The translations under genes were made by a program, and so were the position numbers. The notes beneath the pieces are model-generated. The model was given only the letters and a program-made list of their open reading frames with translations, searched no databases and was not told the origin of the DNA. A stretch of DNA of 64,000 nt from Octopus sinensis (Eukaryota): positions 95,418,001 to 95,482,000 of the forward strand of contig NC_042997.1 in NCBI RefSeq assembly GCF_006345805.1, given 5' to 3'. Each line of letters starts with the position of its first letter. Positions within the stretch are counted from its first letter, which is position 1. This document shows, piece by piece, positions 1 through 64,000 of this stretch.

Positions 1-178
1 CACACCCCATATAGAAAGCCTAAACTTCCGACATCTGTTACTTGACTTAGAAAACTTCAAAGACAGCTGCAATAAGTGTGTGAATCTGCGATGGGAATAT
101 GTTAAATAAACTCATAATTAACTAATCCGTCTGTGCGTTTTTTAGGCATAGCCACGAACTTTTCAGCTACATCTCGTA
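1..178 (+). mobile_element. 3' end of a decayed mariner (Tc1/mariner) element
   Basis: Translates as ..CNKCVNLRWEYVK*, resembling the mariner C-terminal W.KC...G.Y motif. Followed by a TIR-like end (GAACTTTTCAGCTACATCTCGTA) that runs into TA-rich sequence. Confidence 0.6.
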
Positions 179-184
179 TGTTTA

Positions 185-190
185 TATACG

Positions 191-246
<56 letters not shown>

Positions 247-409
247 CGTCACCGTCACCGACCAGGCTATCAGATGTTGCTACACATCGCTGGTCACAAT
301 GCGCTTCGCATTGTTTTAGCCTTCAAAGGTCGCCACTCCGCTGGCTAAGCGAGCAGGCCATGTATATATATATATGTGTGTGTGTATGTATATATATGTG
401 TATATATAT

Positions 410-476
<67 letters not shown>

Positions 477-500
477 GTGTATGTGTGTGTGTGTGTGGAT
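185..500. repeat. (TA)n/(TG)n microsatellites flanking a ~120-bp interspersed-repeat fragment
   Basis: Long TA and TG runs are seen directly; ORFs here are dinucleotide artefacts. Confidence 0.9.
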
Positions 501-921
501 ATACGTGTGGGTGAATTTTTTTCTACACCTATGTAACTCCAATTAATAATGCAACATACGTAATCGGGAATAGATAAGACGGGATATTTTTCTGTCCTCT
601 TCTGATATGTAATTACTCTATGAATAATTTTTTCCTTCTAACTTACAGTATTTTCCAGTATTTACAACTCTTACATAAAATGTAGCATCTCAAAACACAC
701 TTTGAAGGACCTGAATATTGCCATGTGTTTCATGAGGACACAGCTGTTGTTATAATGCTAACAACAAACAATAAACATACATACATACACACATATATAC
801 CAAACAGACCTGGTACAAATTATTTGGATTAACACCTACAAAATGTTTCTGAACAGATCTCTGAAAATTCTTAAGTGGGCACTATCATCCTAAATTTATA
901 TCTAATTATCACCAACTTCAA

Positions 922-959
922 TTGGCCTGAAGGACGCAGTTATGTGAAACGTACGCCAA
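922..959 (+). ncRNA. Degenerate minimal type I hammerhead ribozyme-like motif (Penelope-type)
   Basis: TTGGC-CTGAAGG-ACG..TGT-GAAACGTAC-GCCAA. Stem I TTGGC/GCCAA; core CUGAAG(G) and GAAAC; A9 is mutated. Confidence 0.4.
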
Positions 960-1321
960 AATCACCTCAGATTACAACTGTTTATCGAACAAGTTTCCCG
1001 AAATGTCTATAGATTATTGAATAGAGTGTGTAGCATAAATATAAAGCAACAAAATCCGCACAATCATATGAACGACGATAACTGCCTTAATTAAGCAAGA
1101 TTATATTTAACATTATAATCTTCACATTTCGGTACAGCATTGCACATGAAAAAGTCCTACATTCCTTCGCCCAATTCATTATCTCCAACATGAAATTCTC
1201 TGTCATCGATAAATACTTTTCCTCTTTCAAATTCCACTCACTTTCTTTCTAATTCTGCACGCTCCTATACATACAAAAGACACACACACACACACGCATA
1301 TATATGTATATATATATATAT

Positions 1322-1364
<43 letters not shown>

Positions 1365-2654
1365 GGGAAATAGAGAGATATACACATCTATCTATGTCTG
1401 TATCTATCACTTTGTCTATCCGCATATATTCGCACACATGCACGTACATGCACGTATACATCTACAAAGAAGTATAAGTATACACATATGTATATGTGTT
1501 TATATGTGTGTGTGTAAGTGTGTTTCTTTGTATACATATGGCTGGCTGGGTATGTATAAATACAGGTATATATAATTACATATATGCATCATGTATGCAT
1601 ACATGCATAATTAAAATATGCCTGGATGAAACAGATTTGAATTTAGCTGACATCATTAATATTTTATGCTCGTATGTTAACTAGCTTATATTGTATCTGC
1701 TATGAGAAATAACCATTAAAATAATGTTTGAATGTTCCACGTTTTATGGAGCTTCTTTAATTCCCTTTTGGTATACAGCAGTATTGAAATATTACTAACA
1801 TAAATTTTACTAGCAAACATAAATTTCAACGGTTCAAACGTTAAGTTTCCAAATTTGATCAGCTGATAATCAATTGTTCAGATATAACGTTTCTAGATAT
1901 TGATTGTTGTAAGCACATAGACGCGCACGCTCGTAAACACACAGAAATACGCGAATGAGCATGGCCTATTTATCCGGGTGTTGTACTCACGAACGCGAGA
2001 TCGTGGTTTCAAATCGGGGACTGGAAATGTGCATTGTACGTTGTGCTGTGTTTAGGGGTAATATATGAGTGTGTATCTTAAAGACAATTTCTGTTATAAC
2101 GAATACAATCACTCACTCTCTCCCTCTCACATACACAAGCACACGCGCGCATTGATACAAAAATATGTATGCATATGTATTTATGTATGTGTATACGACG
2201 GATGTGCTGTGAGAGACAGAGAGAGACGGAGAGAGTGTCACTTACAAATACATCACAACACAGCTTCACTCACTCTCTCTCTCTCTCTCGCCTTCTCTCT
2301 CTTTCTCTAAATCACACGCACACTCGCACGAATGCACGCACACTCACACACACACACACTCACACACTTCCATTTCATTTACACGTACATACATCTTTTA
2401 ATTTCTCCTCTCTTTCCCTTTCTGCTCACACCTGAAAGCATATGTCATGGTTTCCCTTTCTCTTCTCTTTCAATTTCTGCTCTCTTCAAAGCATAAAGAA
2501 GTAAAACATAATTTACGGAAGTTAACGATTACATTCCAAAACTGAGTTGCTGATTTTGACGAATGTGGTATCAAAAGATTCAGTAATCTTTCGGCTAACA
2601 AATAAAATTTACATTATTTATATTTGCCGGATATTTCTCTTCCTGTTGTTTGTT

Positions 2655-2731
2655 GCCCATGGGTATATGGCGTAGTGATTAAGAGCGCGGGCTACTAACC
2701 CCAAAATTCCGAGTTCAGTTCCAGACAGTGA

Positions 2732-2797
<66 letters not shown>
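2655..2797 (+). mobile_element. Short tRNA-derived SINE with (TAA)n tail
   Basis: A-box-like TGGCGTAGTG and B-box-like GAGTTCAGTTCC, followed directly by ~20 TAA units. Confidence 0.6.
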
Positions 2798-2798
<1 letters not shown>

Positions 2799-3010
2799 TT
2801 TCTATGTAATCTCAAGTTTTAACACAAACATAATTTTCGTATGTTTTCAAAAAAAAGTTTTTAGACATTCACTAGTTCAACACTAAATACAAAACGAAAT
2901 ACATGGTACACTAGCATAACAACAACACGAACTTCCAACCTGTTGTCTCTTGAGATCTCTGGGTGAGACTTGGAGCCAACTTGTACAAATATAAAGTAAA
3001 AGTCAAACAT

Positions 3011-3050
<40 letters not shown>

Positions 3051-3094
3051 TAATAATAATAATAATAATAATAACAACAACAACAGCAACATCA

Positions 3095-3280
3095 AAAAAT
3101 ACCTGATGAATGAGAACCCAGGTTCGAAATTTCCCCAAGACACCTGATGAAGGCTGCAGGGTATATCAGCCGAAACGCTGTTAACAACAAACAAGATGAG
3201 GACAAATATCCGTCAAATGTAAATAATGTAATTAATGTAAATAATGTACATAATTCCTCATCTCTTAAATACAGAACTGA
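3095..3280 (+). mobile_element. Penelope-like terminal repeat fragment with hammerhead core
   Basis: CTGATGA (3144-3150), stem II GGCTG/CAGCC, GAAAC (3172-3176). The cleavage triplet/stem III is degenerate. Preceded by a (TAA)/(CAA) microsatellite. Confidence 0.6.
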
Positions 3281-4189
3281 AATAAAATTCATCTTTATTT
3301 ACATATTAGCATTACAAAAATTTAACATCATAATCATTCTGTAATTCAACTATCCAAAGCGACATTTTATACCACGACGACGATGACGTCAAATTTTCTA
3401 TATGAGTGTGAGCGTTACAAGACATGCATTTCTCTACATGTTATGAAGGAATACAGTTACTCACTTCTTCTCTCACGTGGACACGCACACAAATACTACT
3501 AAAAATGTTTGCATATGTATTTATGTACTTTTATATAAAAGATACGGGTGTGTGAGAGGGGGAGAGAGTGAAAGAGAAAGAACGGGTGAGTGCTACTAAC
3601 TCATACATGCAAAAATTACTTATTTGACACTATACACACACACACACACACCATCTCTCGTTCTCACACACACAAACACATATGCACACATGAACACGAA
3701 TACACACGTCCATTTTATATACACGTATATACATCTTTCACTTTCTGCTCTCTTCAAACCATAAGGAAATTTTAAAAAATACGGAAATTAACGAACAATT
3801 ATACGATCTCACATGATCGGTCATATGAAGAGTTGACAACTTTCCTGCTTCAAACGAAAGAATGCCAGAAAATTACTTCTTCTGGCACGTACGCACACAC
3901 ACACGCACACACACCACACACCATACACACACACGCACACACACACACACAAACACACACTTTCTCACTCTCTCTCTCTCTCTCTCTCTTGGAAAATCTT
4001 GTGTATGAATTATGTTATTTTTTGCTATGTGAATGCGCAAGATTACAGTTCAAATCCAATTGAAATCACTTTCTTCTATTCTGTAATTCATGTTTGTAAT
4101 TAGTGTATTTAAAAACCTGATCTTGGATATACATGTAAAAGGAAGCTCTCCCAGAAATACTGCCCTTCACCTGTTATTTCTCCATACCC

Positions 4190-4740
4190 ATCCCAATTTT
4201 TAAAATTTTATTATTCTTCCGAATGTTTTCCTTGGTAATCCATGGAGAGAAAAAGAACAGAGAGTACAATTTTTTAAGAATTTTCATCCTTCCTTTTTCT
4301 TAAAGAAACACTAAAATCTCCTTCTCAAACATTCACCCATCACCTAACCTTTTTCAAACAGCTACAAACTCATATTTAACTTTTAGCTTTTTGGACAGCG
4401 GATAAGTTTCTTCAGAAATAATGTTCGCCTGTTGTTTCTAGCATATCCGGTTTACTAGTAGTGTTCTAACATTTTTACGTCTGCTATTTTAGTACAAATC
4501 TACACATGCGTGAGATATCAGACGAAAGTGAGACACTGGCTGTTTTTACCTTTTTGTAAGTGGGAAGGTGAATTGAAGGGACATCGAGTGTTTCTTTAAG
4601 AAAAATTAAACTTTAAAAATACATATTTCCCAAATTTGTAATCTCTGTATTTTTCTCTGAGGATAAAAAGAATTCGTAACAAAGTTACAACCTAAGAGGT
4701 TGCAGTGGCGACGGGGGTAAATTAAAATTTTAAGAGCGTA
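4190..4740. mobile_element. Old degenerate foldback/MITE
   Basis: Inverted match TTTTTCTTAAAGAAACACT (~4293) with AGTGTTTCTTTAAGAAAAA (~4587), plus weaker flanking inverted matches. Confidence 0.45.
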
Positions 4741-5026
4741 ATTTTTGGGCAAAATCGTTTTAATTCCCTTTTATAGGATGAAACAATACATAGTTTGTGA
4801 TCCTTCTAAAGAACAGAACCCATGCAAATTGCACCCACCCCACTTCATATTTAAAGAAACACTATCTACCTAGGCTAGTATTGTAGTTCACTATATATCA
4901 GCTGTGCTGCTTCTGCCCATAAGAAAGGAACAAATAATACAATATGGCTGTAGGTAATATGGCTGTAGGTAATACAATGGCAACAACGGGATGCATTCTC
5001 AAGTCTGTGTGTGTATATATGTATGC

Positions 5027-5076
<50 letters not shown>

Positions 5077-5125
5077 ATATGTATCTTTTTCCACACTTAC
5101 ACAGACAGATGTACTTATATATGTA

Positions 5126-5176
<51 letters not shown>

Positions 5177-5221
5177 TGTATGCATATCTATATATTTATG
5201 TGAGTGTGTGTGTGTATGTAC

Positions 5222-5395
5222 TTATGGTAGGAAGCCTGCAGGCGTGCCTGTTTCGTAAGTAATTTTCTTCCTAACCGTATGGTTCTGGCTTGAGTTCCAT
5301 TACGTGGCACGTAGGGCAATTAACTTCTAATATAGTCTCGGGCCGACTAAAACCTTGTGTGTAAATTTGGTTGAACTGAATGAACCCCGTTCCGC
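5222..5395 (+). mobile_element. Decayed SINE fragment (same family as 29280-29700)
   Basis: Shares CGTGGCAC..TGGGCA, GGGCCGAC.AAA.C.TTGTG and AACTGAA blocks with the copy at 29280. Confidence 0.55.
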
Positions 5396-5417
5396 GCACA
5401 TGCATACACACGCACAC

Positions 5418-5478
<61 letters not shown>

Positions 5479-6509
5479 CATTCGACCAGCTTTAAAAACT
5501 TTGATACCCACAATTGCCTCTGTAAACATCCTTTTTTTTTTCTCTCTCTAAAAACATCACGCTTTTCTTTTTGTGAACTTACAAAACCCTAAAACTTTCT
5601 ATGAAAATCTGACTTTTCTTTGCTTCCTCCCTGAATATTCAAATATAAATGTAAACATATACTCTTTATTGTAAAAACACACCTGTTCTTCTAACTGGAC
5701 ATACAAACATCTCTAGAAAAGTCAACTTCAACCTCCACAATATTACCTTACAGGAAATATACAAACACTTTTTATTGCAATAACACAAACGCACATGGAA
5801 AAAAAATGATGATGCTAAGATTCTCTCTGGTCGAACACAACTTCTCTATTCACAAACAATACAGAACAGCCCTTCCTTAATTTTTCTTAAGCCTAATAGT
5901 AGTAAACATCTGAACTTCTTTTTTTGACCGATAGGACCCCACCTAAAAAAAAAAAAAAAAAAAATATCACTGATGGTGATGGTGATGATGGTGATGATGA
6001 TAATAATGATAGTAATAGTGCTGATAATCTATCTATCTATCTACACACACACACTCAAAGAGTTCAGCCAACACAAAGAAAGTATTATTTGACAGGCAAG
6101 AACTCTGGTGTTGAAGACAGTCAGCCAGCCAACCACCAAGCCAGCCAACGAGACAGACAGACACTACTGTGATGGTGATAATGATAAAAAAACAAAAATA
6201 ACAATAAGATACTGCTGTGACTACACATAAAACAATATCATTGATGATGATGGTGGTGATTGTCATGGTGATGATGATAATTATGATGGTAATGGTGGTG
6301 ATAATGATGATAGTCATGGTAATGGTGATGATAATAACAATAATAAGCCGACTACGGCTGCTATAATGGTACGATTATAATTGTAACGGCAATGATGGCC
6401 GTCTCCCCACGAGCCAATCAAAGCTAAAAAATGATAACATTATCGTAGCACCAAAATGTTTTTGGAAACTAAAAGGAAAACTAAATCAGTATACCAAATC
6501 GCTTGACCT

Positions 6510-9500
6510 ATGGTTAATTTGGAAGCGCGTCCCTCAGGGAAGAGCCAGCCTGGGATCGAAAAGTCACCAACTGGCACAAACCCTTCTCCGAATACGGACA
6601 TGGATGGTCACTTGAACGGGAAATCCCCCAACTCGAGCCCTCCAAGTTCACCACCACAGCCACCACAGAAAGGAAAATGTAAGCGGAACAAATGGACCCG
6701 AGAAGAGTATAAAGAAGTAATATACGCTTATTACTATGCATTAGGTAGGCCATCTCAAGAGAGACACACCGCAAACTCTTACAGTATATGGAGAACACGG
6801 AATCAAGACAGTAGGTCCTATTTGGACGAGAACAAATTAGCAATTGTGAGGAGGGATATCCTTAGAAATAACAGACTCACAGACAGTGAAATAAGTGCGA
6901 TCAAGCACGCAACGGAAAATGACATAAATATAAGACTCAAAGGAAATGAAGAATCAGATGAACAGTATTGCCCACCTCGAGGATTAATTGAAAGACTGCA
7001 ATCTGACCAAAGTACGCAAAGGCCTGAAAATACAAGAAATTCTATTGTACCTGTTAAAGATAGCCAGGAAAACGAAAAAACAACAGTAACTGAAGATCTC
7101 GCATTTGCTGAAGAACACAGAGAGTCTATGGCAGAAATGCGGCAGAAAATCCTGAATACGCTTGAAGTTGTAAGACATACAAGTATGAATGATAGAGAAC
7201 CACTTCATAAACTCTCAAATACAAACCAAAATAAAAAACAAATACAAATTGGCAACTATGTAACAAATGAAATAATACGAGAATTAAAACCTGATTTTAC
7301 CGAGTTAAATGAAATTATTTACTCTTCTGCTAGGGCAATTGAAACCAGCTGTATGCCCCCGAAAAAACAAAGAAAACAAAACCTGGGAAGAAATCAAACC
7401 TGGAGAAGTAAAATTGAAAAAGAGATTGAATTTATGAGAGGGGAAATATCAATATTAAATGAACTAATATGTGGAAATAATGTAAGATCCAGAACAGGAA
7501 GAAAGATGAAGAGAAAATTTGGATCCTCACCAAGAGAAGAACTGATATCAATAAAAGAAACGCTGAAACAAAAAGTCCAAGCAAAATCCCAAAGAATACG
7601 AAGATTTGAGAAGAGAAACAAGTTTTACAAGCAAAATAAGCTGTTCACATCCAATGCCAAAAAATTCTACAGAGAAATAGGGAAGGAGAAATTAACCGTT
7701 AAAGACCCCCCTCCCATGGAAGAAGTTCAAAAATTTTGGAAAAGTATTTGGAGTGACAAGAAGACGTACAACATAAATGCAGACTGGATTATACAAACTG
7801 AAGGATCCTACCAAAATTTACAACAAGCATGGGAAGATATCACAATAGCAGACCTAAGAAAGGCACTCACGAAGGCCCATAATTGGAAATCCCCCGGTAA
7901 AGATAGGGTGCCGAATTTCTGGCTCGCATCGCTCCCATGCGCACGCGGTAAGCTAGTTCAGCTGCTCAATGGAATTATGAGAGACCCAAAGAAAACACCT
8001 GAATGGTTAGCAAGTGGCATTACTTACCTACTCCCAAAGAATAACGAAACCAACCTTCCAAAAAACTATCGGCCTATAACCTGTCTATCCACCACGTATA
8101 AAATCCTAACATCTATCCTGGCGGAGAAAACATATGCATTCATGGAGAAGAACGATATTTTCCCCATTGAACAAAAAGGGTGCCGCCGAGGATCATACGG
8201 ATGCAAAGATCAACTGCTAATCAATCGTATGATCCTTGAGAACTGTCACAACAAGCGCAGAAATCTCAGCACCGCATGGATTGACTATAAAAAGGCCTTC
8301 GACAGTATACCGCATCCATGGATCTTGAGATCGCTGGACATCTTCAAAATTTCCCCTGTGATTTCAAACTTCCTGAAGCACAATATGTCATTGTGGAATA
8401 CGAATCTCCAATTATACCACTCTAATGGAATACTTGCCTCAGAAAATATAAACATCAACTGTGGAATTTTTCAAGGTGACTCACTTTCACCTTTAATATT
8501 CTGCATAGCCCTAATACCCCTTACAAGTGAATTAAACAGAACAGGGTATGGGTATAAAATTGCCAATAAAAAAATAAGCCATCTATTTTATATGGATGAC
8601 TTAAAACTTTATGGTAAAGACAATAATGAACTTGAAGGTCTGCGGCGCACCGTGAAAGCATTCAGCGATGACATCGGGATGGAGTTTGGACTTGAGAAGT
8701 GTGCCAAGGCCACTTTCCAGAAAGGGAAAGTGAAGACCACAAATTCAGTCGTGTTAGATGTTGACACAGTCATAAGAGAGCTTGAGCAAGAACAAACATA
8801 CAAATATTTAGGGATAAATGAAGGCTCTGGTATTCAGCATGCAAGCATGAAAGAGAAAATCAGGAAGGAATGTTATAGGAGAGTTCGTGCAGTCCTGAAA
8901 TCTGAACTAAATGCACGTAACAAGGTGTTAGCTATAAATTCCTTAGCAGTTCCAGTTGTTACTTATAGCTACAATGTGTTGAACTGGAATATGAGTGAAG
9001 TAAAGAATATAGATAGAAAAATACGCAAGCTGCTGAGTTGTAATAGGATGCACCACCCAAAGGCAGACGTAGATCGCCTTTACCTTCCCAGAGCCCAAGG
9101 AGGTCGAGGCCTGATCCAATTTGAACTAGCTTACAAAACAACCACAATTGGACTGGCCAAATATCTCGAAATATCGAATGACTGGATGCTAAAGCTCGTG
9201 GAAAATCACGAGAGACGAAAGAAGCTTCATTCTATCATAAAGGAAAGCAAAAGATTTGCTATTGATCTCGTGCAGGATACCCAAACTGAACAACCCGAGG
9301 GAAGTACGGCAACTATCGTTGCAAAGAAGGTGAAAATGATGGCAATAAAAAAAGCGCACGAGCAATTGGCTGATAGGTGGGAGGAGAAACCTCTGCACGG
9401 CAAATATGTGACCCGCAGCAAACAAGCTGATGTTGACCAGAAGCAAACCCATCAGTGGCTACGGAGCTCAGGGCTAAAAGCAGAGAGCGAAGGTTTCATC

Positions 9501-9638
9501 CTGGCTGCTCAAGATCAAAGCCTATTAACCCGGAACTACCAGGCCAATGTGATGAAAAATGGAGCAGACCCAAAATGCCGATTCTGCAACGACATGATTG
9601 AAACAGTGGACCACCTAATCTCTGGATGTAAACTCTAA
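6510..9638 (+). CDS. R4/Dong ORF, N-terminal part: reverse transcriptase and CCHC zinc knuckle
   Basis: Motifs KSPGKD, NYRPITCL, EQKGCRRG, WIDYKKAFDS, GIFQGDSLSP, HLFYMDDLKL, YKYLG, GGRGL and CRFC..ETVDHLISGC. Confidence 0.95.
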   Translation: MVNLEARPSGKSQPGIEKSPTGTNPSPNTDMDGHLNGKSPNSSPPSSPPQPPQKGKCKRNKWTREEYKEVIYAYYYALGRPSQERHTANSYSIWRTRNQDSRSYLDENKLAIVRRDILRNNRLTDSEISAIKHATENDINIRLKGNEESDEQYCPPRGLIERLQSDQSTQRPENTRNSIVPVKDSQENEKTTVTEDLAFAEEHRESMAEMRQKILNTLEVVRHTSMNDREPLHKLSNTNQNKKQIQIGNYVTNEIIRELKPDFTELNEIIYSSARAIETSCMPPKKQRKQNLGRNQTWRSKIEKEIEFMRGEISILNELICGNNVRSRTGRKMKRKFGSSPREELISIKETLKQKVQAKSQRIRRFEKRNKFYKQNKLFTSNAKKFYREIGKEKLTVKDPPPMEEVQKFWKSIWSDKKTYNINADWIIQTEGSYQNLQQAWEDITIADLRKALTKAHNWKSPGKDRVPNFWLASLPCARGKLVQLLNGIMRDPKKTPEWLASGITYLLPKNNETNLPKNYRPITCLSTTYKILTSILAEKTYAFMEKNDIFPIEQKGCRRGSYGCKDQLLINRMILENCHNKRRNLSTAWIDYKKAFDSIPHPWILRSLDIFKISPVISNFLKHNMSLWNTNLQLYHSNGILASENININCGIFQGDSLSPLIFCIALIPLTSELNRTGYGYKIANKKISHLFYMDDLKLYGKDNNELEGLRRTVKAFSDDIGMEFGLEKCAKATFQKGKVKTTNSVVLDVDTVIRELEQEQTYKYLGINEGSGIQHASMKEKIRKECYRRVRAVLKSELNARNKVLAINSLAVPVVTYSYNVLNWNMSEVKNIDRKIRKLLSCNRMHHPKADVDRLYLPRAQGGRGLIQFELAYKTTTIGLAKYLEISNDWMLKLVENHERRKKLHSIIKESKRFAIDLVQDTQTEQPEGSTATIVAKKVKMMAIKKAHEQLADRWEEKPLHGKYVTRSKQADVDQKQTHQWLRSSGLKAESEGFILAAQDQSLLTRNYQANVMKNGADPKCRFCNDMIETVDHLISGCKL

Positions 9639-9644
9639 TCACCA

Positions 9645-10142
9645 GTGGAGTATAAATTAAGACATGACAGAGTTGGCCAATATCTCCACTGGCTAATAAG
9701 TCGGCATTACAATATCAAAACTGCCGACAAGTGGTATAATCACCACCCTGAGGCTGTAACTGAAGGAGAAAATGTAACCATTCTGTGGGACTTTCCAGTA
9801 CATACAGACCGAACCATCAAGGCCAATAAACCAGATATTGTTGTGAAAGACCAAAACAATAAAGTTTGCTTATTGATCGACATGAGCATCCCCTGTGATC
9901 ATAATATCTCAGCGAAAGAGTTTGACAAGCTCAGAAAATATAAAGACCTACTCATTGAAATTGAGAAAATGTGGCATCTCAAGGCGGTTACAATACCAGT
10001 GATCGTAGGAGCACTAGGAATGATCAAGAAGAGAACCAAAAATTATATGAGAATGATCCCTCGCTTACCATCCCTGCAAGAAGTGCAAAAGATTGTCTTA
10101 ACTGGTACATCACACGTATTGAGAAGAGCATTTTCGATGTGA
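9645..10142 (+). CDS. R4/Dong ORF, C-terminal restriction-like (PD-D/ExK) endonuclease, in frame after a premature TAA
   Basis: Motifs RHD, ILWDF, KPDIVV..LLIDMSIP, KYKDL and PVIVGALG. Same frame as 6510 (offset 3135 = 3x1045). Confidence 0.92.
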   Translation: MEYKLRHDRVGQYLHWLISRHYNIKTADKWYNHHPEAVTEGENVTILWDFPVHTDRTIKANKPDIVVKDQNNKVCLLIDMSIPCDHNISAKEFDKLRKYKDLLIEIEKMWHLKAVTIPVIVGALGMIKKRTKNYMRMIPRLPSLQEVQKIVLTGTSHVLRRAFSM

Positions 10143-10743
10143 GAACTGTTGCTGCTCATGTATTTTAATTTAACTTTAAAAAAAAAAAAAATGAACGAAC
10201 TACTGAGTTTGGTTTAATGGCCTACCAATGTATACTATGAGTTTCTTTGCCCTAGGAGTCGGGAAGACACTCGGCAAGAAATGGAAGCAAATTTGAAAGA
10301 AGAAGAAAAAAAATAATAATAATAACAATAATAATAATTTCTTAAGTAACCTGAATATGGATTTTGTATTAATCTTTAAGAGAGATTAATACCAAATCTA
10401 TCGTCTGTTTACGTAAGAATTTTTTATTTGTATCTCAACTAAAACAGCTGAGTTCCTGAAGTAGATCCAGCGGAAATTTACCCTGACTACATATGACGCC
10501 ATTTAGCCTACAGGTACCCCCAAATTTCATTCAATATATTTTCAAATCTGATGATTACTACAAGCGTAGGAAAAAGCTAATTGAAATTTATGAACATTAC
10601 TAAATATTTTTTTAAATTTTTAACTCACTTCAACATTGCATAATTTGTTTTTTAAATACAATACTAAAAAGCGTTAAAACCAGACCATGTTGTAAATTTG
10701 TTCAACCGATATATTTTTCTGTACACATTTACACAAATGCGGA

Positions 10744-10847
<104 letters not shown>

Positions 10848-10857
10848 TATATATATA

Positions 10858-11045
10858 ACGGGAAGCTTTACGAAAATAAACAAAAGACGAAGGCAGGTGG
10901 AGTACAAACAAACAATTGTATTAGTATGGCGCTCAGGAATAGAAATAAAACAAGTCTTTTACGTTTCGAGCCTACGCTCTTCGACAGAAAGATACACAGA
11001 AAAGAAAGAAGGAGAGAAAAAATGCGTGTAGGAGCTAACGATATA
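10858..11045 (-). mobile_element. Penelope-like terminal fragment with variant hammerhead on minus strand
   Basis: The reverse complement of ~10954-10990 reads CTTT-CTGTCGA-A-GAGC-GTAG-GCTC-GAAAC-GTA-AAAG. Stem I CTTT/AAAG; stem II GAGC/GCTC. Adjacent to (TA)n. Confidence 0.55.
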
Positions 11046-11221
11046 CTTACACATTGTTTTCATTCCGATGTTTGCGAAATAGAATACATTTATTTTTAAT
11101 ACTATAGTCGTAACTTCCTGTTTCACTTCTAATCATTTTATGTCGTTTTCCTTTACGTGTTCCCATACTTATGTATGTATGTATGTATGTATGTATGTAT
11201 GTATGTATGTATGTATGTATG

Positions 11222-11321
<100 letters not shown>

Positions 11322-11416
11322 GTGTATGCAGGTTATGGGTCTATAAAATTTTGGTTCATTTCTTTCTTCATTTTTTGGGAAGGAGAAACGTAACACCATT
11401 AACTAGTCAAGAGAAC

Positions 11417-11453
<37 letters not shown>

Positions 11454-11477
11454 ATTATTATTATTATTATTATTATT

Positions 11478-11939
11478 GAGTGAGAGAGCAGTGCATGCCA
11501 TCAAAGTGACGCTGGCGTAAAGTATACAAAGCTCAGTATACCCATCATGACTACCCGTCTGATAAGGGTGACCTTGCAGGTGGGGCCCAGTTAGAATTTT
11601 GTTCTGGTCACGTCGCCCATCCCGCTCAAAAGATCCCTGAATAAGGGCTGTTTAAGAATATTGAACGAACCATCCATGTTTCCAAAGTTGAATTTCAGCA
11701 CACGGCTATGATGCTCCCCCACTACTTCTGCTCGTGATCAGAGATTCACGTATCGTCAGCCATTAAAGGACATGCTCAACTGGTTATGGTCAAACAACTG
11801 ACAAGCAAATCTGTGGTACTGAGCATAATATTTGCTGTAGCCTATCTTTTATACTAAGACAAAACAATGTACATGATAACACCTACAATCAGTTAAGATC
11901 ATAAGCCATGAGTGCCACTGCCTGGTACTGCATCAGGGC

Positions 11940-11942
<3 letters not shown>
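11478..11942 (-). mobile_element. ~460-bp non-coding repeat embedded in (TAA)n; a 5' fragment recurs at 30153-30232 (+)
   Basis: Its reverse complement begins AATGCCCTGATGCAGTACCAGGCAGTGG..TCTTAACTGATTG, matching 30153-30232. Both copies abut TAA tracts. Confidence 0.7.
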
Positions 11943-12034
<92 letters not shown>

Positions 12035-12054
12035 TTATAATTATTATTATTATT

Positions 12055-13540
12055 AGTTTTTATTGTTGTTGTCTTTGCGCAGCTTCTAACGCTAGAGATG
12101 TATTCCAGTGTCAACTCTTCACTACCAGTGAACCAAGCTAACACCCCCTTATTTTTTAGCACTTTTCGGAGTGTTCGATCAGTTCCTAGCAGTGCTGTAT
12201 TCTGCAAGTGCTCCACATTCCGTATCGCATACCTTGTTGTCAGCTGGGCATGTTATATCTATGATCCAGCATCGTTTGCTTTCTTTCTCAATTAACGCTA
12301 TGTCTAGTTTCATATCCTCTATCTCATGGTCGCACTGAATCATAAAATCCCATAGGATCTTTGAATTATCAGTTTCAATGATGCTTTCAGCTTTATGCTC
12401 GTACCATTTTTGGTTCTGCCACGTCCATACTTGTTGCAAAGTGTCCAATGAACAAACCTTACTATATTGTCATGACGTCTCTTATATTCTATCAGGGCTA
12501 GTGTCCTACATTAACTGGTAATATGCCTCACGGTTTCACGTTTTGTCCACAAATTCTGCTCTTACCACTTTTTGATGTGTTATCTAATCTGTATTTGATA
12601 TAATTGATTCTTAAAACTTGCTCTTGTGCTGCACATATTAGAGCCTCCGTTTCCGGTTTTAAATCGCTTTTAGTCATCCATAGCCATCGCCTTTCTCTGT
12701 CTGTCTTATCTGTATCATCCTTATGAAATTGTCCACGCAATGTTTTCTTTATCCACCTATTTTCAGTTACATTTATTCTCAAGTGCTTGTACAGTGCTTT
12801 ATGTTTGCAGTCTTCCATCCTACACAAGCCTGACTTCTTACTTCTAATAATAGCGGTTCATTCGTTTTCAGTTGTTTGTACAGTGTTTTATCTTTGCAAT
12901 CTTTCATCCTACACATGCCTAACCTTCTAATAATAGCGGTTCTGTGGCATTTCTTACTTACCATGCTATCTTGTTTTCTTATGCTCTAATGCCGTTTTCG
13001 CATCCAATAAGTCCACTTACTCCTCTTCATCCTGGTACATACAGTCTGTCTGTATCACTTTTTGGGTGGAATATCCCATATCTAGTCAGCAACTTCCTTG
13101 TCTTTCTGTCTAAGCTGTTTAGTTCGTCTACTGTCTACGCGATCATCCCAGCTCCATATCTAAGGAGTGAAACCGCCCAGGTGTTGATAGCTTCAATCTT
13201 ATTCCGCTCGTTTAATTTCGACTTAAGCCTCAGTGCCAGTCTGTGCAAGTATTCCACCTTGAGTTTTTCTGTCATTTCTTTCTCCATCCATTTATTCATT
13301 TCCAATATCTCCAAGTACTTAGAGCCCATCTCTTCTATCTGCTTCATAACCTCCCCCGATATTATCGCTAGCCCGTCCATACATTTGATTTTGCATCTCT
13401 TCAAGACTAACACATCACACTTTTTCAGTCCGAACTCCATTCAGATATCAGCAGTGAAAGTATACATCGTATCAACGAGGGAACTGACTTGGAATTCATC
13501 TTTACCATAAAGTTTGAGGTCATCCATGTATAACAAGTGG

Positions 13541-13545
<5 letters not shown>
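12055..13545 (-). pseudogene. 5'-truncated, decayed R4/Dong LINE
   Basis: Fragments HLLYMDDLKLYGK, MEFGLKKC, SKLNERNKIEAINTWAV, LKPETEALICAAQEQ and KILWDFMIQCD. Contains frameshifts. Flanked by TAA/TAG tracts. Confidence 0.9.
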
Positions 13546-13573
<28 letters not shown>

Positions 13574-14329
13574 TTTTTTTTTATTATTATTATTATTTCA
13601 GCAGCTGTATACAGATAATCTTCAACATAATGTTTTCGTACATTTAAACCAGGAAAATTCTGTTTTGCTCTAAACACACAGCGTACTCTTGTAAAACGTT
13701 TTAATGGATATCTCGTAGAAAGTATCAAGAGACACCATGCTTTTGTCATCTCGGCAATTAATCCACTAATGACGCTTAAATAATTGATTAACTCCGTTGT
13801 TTACTACTTCAGAGAATAGGGGTTCAATTTAATTTATTGTTTAGGAAATCTCCCGTGTTATTCAAAAGCAGCTTTTGTAAACGATTAAGTATACTAGCGC
13901 CGAACAACATACTCACGTCTTGCTATGAGATTGCTTTATACATTTTTGTGCTTAACGTGATTTCAAATTCAAGACATTTATTTCGAGCACGTCAGAAGAA
14001 ATAAACTCAATAATGTTCTCATTCAGCATATTAAAACGAAAATCGCATTAAGCTAAATTTCACGTTTATTAAATTGTTAGGGGTAAACATAGTATACAAC
14101 TTTAGATTTTTAATAAGTACCTATTGTGAATATAGCTGGTTATACTGAGGGAAAGGAAACGTGATTTTGAATAGAACCAACATTAATTCGGAGCAGCAAC
14201 CAATGAATATTTTGAGGAGAATTTGAAATATATATTCAGAGGTGACCTAAAAACAAATTAGAAACATAGAACCTACACTTAAACGCATCCCACCCCCATT
14301 TATATACAGGTATGTATGTTTGTATGTAA

Positions 14330-15635
14330 TTATTCAGTTTTATTTCTAGATTTCTTACCAATAGAGAAAGAGCCTCTTTCTAACCAAGATCCAAGGTGCC
14401 TTCATTGGAATTTCAACAATATCAGCAGGATATTTCTGTATTATGTGACGGCTAGGATCTGTTGCCTTCGAATAAACTAACTTTTCTCTGGTTTTGAGGA
14501 GCCTAATTTCTCAAGATTGCTATTTAGACAGTGTGTTTCATATCCCAGGGTTCCAATCATTACAAGTATAAACCTGAACTTGCAATCCGGATACAGTAAC
14601 AGCAGATTTCTCAATAGTTCATCGCATATATTCTCTTTTTTACTGACCTTCAACCTTTATGTTAATATCCGCTGGGCAGCAAATTTCCACAACTGTACAC
14701 AGTTTCTCTTCTCTATCCCAAATCATTATATCAGGTCTGTTGTAATTACATTTTATTCAGATTTTCAGTAGGACATTCGAACAGTATTCCTGTTTATTAT
14801 GAGTCGCTACCATACTGTAGGTTTTTATTTCTTTGTCCTCGGGGTTATTCTTCCGACAGATTTCGTTATAAGGTGTCCTAGCAATAACACCATCTCTCAT
14901 CGTTAAGTAATACCGTGGTCACATTTTTCTGACAACTGCTTATGATATATGTGATATCTTCAGTGTTGATAAAGTTTGCCTAGGTTGTCATATTTTACTG
15001 CCTTTTCTTGATCTCTAACCCTTTTATGCATCAGGTAATTCGTTGACATTTCCTTTTCCTGGATTGCAAACATGTAACCTTCAAAGTAGGAGGTAGTAAT
15101 CTGTTGATTTATCCATGATAGATTGCTTTGATGATCAATGTTACTATCATCTCAGAGCTTTCTACTAACATCCATGCATGATCTTCTGCTCATATATACT
15201 CACCCTTTCCTCTGGTAATATGTTGCGGTAGAGTCTTGCGTTTATCAGACAAGGAATGCTGTTCAAAGAGCTGCCTTCCCAATCTTATGATGTTATGAGC
15301 TTCATATATGCAAATTAGGTCAAAGGATGCACTGCGCTACTTAGTGGTTCAAAGGTGTTGCCGAAGGGATATGATACGAGGGCATTGTTAAATGTCGATC
15401 AATGTTAAATGTCTACTGCCTTGTTTTCGATTTATGTAGAGGTGGCCTACGTCACAGCTGATGTGGAAATTATGTATGCTTGTTAATATTTTTCGGGTTT
15501 TCACATCAATGGCTCGGATCTCATTAAGCGTCCAATCAAGCACCCCGAATGTTGGTATGAGTACTGGCACTGCAAGCACATGGTAGGCCAATGTTTTATT
15601 GAATGTAGAGTGTTCTGATATTCAAATTTTCATTA
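14330..15635 (-). pseudogene. Decayed 3' part of a second R4/Dong-like LINE family
   Basis: Fragments LAVPVLIPTFGVLDWTLNEIRAIDVKTRKILT, PDIMIWDREEKLCTVVEICCPADIN and VMIGTLG. Ends in a (CATA)n-type tail. Confidence 0.8.
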
Positions 15636-15751
15636 TTCGGATGCCCGAGATCCTAGAAGACACACACAGACAAACAGAACGGATTTTATATAATACATAC
15701 ATATACATATAGATACATACATACATACATACATACATACATACATAATAC

Positions 15752-15819
<68 letters not shown>

Positions 15820-15861
15820 ATATATATATATTTAAGGCAAATAAGTAACAAGGATGTCCAG

Positions 15862-17008
15862 ATATCAATGCATTACGGCTGTTTCAAGCTACTTGATTTA
15901 ATCGAGCAATGAAAACATTACATCAATTTGAAAGAAACTGCTTTCCTTTGTACAGACCACCATACAGATTTCCTGTATAGGGTATAAACCATTCTTTTTA
16001 GCACAACTTACATCAATACTAGAAACCAAAATAATCACATTATTTCCTTTCGTTATATTTCTGTCAGAATGTTGCTTGTTCCTTTTCGAGCCATGCCTGG
16101 CTCATAAGGGCCGGTTTCCCAGTTTCATTGGCGTATTCGTTCCCCAGTTGAACGCGACGCCGTTCCTTCACAAGTGACTTAGTAGATGCAAGAGGAAAGA
16201 GTAAAATAAAACTATGACGAAAGAGTCAGCAGAAATTCGATATTTGTTCTGCCGTAGCCGCCGGGAGCTTAGATGTTTCGCTCATAAACACACACATCAC
16301 CAGGTCTGAGATTCGACCACGGCTTCCCTCGATTGCGAGTCCGCCTCTCTAAACACTAGGCCATGTGCCTCCACGTAGCAGCATGGATTTAGAGAAAATG
16401 TATATCTAAAATACATCATAATTTAGAGAGTAGCAGAGGAATAAAATGGGGAGGGGGGTTTACGAAAAAGAAATGGAGAGAGTGTTTATTTATATTTATC
16501 TTTATTGTATAAGTAAAATGTTATGCAGCATATAGTCTCCAACCCTTTAGAGTTAAATCCATCGTGTGTTGACAGTTCCAGTTGTTGGTGATAAGTTAAT
16601 TAATGTTAGATACGCTCCCCTACCCATATTTTACTGGGACAATATATCTAACTTAATTTACATAAATATCAGAGCTTCTAGTAATAGATAAAGATAAATA
16701 CAGATTAACTATCTTACCATACCTTTTCTTGACCCCCCACTATTTTCCTCTGCTACTCTCTAAATGATGGCTTTAGATATCCATATTTCCAGAAATTCAT
16801 TCTACCACAAACGTAGCCTTAGTGAAACAATGTGATTATTTTGGTTTCTAGTACTGATGTAAATTGTGCTAAACAAATGCTGTATATTTTATATTGGAAA
16901 TGTAAATGTTCGTCTGTGTCTGAGGTGAGCGGTTTCTTTCAAACTCATGTGATGTTTTCATTGCTCGATTATATCAAGCCACTTAAAACGGCCGTAATGC
17001 ATTGATAC
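15862..17008. mobile_element. Long foldback element/MITE, left arm interrupted by a SINE
   Basis: ATCAATGCATTACGGC..ATCGAGCAATGAAAACAT..TAGAAACCAAAATAATCACATT (15864-16041) is inverted at ~16825-17007. Inner arms TTTAGAGAGTAGCAGAGGAA / TTCCTCTGCTACTCTCTAAA. Confidence 0.8.
16080..16374 (-). mobile_element. tRNA-derived SINE (OR-type, decayed)
   Basis: Similar along its length to the copies at 35085-35381 and 36854-37160. Confidence 0.75.
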
Positions 17009-17175
17009 ATGGAAATTCTTGTTACTTATTTGCTATATATATATATATATATAACTAGAGAGAGAGAGAGAGAGAGAGAGAGAATGTGTGTGCAGATATT
17101 CATCTCTTACTCTCTCTCTCTCTCTTTATCTATCTATCTCCCTATTTGTCTATTATATATCCATCTATCATTTTA

Positions 17176-17267
<92 letters not shown>

Positions 17268-20200
17268 ATGTATATATATATATAAATATATATACCGGCA
17301 TACGCGCGTACATGCATATGTCCACACTTTAAAGCATGTATACATTTATAAATGTGTTTATATACACGTGCTTATGCTAGTGTATGGTTGATTATTCTGT
17401 CTGCTTCTGTGTTTGTGCATTTGCTTCTCTATATTAATTAAAAATCTAATCTTTTGCATATTCATAGTGAACATATATCCCTTGGGTTACGAATATTTCA
17501 GTAATTTTGTAAAGTAAAAGAAATATTTGTGTAAATCGATTGAATGAGTAATGTCTTGAAGTAAATCTTATTCCATTTCTGACACTGTATTACTTTTTCA
17601 CACGAATAATAATTGAAATATTTTGATGCTGCAACCATCTAAAGAACATGCATATAGAACTCGTTTAAAAATATATCAGAGCACAGATAAGACGGGAAAA
17701 ATCACACACACACACACACACACTCACACATAAACACACACATACATACACATACATTCGCACACACACACACTCAGACAAACACACACTCGGACACTCA
17801 CACACTCACACTCACGAAAATTAAGATGTGCAGACGCATACATTAAACATTTCTACTATATACGCATACAATAATAATAGACATAAAGAGGAGTGAAGAC
17901 AGAATAGGTTTGCTTTATTTTTATGTATACTGATTAGTATTCCAGGACAGATGATGCAATAATGAATATTATATTCGGTCAACATTCGGAATATTAAAAT
18001 ATATATTATAGTAATGAAATTTTAGAGAACCGTGGAACGAATGTTGTAATGTGATGTCAGAACGGTTTATATGTACAGAATGGTCAGCATGTGTTAGTTG
18101 CAGCTATATTTTTTCTCAGTATTTATCAGAAAAATAAATAACAGAATAGTTTACAAAATTGAGATAACCTTTAACGTTCTGTGTTTTCAGCATATATTAA
18201 TATGCAGTAGCTGAGATTAATGTATGTGTTTGTTTGTGCGTGTGTGTGTACGTGTGTCCCTTGCAATTGTATTTTTACTAATGCCAATGTATTTTACTAT
18301 GTATTCTCAGAAATAAGAATTTTCTTAGGCTTATAACCTTCAAATGGCTATCAATATCTCAAGAGACGAGTATTCACATATGATTAATGCAAAATGAAAG
18401 AAAATGGAATCCTCGTGGTGCTTTAGTTCTAATTCCTCAGGAGTATTTCTGAAGCTCTATTCCTAATACCAATCACAATTTGTAAAACAGACATATACCA
18501 TTAAAATATCTGATAACAGAACAATAGTGAAACAAATCAATCATGTTTTGGTTTTCTGAATATAAAATATGTATCGTTATCAAAATATTCTTTAAATAAA
18601 TTTAGCTCAATCGTTATGTGATATACCCTAGTGTATATTTTAATTTTTTCAAATTTAGGCAGCATGCGAAAGTTTAAGGAGAGTTGGTGAATCGATTACG
18701 TAGGTTTTAGAATGTGAATGATACTATCTACCACGTAAAGATAAATTTCAAAGCTGGACAAAATGGGGGTTTACCTCAAATTTTAAAAGCTTTGAGCATT
18801 TGTACAAAATGATATTGTCCCTTATACCAACTCAAACGATTCTATCAACCTAGAACCCAATATTTTATATGTTGCAGCGATATTGTTTCTCACTTGTAAA
18901 AATTTCAGAAATATGGCACATCACCAAAGACTCTCTAGTGTATTACTATCGAAAAATTCAACCACTTAGCTATCGTGTTATTCGAAATTTCATACGTTAA
19001 TCTCAACTTAAATTTGGTATATTTACATCAATGAAATCTAATGCTTTTGTAACAAAGAAACAAGATATTTTGTGTCCCTTATTCTATATGCCAATGCTCC
19101 TTGTCAAATAATATTTGTAATTTAATACAAAAATAATATATTCAATAAATGCATTTTTAGAAACCACATATATAAAATTAAATTATATTTCGAACCTGAA
19201 TATCTATTAAAAAATAATGTAATATCCCAAATATAAAAGAGATGCAAATATTTTACAAAATGAAATTAAGAAAGAAATTGAAGTGCGGGAAGCTATATTT
19301 CTTATTGAATTTCTGCTTTAAAAAATACAAAAGTTTAATAGGAGAGAATTAGATATTGTCTAAACATTTAAGTTCTAAGATGTATTTCAAGTTGATTTGT
19401 TGTTAATATTTGCAGGATTTGATTGAATGTTTTCTTGCTTCAAAATGGCAATCCGCAAACGATGATTACTTGAATACGATGGAAAAGAATATGCCAATTT
19501 TATGCACTTTAGCTCCTATAGGCGTCTATTGCAAAAACGTGTTATCCTGCGACTTAGCGTTACTTTCGTTGCCCTTATCAATTTCATTATCAGGATCATA
19601 ATGGTAATGACTACCCCGACGAATACGATGATAACAACGATGGCGCTAACGATAATAATGATGATGATGATAATCATCATCATCATCATCACCAACAGCA
19701 AGAACAAACTATCAACTTCAACACACCTAATATCACCATTTTCAAAACTAAGCGCCACGCCATGACTGCTAAGACTATTATTCCAAATGACTGCTACCGT
19801 CAGCATAACCATTGTCAAAACTAGAATTAGAAATAACGACGAATCGGCATTACCGCTAACATTGACAACGCCTTGGGCACTATCACCAACGCCAACAACG
19901 CCACCACCATTAACATTGTCGTCATCATCATCACGTTACATTCTTCATTATTATGTAATTATTAGTTATTTTTCATTACATTTAAAGATAATGCATTTTT
20001 ATATTCTTTTCTGTTGAATATAAAAGTACATTAATGGATTCAGACGTGGTTTCAAGTAAACGCACGATGCAAAACAACATTTGCTTGAAAGACACTCATT
20101 TAAAGTTTAAACAGATAATCAAGATTCATATATTATCATTTCACTTCAGGACAGCATCATTAGAACTTTGATTGGGTATTCAAAGTGATGGACTCCATGG

Positions 20201-23200
20201 CACCAAGCTTGACAGTGTCTGTCAATAGTTTTATGATAATTAAAATTAATGCGACTAGGAAAAGAGGGAATAACTAAATAAGAAAATTAGTTGTAAGAGT
20301 TCTTTCTACTAGTTTTCAAAATTCTAATTCGTTTGAGAAAGTGGAAACAGACCATCTAAAGGAATATTGAAATCCTTCCTGCTTTTCTACCAATAGGAGT
20401 AAATGTGCATAATTATATTCCTTTTGTGGAAATGATGAATTCAAGTTGCACTTTCTAATAATTATTCATTGATTGAGTAGTCACGAAACTCGATTTTCAA
20501 TTATCTTCAGAACGAATCATCATATCTTAATACAGTAAATTGACAATATCATTATAGATTTTAGTTGCCCAACAAATTGGACAATCCTACGACCAAGGAT
20601 AAAATAAACCACGTTCTGGTGTTACTTCAGCATCATTCGATGAAAAACTGTTAGAATACATTGTATTGACTATAGGTGTTTTTCAAACTTTATGCAGCCG
20701 AATTATTATAAGTCCATATGTGAAAGTCCATTCTTTTAATGTAAGAGAGACTCTATTTTCTGATGGACACTTTTCATAAAAGAGTATTCGGCTATTTTAG
20801 AGGAAGGTTTGTACCCACGCATTGGCTGCCATGTTGGCCCTTCAGTATATTTGTTATAAAACTAAGTGAAATAACCATACTGTATTTTTAATTTCTTGAC
20901 TTATCTGTTCCCCGATTCATCATTGATGTTGGGATGTAACACATAATTTTGTATTTATTGCATGTTAACGTGGTATATGTGAATAATTTAACGATATGGC
21001 ATATAATAAAGAGGAAAACATAAGATTTTATGGTTACTAATTTGAAAGCACTTTGCCAGGTATACAACACTTCACAAACCGAAAATTGTTTTAACATGTT
21101 TTCAGACTTTTGAAAGTTGTTTTTCAGTTTTCTTTCAGCAAATATTAGAAGTTTACTGAACGCACTACTTGGATATGCTTTTAAAATCTATGAAAGAAAA
21201 AAGTGCAAATATTAGTAATAGAATATGATTAAAAGGAGCTAACACTGAATAATGAGCAGTTAGCAGCGAGACGTACATCAGAAACATATATCAACATATC
21301 ACCAATTGCATTAATCACAATGATTAACTTCACACACAACCCAATTTTATGACTGTTTCTACATGGTTGTTTTATTAGTAAGGAACTGCAATAAAGTTGT
21401 TCTGAATTCACAGTCCTTTGTGATAAATAATTAGGCCTACATTACATAAGAAAATGCTAAATCCATAGTTTTGATGCAAGCTATTTGGTAATTAAGAGTG
21501 ATACGTCACTGATCAAAAGTCTTCTTGCTGAAAGTTCCTCCCAAACTACGCCTTCTCATCTCAATGCCAAATTCTCGATTTTGATTCAGACTTTCCCAAC
21601 ACCACAATCACGCGGAAATCAACTGAGCAGACTTCTTCGTTGTATTACGTAACGATGTAGCAAATCCTTACAATACCTCTTCTATGACCTTAACCGATTA
21701 CTTTCCGAAACTTGGAAATTCCTTTCTCATTACAGAGTGTATAATATTCATTCGAAATACCCATCGTTGACTTTTGAAACAGGTGCATTTCTGACTTAGG
21801 TGACTAACAACGTATCCTTGCTAATGCGATCTTCTCATGCGATGGAAAAACAATTTAAATACTTAATTTCCCTTCGCCGCATATTCCGTCTTTCATGGTT
21901 TGAATTATCGTTACTATAATTCTTTCTGTCGAGAAAGTGATTCTTAATCTTCAGAAGTTCAGTAAAATAAACTGTGTATTCATAGCGTCTGAATAACTAC
22001 ATTTCCTGGTGAACACTTCCGGAATCGGAACTTCATGGTTACCTCACTCCAGGTGTCTGTACCGATAGTTCTGCATTGATGATTCTTCAACAGGCTGCAC
22101 CCAGGTTATTTCTGCATACTAACAAATTCTGCCTCCATTAATTTGGACGTCAAAGGTGTCCTTAAATGGACAGGTGAACATGTTCAAGGATTATGAAATA
22201 TTTTAATAATGGAAACTGTCATATACCACAACAGCTGTAAACATGAAGCTTCACTGTAACAATGTCCATGCAAATATTGAAGCTACCAACCACAGATTGT
22301 CTGATGATATAAATAATATTTCCAAAACAATGGCCGAAATTTCAGCTTCGTATAGAACTCTTGTTAATTATCGCTCATATATGAATTTTGACACAATATT
22401 GATATTAATAATGCCATCTCTGCGTACTGTAACTTCCAGATACATTTCCAAATCATTACGGATGAACAAGTTTGAAGCGAACGACAATAAATTCCAGAAA
22501 ACTTACTATTTTGTAAATAAATCCACGGTGTACGAAGTAACCGATAATGTTGTGATGTGTTATAGTTTAACGATTACCAGAAAATGTTAATGCGAAATAT
22601 TACAAACTGAATGTTGATTACTGACAAATACCAGATTCATCATTGTATGACTGACGATTAATGGAAACGTGATCAGACAAGCAGTTAGGAAAAGATGGTT
22701 TGAAGGACCGTGTTATAAAAAATAAAATTTGCTATGAAATATATATGATAGCAGTAAACAATTTCCTTGGATATTGTTTTGTTTTCACGATACAGAATGC
22801 CGTATTACAAAAATAAAATGTCTGATAAGTTGAATTCGATAACCATTTGTTACCAAAAAACGCAAGCTTAGGTTTTTCGTTGTTTGCACAAAAATAATAT
22901 ATTATGATACTGATTTATGATAAAATACACTCCAGTCATGACAATGCTCTACTAAATTTGGTCTATTCAATGAATAATTCAATCGAATTTTTCACTCCCT
23001 TTATTGGGTCTTATAATTATAGTTGCCGTTGTTCTTCTGCAGTCATGGGGGTTCTAAAAAGATTAATGGGAACTCCCACCCTTCTACTAACCACACAATT
23101 ACAAGAAGCAAAGGATGGTATGGTGTAATTTGATGAAGATACAAGCTGATGTTCGTAGGAGGTCAAGCATATGCGTCGAAACATCCCCGTTAGCTCGGTT

Positions 23201-24599
23201 CTTTTTCATGTTATATTACATACGTGAGGCTAATAAATAATAAAATAATAATTTTTTTTCTTATATATTTTCAACGCCATTACTCAGAAATGCAATACGT
23301 AATTCCCATGGTTTTACTATTACATGTATTAAATCTATTAAATGATTAATAATAAATAGCAACACTTAAAATACAAAAACTAAATAATCTAAATAATTGT
23401 ACGAGGTATTTTAAAACAAATATCAATAATTTTAAAAATTAGATTCGCTATTCAAATAGCTTTTGCTACTATTTTTAACTAACTTTTACGGATAATCAGT
23501 ATGTTATTTGAAGTTAATTTCGTTTAACTTTTCAGAAATGACGTTGATATTTTAAAAATAGCAGTTCTATTTGCAAAACATTTTAGCTCAAACTTTTGTT
23601 TACTTAACAGAGTTAGATGTGTTTAAAAAAGTTGAAGTTGAAACTGTTGAAACTCCATATACTTGCGAAAATTAAATATTGTCTATTCGTTGTGACAGTT
23701 CCTGCTGATGATTTACCTAGGAATTATTTATATTTGCGCTTGAGCGTTTTATTTTCATTTACATATATTGCTTTTAATTTCAGAAATTTCAATTTTAATT
23801 ATATTTTTCACTGCTTTAATGATTTAAAAAAAAAACTTCCTTGTAAATATAGACATATCCTGAAGCATGACTTGATAGAAACATGACAGCAAGAAGTAAG
23901 GTATATTTGAAATGCCGCTCTTAGAAACGAAAACGTATCGACATAATAGAAGATTAAATCCTGTTAAATGTAGAAAAATATAATATAAAGAAAAATATGT
24001 AAACACCAAAATATAATCAGGAACAAAAAAATATATACATCTATATCAAATTTCATCTCAAATATGACAATAATTATTACGAGAAGAATGACAGGAATTT
24101 GACACGAACGATACATCATGCTGAAATTACTGTAAATGAACTAAATAGAAATGAAATAGAGACATTAGAATTAAACCTATTACAAGAAGCATCTTTTTAC
24201 GTGCTGAAGTCTTAAATGTCAGTTACAATCTTGGGTATAAATTTGGATGTAATGCATTATATTTTCTGAAGTATTTTTTAATAGAAATTTTAATAATTGA
24301 TGCAACACACGCCAATTCTTTAACCCCACTAAAACTACAGCCTATCATCAAAAGCTTTTCCTGTCCTTGAACGACGCATCAATGTACATATTACGTTTAT
24401 GTTGTATAGTTTAGAAAAAAAGGCAATATATTAAACAGTCGTTTATAATGTCGAGTTTCTGCATATAATCCACTCGATATTTATACAAAATATGTTCTAT
24501 ACATCATTTATTAAATGCAAATACTTGTAAGATAAGGACATGATTCTCTGCTGTTGTACCATGTTTGACCCACGCTTGACAGAGGGAAAACGGTATATC

Positions 24600-24900
24600 G
24601 TTTCGTTGGTCATGGAGTCTCCAGATTATACGGCGAAATCCACGAAACTGTATTTACATTCTCTTGAAGACTTCGGCTAACATTGCTCTGTGGTGCCTTA
24701 TAATGCCATTGAATATTGTGAATCCATAGATGTCAGGCCCCGAGAAGTAGGATCCTCTCCATGAGCAGTTGATAGGATTTTGGCAGTTGCAATCTAGTGT
24801 CTGTTTTGAAGACTTTATTCGAATGTGTTTGCGACCATAGTACCGTGCGACATTAGGCACAATGTTGGCTAAGCTGGGGCAAGTGACCCGGACGTTGTGA
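24600..24900 (-). pseudogene. Penelope-like element GIY-YIG region remnant
   Basis: MPNVA..CNCQNPINCSWRG..IY..EVFKR resembles the PLE MPN..CNC..CPL.G.C..Y..FK.R linker/endonuclease. Confidence 0.6.
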
Positions 24901-25199
24901 GGGATTGAAAGGTTTATAGTATTTATACATTCAAGGTAAGTGTTACTTGATTTTATTTATTCCGGTTATACATACGCCTTCCCATCTATCTTTTAAGTGC
25001 CTCCTCTAACATTTTCACATAATGTATATACATACATGCACGTGCGCATACACATACGCACAGACATACACACAAACAGATTGATATATATGCCTATATG
25101 TATGTATGAATGCACAAATATGCCATCATATGTATACATACAAACACACACGCATATATTCATGCATACATGCATGCATAGATAAATGTTGAAAAAGGA

Positions 25200-26650
25200 A
25201 AGAACATTGTAAAGTATATATCAAGAACGTATTTTGATTAATGTGTTTAAGTTTAAAAATTCAGAAGCAGATATGGGGGGTTAAAAACGAACGTTATTCC
25301 TTCAAGAAAATCAAAGAAAGATAAAGAAAAGCAGAATTCAGTTATTAAGAAAGAGCAAGCCTATAGAAAAAGGGAGAAAGTGCGCTAGAAGATGCTGGTG
25401 TTTGTGACTGTGTTTGTTAGAAGGTGTGCATATTTTTGAAAATAAAAGTTTTCCTGAATCACATAGATTGAAAAGATGAAGATGGCAAAAGCTATTTATT
25501 CTTATTAATTGCATAAACAAAATCAATTTTCTGTTAAATGTCGAAAATAAAGTGAAAATAACTTGACAATGTTCAATTGCTTGATGAACTAAAGTTTGAG
25601 AAATTTCTAAAACGTCCATGTAGCTGATAAAATTTTTCCAAAACGCGGTAAAGAGTTCAAAAGAATTTATACAAACCCAGAAATATGGTACCACAAGAAG
25701 TTAAAATGATGTAAGTTCAAGTTGAGAAAGACGTTTTCGAAAAGGATGTCCAAAAAGAGTGAAAATATTTAAGATGTAAAAGTAAGACAAGTTGCATGTT
25801 AAGCAGGAATCAGCTGAAGAAATACCATAGATGCAGTGTGTGGATACAAGCTGGTTCAACTGTACACAGAGGTCAAGCACAAATGGGAAGCTGCAAGTGG
25901 AAAGTACAGAAATGAATGGCTCAAAAGAGGTTAAATGTAAGGGGAAATGTTCAAACTGACTGTGTTATATTGTATATTTTCGTTTGAGTGTGTGGGTGTG
26001 TAGGCGGAAAATAGTTTTATGTATAAATCTACCTAGTGGCAATGTTGGGGATATAACTGTGGAGGATAGGCGGGAAAGGTGATTATCGGAATGAATGGGT
26101 CTAAACGTCGGGTATATAGTAAGGATTATGCGTATGCGTGTGCGCGTATACACGAAATGTGCAAATAGGTAATTGGGCTGCCTGCAAAGCGAAATACTAA
26201 TGAGGTATAAATGAGGGAGCATGAAGGAAAGAATGAGTAAAATATTTAAAAAATGATGGGGGTAACCAAGTTGAAAGGTAAGGAGAATGTGTTATGAGGG
26301 GAACGAAAAAGTAGTTAAAGCGGAAAAAAAAACGAGAACAGTAAAGAAAGCATAAAGATATAATAAAGGAGCCAATCTTTTAAATACATACAAGGACTTC
26401 CGGTTATATAGCGGAGCTAAGACAAGACATGTGTGAAAGTAATACTACTAGGAAGAGAATGTGATCCTTCTAGACTTAGGAAAATATATGTAGAAAAACA
26501 AGACAAACCATGAGCTGAAATTAAAATTTTAATCTATGACAAGTTCAAAAAGAAAACTGTCTGAGCGAGCTTCAAACCATAAAGGAGGGACTGTTTTAAA
26601 ATAGAACGTTACGTAAGGTTTTTTAATAGCGGGGAATGTGACCTACGGAG
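25200..26650 (-). pseudogene. Probable highly decayed Penelope-like RT region
   Basis: A weak YMD-containing frame (25338-25694) lies upstream of the GIY-YIG remnant on the same strand. Strong purine strand bias. Confidence 0.35.
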
Positions 26651-26757
26651 TTTGTTTTTGTATATTTATATATATACACATACAAAGATATGCTTATATC
26701 TGTATGTGTTGGTAAGTCGTGGGAGAATAAGAACTGCGTGAGTTAAAATTTCATTGA

Positions 26758-26809
<52 letters not shown>

Positions 26810-28635
26810 ATATATATAGAACAGTAACGCCGCAGATAATTTTAGTTAATGAGCTCTACTGAATCGAATTATTATTATTATTATTATAATTGTTATTATT
26901 TTGATCAATAATATGCGAATAAATTTAGAATCATAATAACATGTTTCAAACTAAGAATTTTATCTTTACATGTTGCTAAACAATACGTTTTTAATGAACT
27001 TCTTTCGACCCATGTAAATGGACAATGAAATAAAACTATCAGTACAGCTGAAACATTGAACTCTTGCTAAATCAGACGATAAATGTGACTCAATCGTTCA
27101 TTAGAGCGGCTTTCTGAGTTCTTACTGTACGATTTCCCCTGGTGATATTATGTGGCTTCTTTGAAAATAAAATCTGCTGCAACGTACGGCACCAGTGTTT
27201 GATGTTTATACATTTTATAGTTAACAATTGCATTTAATAATTAATTTCAATTATGAAATTAACGTGACTATGAAGATACATTCAACATTTTTTTGTTTGT
27301 TGTTACATAGTTTTGATTAAAAGAATAAAAAAAAGTATTAATTGCAATTTTCAAATATTTGTTAATAGCCGCGTACTGTTTAATAGATTTAAAGCAGCGT
27401 AAATAAAAATATTGAAGTTTGGTGACATTTCCCAAGATACAAAATTAGTGTCTTTATTTAAACAAAGCACAATGCGGTTCTGATTACTTTCATATTCAAC
27501 AATTTTCTATATGTATTGATTTCCGTACGTTAGTTCATATACTTGCATCAATCAATATCGTAATAAGTGTTTGTCTAAAAATGTGTTAAATTGTACGTAA
27601 TGCTCTTTATGTGAGAATATTTTATAGCTATGAAAATTCTGAATACTGAAGTTATATAACTTCTGCTTGATAATTCTTCAGAAAATTCTTATTTATATCT
27701 GTGATAACAATTCTATTCTATGCTATGTCATTTCGTGCAACTTCTAGAGTTGATGTCATATACTAAACCGAACCAAGATTAATCTTTATATTCATGTGAA
27801 CAGTAGAATACTATTCACATCCTTTCATTTATTATATCTAATCAATCTAATTTTACCTCAACACCCCTTTATATCTGGGAGTATGATGGAATAGTGGTAT
27901 TAATATTTCATGCCGAGAATAAACAATATTTTAAATTAAACAAAAGAAAGGACGAGTTCGAGAATTTTGAACTAGCTACCATAAATGTGCTCAGTATCAT
28001 ACTTCAGATCACACACATAAAAAAAGAAAGAAAATCACATTTGCTTTCTGCGATTCAAAGCAATTTACTGATTGATTTTACTTTGCCAAGATATGTGGAA
28101 GTTTAAGAATTGTTTCTGACAGACAAAAATGTGAGAGAAATATTTAAAAATCTTTAACTGCACACTGTCTAATGAATGAAGTCGGAAAATTTGAAACCCT
28201 ATCAATAAATTGTATAGCTTGATAACCACGAGATATTCCAAGCAAATACTCATATAATATTCAAACATCGATGAAACATGTAAATATACAGAAACTTACA
28301 ATTAGTTTTTATGTCTTTGAATTGATGTAGTATACCAATTGTTGCATTTACCTTTTGCTTTCACTTCCCCCTACCCACAAGAATATCAGAACATAATTAT
28401 TGCTTCACATACGTTTTACAGTTAGCCTACGAACTCACATGAAATTGATTAAAATACAATTAAAAATAAAATGGACGAACCAACAGGGGACATCAAACTT
28501 ACCGCTTTATCTGCCAAGGTTCTCTCTAGTGGAAACCGAACTATCTTACAAAAGGAATTGTCACAATTGACACTATAACAACGGAATGTAATATGGCTGA
28601 TGCTGAAGTGCAGCATTATGAATACTCATATTCCA

Positions 28636-28762
28636 TCGAGGTCGACTTTGCCTTTCAACCTTTTAGGGTCGATGAAATAAGTACGAGTTACTCACTGCGG
28701 ACGATGAAATCGACTATCCCCTCACCCAAATTCCAGGCCTTGTGCTTATAGTAGAAAGGCTT
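28636..28762 (+). mobile_element. SINE central/3' domain fragment
   Basis: GAGGTCGACTTTGCCTTTC..GGTCGAT.AAATAAGTAC matches the copy at 52684-52907 in reverse complement. Confidence 0.65.
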
Positions 28763-29277
28763 ATGAATACTCTAATATATTTTACTCAGCTTCCTAATCC
28801 CCTGCAGCAAACCTGGATTAGAAGAAAAAAATGCTTTACCACTTTTAGATATGGGTTTATTGATTGAAAAATATATAATGTTTCAATGTAGACAGCTGAA
28901 ATTACGTATATGCCGTAAATCAAATTCGTAATTTTAAACTGGAAAAGATAAGAATTGCCGTATGAAAAATTTCGGCCCATAACCATAAAAATTAATCAAA
29001 TGTGTACACCTTATTAATGAAAAACACACACACACAAACAGACATACACACACAAATGTATATGTGTGTGTATGCGAATGTGTGTACATGTGTGTGTTTG
29101 TGTAAGTGCCCGTGCTTGCGTCTGCGTGTGCGTGCGCGTAATTGTGTAATGTATGCCCATAGAAAGGGAGGACATACAGTGGCATTTGGTATGGTTCACG
29201 CCATTCTGTTCTTTTCGCTTTCTTGAGAGGAGTATCTTCTTTGTGTAGATATTTTCTCTTGATCTTGTGAAAGATAA

Positions 29278-29441
29278 GGCTTAGGAGTTGCTGTGTGGTA
29301 AGTAACTTGCATACCAACCACATGGTTCCGGATTCAGTCCAACTGCGTGGCACCTTGGGCAGGTGTCTTCTAATATCGCCTTGGGCCGACCAAAGCTTTG
29401 TGAGTGGACTTCGTAGACGGAAACTGAAAGAAGCCCGTCGT

Positions 29442-29484
<43 letters not shown>

Positions 29485-29700
29485 TGTGTGTATATGTTTG
29501 TGTGTCTGTGTTTGTCCCCCAACACCGCTTGACAACAGATGCTGGTGTGTTTAGATCCCCGTAACATAGCGGTTCGGCAAAAAGAGACCGATAGAATAAG
29601 TACTAGGCTTACAACGAATAAGTCCTGGGGTCGATTTGCTCAACTAAATGCGGTGCTCCAGCATGGCAACAGTAAAATGACTGAAACAAGTAAAACAGTA
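29278..29700 (+). mobile_element. tRNA-derived SINE with internal (TA)n
   Basis: Pol III-like head (GCTGTGTGGTAAG..GGATTCAGTCC), body, internal TA run, and a 3' AATAAGTAC..GGGGTCGAT..GACTGAAACAAGTAAAA end. Confidence 0.75.
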
Positions 29701-29954
29701 AAAGAGAGTAAGAATAAAATAATTTGTCTAAAACTAGCAAAATCACAAGCTTTGTTTTTTCATCTCCCATATATGTTCTCTGGATTTTATAAACCTATCT
29801 ATATGGAACAGTTTTCAAGATTTCTATTTCTATTTCTATAGCAAGAAATTTAGCTGGACAGATCGAGTTGTAAGCTACGTATATTTCAATTAATAATTAT
29901 AATTTAATTCCTTTCAGGTATTGATATAATCATGAATTGATGGAAAAAAGGAGT

Positions 29955-30098
29955 AAGGGATTATATCGATGCCAGTGTGCATCAAATACTTCACTTATTG
30001 AATTCGACAGGATGAAAAACAAACTCGACCTCGGCAGAGTTTGAAATCAGTAAATAAAGACAGAGGAAATGCCCCTAAGGTAATTTCTCCGGCGTGCC

Positions 30099-30100
<2 letters not shown>
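29955..30100 (-). mobile_element. Decayed SINE (family of 52684-52907)
   Basis: GGATGAAAAACAAACTCGACCTCGGCAGAGTTTGAA..CCGGCGTGC matches that family. Confidence 0.55.
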
Positions 30101-30156
<56 letters not shown>

Positions 30157-30239
30157 GCCCTGATGCAGTACCAACCAGGCAGTGACTCTCGTGGCTTCTC
30201 ATCTTAACTGATTGGAAGAGTTATCATGTACGCTGCAGG

Positions 30240-30880
30240 GAAAGGGGCGATTTTTATGCGGTACTAGATGAAGAATGCGATGTAGGTATTCGCCACCTTC
30301 ACACGATCCTTCAAGTACCATTTCCTCTAAGTCCATTTCTGCGTGAGACTGGCCACCCTGATTCTCACTTCACTCTATGTCCACCTCGAGGCCCGGACTA
30401 CACCATACCCTAGCAAATAAATTGGCCCCTCCATCCATCACTCGACGAAGAAGCTCTAGGATGAGAGAGACATGCAAATCCAGGTGCCGAGGCTGCAGGT
30501 CGCCGATTTCCCAAGGTTAATCTTTGCTCCTCACCGCTGCTTCGTACTCACATATAGTAATTCCATTCACCTCAATTTTCGAAATATCCGACACAAATAG
30601 AGTGATGTCATCGCGTAAGTAGACACAAATCTCAAAACTTCTAGTTCATATGGGACATCCAAGGAAACATTCAGCTTTCGTAGCAATGACTCAAATGTCA
30701 GCACGTACAGAAAGAGCGAGAGCGGGTGTCCTTCACGAACCGTACGTGTGATGCTAAACGATTGCTTGAGGTGATTATTTACTTTGACCACTGCCTGTAC
30801 ATTGTACCGATCCTACCTTTGAAAAGGGGGACAAAAAGTGGCTGCCGCGAGTACAGCTCCCAATTATTGGTATCCTTGCT
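30240..30880 (-). pseudogene. L1/Tx1-like RT fragment
   Basis: VKVNNHLKQSFSITRTVREGHPLSLFLYVLTFESLLRKL resembles V.VNG.LS..F...R.VRQGCPLSPLL..L..EPL..L. Confidence 0.65.
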
Positions 30881-30899
30881 ATTCCGTCGTTATATAAAT

Positions 30900-32580
30900 G
30901 TCCAACAATTCTTTGAACAAATAGTTTAACTCCAATTCAGATCGATTTTACCAAAAACGTGGTAAAAGTAAAATAGATATCAATGGAACTCTAGAAGCAG
31001 AAATAATGGGAAAATGTTTGGAAAGAACTATGGGTAGCGAATTTACTGTTACAGTAAAGATAAAATAAAACAATAAACACAGCACCTGAACAACTCTAGA
31101 CACAGAACACATAACAACTGGCAAGATAACCCAGTTACTCCAAAATATTAAACAACTGCAAACAAGCAGAGCACAACTAGACGCCTAATTGTAGGCTGAA
31201 ATATTTGATTGGGATACACAATGTACTGGAGGAGTAGATTCATGAGAGGCTAACGGAACCAGAGGAAACCACTATATGGCTCGCAGAAGGAAAAATCATC
31301 ATAATTCCCAAATCTTCTGAAAGTACAAACCCACAAAACTACTAACTTATAATTTATATCTCTGTAACATACAAAGCCTTAATTGCAAAGCTATTCAGCG
31401 AATAACTAGACATCTGCTGCAAAAGCTAATATGGTTGTAAATACCAGTTATTGATCAATAACTCCTAACTGAAGACTGGCGAAAGAAAAATACGTGTCTA
31501 AGTTGGTCTTGGATACATTACCGTAAAGCTTTTGACAGTATTCCGCACACATGGATCCTGGAAACAATAACCGTGAACAAGATAGCTCCAACAATAATAA
31601 AATATATAATACTTGTCTTGAATAATGGCAAACAGGTCTACAGCTACAGACAAATAGGGGATTATAACAACAAAAGCCATCTACGTTAGAGGAGGAATAA
31701 TCTAAGAAGACTTCATGTCTACACTCCTTTTCTGTCTGACACTGACATGCAGAACAGGTTGTTGATATAACTGTCATGCCAAAACAATCAACTGTCACTT
31801 GTCTATGGATAATATCAAGCTGTATGCTGCGAATGATAACTAACTGGAAACTGAGAACAGTCAGTGCATTATTTTGCCAAAGACAATTACGAAATTTAGC
31901 TTCACAAACTGTGCCAAATCAACCTTAGAAAGAGAGAAGAGGAATAGGAGGGAAGAATAATAATATCAGACGAGAGAAAAAATGAAATAAGGCAACTAGA
32001 CTAAACCTAGATATACAAAAACTTAGGAATCAATGAACTAAATACGGTTCAGGATACAGAAATGAAAAAAGATATCTAAGGAATAATATCGACGAGTTAG
32101 ATAAGTATTTAAAACTTACTTCAATACGAAAAATCGGTATCATTATTCAAGCAGTACCTGTTGTATGTTATAGTTGCAATATTCCTAATTGGACACTAAA
32201 TGAACTAGGCAAACCTGATAACAACAAAAATAATGACGGGATTTAGAATGCACTACCCGAAATCTGTCATATATCTATATATATGTATGTATACACACTG
32301 CGAACTGAAGATGGTAGAGACCTAGTACAATGAGAAAATTACTATAAAATACCATCATAAGTTTATAGTAGCATCTAACTCATAACTAAGGAAAGGAATA
32401 CAAATGTGTATGAGTAAAACAGTGAAACTGAAAGGAAGCATAAAAATAGAAGAGGTCATAATATCTGACAACTATGAACAAAAAGAAGAAACCAGAAACT
32501 CTCTAAAGCAACTAACACCCAAGCTAAAACCGAAGCTACAAAATACAGTCGTAAAACAAAGGCAAGATAAAATACTATGA
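30900..32580 (+). pseudogene. Heavily decayed R4/Dong LINE
   Basis: Fragments AFDSIPHTWILET, MDNIKLYA, KCAKST, YKNLGINE and MHYPKS, with many stops. Confidence 0.8.
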
Positions 32581-35084
32581 TAAAACGATATTAAAAGATG
32601 CATAGCAAATATTATTTGTTACACAATATGCCGTGCTAAAAATTGAATTTGAATTAGGTTTTAGCAATTTCTATTTAGAACATATTTCGTTACTTATTTT
32701 TTGAGGATATGCTATAAAAACTTACTGCTATTTATTGTCCGAAATCCGCCTTATACAGCCGTTGCATGCATATATCGAGTAAGAAATGCAGGTATTATAT
32801 TTGTTATTTTAACTAACTTGACGATAGGAACATAGTTTATACACTAATGTAAGGAGGGAAGATAAACAATTTTATTGAACGGATATGGGATACGACCCCA
32901 TTAAAATGTAATATTCAGAAGTGCCATGATTTCTGTTGGGGTTATTTTCATACAAATCAATCGAATATGTGAAAAGTGGTTGGTGTGGGACACATGGTTG
33001 CTTGATAGCTATTATAGCACTTTATTATGATACGTTTTAAATCTTGAACTTTTATTTGAAAATATATGGATTTATATTGAAATCATAATGTAGATCATCA
33101 TCAAATGAAACATTATAATGTATAAATTCTATCTCTTTACTAAAGACAATATTGGACTTGCATTTTAGTATAAATAAGCAACTTAGAAGGAAAATAAAAT
33201 ACAAGGAAGCACTAATGACACTTATGAGGAAAAGATTGTTATCGAAAAACACTCATTCATGCATCTGTTAATAATTTGAAGTATTTTGATGTTCCAGAAT
33301 ACAAAAAGGTCAATGTTCAATAACTCTTTATTGTAAATGCTGGAAAGATAAAAAAAAGTAATACATAGTAATGGCCATGCAAAATATGTAAAGACATTAG
33401 TAAAATAAATTTGTTTCCTTTGAAGTAGAGAAATATGTAAAAATAAATCAAGCAGTTAGCTGCCGACATACGGATAATCAAATTTCTGCCAAGAAATGTA
33501 CTCTGAACGTTTATCATGTTTTCAACTACATTTTACCCAAAGTAATGTAAATTTTAGTCAACAAGTTTCCTCCAGTTTTGAAATACTAACATTCTAAGCA
33601 GTTATTTTCTCATGGCTTCGTTAGAAGCCAATTTGTTTTTTGCTGTATGGAACGAATTGCGTCAATCACAAAAGGAAAAATAAATATAGCTGTATTTTTA
33701 AAAACTGTCTTCCCGATGCATACAGCGCTGAATTGTATCTCTTAGCAACCAAATATATTAAAAGAATAACATTTCTTATCCATCAAAACAGCATAATTAC
33801 TTCAAGTGTTTGCTAAATATAAGCGCCTGAACATACAAGCCGAAACTTTAGCAATTCGGATATTCGGAATATGCATGTATCTGCTGCATTGATTTATTCT
33901 CTACATAACCGTAGCCATCCAAAACACGGCTAATATATTTTAGACCTATTATTGCGCATGCTCTCGAGATATACGTTCTGTAAAATGCAATATCATATTC
34001 ATCCCATAGGGATAGGTTAACCTCACTAGCATGACAATATGAAGCTTAAAGATATGTAATATACGTTTAATACAGACAGCATTTAATCAATGTTATTAAA
34101 TGACATTTTGTGTAAATGACATTATTTATAGTCTCTCATTATCGATTTATTCAGTAACGAATCGTGGAATTCATAGTAATGTGCAAATGCTTTAGGAATT
34201 GATTAAAAAGCGTTTTCAATTTGCTTTCATGCTCTGCAGGTTTTTCCTAATGTAAATATAACATACTATTAAAATAATACAAGTGTAACCGATGCATCGT
34301 TTGTAATGAAATACGCTTCCGTGAGGTTGAACGTGAGATACGTAAATAATTCTTTTTAGAATCTCTTTGCGGTTACGAAAGTTGTTTGTCTCATTTGGAA
34401 AAATAAGAAAACCTTCGTCTCTGCGCGACTTTAGATTTCAGCTAAATAACGATGCGCCCAGCCAAGCCTTTCACAGAATGTAAATGCAGAGAGCACATAT
34501 AAACAATCGTCTGTACACCTTACTTGCAGACAGAAAACGTCAGGTGCATGCTTTTTGAGAAAACAAATATTGGACTAGTAATCATCAAATATTAAATCAG
34601 TTAAACTGGTTACAAACTGATTCATTCAAACCTATTAGTGGGTGGAAGAAGTTAGTGGTCTTCTCTGAGGAGTATTATTTTAATTTTTATAAAACCTAAT
34701 TACCGTAGATAACACCATGCACAACCCACTACACAGTAAACAGGTAACGTTCATTCTTTTTACAAGTAAATATTTCAGCATACGGCAAAATTTTAAAATA
34801 CCAATGCTCGTAAACAGACACATGTCTACTTTTCAGTATATTAAAACACTTCAGGAACAGAAAATTTCCTTACATGGCGTTACACAGAGAAGTAACAAAG
34901 ATGATGATATTTAAATATATTTTACGCTAAAATAACTCGCGGAGTTATTCTAATAACGCTCACAATTAAAGTATGCTAGAGTTGTATTTATAATGTTATG
35001 TTATAAAGTTATTTATGATGTTATTTAAATATATTTCCTGATTAGTATCACACGGGCAATTATTCTAAGAATTTTTTTTTATTT

Positions 35085-35381
35085 ATGCGCCCTTTTCAAG
35101 CCTAGCCAGGCCCATGGGCCCGGTTTCTGTGGCATATGTATTCCGCACGGCTGGGCGGGACGTCAGTTCATCGCAACGTTACTCAAGAAACAGGAAGAAA
35201 GAGTGAGTGAAAGTTGGGTCGAAAGAGTGCAACAGGAGTCGCCACCAGCCCCTTCCGGAGCCTCGTGGAGCTTTAGGTGTTTTCGCTCAATAAACACACA
35301 CAACGCTCGGTCTGGGAATCGAAACCGCGATCCTCCGACCGCGAGTCCGCTGTCCTAACCACTGGGCCTTTGCGCCTCCAC
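35085..35381 (-). mobile_element. tRNA-derived SINE (OR-type)
   Basis: A/B boxes in reverse complement (GGCCCAGTGGTTAG; GGTTTCGATTCC). Approximate TSD TATTCTAA(G/T)AAT. Confidence 0.85.
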
Positions 35382-36429
35382 TATTCTAATAATGCTTATA
35401 ATTAAATTTTACTGATATTGTGAGTAATCTTAAATCGTCAATACAATTGTAAGAATAACTGTAAAGTACAAAAGTTTGTCATTATGCTTTGTGTTATAGG
35501 AGGAAATTGATTCAGACAGAAGAAATGCGATTAAAATTCTTAATCAAAGATCTCTATGTAATGTGCAGACAAATGGGCACTCAGTAAGTCTGAGTATATA
35601 GGATTGATACTCTATACACTTATATTTAAACGCATCCACGTTCCTCAAACTTTCTGGTAGTATTGCTAGATTCCAAACAATTAAGCATTCATAAATATTT
35701 ATTTATTGTAAAATTTTATTGCAGCGAATTGACATAGTAAACTAATCAATGTCTTATCCTTTCTTAAATACTTCAAATTGGTTTCAAATTAGGAAAAACG
35801 CGAAAATATTTACGTTACGTTAATTCATTATTTAGCACATTCAGACTTCCGTTTATCAACTTGAACGTTATATCTGCACATCAATGTGATAGCTTAAGCA
35901 GGATTTTCAGAAGCTTCGCAGAACCACGCAAGCCATTTCTTTCGAAGTTCTCATTTTTTGTTCATTCGAAATCCACCAGCATGGGGCAATACATTTTTCA
36001 ATAAAATCTATTAGACGTGTGGCTGTCAAAACTTAAAGATAAAAACAATAAACATCATACGGTATCTTGTCCGATCCTCAAACAGTTTCAATCACTAAAT
36101 CTTATAATAATACTGCTTGCGTTACTTAACCCGTCGGTAACGCTTTCACGCAATTAAAGAAAAAGAGGGGGAAAGAAAATAGGGAGAGACAAACGAGGGA
36201 GAGAGAAGCGTCCATGATGTGAGGTAATGATATAGAGGAGAGTTATGAATATAATTTTAGCAGAGGGGGGATGTTCTGATGATGAGATTAAGGAAAGGCA
36301 GAGAAAAAGAAAAAAAGAGAGAGAGATGGGGGAATAAGAGGGGTGTTGGTGGTGCTGGTGGCGATATCGCATGCACAGTGAAAAGTAATTTTTTAAAATA
36401 GTTTTTATATCATCTATCACTTAACGAAT

Positions 36430-36660
36430 GCGCACCTCAAACTTTCCATACATTTTAGAAAGAAACTAGTTTCCCCTTCGCCTGTCATCTGCAATGGCTA
36501 TCAATAAACTACAAAGGCAGACATTTGATGAAGTGAGGCTATTCTTGCCTAAACCTCTGTTCGGCGATGTAGGAGTGAATTTTCTCAACAATCACAAACA
36601 AGAGAAAAGCAGAGAGAGAACTTACACGAAGAACATTACCTATACTGGTTTGAAAGGTGT
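36430..36660 (+). pseudogene. Helitron PIF1-helicase C-terminal remnant
   Basis: ..ILERN*FPLRLSSAMAINKLQRQTFDEVRLFLPKPLF..YTKNITY matches R.QFPLRLAFAMTINKSQGQT...VG..L..PVF..T.NIVY. Confidence 0.8.
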
Positions 36661-36853
36661 GCGCAAGTTAAAGTGTACGCAATGTGAAATTTGTATGGGC
36701 TCGCCTGATTTGTCTTATAAGTTATTAACGATGTGCTTTTCAGAGTATGCCATGCTGCATTAAATTTTCACTTTCTTTGAAACTGTGACCCCTAAATTTT
36801 ACATATAAAATTAATTATTTACTATATTTTTTTGTTTTCTAGATATGATATTG

Positions 36854-37160
36854 CGGAGGCGCAATGACCCAGTGGTTAGGGCAGCAGACTCGCAGTCGGG
36901 GGATCGCGGTTTCGACTCCCAGACCGGACGTTGTGTGTGCTTATTGAGCGAAAACACCTAAAGATCCACGAGGCTCCGGCAGAGAGTGGTGATGACCCCT
37001 GTTGTACTCTTTCTTCCGGTTTCTTGAGTAACGCAGCGATGGACTGGCGTTCCGTCCAGATGTGGGGAACAGCTGGACGGGAACACATACGCTATAGAAA
37101 CCGGGAAACCGGGCCCATGAGCCTAGCTAGGCTTAAAAAGGGCGCATAAATAATAAAAAC
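36854..37160 (+). mobile_element. tRNA-derived SINE (OR-type)
   Basis: GGAGGCGCAATGACCCAGTGGTTAGGGC..GGTTTCGACTCC head and A-rich tail. Exact 13-bp TSD AGATATGATATTG (36841-36853 / 37162-37174). Confidence 0.9.
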
Positions 37161-37689
37161 AAGATATGATATTGTGACCATGTAAATTTTAAAATGTAGT
37201 TTTTTCTGTTTATAGGGAACATTGAAAAATTAGAGTGCTGTTTATCAAATCTATGAAATTGTGCATAAAGTATATATAAGCGCATTGAATAATCATCGTA
37301 CTCCAATCACCTTCACTTTTCAATGAATAACAGATGAGCAACTATCTTTTGATATACACAACACAGGCTACGCTTTTAAGACTTTTGGATAAAATGTTCA
37401 GGAATAACCTAACAGGTTTCCTATTAATTCCGGGAAATATTCATGGGTCCCACCAGTCACAGATTAATGTAAATTATCAACCTTGAAATGATGCAGTGCA
37501 CTTTTTTCCGGTTGGATTTGAACATGAAATGCCGATAGAATTCCGCGATTTATTCTTTCAAACATTCATCCCTTCTATTTTATTAAACTCTAATCTACAT
37601 TGTTAAACTATAAATCTGAATTAAATCAAACAGAAAACAGTAACGTAAGAATTGTAGAGAAATTTTATAAATGATCTAGACAGCCCATG

Positions 37690-39280
37690 ATCCATTGGGT
37701 CACCAGTAGTTCAAGGAACCCGAAATACGGCGCAACCCGTGGTCCGATTTACGCGAAAATTGTGTTATTCCGTTTGTATTCACATTTCAATGGCACCTTT
37801 ACTTTCAAAGCATTTCTCTCCTTATACGCCAGGTACTCGAAAAAGACATGTATCTCAGTAATCCGTGGTCGGACTTACGCGAAACGTGTTTTACTCCGTT
37901 TGTATTCAGATGAGCATCCTATTCATGATATCTCTTGCCTTTGTTGCTCCCTTGTTTCACCTGATCTTTCCCGCTTCTGTCCCTCTCCCTCTGTTCTGCC
38001 AGACACTCAGCCCTCTCCCAATTTTGGGTAAATATTTCGCACAGGTCCGTTTCGTACTTGGGTGCGAAATTATTTTTTGCACAGGTTTTTTTCTTGTGCA
38101 TTCAACGTTTCTCACCTTCAAACCACTCTCTTACAGAAAAGAAAGGGGGAGAGGTACCTCGGAGTTTCCCGAGAAACCCTTTTTCCACCAACGGAGTTTT
38201 GTTTCGCGGGGTTTTTTTCTTTACCAGGTAATTTCGCATGCTTTCATCGAATGAATCATCGAAATCACTGTTATTTTCGGAGTATTTTCTTATTATGCCC
38301 AGTTTTGGGTGTTTAGGAATACCCCAAAGCCACCATCATATCTTAGGAATCTGTGGTCCGATTTACGCAAAACTTATTTTTTCTGTTCTATTTACATTTC
38401 AGGAGCCCTTAACTTATATTATTTTCCCATTATTCGCCACTTTGGCTGTATTAAATGACAGAGAAGCAAGCATGCATTCACAGAGTTTTGGTACTATACA
38501 AGACTAACTGTTGTCTGTTTGGTTACCAGTAGTTCTAGGTACTCTAAAAAAACCCGCGTATCTCTAGAATCCATTGACTGGTTCACACGAAATGGGTTAT
38601 TCCGTTTGTATTCAAGTTTGAATGGTACCTTACTTTCAAAGAATGGTTACCATTATACGCCGGTTTGGTTATTTATAAAAGTACCTGGAAAAGCCGAGTA
38701 TCTCGGTAACCCGTGGTCCAATTTATGCGAAACTTGTTTTATTCCGCTTGTATTCGCAAGAGCATCCGATTCATGATATCACTTGCTTTTGTCTATTTCC
38801 TGTTTCACAAGACACTCAGCTCTCGAAGCATCCGATTTCTATCTCCTGTTTCTGTCTCTCTGTTTCTGTTCACATCAAGAATGTCGCAACACGAATAGAT
38901 AAACGAAAATAAAAACATTTACTGTAAAAAACAACTGGTACTTTTTCGTTGGCAATTTAAAGTTACTAAGTATTTTACTCAAACTATAGAAACCATTAGT
39001 CATAATGTATGTAATGGAAAGGTTATGGTTTCTTCCCTTTTATGATGATGTTATTTCCGGAGCACTTCCTATTATGAACCGTTGTGGGTAATGATAAAGT
39101 GCTGAACCCCACTCTATATCTTACTACTCCGTGGTCCAATTTACACGAAACGTGTTTTGATCCGTTTGCATCGACATTTCAGAGGTACCTTAAGTCATAG
39201 TATTTTCACATTATTCGCCAGTTTGGCTGTATTAAATGACAGACAAGCTTGCTAAGCAATAAGTTTTAGTAGTATATAGA
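37690..39280 (+). repeat. Diverged complex tandem repeat with motif CCGTGGTCCGATTTACGCGAAAC..TTCCGTTTGTATTC
   Basis: Motif copies near 37737, 37863, 38351, 38575, 38711 and 39130. Confidence 0.75.
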
Positions 39281-41771
39281 TAGATGAATATGTTTTTAAT
39301 ATGCCAAAAGAAGTATAAATACTAATCACTTACTAGGGTATAAATAGAATATTAACAATTATTTACTCTATACACACACATTAAGCCTTCCTCTATGAAC
39401 ACGTTTCTGGTCTCCGATCAAGCTACCAAACACAATTGTAATCATTACTTTGGACAATTTGGAAAACTAAATTCTCGTTCAAGGATGACAATGTAATTCA
39501 TTTTTACTGAACATAACAGCAGGTATATGGACATTCGAAAGATAATTTAAATCAGGACAAATTAAACAAACGAAGTTGAATATAAATTAGCTACTAATAA
39601 CTATCGATTTTCGGTGTCAAGATTATAGTTATTTCCCAGTAATAAAACAAGTTCAGTTTTGTTCTGAACAACTTAGAATATATTTCTATTAAATTTAAAG
39701 TTATCAATAGCCAAGTATCTTTAACATTGCAAGTGCCTTTTTTTATATAGAAATTGCATTCAGAAATGTTCACCCGGTATGTAGTTACTTCTTTTCTAAC
39801 TATTCCCCAGCTTCGAACGTCTTTCACTCTAATCTCCACACTTCTCAAAGTTTATCTTTCCAATTGGTACCTGTGCATATTCTAAGCACCATGGTAGAAG
39901 AGCAGTTATTCGTTGGGATATTTCGTTATACCTGTTTCAGTTCACCCTGCTCCTAGTTCAAATTCCAACAATGTCTACTTTTCATTTCATTTTTTATAAA
40001 TAAAGTACTCGTCCAATACTAGAAATACTGAGCATTTCTCTATTTAGCTTCTTTACGAGAATAAAATCAGACGACATCATAGAAGTCTTACTCGCAGCGC
40101 AGATTAAAAAACGAAAAAAAAACATTCGTCCTCGAGTTTTCCAGGTTTACGGTGTTATCATTGTAATGACAAAGTGTTACTTATCGAACTATTTATAGTT
40201 ACCAAGCCATTGATACAGATATTTATCACGAACGGGAGTCTTCGTAATACTTGTGCTTGAGTCAAATATGGCAATCAAACATATAGAATGTATTTTTAAG
40301 GCTGCTAAATGAAAAAATGCAATGTGGGATTGTTTCTTTTATTCTTTACGCACCGAATTTAAAATTTCGTAACTAAGACTAGCTGGCAGCATCAAATGTA
40401 CTCTTTTTCTCTGCTAAAGCAGTAAGATTAATGTATATTAGAATTTTAGCTATGAAAAAGTAGCAAATAAAAGTGGATTCTATTAATTAACAGAAGAATT
40501 CAAAGCTGGTGCTAATGTTATTTTATATGCAGCTGAACAAAGTCAAATTAATTTTAAGAGTATTGTATAACTTGAAAGTATTTAAAACAGATACGTATAT
40601 TATTCTTACATAAAGGCAGCTACTGCTGTGTGGACGATACTACATTCAAAATGAATTATTATAAAATGCCTAGTCTGTTACAGCAAATTTATTTTATAGA
40701 TAGTTACAAATTACAGCAATAGTAATGATAGACGTTCTTTTCAATAATTCAATAGACCAAATTCGAAATGGACTTCAAGCTATTTCTGAGATGTAATTAA
40801 TCTGAAAATGCAGCATCTCGCATCTCAAGTTATTCTGCTGATATCTTCCGTTGAATTAGCAACAAGACACGATTTGCAGTTTCAACATTTGAATATTCTC
40901 ATCGAAGCCTATGCTAGAAAGTACAAAAATAAAGGGGAAAAACAAAATTCGAATTTCCAGTTGTCGAGACGTCGGAAAGTCGTTTGCTGCAATTGATCAG
41001 GTTACTAAATTGTATTCTTCCCAAATATTTGGAGATAAAGGCATATTTTAAATTATTACTAACAAGTACTATGTATCCAACAAAAGCGTAAATTGCTTCA
41101 ATGAAATTGTCTATCCTGTGATCAATGCACAAATGAAACAAATAATACGCTCGTTTAGGTCACAAGAAAATTTGCTTACAGTTGCAATAATAACGAACGT
41201 CATTTCAATAAGTAATGAGAAAGTTTACAATTTCTAGTCAGTGTAGTTTGACTAAAATGTTAGACAATACACTAACGTATTATCATTAAATTTTGGAATT
41301 AAATTAATTTAAGTGACATGCTCGTTTGTTTCATAATTTTTTCTTTGTGAATTTTCAGTTTTCTATGGATACATTGCCTCAAAGTAATCAATTTTTAAAA
41401 GATGTCTATGGTAAAAAATTATTTTTTATACATTGGTTACAATTACGATTTAAAAATCCACAAAATTTAGTGTTTAATGGTGCCCGGTTTTCCATGGAAC
41501 ACAGATATAAAATGCAGAATTTGGCTGCTAGAGATGTGTCGAACAAATAAAGTAACTGAAAATGATAAAAGAATTAAGTGTTTTATGCACTGAATAAAAG
41601 ATAATGATGTATATAAATTTAGAATTTGGTATGTATGTACGCAAGGAAGCTGTCGATTTTAATGAATGTGATATCATAAAAGCACACATATTATATATAT
41701 ATATATATATATATATACAGAGAGAGAGAGAGAGAGAGATATATATAAGGGCCGGGGAGGTAGAAAACATT

Positions 41772-42569
41772 TCAGTCATTTGTAGGACCATTCATAAGGA
41801 CTAGTTGAATATCATTTGTGCGTTGTTCAGCAGGACTCACACCAAATTTAAGACAAATATACAAGCACAAAATAGAACCACCACATACGAACACTCCTAT
41901 AGATATCGCAATGGTAGCTGGAAGGTTGCGAGTGTTAGATGGAGTAAGCCTGGAAGATATTGGATAATCTCTAGTTGTAGTGCTTTCATTTCCCGATGTT
42001 AAAGTTGTCTGCATAGGCATTGAGCGAGCATTCGCAGAAACGTATTCAGTAATTGGATATTTTTTCACAATCTGTGAATTCAGGACTGATCGCTTCAAAA
42101 TCTTCGTCTCTCGTTTCAATTTATAATCCGCTACATATTGTGCCATACCAAAATTCTCCTCGAATCTTCGTAGTGAGTTCTGATTATTCTTATATCGACG
42201 GTTAGAAATAATTACGGGTGCCCCCTTTTTTAATTTCTGTGGAGTGATAATGGAAGTATACGGTGGTGTACTGCTAACCAATATGCAGAGGATACTTCTT
42301 TTAGAAATACACCTCAAATATGAGTCTCTTAAATCGGCAAACATGCATCTCCTCAAACAATTCTGCTTCAGATTAATATGGATATCGCGATACTGAGGTC
42401 CTCTATAATTTAAGTCTTCAACTGTAGATTGATTTTTTCTCGAGGAGAGTATTCTAAATTGTCTGCCATAAACACCTATTTCGGAGGTATTTAGTTCTGG
42501 AGATATTTTCAAAACGTTGCACACCACAAGTAAATATTGAGCGAAAAGGACGAAAGCAAACATTCTCAT
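41772..42569 (-). CDS. Uncharacterised type I membrane glycoprotein, 265 aa (paralog A)
   Basis: Hydrophobic N-terminus, Ser/Thr-rich stalk, TM segment IAISIGVFVCGGSILCLYICL and short tail. Collinear similarity to the ORF at 62576-63187. Non-repetitive open frame in AT-rich DNA. Confidence 0.78.
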   Translation of the reverse strand: MRMFAFVLFAQYLLVVCNVLKISPELNTSEIGVYGRQFRILSSRKNQSTVEDLNYRGPQYRDIHINLKQNCLRRCMFADLRDSYLRCISKRSILCILVSSTPPYTSIITPQKLKKGAPVIISNRRYKNNQNSLRRFEENFGMAQYVADYKLKRETKILKRSVLNSQIVKKYPITEYVSANARSMPMQTTLTSGNESTTTRDYPISSRLTPSNTRNLPATIAISIGVFVCGGSILCLYICLKFGVSPAEQRTNDIQLVLMNGPTND

Positions 42570-43289
42570 AGCGTGAAATATGTTGGGGAAACCTTTCTCT
42601 TCGAACCATAAATCAATTTCTATAAGCTAGTTATTAGACAGATGAGTGATTATATAAATTTTCCATTTCCAATTTAAATAATTGAACATTCGAAACATTT
42701 GTATATGAAATAATAGAATTGATCTTTTGCCAAAATGTGAAACAAATATGAAATAATAGAATTGTCCAATAACAATTCTAGTAACACAAAAACCAAGATA
42801 TGTTGACAATATGTAATGACTGAGGAACGATGCATTTATGTACAAATTAAACGGCATATTCGCCACGGTTTCGACTCCTAATTTAAATTATTTAATTTCA
42901 TTTATGAGAACAATTTTATTTCGGAACTGAAGTTCTGAGCATATGCCTGTTAAAAGAAAGACAGTTAAGGTACATCAGAATGCATTATATTTCCCTTTAC
43001 TAAAAAATTAATGGGTTTAGTCACACTTCAAATACCATTAACCCATTCATATAGCTTATTTGGTAATAAGCTCTACAAAAGAAAAAAAAAACTGTAGGTT
43101 AATGAATCCCAGTGCCGATCGTATATATTGATATAACTAAGCATTTTCAAATAGCTATTTGTATACCCTAATCTGAATGATGTAGTTGTTCCCTTTTTTT
43201 CTTTATAACTGATTGTTTAGTTGAGAGCAGCGTAAAGCACTATATTATGCCAAACAACATGTGATAAACAATGAGAAAATAACCCATTG

Positions 43290-44097
43290 AGATCTTTACC
43301 TTTTGACCGACAGATGGAAAAAATAATTTTTTGTAACCAAACACTTTCAAACTTCGGACACTGGTAGAATGTGTCATATAAAACATCTTTTACTCGTAGC
43401 GTTTTAGAGAAAAGCTTATATTTAGGAAGTTACTTCATGTTAAAGTTGTCGTATTTCGGTAATTTCAACCAATTAATGACGTGTATTCAGCTGAAGAAAA
43501 TTACTGCCGTTGTTTGTCAACAACAACTATAGGCAGTGTATGTTTCGCTTGTCACTGTTATTCATGACATCGTTCATGCGTTTGTGCTGGTTTTAGCATT
43601 TAGGGGTTAGGGTTAGGCTTTTAGGGTTACGGTTAGGCTTTTAGGGTTAGGGTTTGAGGCTTAGGGTCTTAGGGATAGTATTTTAGGGTTAGGGTTTTAG
43701 GGTTAAGGTTAGGGTTTTAGTGTTTGGGTTTTAGGGTTAGGGTTTTAGTGTTTGGGTTTTAGGGTTAGGGTTTTAGGGTTAGGGTTAAGGTGTTAGGGTT
43801 AGGGTTTTAGGGTTGTTATAAAAAGCAGTAACAAACGTAATATACACCGCCGGAAGCTTTTGTTGACAAACAACAGCAGTAATGTCGTATATTCAAGTGA
43901 ATACACGATATTAATTGGTTGAAATTACCAAAATACGACAACTTTAACATGAAATAACTTCCTAAATATAAGCCTTTCTCAAAAACGCTAAGAATAAAAG
44001 ATGTTTTATATGACACAGTCTACCAGTGTCGGAAGTTTGAAATTGTTTAGTAACAAAAAATTATTTTAAAAATCTGTCGGTCAAAAGGTAAACAACC
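43290..44097. mobile_element. Long-TIR non-autonomous DNA transposon (Merlin-like) with telomeric-repeat core
   Basis: ~270-bp inverted arms. Exact 8-bp TSD ACCCATTG (43282-43289 / 44098-44105). Right end ..AACC. Confidence 0.85.
43595..43815 (+). repeat. Interstitial telomere-like repeat (TTAGGG and TTTTAGGG variants)
   Basis: Many TTAGGG/TTTTAGGG units are seen directly. Confidence 0.92.
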
Positions 44098-44798
44098 ACC
44101 CATTGCTTCTCAGAAGTGTATATATATATATATATATATATATGAGACGAGAAACAGAAATACGTTCACGTCACACACATGATGCTTATCTAAAATATAT
44201 ACATATATATTGCGATGTATTATGAATTGGATTGTCTTCTCAAACAGAAGACGAGGAGTCCCGCATTGCTTAAGATCTAAAAGCAAAGATCAAGCCTAAT
44301 ACCTCAAACAGTTTCAGGATATCAGCTGATCCAAACTTTGTGAACACTGAAACAGTGCTGTCAGGATTGATTCTTTCATACATAAACGGATGCAGGATGT
44401 GATGGATATGCTTACTCAAAGACTATAACGGAAAGTACTCATCTCATCTAGTGTACTCTTTGTATATATACATATACTCCACTTATTCATATGGTAAATA
44501 CTATATATTGACTTGACATTTAGCCTACCTATACAGCGACGGAGAAGTCATAACTAATGTAACTTTGTTACAAAGTGAAACTAGACAAGTACTATGATCT
44601 CGCTCGCTGTAGGATTGTTATCTCTCCTGTCAGTGCATTGACATGTGCTTCTTTGAGGCCTTAAAAGCTTTCGACTTTTAATTTTAGCAATGTAGGTGCT
44701 CCCCAGCAACATCAGTCACAATTAGTGACCATTGAACTTTTATTATATAGTTTTACATTGCTTGTAGCCGCCTTTGTTATTTTATCACTCTCTCTCTC

Positions 44799-44833
<35 letters not shown>

Positions 44834-44873
44834 ATATGTATATATGTATATATATGTGTGTGTGCATATATGC

Positions 44874-44916
<43 letters not shown>

Positions 44917-44949
44917 GTGTGTGTGGAGGTGTATATATGTATATATACG

Positions 44950-45838
44950 ACATTAGATGATGATATTTTGAATGCAAGCATTGAAGAAAACTCAGTTAAT
45001 GCATCAAAGAAGTTGCAGAGAAATTGGAATTTCCCCAAGGTATTGTTCACGGACACTTTGTGGACATTGGGTATGTTTCACTTCATGACATTTGGGTGCC
45101 TCACAAACTGTCAGAACAAAACTGCATGGACTGGTTTTCTCTCTGATATAGAAACACAATGAAAATAAAATTTACTTGAAACAAATGGTATCTGAAGATG
45201 AAAAATGAAGTGTTTACCATTATATAGCGAGAAAAATATTCGGCAGTAGACGTGAGGATCCTACAAAATAGCTTCCGAAGTAGAATATCAATTAAAAAAT
45301 AACCATCACTTGTGTATGGTGGTATTTCAAAGGCATTATTTACTATGCGCCAATCCCACAGAATCATAACCTCAATGCTGATGAGTACAACCATCAGCTA
45401 GCAATTATAAATAGAAAAATTAACGAATTGAGGCCTGCGCTCTCCAACACGGGTTGTACTCCATCAGGACAATGCCTCACCCCATGTGTATTTAGTTACC
45501 TGCACAAAGTTGCCTGAACTTGGATGTAATCTCTTATCTCATCCAACATACTCACCTGACATTGAACCAACCATGTGACTATGATTTGTTTTCGTCTCTG
45601 CAGAACTGTCCAAAAGAAATATCAATTTACGATTTAGATGATATTCAAACCCACTTCGATAACTTCGTTTCCTCTGAAGCAAATTAATTTTATGCCGATT
45701 ATTTTATGCCTGCTAGGTGGACTAGGGCCATAGAAAACAATGGAAATTACATTAACGAATAAAGATTGAAGTATGTTTTAAAATGTCTTATGTATTGCTT
45801 TTAAAGAAAGCGTTAAGACCTTTTTGGTCAAACTCATA
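44950..45838 (+). pseudogene. Decayed mariner transposase with 3' TIR
   Basis: Fragments LDDDILNASIEEN, WVPHKL, VSEDEK, LHQDNASPH and HPTYSPDIEPT. TIR-like end CTTTTTGGTCAAACTCATA. Confidence 0.85.
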
Positions 45839-46089
45839 TATGTATGCATGTATATATGTCTTTAGGGGTATATATATATGGCTTGTGTTAGTAATACCAG
45901 CGATTATAATTATTTTTATTTTATCGCAATTTGATTTGTTTACATATTTCTCGATAAACTATGAGCGCCAGGCGATATACCAGAATTCCCTAGTGTTGTC
46001 GGGACGTTCGGAGTCTGCGCAGTGATATGATTAGTTAGGGAGAGTAAATCATTAGACGCACATGCTTCTAGTGAGTTAGGATCCCAGAA

Positions 46090-46180
46090 AAACAGGGTCT
46101 CACTGAAGAATTCTCCCTGAGCAAATAAATTATCTTTATTGTTGAAAAGAAAGAAACTGCAGTCTGAGAATTACCGGTTT
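46090..46180 (+). ncRNA. Type I hammerhead ribozyme, copy 1 (predicted cleavage after C46164)
   Basis: Stem I TCTCA/TGAGA; CTGAAGA 46103-46109; extended stem II; GAAAC 46153-46157; palindromic stem III ACTGCAGT; GTC triplet. Confidence 0.75.
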
Positions 46181-46485
46181 AGTAAATGTTTTTATCTTCA
46201 TTTCACTTAATTTATCAAGCTTCTGTATTCCTAACACATATTTCGCCTTAATGTACTGATATATGAAAAATATATGGCTTGTGTTAGTAATACCATCGAT
46301 TATAATTATTTTTATTTTATCGCAATTTGATTTGTTTACATATTTCTCGATAAATTATGAGCGCCAGGCGATATACCAGAATTCCCTAGTGTTGTCGGGA
46401 CGTTCGGAGTCTGCGCAGTGATATGATTAGTTAGGGAGAGTAAATCATTAGACGCACATGCTTCTAGTGAGTTAGGATCCCAGAA

Positions 46486-46576
46486 AAACAGGGTCTCACT
46501 GAAGAATTCTCCCTGAGCAAATAAATTATCTTTATTGCTGAAAAGAAAGAAACTGCAGTCTGAGAATTACCGGTTT
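46486..46576 (+). ncRNA. Type I hammerhead ribozyme, copy 2 (predicted cleavage after C46560)
   Basis: Same fold as copy 1. Distal stem II AGCAA/TTGCT is fully paired in this copy. Confidence 0.78.
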
Positions 46577-46881
46577 AGTAAATGTTTTTATCTTCATTTC
46601 ACTTAATTTATCAAGCTTCTGTATTCCTAGCACATATTTCGCCTTAATGTACTGATATATGAAAAATATATGGCTTGTGTTAGTAATACCATCGATTATA
46701 ATTATTTTTATTTTATCGCAATTTGATTTGTTTACATATTTCTCGATAAATTATGAGCGCCAGGCGATATACCAGAATTCCCTAGTGTTGTCGGGACGTT
46801 CGGAGTCTGCGCAGTGATATGATTAGTTAGGGAGAGTAAATCATTAGACGCACATGCTTCTAGTGAGTTAGGATCCCAGAA

Positions 46882-46972
46882 AAACAGGGTCTCACTGAAG
46901 AATTCTCCCTGAGCAAATAAATTATCTTTATTGATGAAAAGAAAGAAACTGCAGTCTGAGAATTACCGGTTT
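46882..46972 (+). ncRNA. Type I hammerhead ribozyme, copy 3 (predicted cleavage after C46956)
   Basis: Same fold as copy 1, with one mismatch in distal stem II (TTGAT). Confidence 0.73.
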
Positions 46973-47139
46973 AGTAAATGTTTTTATCTTCATTTCACTT
47001 AATTTATCAAGCTTCTGTATTCCTAGCACATATTTCGCCTTAATGTACTGATATATGAAAAATATATGGCTTGTGTTAGTAATACCAGCGATTATAATTA
47101 TTTTTATTTTATCGCAATTTGATTTGTTTATATATATAT

Positions 47140-47205
<66 letters not shown>

Positions 47206-48415
47206 CACACTTTTATCTATACACACACATACACACACATGTATATATATATATCCATATATATACATACGTATATAATTGTTAAAGAAGACAACAGACC
47301 ATTGAGTTATGGTAAACATCTCATGTCGTATACAATATTATCATTGGAAAAATTCTAAGTCTTGCAGCTGTTTCTGGGATATCCCTGAGTATGGGATATT
47401 CCGTGACAAGTTGGGAAAATAGGGAACATAAGAATGGTATATATTAATGAGTTGATGACATAGAAGAAAAGAGTAAAAGAATAAGGAGATGGAAAGAAAA
47501 AAGAAAAAGAGAAAAAGAGCATAAATGTTCATAGTTCAACTTACCGTTGCTGAAGAAACAAGAGCATAAGTCCTTAGGCGCAATTCTGCATAGATCCATG
47601 TAGGTTAAATACCAGATATAGTAAACATCCAGAGGAAAAAGACGCGAACATATCGATGTTCAATAGCAGACTGGTAGCGGAGGTGGCTTGTAAGTGGTAA
47701 AAGGAAAGTATAGAAAATATATATAGATAGATTGAGGTGGTAAAAGGAAAGTATAGAAAATATATATAGATAGATTGAGGTGGGGAGGGAATTTATAGAC
47801 TGGCTTTAGGAAAAAGTAAAGTGTATAGGGGTATAGTGTCTAAGAATTGTGTATCGGTTAGCCGAGAAGAAAAGGGAGAGGATTAGGAGGTAGAGGAAGA
47901 TAGGGTAAAAAATAGGGCAAAATGAAAGGAATTTAAAGAGAGCAGAATGTGTCTGTGGTAGTCTTAATGACTACAGCTGTTGGGAAGAAGATCTAGTAGT
48001 AAATAGCTGTGTCTGTTTTGGCTAAGGTCAGTAGTTGTAGAGTTATTTTTAACAAACAGTTATTTTTAACAAACATGTTATGGGTGTATAGGTAGCCGAG
48101 AATGGAGGAGCTATTTGAATGTTAATTTATTTATGAGTGGGAGTTATAGTCAGAGGTTAGGGGATTTATTGGATTATAGTTTTAAAATAAATTTAGGTTA
48201 AATTAAAGAATTAATATTTATCTCATAATTGATGAGGTAAGGTAGATTGAAGAGATTTAATACATAAGGTATAAATAAGAGATATAGTGATATAGGATAA
48301 ATAGAAGAGGTAAAAAGGTGTATGTGTTAACCCACAACTCACCACAATTGCTTAATAAATACAACGGGGCCTTCCCTACGTGTAAGCACAAATTCTTCCG
48401 CACTTTTAAATTCTT

Positions 48416-49030
48416 TCATAGATCTAAATGTAAGTTCACCCCACGCAAATAGTACCCAATTACAAACCCCTTGTTGTTGGTGAAGCAGAGATCCAATATA
48501 TTATTCGCTCTGGTTGTTCGGAGCACCATTTGCTCAATGAATAGGGCATAGGTGAGGGTGAGCAGGGACTCCACCAGTACTTGTTTGCAATGAGTCATTC
48601 CTAAGAGCATAAGGCCCTCGGGCCATTTGACAGTAGAGAAGTTGAAATCACCCATAAGAAACACATTCACATCTTGTTCCAGTTTCATGAGGGTGTCTTT
48701 TATTCTTCTGAGGCAATCTTCAAATTTATCCGCGTGATTTGTAACATTCGATGGGCGATATGTACTGCATATGATTATATTATGTTGTCTTATGGATATA
48801 TCTTGAGTGTCATTTACTGAATTTCAGTATGACAGTAGTACCTGGAGTGAGAGGTCCTCACGGATGTATGCAGCAACTCCACTATGGTTGCTTTCCTTTC
48901 TGTTTGTTCGCAGTATACTATATTTTGGTAAGTGTACTCCTGCATCCCCTATAAGGTAAGTTTCCATGAATGCTATGCATTAGGGCTTGATTGCATGCAG
49001 CAAGGTCTCTCGGAGAAAAGATTTTGCTTT
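48416..49030 (-). pseudogene. Apurinic-like endonuclease remnant of a CR1/L2-group LINE
   Basis: VFLMGDFNF, TRANNILDLCFTN, and upstream GVAAYIRE and IICSTYRPS motifs. Contains stops and frameshifts. Confidence 0.8.
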
Positions 49031-49885
49031 TGTTGTAATGGAACTGGCCTCCAAAATTTAGTAAAAATATTGCCGTGACGACAATGCTGTTGACTGTTGT
49101 TGGTAAGGATCCGTGTTTGCGCTTGATGTAGCTAGGTCAGCTACTGCACAATCTTTTGCACCATGCTCAGAAAAGACACTTGCACAGCTGCTGCTTTTCG
49201 TGTAACATCTGAAGAGCGCACTGCATCATGCATACTTTCTCTTTGAAACGATAAGTGCCTCACCTCTGGGAAGAATTGACACTTAAGACACCTGCAGTTT
49301 TAGCGAGGTCTTGGGTGAGCAAACAGGCAGTTTGTACCGTTCTCCATGCCAAAACTTACGTTGCAGGTAAAATGTTCACGTCTTTCTTGTCTTTAATTCA
49401 ATTTTCTTCTATCATTAGAGTTGGGGAATCCATTGGAGACTATATACTTCGGTTGATTTTCGTTTTTTGTTCGTTGGTTTTGGGTTTCGCTTTTAATTTT
49501 AGATGTTTCGTCATTTCCAATTCCTTTCCCTACCACTCTTTTTTATGTTTTTGCTCGTGGTTTTTCCGTCCTTTACGGGTGCTGGCCTTATGTCCCCTTG
49601 GTTGTTCACTGGGGAGGGGACTCCACTCTTTCGTGTGACCACAAAGAATTATGTTTGATGAATCATCTCAAATATCTTTATCAGTATTACTACAGTTATT
49701 TTCCTTGTGACACCAAGAGTATCAAAAGTGGTATAATAAGGGCAGAGAATCGGATAAATTTGTGTGTATATATATATTATATATATATATATATAACGTA
49801 TGTACGTATATATATGCCTATATGGATATATATTTATGTTTACTTCAAAGATAGATAAACTTTTTTGTAATGATTGTGATTATGA

Positions 49886-51658
49886 ATGTATATTGTTGTG
49901 ATTATAAATATCGCGGTAAATGCCAGTAGCAATCCAAAAACCTTCTTTGCCCATGTCCAGCGGAATTCCCGCTTGAACAACCAGATTGCAACGTTGGTAG
50001 ACTCAACAGGCGTATCGATTGAGGACCCTTATCAACAGAGTCAATTAATTGCCGAGGCCTTTTCAACTATTTTCAAACGAGATGATGGTCGTGAACCCCC
50101 TCCATTTGATAGATCGGTACCTCCAATGCTCCGATTGGTCATCACGCGGGACGAAGTCAAACGTGTTATTCAAGGCCTCGATGTCAACAAGGGTCACGGC
50201 CCTGACGGCATACACCCACGGGTTATCAAAGCGTTGGCTCCGGTCATCTGCGAGCCCTTAACACGACTATTCAATATGTCATTGGCGACGGGTGTTATAC
50301 CTGCAGACAGGAGAACAGCGATAATCTGCCCAATTTTAAAGAAAGGGAGCCGTGAAGACCCGCTTAACTACCGACCGGTTTCCCTTACATCAATAATCAG
50401 CAAGATGTTCGAAACCATCCTTAAGAAAAGTATGATGCTCCACCTCCTAAACACAGCCTCTATCTCTGATTCCCAACACGGCTTCGTGCCGAAGAGATCA
50501 TGCTTGACCAACTTACTAGTAATGGAAGAATTGGTGACGCGCATCCTCGATGATAGTGATGCTGTTGACATCGTTTTATTGGACTTTGCCAAAGCTTTTG
50601 ACTCGGTAAACCACCGCCTATTACTTGTCAAGCTTCAAGCATATAGTTTCCATCCGGATATTATACGATGGGTTGGTGCCTTCCTCTCAGATCGCTCCTT
50701 CCAAGTCCAAGTTAATGGTTCGCGGTCCGACGTCTCCAGTGCGAGCAGTGGCGTGCCTCAAGGTTCAGTGCTTGGGCCCTTGTTGTTCTTAGTCTTCATA
50801 AATGACTTGCCCGACGACCTCACGCAACACACCCTTCTATTTGCCGACGATATCAAACTGGTCGCTCCCCGCGGTAATATAGAGGATCTTCGTCGATGTC
50901 TCCACCAAATTTGGAAGTGGTCTAACGATTGGGACCTGTGTCTGAACGTGTCAAAGTGCTGTCATCTGCCTGTCGGCTCTACTCCTGCAACTCAACTTGA
51001 TTTCGAGCCGGGTCGTCTGCTGCTGGAGAGGACCGATCAGGTAAAGGACCTGGGTATCTTGGTGGATTCCTCCTTTTCGCCTTCGGCCCAGTGCGTCCAT
51101 GCTGCCAACAAAGCACGTGGAACACTGTTCTTGATTCGACGGTCATTCGGAATGCTCACAGCAGCCATATTCCTACCATTCTATGTCACGCTGGTGAGAT
51201 CCATATTGGAGTATGGGATTCAAGTCTCTTCTCCTTATCTCCTCAAAGACATACAGTATCTCGAAAGAGTCCAGAAGCTGGCTACCCGCATGGTTCATGG
51301 TCTCAAAAATTTGTCCTACGAAGAAAGGCTGAGGACGCTCGACCTTTATTCTCTTGAAAAATGCCGCCGCCGTGGTGATCTCATTCTCGCCCACAACATC
51401 ATAAGCGGAAAGTGTAACCTCTCGAAAGAGCTGTTCTTCACTCCTGCTCCAGAGCGTCGGCTGCGGGGTCATTCCGAAAAGCTCTACCTGCGACGATTTC
51501 ATCTCAATCGAAGGAGAGGAGCTTTCTCCGTCTGGGTTGCGGATCCGTGGAACAAGCTGCCAGACGAGATGGTGAAGATGCCGACGACCGCTTTGTCCAA
51601 AGCCTCCCTGGACTTCAAGTGGCCTGAACTCTTTACAGGAACACCACCCTGTACTTAA
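49886..51658 (+). CDS. Reverse transcriptase of a 5'-truncated CR1-type LINE (no endonuclease retained; the annotated start lies in flanking DNA)
   Basis: Motifs GPDGIHP, NYRPVSLTS, QHGF, LDFAKAFDSV, GVPQGSVLGP, LFADDIKL, DLGI, RRRGDLI, RGH and WNKLP. Confidence 0.93.
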   Translation: MYIVVIINIAVNASSNPKTFFAHVQRNSRLNNQIATLVDSTGVSIEDPYQQSQLIAEAFSTIFKRDDGREPPPFDRSVPPMLRLVITRDEVKRVIQGLDVNKGHGPDGIHPRVIKALAPVICEPLTRLFNMSLATGVIPADRRTAIICPILKKGSREDPLNYRPVSLTSIISKMFETILKKSMMLHLLNTASISDSQHGFVPKRSCLTNLLVMEELVTRILDDSDAVDIVLLDFAKAFDSVNHRLLLVKLQAYSFHPDIIRWVGAFLSDRSFQVQVNGSRSDVSSASSGVPQGSVLGPLLFLVFINDLPDDLTQHTLLFADDIKLVAPRGNIEDLRRCLHQIWKWSNDWDLCLNVSKCCHLPVGSTPATQLDFEPGRLLLERTDQVKDLGILVDSSFSPSAQCVHAANKARGTLFLIRRSFGMLTAAIFLPFYVTLVRSILEYGIQVSSPYLLKDIQYLERVQKLATRMVHGLKNLSYEERLRTLDLYSLEKCRRRGDLILAHNIISGKCNLSKELFFTPAPERRLRGHSEKLYLRRFHLNRRRGAFSVWVADPWNKLPDEMVKMPTTALSKASLDFKWPELFTGTPPCT

Positions 51659-51725
51659 CTCCATGTCTCCCTACATGGCCTTGCTATTTGCTTTTGAGCC
51701 AAATTAACTAACTAAACTAACTAAC
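49905..51725 (+). mobile_element. CR1-type LINE copy with short 3' UTR and (TAAC)n tail
   Basis: Abrupt GC increase at ~49905. Tail AATTAACTAACTAAACTAACTAAC. Confidence 0.88.
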
Positions 51726-52683
51726 ATATATCTTGAAAGAACGAGCAGAGGAGTGAAGTGAGTTCATGTGAAGACTTGCACTATTCAACTTTGAGTGGGC
51801 GGTTTCCTTTTCAACCTGATTTGATCTACATTATATATATATATATATATGCACATAAAAATATCAATAGGTACACTTATTTTTTATGCAATTGAATTAT
51901 ACAAGCTTATTTTATTTTATTAACTTTTAGTTTACTTTTTGTAATATATGTCATATAAATTGAAATAAAAATGGACGGCCCACTCATTTTGGGTAAATTT
52001 AAGTCATTTTAGACTGTTTAACTTTACCCTTCTGCCCAATTAATTTATGTTGCATATATATTATTACTGATACTTTATTATTACTTTCTAATTTTAATTT
52101 TAAATTATTATTTTTTAATTATAAGGATCTAAGTTCTTGATAACAATAATATTGTGCTGCAACTTTTAAAAGTGCATAGGTACAAAGATTTAACAGAATT
52201 AATTATGATATAAATGAAATAATAATAGTTTTTTACTGTTAAAAATTTGCACTTAAAAATCTATTTTCTGTTTGATAATTTCTATACATTATTGTAATTT
52301 TTATCTTTGTTTGATGAAATGGTTTTGTCGTTTGGTTGTAACAGTAGTCACCTACCATTTTTTCTGCCTTAAAATATTCATTAGATTTGTATGTATTTAA
52401 GATTACAAATGATTTAAAATTTTTAAAAAGTGCAACAAAATGCGTTTTGGTGAATTTTTATGAGATACTTTAAAAAAGTATTAGTAATTTTTTAGAAATA
52501 AATACCTACTTGTTTCTTTCTTTTTAAAGTCTAATATTGGTTGATATTTCTTCAATAGAGCATTTTGTTGAATTACTTTATTTTCTTTTTCAAGAAATCT
52601 TTTCCCATAAAATTTGTTCCCTTTTTAGATTATATTTTTAAGCATTAAATTTTCATCAAGAAAAAAACAAGTACCAGTACCTA

Positions 52684-52907
52684 TTTCTTTACTACCCACA
52701 AGGGGCTAAACACAGAGAGGACAAACAAGGATAGTTAAACGATTATATCGACCCCAGTGTGCGTAACTGGTACTTATTTAATCGAACCCGAAAGGATGAA
52801 AGGCAAAGTCGGCTTCGGCGGAATTTAAACTCCGAACGTAGCTGCAGACGAGTTACCGCTACACATTTCGCCCGGCGTGCTAACATTTCTGTCAGCTCGG
52901 CGCCTTA
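52684..52907 (-). mobile_element. tRNA-derived SINE, full length
   Basis: Reverse-complement head GGCGCCGAGCTGACAGAAATGTTAGCACGCCGGG..GAGTTTAAATTCC. ~13-bp TSD AAGTA(C/A)CAGTACC. Confidence 0.85.
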
Positions 52908-53384
52908 AAACCAAGTAACAGTACCATCGTTAGCCCGTTATCATAGGTTTGCACCCACATACCGCGAGGAGGTGATAGTTGAATTTAATGGGGGAAAGCT
53001 GCAAAATATTTAGTTTATTAGTTTATTAAATAGAGAAATACAATTTCATATCTTTTAATTCATTTAGTTTTTAAAAATTTGATTAAATACGTTCAAAAAG
53101 TAACGCAATAATAATATTCATTTTAGAAAGGAAATTGACATTATATGCCGTAAATTGAGTGTCACTAATAATATTCCAATTGTCATTATTTTTAACTATG
53201 CAAGTATAATGACTACTATTGACTTCATTCAATGTATACATTATGCCAGCTTTTGATTTAAAATTAGTGCCAAAAATATTTTGCTTTCTGGTATTAAAAT
53301 ATGTGAATTCAGCATTAATTCTTCTGACAATATCATTATTATCAATAGCATCGCCACTTTATAAAAAAAATATAAATAATGTTA

Positions 53385-54055
53385 AAGGCAATTTCTAAAA
53401 GAAAGAATATAATTTCGAAAAAAATATACATTGAGAACTATTAAAAGTAAAAATTATCTTATATTTAATCCAGTATAAATATCTTTTTTAAATTAAAAAA
53501 AAAATTAAATTTGCGCTTAAAAGACATTCCAAAAATATTTATGGTAGTGTCAGTGTTTCTGTGTTAGTTTTTATTGTATCAATATTAATTATGGTGGATG
53601 GAGTATTTCCAAGCAATCTTCCAAATGTCGATCAGCATAGCAAACGTCTTGAATTTGTAAAAATACTTTGTCGTTAAAAAAATATGTATCATCATGTTTG
53701 AATGAAATTGCGACGCTTTGCAAAGATCTATAAAAAAATTAATGAAAGTAAAAATTTAAATTTCGATTTTTTCAAAAATCGGCGATTTTTCGCCATTCTA
53801 AAAAAAATTATAAATGAAATAATTTTAAATGCAAATTCTAAAAGAAACAATATAGTTTCAAAAAAACTATTAAAAGTAAAAATTATCTGATATTTAATCC
53901 AATATAAATTATTTAAAAAAAATTAATTTTTAATTTTGTGCTTAAAAGACATTCCAAAACAAAAAAATGATAGCGTCAGGATTTCTCTGTTAGTTTTTAT
54001 TTATGGTAGCGTCAGTGTTTCTGTGTTAGTTTATATTATATTAATATTAATTATG
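53385..54055 (+). repeat. Diverged ~210-bp direct repeat (period ~445 bp), probably DNA-transposon derived
   Basis: ACTATTAAAAGTAAAAATTATCT..GCTTAAAAGACATTCCAAAA..TTATGGTAG.GTCAGTGTTTCTGTGTTAGTTT occurs twice. Confidence 0.7.
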
Positions 54056-55047
54056 ACCTGCCGCTAGCCGAGCCGCAGTAATAACAATGAAAATCGATAG
54101 ACCTCTCGTGTAACACCAAAGAGCGTATTAGATTTCAGTGGCTGAATGAAAGTCAGAAAATGATGACGACTCAAAAATGCAAATAAAATTCTAATTAATG
54201 AATTAAGAATAAAATTTTAAAAATACAAATTATATGTATTTACAACCCTTGTAATACAAGGAACATGTTAATATAAGTTTCGTTCTAATGAGTTAATGCA
54301 TATAAATAGTAGGACCCGGGTGCGCATTAGGCATTTATAGACGAGCACGTCGTTCGAGCCTCTAATTTTGTTGAGACTCGCACTCAGCCGTACTCGTCTA
54401 ATGTGAGTAGCCTGCATAAAAGAGTCAATAGACAACATATTTTTCATGTAAAATTAGTGTACATTTATACACAAAAGAGGTTAGCCTACCAGGACACCTT
54501 ACAGGCTAAAAAGAGCAGTCAAAATCCAAAACCAAGATTAAGAGTAGATTTCGAAGGGGATGAAAAATAAATACATTTTCCATAGTTACCACATGTACCT
54601 AAGTTTCTAACATTAATGAACAAACAAAATAGATTTTGACATCGGTGTTCTCATCACCCCGGCGCTACAATTGATTTATATTGATGAAATTATAGACAGC
54701 ATATGTCCCATTTACATACATTATATTATTTCAAATACATCACACAAATGCAGTTATAGTCGGTAGCAAATAAAAATATATGTACCAACGTCAAAATTAC
54801 GAAAAGTATATTACGATAATATATATAGGGTAGAAAAATAAGAGAAATTCTCTACAAATGGCTGTGGGCCTTTGTACTCTATACTAGTGCAGCACCTGGT
54901 CCTGAATTTATACGGAGTACGCGGTTCCTTTGGTACAATACAATGGCAGCCAGTTCTGGCATTTGTATAACACTCGATGCCAAATTTAGATACTCGCCCT
55001 TCAAGTAGAAAATGTTATGAGGGAAAATGTCACGAAATTTTTTATAA

Positions 55048-55140
55048 ACTGGCAGAAACGTTAGCGCGTCGGGTGAACTTCTTAGCGATATTTCGTCTGT
55101 CTTCACGTCTTGAGTTCAAATTTCGTCGCGGTCGACATTT
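55048..55140 (+). mobile_element. SINE 5' fragment (family of 52684-52907)
   Basis: CTGGCAGAAACGTTAGCGCGTCGGG..GAGTTCAAATT..GGTCGAC. Confidence 0.6.
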
Positions 55141-55357
55141 CCATTTCGGATCTTAGTTCAAATACCACAGCGTTATTCCTTACCTTTCTGTCGTATATAC
55201 TGTAAATAAAAGTATAAGCAGAACGGGGCTCATTACACCCCACACACGCCTTTAATAATTAGTAGATGCATGTGTAAATCAGAAACCATCATGCATGTGT
55301 TTACGTATTCATAATTGTATGTGCACACACACACACACACATATACATATATATCTC

Positions 55358-55831
55358 TTGAAAGGTATAACGAATAGACGCTCTAATTGATCAAAACAAA
55401 TTTATAATATTCCAATATTATAACAAATCAAACGTATATATTAAAACATCGCAGAATGCTAAAACTCAATCGCATAAAATATATACATGTATACGAATAA
55501 GAGGGGGATAAATCCTAAACGATAATACGAGTGAAGTTGAATGAAGAAAAATATATGGATTAAATTAAAGCATAATAAAAGCATTGCCTTAAATTTTTAG
55601 CCGCTTTTATTATTCATTAATTTAATCCATATATTTATCTACATTCGACTTTACACGTATTACCCTTTTAGAATTTTTCACCATTTATTCCTGTATGTGT
55701 ATATTTTATGTTATTGGGTTTTACCATTCGATGCCCTGATGTTTTAATATATATTTATGTTCCATTTATAATATGGGAATGTTATAAACTTGTTTTGACC
55801 AATTAGAACGTTTATTCGTTATATCTTTCAA
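55358..55831. mobile_element. AT-rich palindromic MITE/foldback
   Basis: TTGAAAGGTATAACGAATAGACGCTCTAATTGATCAAAAC is inverted at ~55792-55831. Inner arms ATATATGGATTAAATTAA / TTAATTTAATCCATATAT. Centre ~55590. Confidence 0.8.
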
Positions 55832-55936
55832 TTTACTTTTCTTTTTGTTTCAGTGTTACACGAGTACTACCGTATGCAGTCCCTCTTTATTCTTCGGTTT
55901 AACGAAATTATAAAAATATCCTTACATACATACCGA

Positions 55937-56135
55937 AATTGTATTAGCATGCTGCACTGATGGCACAAAACTGTCATATTTTATAATTTTTAGAAGACAT
56001 TGCCTAAAGAAAGGATACCCAATGGCATTTATGTTCGTGTCCACCCTAAAGGTTTGATGGATGAGGGAGAAATGAAACTGTGGCTTGATAAGGTTCGGTC
56101 CAGGTGACTTGGTGGGCTATTACAGAAACGTGCAT
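55937..56135 (+). pseudogene. pogo/Tigger-family DDE transposase fragment
   Basis: IVLACCTDGTKL..IIFRR/TLPKERIPNGIYVRVHPKGLMDEGEMKLWLDKV.SR*LGGL. Confidence 0.8.
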
Positions 56136-56681
56136 ATTTTTCTTACACCTGAAATTTCTTCTAAACTGTGACTTGCTATATATTCATTTTATTGGTACGT
56201 TATCTGCGTATCTGTATATCTGTGCATATATATATAGCATGATTTATTCGTGATAAGGTGTTCGAAAACTGAGGTACTACTGTATACATATGAAATGTAT
56301 ATTAAAAAGTGGGCCGTGTGAAAACTCATTTAAATGGGGCTGTGAACCAGTGTGAAACGATTTTGAACCACTGTCTTTAGCTTTTGCAAATGATATACAC
56401 TCAGGATTGTCAATGGACTATCTTGTCTCAAGCATTCACATTACAAACTGTGAAATCGTGTTTTTATTTTTTTGCAGTGTTTATCTTTTTTGAGAGAGTC
56501 TAGACATATTCTGTCGCAACGCTCTCCAAATGCACCCCATTGCTGAGCAATATATTCATTTTATTGGTACGTTATAAGCGTTCCAGAGTTACATGCAACT
56601 ATCTGTGGTCAAAAATCACTTACATTTATTTATTTATTTATTTATTTATTTAGAGAAAATTGTGTTAATAGATTACGTATA

Positions 56682-57054
56682 TCTCTCTCTATATAAACGG
56701 CAGTTTGTCTGTGCATTTTCTGTGTGTTTTCTCGTACCCTCACTCTGACCACGGCTTTCAACCGATTCTGATGAAACTTGACACATAGCCCAATGTCATA
56801 ATTCAAAACTAACGCAGCGAAAATTTTGAAAAGTCCCCCCCAGTTCTCAAAAAAAATCGATAAATTCGACATGGGGTCGAGAATCAGAAACCCAAACCAC
56901 AGACCGTCTAGGGGACGCAACTCCACCTTTTTTAACTCAAAAAAATTTACCATCATTTTTTTTCCATTTTTTGGCTATTTTTTGGCTATAACTCTAAAAA
57001 TGCTTTATAGTTATTTCCCTTACAAACCCGAGCAACGCCGGGCGATACTGCTAG
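56682..57054 (+). mobile_element. Non-autonomous Helitron
   Basis: 5' A|TCTC..TATATAAA; 3' hairpin CCCGAGCAACGCCGGG followed by CTAG|T. No TSD. Confidence 0.85.
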
Positions 57055-57429
57055 TTAAATATAAAACAGTAAACCACATCGTTTGCCATCGTGAAATGCC
57101 TGTAATATTGTGTCAGCTCTTCTGCATGGTACATTTAAATTTCACCTGAATTACAACATCCATACTTCAATCAAAACTATTATGAATAAGGTAAATAATA
57201 TATTCTAACAACATGCTCATTCTTAAGACAGAATGTGTCACTGGTACATTTTTTAAAGATAGAAGTTTACTGAAGCTTATTACGGGAACACGTCGTCGTG
57301 AAATATTCTTTTTCGGCCTATTCGTCTGTTCAAAGAATTCTATTTCGAGGTAAGATTTTCAGATGAAATTTAAAGAATACAGTAGTGTCTATTTTCAGAG
57401 AATTTAAATTATAGACAGAAGATACAGTC

Positions 57430-58680
57430 AGTGAAAATGTCGTTGCTCCGTTCATGTGCCTCACCTAGATGACGGGAGATTTGTCTGGTTACATTTGTAT
57501 CTTTCACTAGTTTTAATGTGTTTGGTCCCATCGTGCACATCGGGACACGCAGAATGGAATAGACAGTCAAGACTGGATCACACACTGAGAAGACGTAGCC
57601 GGTACCGGGTATTACAATAGACAGTTCCATCTGATTAGGTTAATACTGAGACCGAGTCCAGTCTACACCCTACCCCAGCCTTGCAATGGTAGCTCAGGAA
57701 ACAACATCTCATGCACATACAACGATCTACTGGTCACGCTCTGGACAAGCCCTAGGTTACTCCCTCAACATACTGTACATGCAGAGTATAGCAGTTCTGC
57801 ACAGTAGTCACCGAAAAGTCTTGTCACGGATTCCCATCGCCAGTAGCCTCTCCTCTGAGGGCTGGAATCATGCGCCGCAAGAGCCACCGGTGAGTCCGCG
57901 CACTTCAACTGGCGACATAGCTCTCAAGGAGAGAGTTACGCAGTCCGTATTTGCGTACATTTGCATAGGCCGCCCCCTATTCGTAACAGTTATGTCGACG
58001 ACTACTTTTTCAGAATAGCGAAGTACCAGGTCGGAAACCAGCTTGGTAGTAGAAGTTCGGTAGGCCCGATCCCATCCGACCTCCCAGTCATATTTGTGCT
58101 TCCTTCGTTACCAGCAGTCATAGATTCCTATGCCTGGTCATTCTGAATTTAAGCCCGGATACTGGCCGCTGACGCGAGCTATCGAGTCAGTCCTCTTTCC
58201 ACGACGCGGACAGGTAGCGGAGCCTCTGCCTCCGTTTGTAAGTCACCCCCGGGTAGGAAACGTATTGGAGCGCATGTTATGTAACAACAAGTAGCATTCA
58301 TCAGTTATCCGTCCCGGGCGTAAAATCCAACCTCTTTCCGATTGAACCCGAACGAAATGACAACGCGCAGGCACGCTGAACGTGTTGGGATGCCCACCTA
58401 TCGGAGTACACTCGGGAATATACGCTCACGCCTAAACGAATCAAAAGATCGAAACCCGAAACCATGTCTTGGTTCAGATCGGCAAGGCCGGTTGCCTTAT
58501 TACTCGGACGAGCTCGTATCTTAATATTAACAAGCGAAGTTTCTGTCAAATATTAGCGCATCATCCGCCATCACTCCGACTACAATATAGGAAATGAAAA
58601 GACGTCGATTAAGGAAGGTGGAGTATTCTACGGCCTCCCAAAGAGATGGTTGTGTCCACCCTCTCGAAAAAGCATTAACC
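57430..58680. other. CpG/GC-elevated segment, probably a decayed retroelement of unassigned family
   Basis: Compositional contrast only; no recognisable protein motif in the short ORFs. Confidence 0.3.
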
Positions 58681-60330
58681 CATAAAGCGAAGCTGATAAT
58701 CTTGTTCGATCATTCGTCGAGGTTTCAGAGGAGCATGACATTTTATCAATACTCCAGTTAAGCTTCCACAGAGTCGAAACCGAACTCCATGTGTCGATGC
58801 AATTCTAAATAGGGAACCAGATTTACTCTTCATTTTACAAACTGGAGAAAAGTGTTTTGCATTCCAGCATTGAAGTAAATTTTTAATAAAGCAACAGTGA
58901 ACGAGGTAAATAGCATTAAAAATGATTGAGGTATTTTCTTTATTGATATTCAAAATTCAAAGATACATAAGAAATACATTCATTAACTCCTCTCCTCCAT
59001 AGTGTTACAAATGATATTGATGAATAGGAGGAACTACTTTTATGTAAGAATTGTAGTTTAGCAAATTTACTCTTGAAATAAAGGTTTCAATTACTTAGTA
59101 TATGCACTAATAATGTATCTAATCACTTTAAATGCTTATTTCCATGACTTTCAAGTGACCTAAAAAAAATATCCAGCACTATCAACGCTAGAATTTGAGT
59201 ATCTAATTAGTTCTTTATATTCTGGTACTTCTCACGCGAGGAAAGAAAATGGATTGCATTCTCGCATGTAAAAAGGAAATGTAAGTGTATTCTGCAAATT
59301 TTGAAGACTAAATTTAGAAATTCAAGTTTGAAAAAAAAATTTAAACAACGGATGCGGCACATGAGAATCTTCGCACGAACTGACAAAGTAGATTTCGGGC
59401 TTACACTTTCACCCTCAATGTCATGTGTACAGTGCGAAAGCAAATCCATTTCATATAGATGGCCTACTTACTGGCAGAAAAAAAATTCATCGAAATAAAA
59501 TTCTATAAAATGAGTTCCGATTGAAATCCAGACATTGCTAGAACAAAAAGGAATGCCTATCTGCCTTGAACAGCATGGTTTACTAACCGTTGACAGTTTA
59601 TCAGGTAGAGTGTTGATGCTCTGAAGAGCAGAAGTAAAATATTTTACAATCCTTTTTAGCATTCACTGACAAAATTTGAAACCCTTCCTCTTTTTCTTTG
59701 AAGAAAGAGATGCATAAGCGCTTTCAATCAATTTTCAGTTTAGTCATATTTAGTGAGAGTTTAACCTATTTCTGCTTTACTCTGTAAACAAAGAATATTT
59801 CAGATATTCTGTCTATTAAAATAAGCAGTACGTACTTGCTAAATGGTTTCCCACGTCCCGTTTAGCTTCTTTTAACCCTATTTGGACACCCTGGTGGATT
59901 GATCGGCCATGTGATACAAGCTGAAAGGATTATTACACTTCAGGACGATAGATCGTCCTTCAGTTGATGTATCTCAATAGAAGAGAAATTGATATTTAGG
60001 GATACACATCGAAACACGGTGTCTCAAAAGGGTCAATATATTAAAAGTATTAAAATCAAATGTAGTATTAGAAAAACTTGAACCTAATGCAATATAGAAA
60101 TTTTTTTTGGAGGTAGAGGAGTGTACACAAATAAGTTTGCTTGTACAATTGACAGTCAACTGATTTAAACTGCCGACTTTTCTTCCGTGGAGAAAAGTTG
60201 CAATATTTAAGACATTTTCTGCATTGTAGTAAAAATATAAAGTAACAATTGGGTATATCTAATCTACACAAACTACGGATTTTAGCAAACAAAGAAAAAT
60301 CATCAAAAGAAAAAAATTAGCAAACAAAAA

Positions 60331-61070
60331 AAATCTTTTCCTTTTGAACGGCACATGTCAACAATTTCTAGTTAACTAGACACTTAAACTTCGTTTACTG
60401 GTAGAATGTGTTTATAAAAAAATTTTCTTGGCTTTCAGAAAATTCTATAGTTAAGATATTTCGAGCATTTCGGCAATTTTAACCAATCGCTGACCTCCAT
60501 TTGGGGTTGAAAATATTCCGTGCTGTATGAATATGTCCCTCGTTTAAGAAACAGATTGGGTTTATTTACATTTGCGAAGAAAAGACAACCTTCCCCCACT
60601 CCTAACTCTAAAATAGATTGAAATGCAATAGATCGATACTAGGGTTATAATTATGGGTGACATTTTCATTTGACACCGCTAGAAAAATTCCATTTTCCGT
60701 AGCGGTGTCGTAGGAAATTGTCACCCATAATTATAACCCTAGTATCGATCTATTGCATTTCAATCTATTTTAGATTTAGGGTTAGAGTTAGGTTATGTTT
60801 TTTTTCTTCGCAAATGTAAATAAACCCAATTTATTTCTTAAACGAGGTACATATTCATACAGCGCGGAATATTTTCACCCCAAATGGAAGTCAGCGATTG
60901 GTTAAAATTGCCGAAATGCTCCAAATTAAAGTGGAAATATGTTACAGCATAGAATTTTCTCAATAACGCCAAGAAATGTTTTGTAAACACATTCTACCAG
61001 TATATGAAGTTTAAAAGTGTTTAGCTAACTAGAAAGTGTTGACATGTGCCGTTCAAAAGGAAAAAAATCC
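60331..61070. mobile_element. Palindromic long-TIR element related to 43290-44097
   Basis: ~350-bp arms with an 18-nt spacer (GACACCGCTA 60672-60681 / TAGCGGTGTC 60700-60709). Termini ATCTTTTCCTTTTGAACGG / CCGTTCAAAAGGAAAAAAATCC. Short TTAGGG-like tract in the arms. Confidence 0.85.
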
Positions 61071-61305
61071 GGAAAAAAAAAAAAAAAAAAAAAAAAATTA
61101 GCAAACAAAAATATTATCAAAGAAGAAATTAGCAAACAAAAAAAATTTGCAAAAGGAAAAACTAAATTGCAAAAAGGAAAAAAAAAAAATTTGCAAATGG
61201 GAAAAAAAAAAAATTTGCAAATGGGAAAAAAAAAAAAAATTGCAAAAAGGAAAAAAAAATTAGCAAAGAAAAAAGATTAGCAAACAAAGAAAAAATTAGC
61301 AAACA
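61071..61305 (+). repeat. A-rich minisatellite (AAAAAATT(A)GCAAA..)
   Basis: Seen directly. The poly-Lys ORF 61044-61280 is an artefact of it. Confidence 0.85.
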
Positions 61306-62575
61306 GCATTGTAGTAAAAATATAAAATGACAATTGGGTATATTAAATCTACAAGTTTAACTACGGATTTTAGCAAACAAAAAATAGTAAACAGAAAAAA
61401 AATGTTGATTCCACTCAAATACATAAAGTGCAGTTGCCAATGTCAGTTTCTTTATAAGTATTCAGGAAATACGAATCTAATTTTAGAATTTTGTAACCGA
61501 TTTGATAGACTGAACATTGATTAGCAAATTACTACGTAAAGGCAGCAAAATATTACTTTTATGCTAGAACTAGATTTTAAAATGTTATTCTTTTCTATAA
61601 AAAAAGAGAAAGGATTTATCCGGATTATATAATAGGCAGTACGATATTCCAGTATTACGGTTAGGCTTTGTTTAAAATACTTTTCAGAGCTAGGACTGTC
61701 CGTTTAATATAAAGATTCACACCAATGTTACCTTTAGCGAGATTATTTTGTCGCATTTGTATTCTGATTTTATGATCAAGTTAACGATTTCAAATTAAAG
61801 TCTCGAGATTTGACCAAATTTACCACTAATCATTAATATGCTTTCTATGGAGATATAGTTTAATTCTTTTAATTAGAGTTGGCATTTGTTGCTTCACTAA
61901 AAATTCTAAAATAAATATCTTACTAACTTACTTAGCCCCCCAAAATAACACAGAAATGAAGATATATCTAAAGTTAATTAAAATGCCATATATGAAATAG
62001 ATTCAAATTCGTTTTAATTGCAAATAGTTTGCATGAAATAGACGTAAAAGCGAACGGGGTGTTGATAAGAAACAATCTATTTCCAATCATTGAAGTTTCA
62101 GTAAATATTTCGCAACACAACTATGTATTATTAAAACGCGAGAGAAGACACTAGAGTAACAAGTTCAGGTGTTTTATCATTATTACTTTGTTAGTTTACG
62201 TATTTGAGTGAAAACAGTTCAGCAGACAAAAAAATTCTGTTTAAGATGAACACTAGGATAATTTCAATTGTGTAAAGAAGATTAGATAAAAATATAAAAA
62301 GTTTTGGGATTTTTTTTTTCTTTTTTCAAATGAAGATTGCTTTAATGTTCCAAAACCTTGTAATTTATGATAAGCATATTATCAGAAAGATCAGATTTAG
62401 AAATAGGCAACCCCTAAGTAGTTGATTACAACCACGAAAAAGTAATATATAATCGAAAGTTATTAAAAATTTATAAAATTAAAAGCTTACAGGTTAGTTA
62501 CTTATGTTAGTTCATCTATAGGTGGTAGAAGAGTATAAGGGCGCCGATATAGATATCTTATGAAAAAAATGCGTC

Positions 62576-63187
62576 TCATATGCCGCTCAAAGGTGGTCGT
62601 ATAGTGGCTAGCTCCATCGCATTGTCGCGTAGTTCTGGATAATAGACCGCTGGATTCTTCAAACGTATGTATACACAATAAATGCATATGGAGAATATAA
62701 CTATTCCCAAACATACTGCAAGGATACCTACAATGTAGGAATGATTAGCTTTGGTATGAGGATTATTGGTAGTTGTCGGGTAATCAGCAGCAGTTGTAGT
62801 AGTTCCAATTTGTGAAGTAAAATTGGTGGGATCAGACATGGTGGAATCATTTGGAGAAACACGTTCAATTGCTGGAGAATTTGTCACATTCGTTGAATTC
62901 AAAATCGACCGCTTGAAAATCCTCGCCTCTCCTTTCGGTATATCATATTTCATATCAGTCACTTCCGGGGTAACGTTCGGCTTACACAATACAGTGTTAT
63001 TATCAAAAGAGTAGTATTCGTCTCCTTTGCATTTCAAGTTTCCAACCGTTAGATTTTTCAACTCGTGACGAATTTTCAGCGGCTCGCCATAAACAGCTAC
63101 ATTAGAATTATTAAATTCTGGATATAATATCGCGAAAGCGAGAACCACAAATAAGCGTTGAAACATAGTAAAAGCGAAGGAAGCCAT
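62576..63187 (-). CDS. Uncharacterised type I membrane glycoprotein, 203 aa (paralog B)
   Basis: Signal-like N-terminus, about nine NxS/T sequons, Thr-rich stalk, TM segment YIVGILAVCLGIVIFSICIYCVYI and a ~30-aa tail. In-frame TAA 3 codons upstream of the ATG. Paralogous to 41772-42569. Confidence 0.82.
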   Translation of the reverse strand: MASFAFTMFQRLFVVLAFAILYPEFNNSNVAVYGEPLKIRHELKNLTVGNLKCKGDEYYSFDNNTVLCKPNVTPEVTDMKYDIPKGEARIFKRSILNSTNVTNSPAIERVSPNDSTMSDPTNFTSQIGTTTTAADYPTTTNNPHTKANHSYIVGILAVCLGIVIFSICIYCVYIRLKNPAVYYPELRDNAMELATIRPPLSGI

Positions 63188-63844
63188 TGCGTGTTAATTA
63201 TTTCGACAGTGTGTAAACCCGTACGCTGAATGAAAAATATACTGCGCTTTTTTGACAGTTACCACTTGTATTTCATATATATATATATACAGGCGTGTTT
63301 TGGGCTATGCCACTTTTAAAAGAAATTGCGTTTGCAGTACATCCTTTGAAAAGTAGGCTGTCCTTACATATAAAATAATAGAACTTACTTTTTATTTTCG
63401 TTAGTATTATAATAATATATTTTTCGATATGTCGCAACTTACGAACAAAACAATTACATTCATATCAAACGGTTCCTTGAAGCCGGTTTCGAATCTCTAA
63501 TTATCTCATTTCTTTTCTCTCTTATTGTATGGGGAAAGATCCTTAATATTCCGATGCATGACAGTGCTACATAATTGAGAGAAATATACCTGGCTCCTTT
63601 TTATTATCGGCATGAAGCCTTAAATATAGAGGGGACACTACATGGACAGACAACACAAACGGGGGTACATATAACGATTAACGAAGATTTATGAGGTGTG
63701 AAAAAATAATGATAATGAAATGGCTTTCTTCCCACCAAAGTAGAAAGTTGCATTTTACAGTTTTTACTGTTCAGTTTATATTTATTTGTTTTACTGTTCA
63801 GTTTGTATCTTTTTTTTTTAATATACCAGAAAACGTGTGACATC

Positions 63845-64000
63845 TTAAAAAGCCATCAACGGTGGTAATTCGTCGAATTGAACCCGCAATGGTGTTTTCT
63901 CCGTCCCATCTCCGAACATCTCTTTCAGTCCGGCTGCCCCTTCATCATCCAAAAATACAGTTTTCATGCTTCTATTCACCCCTCCATCTGCCAGTTTCCC
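63845..64000 (-). CDS. 3' end of a probable host protein-coding exon entering from the right edge
   Basis: Open frame GKLADGGVNRSMKTVFLDDEGAAGLKEMFGDGTEKTPLRVQFDELPPLMAF*. GC-rich, followed by an AT-rich UTR-like region with AATAAA at 63781-63786 (minus). Confidence 0.55.
   Translation of the reverse strand, partial: GKLADGGVNRSMKTVFLDDEGAAGLKEMFGDGTEKTPLRVQFDELPPLMAF

Follow-up and report, generated by a model that had tools for sequence, protein, structure and literature searches.

What do two long reading frames on one contig of the Octopus sinensis genome encode, and do they belong to any family already described? In this article I follow up a sequence-only reading of a 64,000-nucleotide stretch (NC_042997.1, positions 95,418,001 to 95,482,000; hereafter the window, in whose numbering all coordinates are given), which had taken two uninterrupted same-strand frames some 20 kb apart as divergent members of a type I membrane glycoprotein family. 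Both frames, here genes A and B, have the bounds and minus strand that it gave and lie 20,007 bp apart, every motif pair that it listed is present in the two translations, and its start contexts, CACGCTATG and CACGCAATG, are read at the A and B starts.

41772..42569, minus strand: gene A coding sequence, an uninterrupted frame of 265 aa (P0001) with 3 N-glycosylation sequons, from translation
62576..63187, minus strand: gene B coding sequence for the 203-aa protein P0002, with 9 sequons, intronless in the contigs compared, from translation and contigs

Two paralogs, a third homolog and a shared layout

A and B are paralogs: their local alignment scores 158 against a shuffle mean of 33, a score reached in 0 of 1,000 shuffles, and BLASTP joins them at E 6e-14 with 70 of 269 columns identical. 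The alignment had been called end to end, which is true of ~65 residues at the N-terminus and ~115 at the C-terminus, but A residues ~66-150 align poorly and amount to a net 62-aa insertion in A. The combination of a hydrophobic N-terminus, a C-terminal transmembrane segment and no internal one belongs to A and B only among the 20 ATG frames of at least 100 aa in the window, which also holds four frames of at least 200 aa (two being LINE reverse transcriptase frames) against one across 20 simulated windows. Searches by tblastn, by HMM on six frames and by nhmmer found no third copy inside these 64 kb. The homology does, however, run past the coding sequences.

41167..42898, minus strand: DNA homology around gene A, reaching ~330 nt upstream and ~600 nt downstream (nhmmer, E 5.7e-10 and 4.5e-22)
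62024..63516, minus strand: its counterpart around gene B (nhmmer)

On both sides the homology of the flanks is stronger than in all 200 shuffles, and upstream it is also stronger than in all 500 non-self pieces of the window; since both 5' and 3' flanks align, the duplication was a tandem one at the DNA level. Retrocopying of one gene from the other was considered and rejected because the 5' flanks align over ~330 nt, beyond the ~78-nt leader of B, while percent identity of flanks versus coding sequence is uninformative, shuffled controls giving similar values (0.54-0.57). There is a TTAGGG array ~1 kb upstream of A, enclosed within an inverted-repeat element, and the reverse transcriptase frames of the window are separate LINEs, apart from A and B.

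A third full-length homolog, P0005, is an unnamed Logan sequence of 194 aa on a 1,829-nt contig, 54% identical to B and 30% to A. It retains the hydrophobic leader, the I-x-K-R|S site, the S/T-rich stalk and the transmembrane and tail motifs, so that the architecture first proposed (leader, small ectodomain, KR|S, mucin-like stalk, transmembrane segment with Cys, tail) recurs whole outside the pair, "family" here meaning a small one of three known sequences.

63128..63187, minus strand: hydrophobic leader of B, a predicted signal peptide covering residues 1 to ~20 (hydropathy, model, (-3,-1) scan)
62909..63127, minus strand: B N-terminal segment of ~73 aa with Cys53/Cys68 and 4 sequons, which cleavage is predicted to release, no confident fold (sequence and model)
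62906..62920, minus strand: B I-F-K-R|S, predicted convertase site after residue 93 (I, K, R and S invariant in A, B and P0005)
62738..62908, minus strand: B mucin-like stalk, 57 aa, 37% S+T, 46% S+T+P (sequence)
62663..62737, minus strand: B predicted transmembrane helix, its best-conserved region versus P0005 (hydropathy and model)
62576..62662, minus strand: B predicted cytoplasmic tail, 28 aa, plus stop (sequence)
42510..42569, minus strand: hydrophobic leader of A, a predicted signal peptide covering residues 1 to ~20, with a weak cleavage site (hydropathy, (-3,-1) scan, helix in model)
42294..42308, minus strand: A first site, ISKR|S after residue 91 (motif; chance by shuffle about 0.023)
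42090..42296, minus strand: A-specific cationic segment between the two sites, 69 aa, net +10, pI 10.3 (sequence)
42087..42101, minus strand: A second site, ILKR|S after residue 160, opposite the B site (alignment)
41925..42089, minus strand: A stalk of 55 aa, rich in S/T/P (33% S+T), which contains the invariant TTT-x-DYP (sequence)
41850..41924, minus strand: A predicted transmembrane helix, in which A-x-x-x-G and C-x-Y-I-x-L are invariant (hydropathy and model)
41772..41849, minus strand: A predicted cytoplasmic tail, 25 aa, R-x-N-x-x-x-L motif, plus stop (alignment)

New here is that A has two I-x-K-R|S sites flanking its cationic 69-aa insert; the first lies at the N-terminal distance of the single site of B and P0005, and the I-x-K-R|S form is common to all four sites of the three proteins. 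An internal tandem duplication as the source of the insert is not supported, its score being reached in 301 of 2,000 protein and 517 of 1,000 DNA shuffles, and the short second KR|S is the sole sign that suggests one. Between P0005 and B, identity runs from 19/26 in the transmembrane helix and 7/10 around the site to 26/48 in the stalk and 25/54 in the N-terminal segment, while the largest differences of A from B are in the helix (7/26) and tail (5/22). The N-terminal segment has 9 positions invariant across all three proteins and a Cys pair in B and P0005, the first Cys of which is missing in A; P0005 has 6 sequons, and across the three the stalks measure 53-57 aa and the tails 25-30 aa. The leaders, predicted from hydropathy and the models, have weak cleavage sites in a (-3,-1) scan, and the AlphaFold models of B and A (pLDDT 45 and 41) place helices only at leader and transmembrane segment and are uninformative elsewhere. 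With basic residues after the transmembrane segment, the predicted type I topology can be held with high confidence, cleavage at KR is predicted and likely, and the position of the conserved Cys at the cytoplasmic end of the helix suggests palmitoylation rather than an extracellular disulfide.

A likely transcript, public gene models and selection

Assembled sequencing runs, compared for B, and the public annotations differ over the transmembrane segment.

61330..63265, minus strand as taken from the frame: span of a run X8 contig, 1,970 nt, depth 367, unspliced, likely a transcript (contig)
63275..63289, minus strand: TA run 10-24 nt upstream of the X8 contig start, a possible TATA box or a mere assembly break point (contigs)
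58675..58841, minus strand: second exon of CAI9715547.1, donor after 62728, where the transmembrane segment begins (public model)
38805..38865, minus strand: second exon of XP_029645722.1, donor after 41893 inside the transmembrane segment, in a locally repeated stretch (public model)

The X8 contig, which extends 34 nt past the stretch compared, holds a ~78-nt 5' leader without an upstream ATG, the B coding sequence including the transmembrane segment, and 1.25 kb or more of 3' sequence; contigs show no RNA strand, and that of the B transcript is inferred from the frame. Run X8 is transcriptome-sized at 87 million letters, as against 1,503 million in X10, and is without cover at 63310-63579, where X10 continues; it is inferred to be RNA, no run containing B being on record as such. 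In another study, run X4 has an unspliced contig over 62490-63145 whose 5' end differs from that of X8, and a contig of X10 ends at 63275. Run X1 (share 0.75) has cover in 3 of 30 bins, none over the B frame, and neither the uncovered parts of X1, X4 and X10 nor the share of 0.00 in 14 of the 24 listed runs counts as evidence of absence. The strong contrast in depth among runs hints at restricted expression of B, which is very probably a protein-coding gene.

A residues 76-226 are identical to the O. sinensis RefSeq model XP_029645722.1 (LOC115219683), which omits leader and transmembrane segment, and 75 residues of B are identical to the O. vulgaris model CAI9715547.1; both models splice the transmembrane segment away. 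A reading that accepts the public models, with main products that are spliced and lack a transmembrane segment or with the frames as exons of larger genes, has in its favour that both annotations, made independently, place a splice at or within this segment and that B has a plausible AG|GTATCC donor. Still, unspliced contigs cross the B donor in 2 of the 4 runs compared and the CAI9715547.1 joint was seen in none of the four, the transmembrane segment is the part best conserved against P0005, a length-blind HMM search found no longer protein, and the second exon of the A model lies in the repeated stretch, all of which makes this reading very unlikely, although a minor soluble form is possible since contigs drop rare variants.

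The two frames have stayed open at a dS of 0.8-0.9, with dN/dS of 0.67 (CI 0.47-1.00; 195 codons) or 0.70 (0.47-1.05; 175 codons), rising to 0.97 in the site-plus-stalk region, and both coding differences in the run contigs (n=2) are non-synonymous. Because the interval reaches 1, selection is visible mainly as frame retention: gap lengths in the A/B alignment are multiples of three in 5/5 cases in the coding sequence vs 6/18 in the flanks, and under neutral simulation at 0.3 substitutions per site the frame stayed open in 0 of 2,000 trials for A and 7 of 2,000 for B. The earlier argument that open frames and a ~60-aa in-frame indel point to selection thus stands for frame retention, but not as strong amino-acid conservation. 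It could be objected that B is functional and A a relaxed or decaying duplicate that keeps an open frame and inflates pairwise dN/dS, given that P0005 is far closer to B, that A has an insertion, fewer sequons and the most divergent transmembrane segment and tail, and that its RefSeq model omits leader and transmembrane segment. However, even at 0.1 substitutions per site the A frame stayed open in only 56 of 2,000 simulations, its indels are in frame, and leader, site, DYP, transmembrane and tail motifs are kept; decay is therefore improbable, and from its sequence A is probably still functional.

Known families and comparable proteins

The earlier reading recognised no domain, and no fitting family match was found in Pfam, PDB, Atlas or viral sets. 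Among 1.84 billion representative proteins, an HMM search returned only two truncated Octopus models of the A and B loci plus P0005, Atlas language-model matches were all below 0.9, a BFVD fold search gave 0 matches at E up to 0.001 (query model pLDDT 45), and a sequence match to INO80 in PDB (21 bits, E 0.0013) was judged spurious, A and B being predicted secretory-pathway proteins. Topic searches of the literature found no description of the family and no tissue, ligand or phenotype evidence for A or B, and LOC115219683 has no mention in the literature searched, including the readable supplements of PMC9712504 and PMC9815951, although large marker tables elsewhere could name it. A match to a transposon or viral envelope frame had been named as what would overturn the earlier reading, and no homology to viral glycoproteins appeared in viral_contigs or the 1.84 billion representatives. 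Intronless, fast-evolving, glycosylated proteins with a dibasic site, one of them with a TTAGGG array upstream, might indeed be captured viral or transposon envelope-like genes. This is nevertheless extremely unlikely, for the 9 pattern matches in viral_contigs gave 0 confirmed relatives (two short patterns, of limited sensitivity), relatives among the 1.84 billion proteins are limited to Octopus and one Logan sequence, the anchored piece is without a second hydrophobic, fusion-peptide-like segment, the array is internal to its inverted-repeat element and the reverse transcriptase frames are separate LINEs.

PSGL-1 and CD43 have a single coding exon, in which the likely intronless A and B resemble them. 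The parts of PMC2174952 that treat PSGL-1 describe a signal peptide, a propeptide (residues 18-41) up to a paired-basic site with the furin consensus RX[R/K]R, an S/T-rich stalk whose mucin region of 250-280 aa carries decameric repeats and a T[D/E]PP[D/E] motif, a single transmembrane segment and a short tail, the N-terminus being variable and the transmembrane segment better conserved. A, B and P0005 share signal peptide, single transmembrane segment and short tail (by hydropathy and models), as well as an S/T-rich stalk and a variable N-terminus with a better-kept transmembrane segment, but have no sequence match to PSGL-1; their I-x-K-R|S sites (4/4) are paired-basic without a P4 Arg, their stalks of 53-57 aa lack decameric repeats and T[D/E]PP[D/E], and their Cys is at the inner end of the transmembrane segment. 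As to the tyrosine sulfation, core-2 O-glycan and selectin binding of PSGL-1, the stalk of the three proteins has an invariant D-Y-P, though far from the predicted new N-terminus. Their Cys-bearing pre-site piece of ~70 aa is also three times as long as the PSGL-1 propeptide. This length, the two Cys in B and P0005, the nine invariant positions, the second site of A at a matching N-terminal distance (p about 0.023) and its strongly cationic insert would fit a membrane-tethered precursor that yields as its active product a disulfide-bearing glycopeptide of ~70 aa, set free by cleavage (and in A the cationic 69-aa piece too), with stalk, transmembrane segment and tail only to sort and present it. 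I consider this possible but rather unlikely, as the N-terminal segment is no better kept than the stalk and less so than the transmembrane segment, has no confident fold and, in A, lacks the first Cys of the pair.

CD164/endolyn (MGC-24, PF05283), which the relevant part of PMC4510537 places in invertebrates also, resembles A, B and P0005 in being a type I glycoprotein of ~200 aa that has a mucin stalk and ectodomain Cys. PF05283 matches B at the weakest level (8.8 bits vs a cut-off of 28.5, E 2.6, 1 of 3 members), and the octopus proteins differ in having one stalk only and no N-terminal mucin domain (8-12% S+T), in lacking a terminal YXX-phi in A and P0005 (B has an internal YPEL only) and in the single coding exon of A and B against seven. 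The nearest language-model neighbours of B (PRIMA1, TMEM154, glycophorin A, SMAGP and Mucin-15, at 0.81-0.87) share 101-144 of 256 features with it and are all chordate clusters, and the Pfam search gave no hit to any of these five. The small-x-x-x-small motif, which has a role in the glycophorin transmembrane helix, is a likeness to glycophorin A; PRIMA1 has a proline-rich attachment domain, whereas here PF16101 gives no match at E up to 10 and there is no proline-rich run (Atlas score 0.86-0.87). Closer to home, the portion of PMC9068888 on coleoid genomes already describes clusters of orphan genes that resemble no known protein. A and B are likewise clustered orphan genes, but differ from the coleoid tandem arrays (reflectins, suckerins and unnamed ones) in being two copies in the window, membrane-anchored rather than structural, and without sequence relation to them.

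Proposed product and what it would mean

A, B and P0005 are a real, undescribed family of familiar architecture. That it is a fast-evolving, lineage-restricted family of type I glycoproteins, as first proposed, is supported by the layout of P0005, the unspliced B contig, frame-preserving divergence and the lack of a family match. On balance I lean towards A and B as intronless, lineage-restricted type I glycoproteins that a convertase cleaves and whose anchored stalk acts in cell-surface recognition or adhesion. The hydrophobic leader would be removed as a signal peptide, the ectodomain N-glycosylated, the stalk O-glycosylated and one disulfide formed in B and P0005; within the secretory pathway a kexin-family convertase would then cut on the C-terminal side of KR, at one place in B and at two in A, releasing a ~70-residue fragment and from A also the cationic 69-aa piece. 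Spiralian genomes, the sampled O. bimaculoides included, have kept six kexin-like convertase groups, according to the portion of 10.1101/802215 on these enzymes. Stalk, transmembrane helix and tail would remain on the surface of cells of some restricted type, where A-x-x-x-G might mediate dimerisation and the inner Cys might be palmitoylated. The protein would then act much as a PSGL-1-type mucin does, in miniature and with a long propeptide, though it is not a PSGL-1 family member; that the anchored piece carries the main function is only slightly favoured. A bolder and unlikely version makes them octopod-specific tethered precursors, in which cleavage would free a new class of ~70-aa glycopeptide ligands, the second site gained by A would free a 69-aa cationic effector, and fast diversification would be driven by contested recognition within a single tissue, whether gamete, immune or self/non-self.

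Coleoid genomes are expected to hold orphan tandem genes, and small single-pass proteins of the mucin-like kind are common, so that, short of proof of a ligand or a recognition role, the finding will be of use to specialists but will not startle them. If confirmed, it would correct two public gene models, whose missing signal peptide and transmembrane segment hide both genes from secretome and surface screens. B could serve as a cell-type surface marker, given the hint of restricted expression, the two-site A would make it possible to test directly if a propeptide can turn into a released product after duplication, and the octopus repertoire would gain an undescribed, rapidly evolving cell-surface family.

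The duplicated pair and its surroundings

The two same-strand ORFs that the sequence-only reading had described as lying about 20 kb apart are both present, separated by 20,007 bp, and both carry the CACGC(T/A)ATG start context claimed for them:

41772-42569, minus strand: ORF A, 265 aa
62576-63187, minus strand: ORF B, 203 aa

They alone, among the 20 ATG ORFs of at least 100 aa in the window, have a leader-plus-TM layout (TM, predicted transmembrane segment), and a search for further copies returned no third one in the window. Paralogy is borne out by a local alignment score of 158 that none of 1000 shuffles reached and by BLASTP (E 6e-14, 70 of 269 columns identical); the claimed end-to-end alignment holds to that extent, but A residues ~66-150 align poorly, and the supposed ~60-aa in-frame indel is a net 62-aa insertion in this middle part of A. 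Beyond the ORFs, DNA homology continues for ~330 nt on the 5' side and ~600 nt on the 3' side (nhmmer E 5.7e-10 and 4.5e-22), each flank match exceeding all 200 shuffles and the upstream one also all 500 non-self window pieces, and since it extends into both flanks, the pair is a tandem duplication of genomic DNA and a retrocopy of one gene from the other is ruled out.

The window itself (GC 34.6%) abounds in microsatellites and LINE fragments. A MITE-like inverted-repeat element at 43295-44092, ~0.7 kb upstream of the A start, has 279-bp arms (86% identical) around a degenerate telomere-like (TTAGGG)n array (43607-43814), and these arms are 70-76% identical to the ends of a 755-bp near-perfect palindrome (84.5%) at 60336-61064, after which come long A-rich tracts (61061-61303) where the contig of sequencing run X8 apparently ends; an unrelated 487-bp AT-rich palindrome (80%) at 55358-55831 is probably another foldback element. 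On the plus strand, 6510-10142 holds a long, nearly intact non-LTR retrotransposon ORF of 1042 aa with RVT_1 (E 4e-29) and a weak zf-RVT, followed after one stop by 167 further in-frame residues, which I take to carry a restriction-like endonuclease-type motif, the element being presumably R2/R4-like. Broken-up minus-strand ORFs at 11899-13800 resemble a second, degraded element of this type, and a 590-aa plus-strand LINE reverse-transcriptase ORF (49886-51658; RVT_1, E 1e-32; GC 44-48%) lies between A and B. A very recent tandem triplication at 45874-47135 (396-bp unit, 3.2 copies, 99% identical) has a unit that no open frame crosses in any of the six frames; at 37734-39248 lie several segments that resemble one another (73-88%), with exon 2 of the A RefSeq model among them; many divergent contigs of runs X8 and X10 stack on a dispersed repeat (63600-63900) immediately upstream of the B homologous flank; and a 115-aa plus-strand ATG ORF of ordinary composition, without a Pfam match (22243-22590), may belong to an unrelated gene as an exon or be a chance frame.

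Selection, and likely transcription of B

Divergence between A and B is considerable (dS 0.8-0.9, dN 0.58-0.61), with dN/dS at 0.67 (95% bootstrap 0.47-1.00; 195 codons) or 0.70 (0.47-1.05; 175 better-aligned codons), and since these intervals reach 1, amino-acid constraint is weak and formally indistinct from neutrality. Selection shows more clearly in the retained frames: under 0.3 simulated neutral substitutions per site (substitutions only) the open frame was kept by A in 0 of 2000 runs and by B in 7 of 2000, and gaps are multiples of three in 5/5 cases in the aligned coding parts versus 6/18 in the flanks. The earlier argument from open frames to selection therefore stands for frame retention and not for dN/dS. 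That A is a decaying duplicate is decidedly improbable.

Ten of the 24 runs listed for 62400-63400 contain the stretch; they come from four studies, none is recorded as RNA, and seven are small (14-88 million letters). Contigs of four (X1, X4, X8 and X10) were compared over 61330-64000, the stretch around B. X8 (87 million letters) yields one 1,970-nt contig of depth 367, running from 63265 across all of B past 61330 with no coding difference from it, and has no cover at 63310-63579, a stretch across which contigs of X10 (1,503 million letters, DNA-sized) continue; from its size and coverage pattern I infer that X8 is an RNA run. X4, from another study, gives an unspliced 656-nt contig over 62490-63145 (depth 10.6). 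Points against transcription are that the X4 and X8 contigs differ in their 5' ends, that X1, listed with a share of 0.75, is covered in no more than 3 of 30 bins, and that the TA run at 63275-63289, a possible TATA box, may equally be a break point. Two coding differences were seen in the contigs, both non-synonymous (V72F, D188N). Because the minus strand downstream of B (60900-62575) holds five ATTAAA and no AATAAA, the 3' end of the likely B transcript is not placed.

Relatives, public models and known families

A profile of A and B against 1.84 billion representatives returned three proteins, and a three-sequence profile returned the same three from a 5.8-billion set, among 2466 candidates of 106-464 aa. 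Two are public models from Octopus vulgaris and O. sinensis, CAI9715547.1 (B locus) and XP_029645722.1/LOC115219683 (A locus), 100% identical to the window proteins over the shared parts, which puts the window in the common-octopus group; each takes an internal Met as its start and has its splice donor at the TM or within it. P0005, the third, is a full-length protein of 194 aa without a name, encoded on a Logan contig of 1,829 nt; it shares 54% identity with B and 30% with A, and is presumably a B ortholog from a more distant octopod. Its identity to B runs from 11/22 in the leader, 25/54 in the N-terminal segment and 7/10 at the predicted convertase (KR) site to 26/48 in the stalk, 19/26 in the TM and 13/26 in the tail. 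The public models would have the genes encode spliced soluble products, which is very unlikely: no joint at the public donor in B is listed in the four runs compared, whose contigs drop rare isoforms, and the discarded TM is the best-conserved part against P0005.

LOC115219683 was not found in the literature searched, nor in the readable supplements of PMC9712504 and PMC9815951, although subscription papers and large tables could still mention it; topic searches found no description of the family, which subscription papers could still hold. Unnamed tandem arrays of orphan genes in coleoids are already on record (accessible text of PMC9068888).

That no domain is recognisable was upheld, Pfam giving no family at threshold for any of the three members. 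The most relevant weak match was MGC-24/CD164 (8.8 bits against a threshold of 28.5), and membership was rejected on the hallmarks listed in the available part of PMC4510537, which the proteins lack; a PDB sequence search gave one spurious-looking match, and Atlas neighbours (PRIMA1, TMEM154, glycophorin and unnamed clusters) scored 0.81-0.88, below the counting level. A viral or transposon origin is the least probable reading: nine pattern matches arose in viral contigs, but none was confirmed. A BFVD fold search with a poor model (pLDDT 45) gave 0 matches at E 0.001. The overall layout is common to PSGL-1, as far as the available description of that protein goes, but A, B and P0005 depart from it in site consensus, stalk length, repeats and Cys position; they may work like PSGL-1 without being members.

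Predicted architecture and proposed mechanism

The layout first read from A and B (leader, small ectodomain, KR|S, stalk, TM with Cys, tail) is predicted in P0005 also: a hydrophobic leader of ~20 residues, a segment of 66-74 aa, the I-x-K-R|S site, a stalk of 53-57 aa (28-37% S+T) with invariant TTT/DYP, a TM of ~25 residues in which A-x-x-x-G and C-x-Y-I-x-L are invariant and after which basic residues come, and a tail of 25-30 aa that carries R-x-N-x-x-x-L. Sequons number nine in B, six in P0005 and three in A, B and P0005 each have two ectodomain Cys, and AlphaFold, supplied with three sequences, predicts helices nowhere except at the leader and the TM (mean pLDDT 45 and 41). The leader might be an uncleaved N-terminal anchor, but a cleaved leader would better fit the sequon that each of the three has 5-9 residues beyond its hydrophobic stretch.

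The KR|S site is present as claimed, but A in fact has two, which had not been separated: the first, after residue 91, matches B (93) and P0005 (86) in N-terminal distance, and the second lies 105 residues from the C-terminus, its counterparts at 110 and 108. The extra site has a shuffle chance of ~0.023, the 69 residues between the two have net charge +10 and pI 10.3, and a wider internal repeat in A was sought and not found. The main rival, that the released fragment is the active product, is unlikely, if less so than the other alternatives. The I-x-K-R|S site has no Arg at P4, unlike RX[R/K]R, the consensus as given in the accessible part of PMC2174952, which makes furin a less likely enzyme for it than another convertase. 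Octopus likely has the enzymes needed, since six kexin-like groups are retained in spiralian genomes, with O. bimaculoides in the sample (10.1101/802215, in the portion available).

In the mechanism I favour, at somewhat better than an even chance, A and B would enter the secretory pathway as type I glycoproteins, a kexin-family convertase would cut after KR, and the TM and tail with a short, glycosylated stalk would remain at the cell surface in a restricted cell type, the anchored piece serving as a recognition or adhesion molecule. A and B are a real, mis-annotated, lineage-restricted and apparently undescribed pair of familiar architecture; in the boldest reading, a doubtful one, they would be tethered precursors that give rise to new ligands or effector peptides and evolve in a contest over recognition.

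Follow-up and report, generated by a model that had tools for sequence, protein, structure and literature searches.

The 64,000-nt stretch of Octopus sinensis DNA analysed here (the window) contains a 396-bp tandem array that is best read, with a probability of about two in three, as a young copy of an abundant, non-coding Octopus family of non-LTR retrozymes, likely copied by a Penelope-type machinery into TA microsatellites. That the 396-bp repeat represents a mobile family of the retrozyme type is very likely, and mobilisation of this family by a Penelope-type element is probable. Predicted hammerhead cleavage in vivo is evenly poised between occurring and not, and the abundant circular RNAs of the 396-bp unit, likewise predicted, are somewhat doubtful. 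On sequence criteria, the repeat is a metazoan non-LTR retrozyme that lacks two typical features of its class, namely the G10.1-C11.1 pair and a strongly self-paired circle. The size of the unit, its low GC content, the type I hammerheads in tandem, the abundance of the family and the palindromic stem III all support the retrozyme reading put forward in the original prediction, which had been made from the letters of the window.

Structure of the array

TRF places the array at 45874-47135, with a period of 396, 3.2 copies, 99% matches and no indels, and so bears out the three full units and partial fourth, about 99% identical, that had been described. The full units differ from each other at 4, 4 and 1 positions per 396 and vary at four sites only: unit 1 has 27G, 86C, 269T and 361A, unit 2 has 27T, 86T, 269C and 361G, and unit 3 has 27T, 86T, 269A and 361G, while the partial fourth unit carries 27G. 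Position 269 (46142, 46538 and 46934) thus shows three bases in three units, and the family has no variant at 5% there; this three-way difference may be a hotspot or polishing noise. The GC content of the unit is 0.343. No credible ORF was seen, as had been predicted: the longest stop-to-stop frames lying wholly within the array measure 72-76 aa, and the two of these that were scanned had no Pfam match. A search for further copies of the unit elsewhere in the 64-kb window found none.

Both ends of the array lie within TA repeats, and no target-site duplication is readable inside (TA)n. The flanking (TA)n tracts of the original prediction hold on the right, where a long (TA)n runs from 47129 to 47172 and is followed by (TG)n; the left tract is only T(AT)5, and three of its AT repeats match the start of the unit itself.

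Table 1. Features of the 396-bp array and its edges, in window coordinates.
Feature	Position	Strand	Basis
Tandem array: three full 396-bp units and a partial fourth of 69-74 bp	45874..47135	+	TRF, unit comparison
Unit 1: private changes 86C, 269T and 361A relative to the family majority	45874..46269	+	Unit comparison, family contigs
Unit 2: rare T at position 27; distal stem II intact	46270..46665	+	Unit comparison, family contigs
Unit 3: rare T27 as in unit 2; private 269A breaks one distal stem II pair	46666..47061	+	Unit comparison, family contigs, folding
Partial unit, stopping where the family has its right end (position 69-74; exact point obscured by TA microhomology)	47062..47135	+	Unit comparison, X4 contigs
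Left (TA)n, short, running into the unit start through microhomology	45869..45879	.	Sequence
Right (TA)n, then (TG)n microsatellite; putative insertion target	47129..47196	.	TRF
Type I hammerhead motif 1, predicted cut after 46164	46098..46169	+	Descriptor, sequence
Type I hammerhead motif 2, predicted cut after 46560	46494..46565	+	Rfam, descriptor, folding
Type I hammerhead motif 3, predicted cut after 46956	46890..46961	+	Descriptor, sequence
First predicted 396-nt monomer, from one cut to the next (second monomer: 46561-46956)	46165..46560	+	Motif geometry, circular folds
Strand predicted to block stem II (positions in unit 2) through a 10-bp helix with its 5' strand, 46507-46516	46431..46440	+	Pair probabilities
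Central GC-richer hairpin (unit 3 coordinates)	46755..46801	+	Folding: z -1.95, 8/200 shuffles as good

The hammerhead motif

Hammerhead positions are given here in the standard numbering. Every full unit (3/3) carries the series UCUCA-CUGAAGA-(stem II)-GAAAC-UGCA-GUC-UGAGA, with CTGAAGA starting at 46103, 46499 and 46895 and C17 at 46164, 46560 and 46956, exactly the cut sites that had been proposed; the spacing of C17 likewise upholds the geometry of exact 396-nt monomers. The second motif comprises stem I (UCUCA/UGAGA), the core CUGAAGA, a long stem II, GAAA and the palindromic stem III ACUGCAGU, with A46506 and A46548 forming the base of stem II. Stem I does extend through an internal loop, as had been noted, reaching about 46486/46576, with the correction that its lower part holds an A.G mismatch (read off the sequence); stem II has both internal and terminal loops. 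The distal stem II strand as originally given, TTTATTGCT, is accurate for unit 2 only; at its variable C, T stands in unit 1 and A in unit 3, so that each of these two units differs from the description at one base. The canonical type I features C3-A9, G12-A14, A15.1-U16.1 and H17 are present in all units. The canonical G10.1-C11.1 pair is absent, its place being taken by A.A, or by an extra A and a U-A pair.

A type I descriptor, composed after the motif had been seen and permitting its stem II mismatch, matches the three sites of the array; both strands of the 64 kb are otherwise free of matches, and the descriptor matched 0 of 20,000 dinucleotide shuffles of one unit. The Rfam model Hammerhead_1 (RF00163), which the original prediction had named as a check, gave a match at 46493-46566 in a 181-nt scan, with 21.2 bits and an E value of 0.0054, which is below the gathering score of 34; it was not among the matches in a 5-kb Rfam scan at E<=1.

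The base of stem II can be drawn in two ways, either as A.A followed by 4 bp, or with an extra A after A9, a U10.1-A11.1 pair and a bulge; in constrained folds, the latter drawing is 3.8 kcal/mol worse than the former. Positions 46506 and 46548 are without a variant reaching 5% in all four sequencing runs considered below, so the non-canonical base is the state of the family and not local decay. The A.A that had been flagged at 10.1-11.1 is present, with the extra-A drawing as its alternative. The extra-A drawing fits the Penelope hammerhead consensus CUGANGAH (PMC4209133), and one Schistosoma family in an alignment from the supplement of that paper has U10.1-A11.1 after an extra A. A mismatch at the same place is also found in the axolotl HHR_Amex2, where it is U.U as opposed to the A.A of the octopus, and this ribozyme cleaves 22% as a monomer and better as a dimer (PMC7229834). 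The mismatches that a passage of PMC3088659 gives as tolerated at 10.1-11.1 do not include A.A.

Predicted folding

The active fold of the monomer lies 8.9-12.1 kcal/mol above the ensemble, and stem I forms with a probability of only 0.001-0.17. In the double-hammerhead topology, the motifs of two neighbouring units fold jointly. The double hammerhead gains 7.8 kcal/mol over a pair of single ones, a preference of about 8 kcal/mol that agrees with the suitability of the palindromic stem III for dimeric folding claimed at the outset; nevertheless, it is 16-21 kcal/mol above the minimum. The blocker helix of Table 1, which engages the 5' strand of stem II, has 9 of its 10 pairs at probabilities of 0.83-0.97 in the circle, and the pair tested in linear RNA stands at 0.99. 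In the monomer circle, 63-64% of the bases are paired, and its stability does not exceed that of its shuffles (z of -1.06 and -0.95; 100 shuffles each). In the stems of the central hairpin, the three variants listed all keep the pairing, changing G.U to A-U twice and C-G to U.G once. Predicted folding counts against fast cleavage, the models being ones that leave out tertiary contacts, co-transcriptional order and protein.

The family in public sequencing runs

Between 61 and 94% of the unit's sampled words are present in 20 of the 24 runs listed (11 studies, six organism labels). One permuted unit, 46414-46809, was mapped against the contigs of four of the runs, here labelled X2, X4, X7 and X20, and met 1203 and 635 contigs in the two deep runs (X2 and X4, respectively), 18 in X7 and 3 in X20. 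All four runs hold a contig that joins the end of the unit to its start (back 396), so a tandem (or circular) period of 396 is family-wide. Summed depth on the unit is mostly 1e4-1e6 in the deep runs, which points to an abundant repeat, summed depth not being a copy number. The share of contigs running on into unlike sequence is 0 in X2 and X4; in X20 it is 0.59 of the three contigs, whose loose ends resemble, by eye, diverged versions of the unit. X7 and X20 are RNA runs by guess only and may contain DNA, so they are given no expression reading; each has a contig over the unit junction, and X7 has one over the cut site. The depth of X4 dips over 46470-46497, a dip of the kind that filters can produce.

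Six family polymorphisms reach 5% in X2, and the sole one within the core, an A->T change at the free position N7, is the most frequent of the six (34%). Variation at N7 but not at 12 other core positions is weak when taken alone, given six polymorphisms per 396 nt. Minor sister variants also occur. For example, one has TCTTA in stem I and CCGATGA as its core (contig depth 2805 in X2, with further occurrences in X4 and X7), and another reads TCTTA-CTGACGA-G, with a canonical G10.1 (depth 1842). A loose end in X4 retains GAAACTGCAGTC and continues with TAAGA, the complement of TCTTA; compensation in stem I (TCTTA/TAAGA) is accordingly a likely property of the sister variants, as judged from two halves that lie on different contigs. 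At least two sister subfamilies of roughly 85% identity can be distinguished, one with a U4C core and one with the canonical G10.1; U4C is a known natural hammerhead variant of reduced activity (PMC3088659). Further loose ends suggest that more distant relatives of the 396-bp family exist.

Compared with this family, the units of the array depart from the majority at only 1-3 bases in 396, which marks the copy as young. The three sites private to unit 1 (86, 269 and 361) are without a family variant reaching 5% in the four runs. At position 27, G makes up 99.9% of the family depth in X2 and X4 and is also the base of unit 1 and of the partial unit. T27, being rare and common to units 2 and 3 alone, is therefore a derived base that points to a later local duplication. 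One series of passes round one circle should not yield this pattern, so a rolling origin is not evidenced, and the three-plus-partial structure loses the significance of a print of rolling reverse transcription that had been attached to it. The sharing of T27 is more simply explained if the middle unit was afterwards duplicated or converted, or if the template was a heterogeneous multimer, and part of the array likely originated in one of these ways; the 3.2 copies are compatible with rolling reverse transcription, yet are no evidence for it.

A fixed right end and the search for a helper

Twenty-one X4 contigs, which need not equal 21 loci, leave the unit behind 46739 (position 74) and enter (AT)n with an agreement of 1. 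This group, listed for one of the four runs, is the best supported among the loose ends listed, to which another 52 loose ends come in addition. The array copy also stops at position 69-74, 174-179 nt past the last predicted cut site. Since the array copy and the 21 contigs stop at the same point, the right end is fixed and not permuted, and the permuted start points expected in the original prediction give way to a single right end. On the left, no comparable group appears among the loose ends listed.

The fixed right end at position 69-74 probably represents the start of reverse transcription, and its position at (TA)n is as expected, by analogy, for Penelope-type internal priming at TA targets. 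For example, a Penelope-like protein of Anolis primes on uncut RNA, at fixed sites that lie within the RNA and downstream of its hammerhead; the purified protein cuts AT-rich DNA and gives products with a fixed 3' and a variable 5' end; and the ribozyme of the element cut only with the protein present (PMC11167929). Anolis Poseidon resembles the octopus end in both its internal priming downstream of the ribozyme and its AT-rich targets, and differs in distance, the octopus end lying about 175 nt past the cut as opposed to about 85-92 nt in the Anolis element (by subtraction from figures in PMC11167929). Neptune and Naiad elements are described as preferring microsatellite targets, (TA)n included, and Naiads as surviving in cephalopods only as remnants, while 31 recently active Penelope-like families are recorded for O. 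vulgaris (PMC13282606); the annotated Penelope-like families number 190. Further literature drawn on comprises 10.1101/2021.04.23.441226, PMC8557442 and PMC6962438.

A Pfam scan of the window covered 113 frames, comprising 112 of the 169 frames of >=70 aa and one shorter frame; the other 57 were set aside by eye as microsatellite-derived, as repeats of array frames, or as overlapping longer ORFs. No GIY-YIG or Penelope domain occurred among the 113 frames, and neither they nor the array contain an ORF of reverse transcriptase plus GIY-YIG between pseudo-LTRs. Rfam over 44000-49000 returned only microsatellite-driven miRNA and snoRNA matches. A tRNA-derived SINE was considered and rejected, with 0 ARAGORN genes and neither tRNA nor 5S in Rfam over 44000-49000, searches that decayed heads can escape. 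In pattern scans, all 17 metagenome matches were isolated 18-mers with neither an upstream core nor wider similarity, and none of 24 viral matches had a four-pair stem I or similarity to the unit.

Proposed mechanism and alternatives

Under the retrozyme reading, read-through transcription of the + strand would yield a multimeric RNA, predicted to be cut after GUC mainly as a double hammerhead of neighbouring units. Cutting would be slow or aided by protein, because the stem II base is non-canonical and the upstream strand competes; it would release 396-nt monomers, which a host ligase may circularise. A Penelope reverse transcriptase-endonuclease would then nick a (TA)n tract, cDNA would begin at one set position inside the unit, some 175 nt downstream from the cut, and more than one unit would be copied, from a circle or an uncut multimer, until synthesis stopped at TA microhomology. 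The middle of the array would later have been duplicated or converted locally, an event that has left its trace in the units, its mechanism being conjectural. It is tempting, if speculative, to go further and to picture a fixed-site, (TA)n-targeting octopus retrozyme whose dominant recent subfamily swapped G10.1-C11.1 for a hammerhead that is damped and blocked by a helix, one that needs dimer formation or the binding of the Penelope protein in order to cut; as a whole, this extended account is rather unlikely.

The fixed (TA)n end and the CUGANGA-H core match Penelope hallmarks, and would also suit a unit that is the pseudo-LTR of an autonomous Penelope-like element, the array being then a 5'-truncated insertion of terminal repeats. 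Such an origin would have precedent in Xenopus, where 24 of 57 retrozyme families resemble known elements, 21/22 of them Penelope-like (bioRxiv 10.64898/2026.07.22.740005). It is nonetheless improbable for the octopus unit, in view of the zero run-on into unlike sequence in both deep runs and the unit-unit joints in 4/4 runs; nor did the 113 frames scanned in the window contain a Penelope ORF, but short contigs drop rare forms and a few coding masters may exist. A different departure would be to regard the hammerhead as a dead or near-dead relic, with the unit spreading at the DNA level as a minisatellite, through unequal exchange or extrachromosomal circles, and with no RNA step today. The A.A or U-A stem II base throughout the family, the predicted blocking helix, the circle folded no better than shuffles, the shared private T27 as a DNA-level duplication at the array, and the inactivity of 8 of 9 Xenopus dimers tested (bioRxiv 10.64898/2026.07.22.740005) can all be cited in its favour. 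A dispersed 3.2-unit copy with one fixed (TA)n end would be left unexplained, however, and the variants sit at N7 and keep the G.U/A-U pairing of the + strand, which makes this minisatellite account quite unlikely.

A helper other than Penelope would be called for if the unit were a retrozyme that borrows the reverse transcriptase of a microsatellite-targeting LINE (Dong/R4-like) or of another non-LTR element. The window does hold a Dong/R4-looking reverse transcriptase element between (ATA)n/(AAT)n tracts, and Dong-R4 accounts for 1129 recently active insertions in O. vulgaris (PMC13282606). Against this, the unit and the 3' end of that element share only an 18-bp AT-rich match (E 0.87), the array terminates in TA dinucleotides and not in AAT, and multi-unit inserts carrying hammerheads are the Penelope pattern, all of which renders a LINE helper very unlikely. 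Finally, a chance motif or an assembly artefact might be invoked from the copy number at the locus, which rests on the assembly, and from position 269 with its three bases in three units; the 0/20,000 shuffles, the tandem joints in four independent runs out of four and the distinct private changes in the units reduce this to a very slight chance.

Relation to known elements

Read as a retrozyme, the octopus repeat closely resembles the metazoan non-LTR retrozymes of Cervera and de la Pena 2020 (PMC7229834), above all the 350-390-bp units of Mytilus and the axolotl HHR_Amex2, in being a non-coding tandem unit within 150-450 bp and of GC below 50% (34% here). Also shared are a single type I hammerhead in each of two or more successive units, the lack of any LTR, PBS or PPT seen, and a 2-bp stem III with a palindromic tetraloop, and some of the mussel circles are predicted to block the ribozyme, much like the blocker helix of the octopus. 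The octopus unit differs from the retrozymes of that paper in its A.A (or extra A plus U-A) base and its long two-part stem II, and in a circle no more folded than shuffles, as opposed to the typically self-paired circles of retrozymes. Moreover, its host is a cephalopod, and its fixed right end at (TA)n has no counterpart in the descriptions drawn from PMC7229834.

Among the hammerheads of Penelope pseudo-LTRs (Cervera and de la Pena 2014, PMC4209133), the consensus CUGANGAH is matched by the octopus start CUGAAGAA, and the Drosophila and Aedes variants share its palindromic stem III; these elements differ from the octopus family, in which the unit is without an ORF and the main family without G10.1-C11.1. 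The Xenopus study that treats retrozymes as Penelope pseudo-LTR derivatives (Li, Clavereau, Pollet, bioRxiv 10.64898/2026.07.22.740005) sampled 31 vertebrates, 3 insects, 1 coral and no mollusc, and one of nine predicted retrozyme dimers from Xenopus cleaved in vitro. The hammerhead satellites of newts (cited in PMC7229834) and Dolichopoda (PMC2837043) are also tandem and of the dimer type, with changes at 10.1/11.1, whereas the octopus copy, a short and dispersed array, sits in a microsatellite and does not form a long block of satellite DNA.

No report of a cephalopod retrozyme was found in the literature; the supplement of PMC7229834, preprint supplements and repeat databases may contain one. 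The words hammerhead, ribozyme and retrozyme are absent from the main text and one supplement of the 2026 O. vulgaris repeat annotation (PMC13282606), and for the giant squid a count of 235 Hammerhead_1 matches is given, without further analysis. According to a review (PMC7761336), animal retrozymes carry no motif pointing to their helper element. While the retrozyme class is already known, and a family of similar size has been characterised in mussels, a fixed end together with a TA target would be such a pointer. In addition, it is in the commonest form of the family that the ribozyme is least canonical, a fact relevant to the question of whether spread requires cleavage and circles. If the extended account given above held, the fixed (TA)n end would name the footprint of the helper enzyme on a retrozyme, and the canonical and U4C sisters would offer a natural series in which the effect of self-cleavage on spread, favourable or adverse, could be compared.

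Neighbouring sequences

Other repeats surround the array. A decayed mariner at about 44960-45838 (Pfam Transposase_1 at 45296-45514, E 1.5e-9) ends about 35 bp before it, an interstitial telomere-type (TTAGGG)n tract with a higher-order period of 76 bp lies 2 kb to the left (43599-43814), and a perfect 43-bp tandem duplication is found 560 bp to the right (47694-47783). Non-LTR sequences are also present in the window. A near full-length non-LTR retrotransposon at 6507-10139 (+), which we take to be Dong/R4-like, has a 1043-aa frame (RVT_1, E 4e-29), one stop, and then 167 aa with cysteine/histidine and endonuclease-like motifs, and lies between (ATA)n at 5422-5477 on one side and, on the other, AAT repeats near 10310-10340. 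A 590-aa LINE reverse transcriptase frame (49886-51655, +; RVT_1, E 1e-32) lies in a GC-richer island, and a separate endonuclease fragment is located at 48419-48823 on the opposite strand (-).

Finally, an ORF at 41775-42626 (-), 3 kb from the array, matches, with 100% identity across 151 aa, a protein that bears the name of Octopus sinensis, which identifies the window as Octopus DNA, and corresponds to an uncharacterised Octopus gene with a predicted hydrophobic C-terminal segment. Its open frame of 284 aa exceeds the annotated protein of 170 aa, and a paralogous stretch, 37% identical over 78 aa, occurs at 62702-62935 within 62579-63193 (-).
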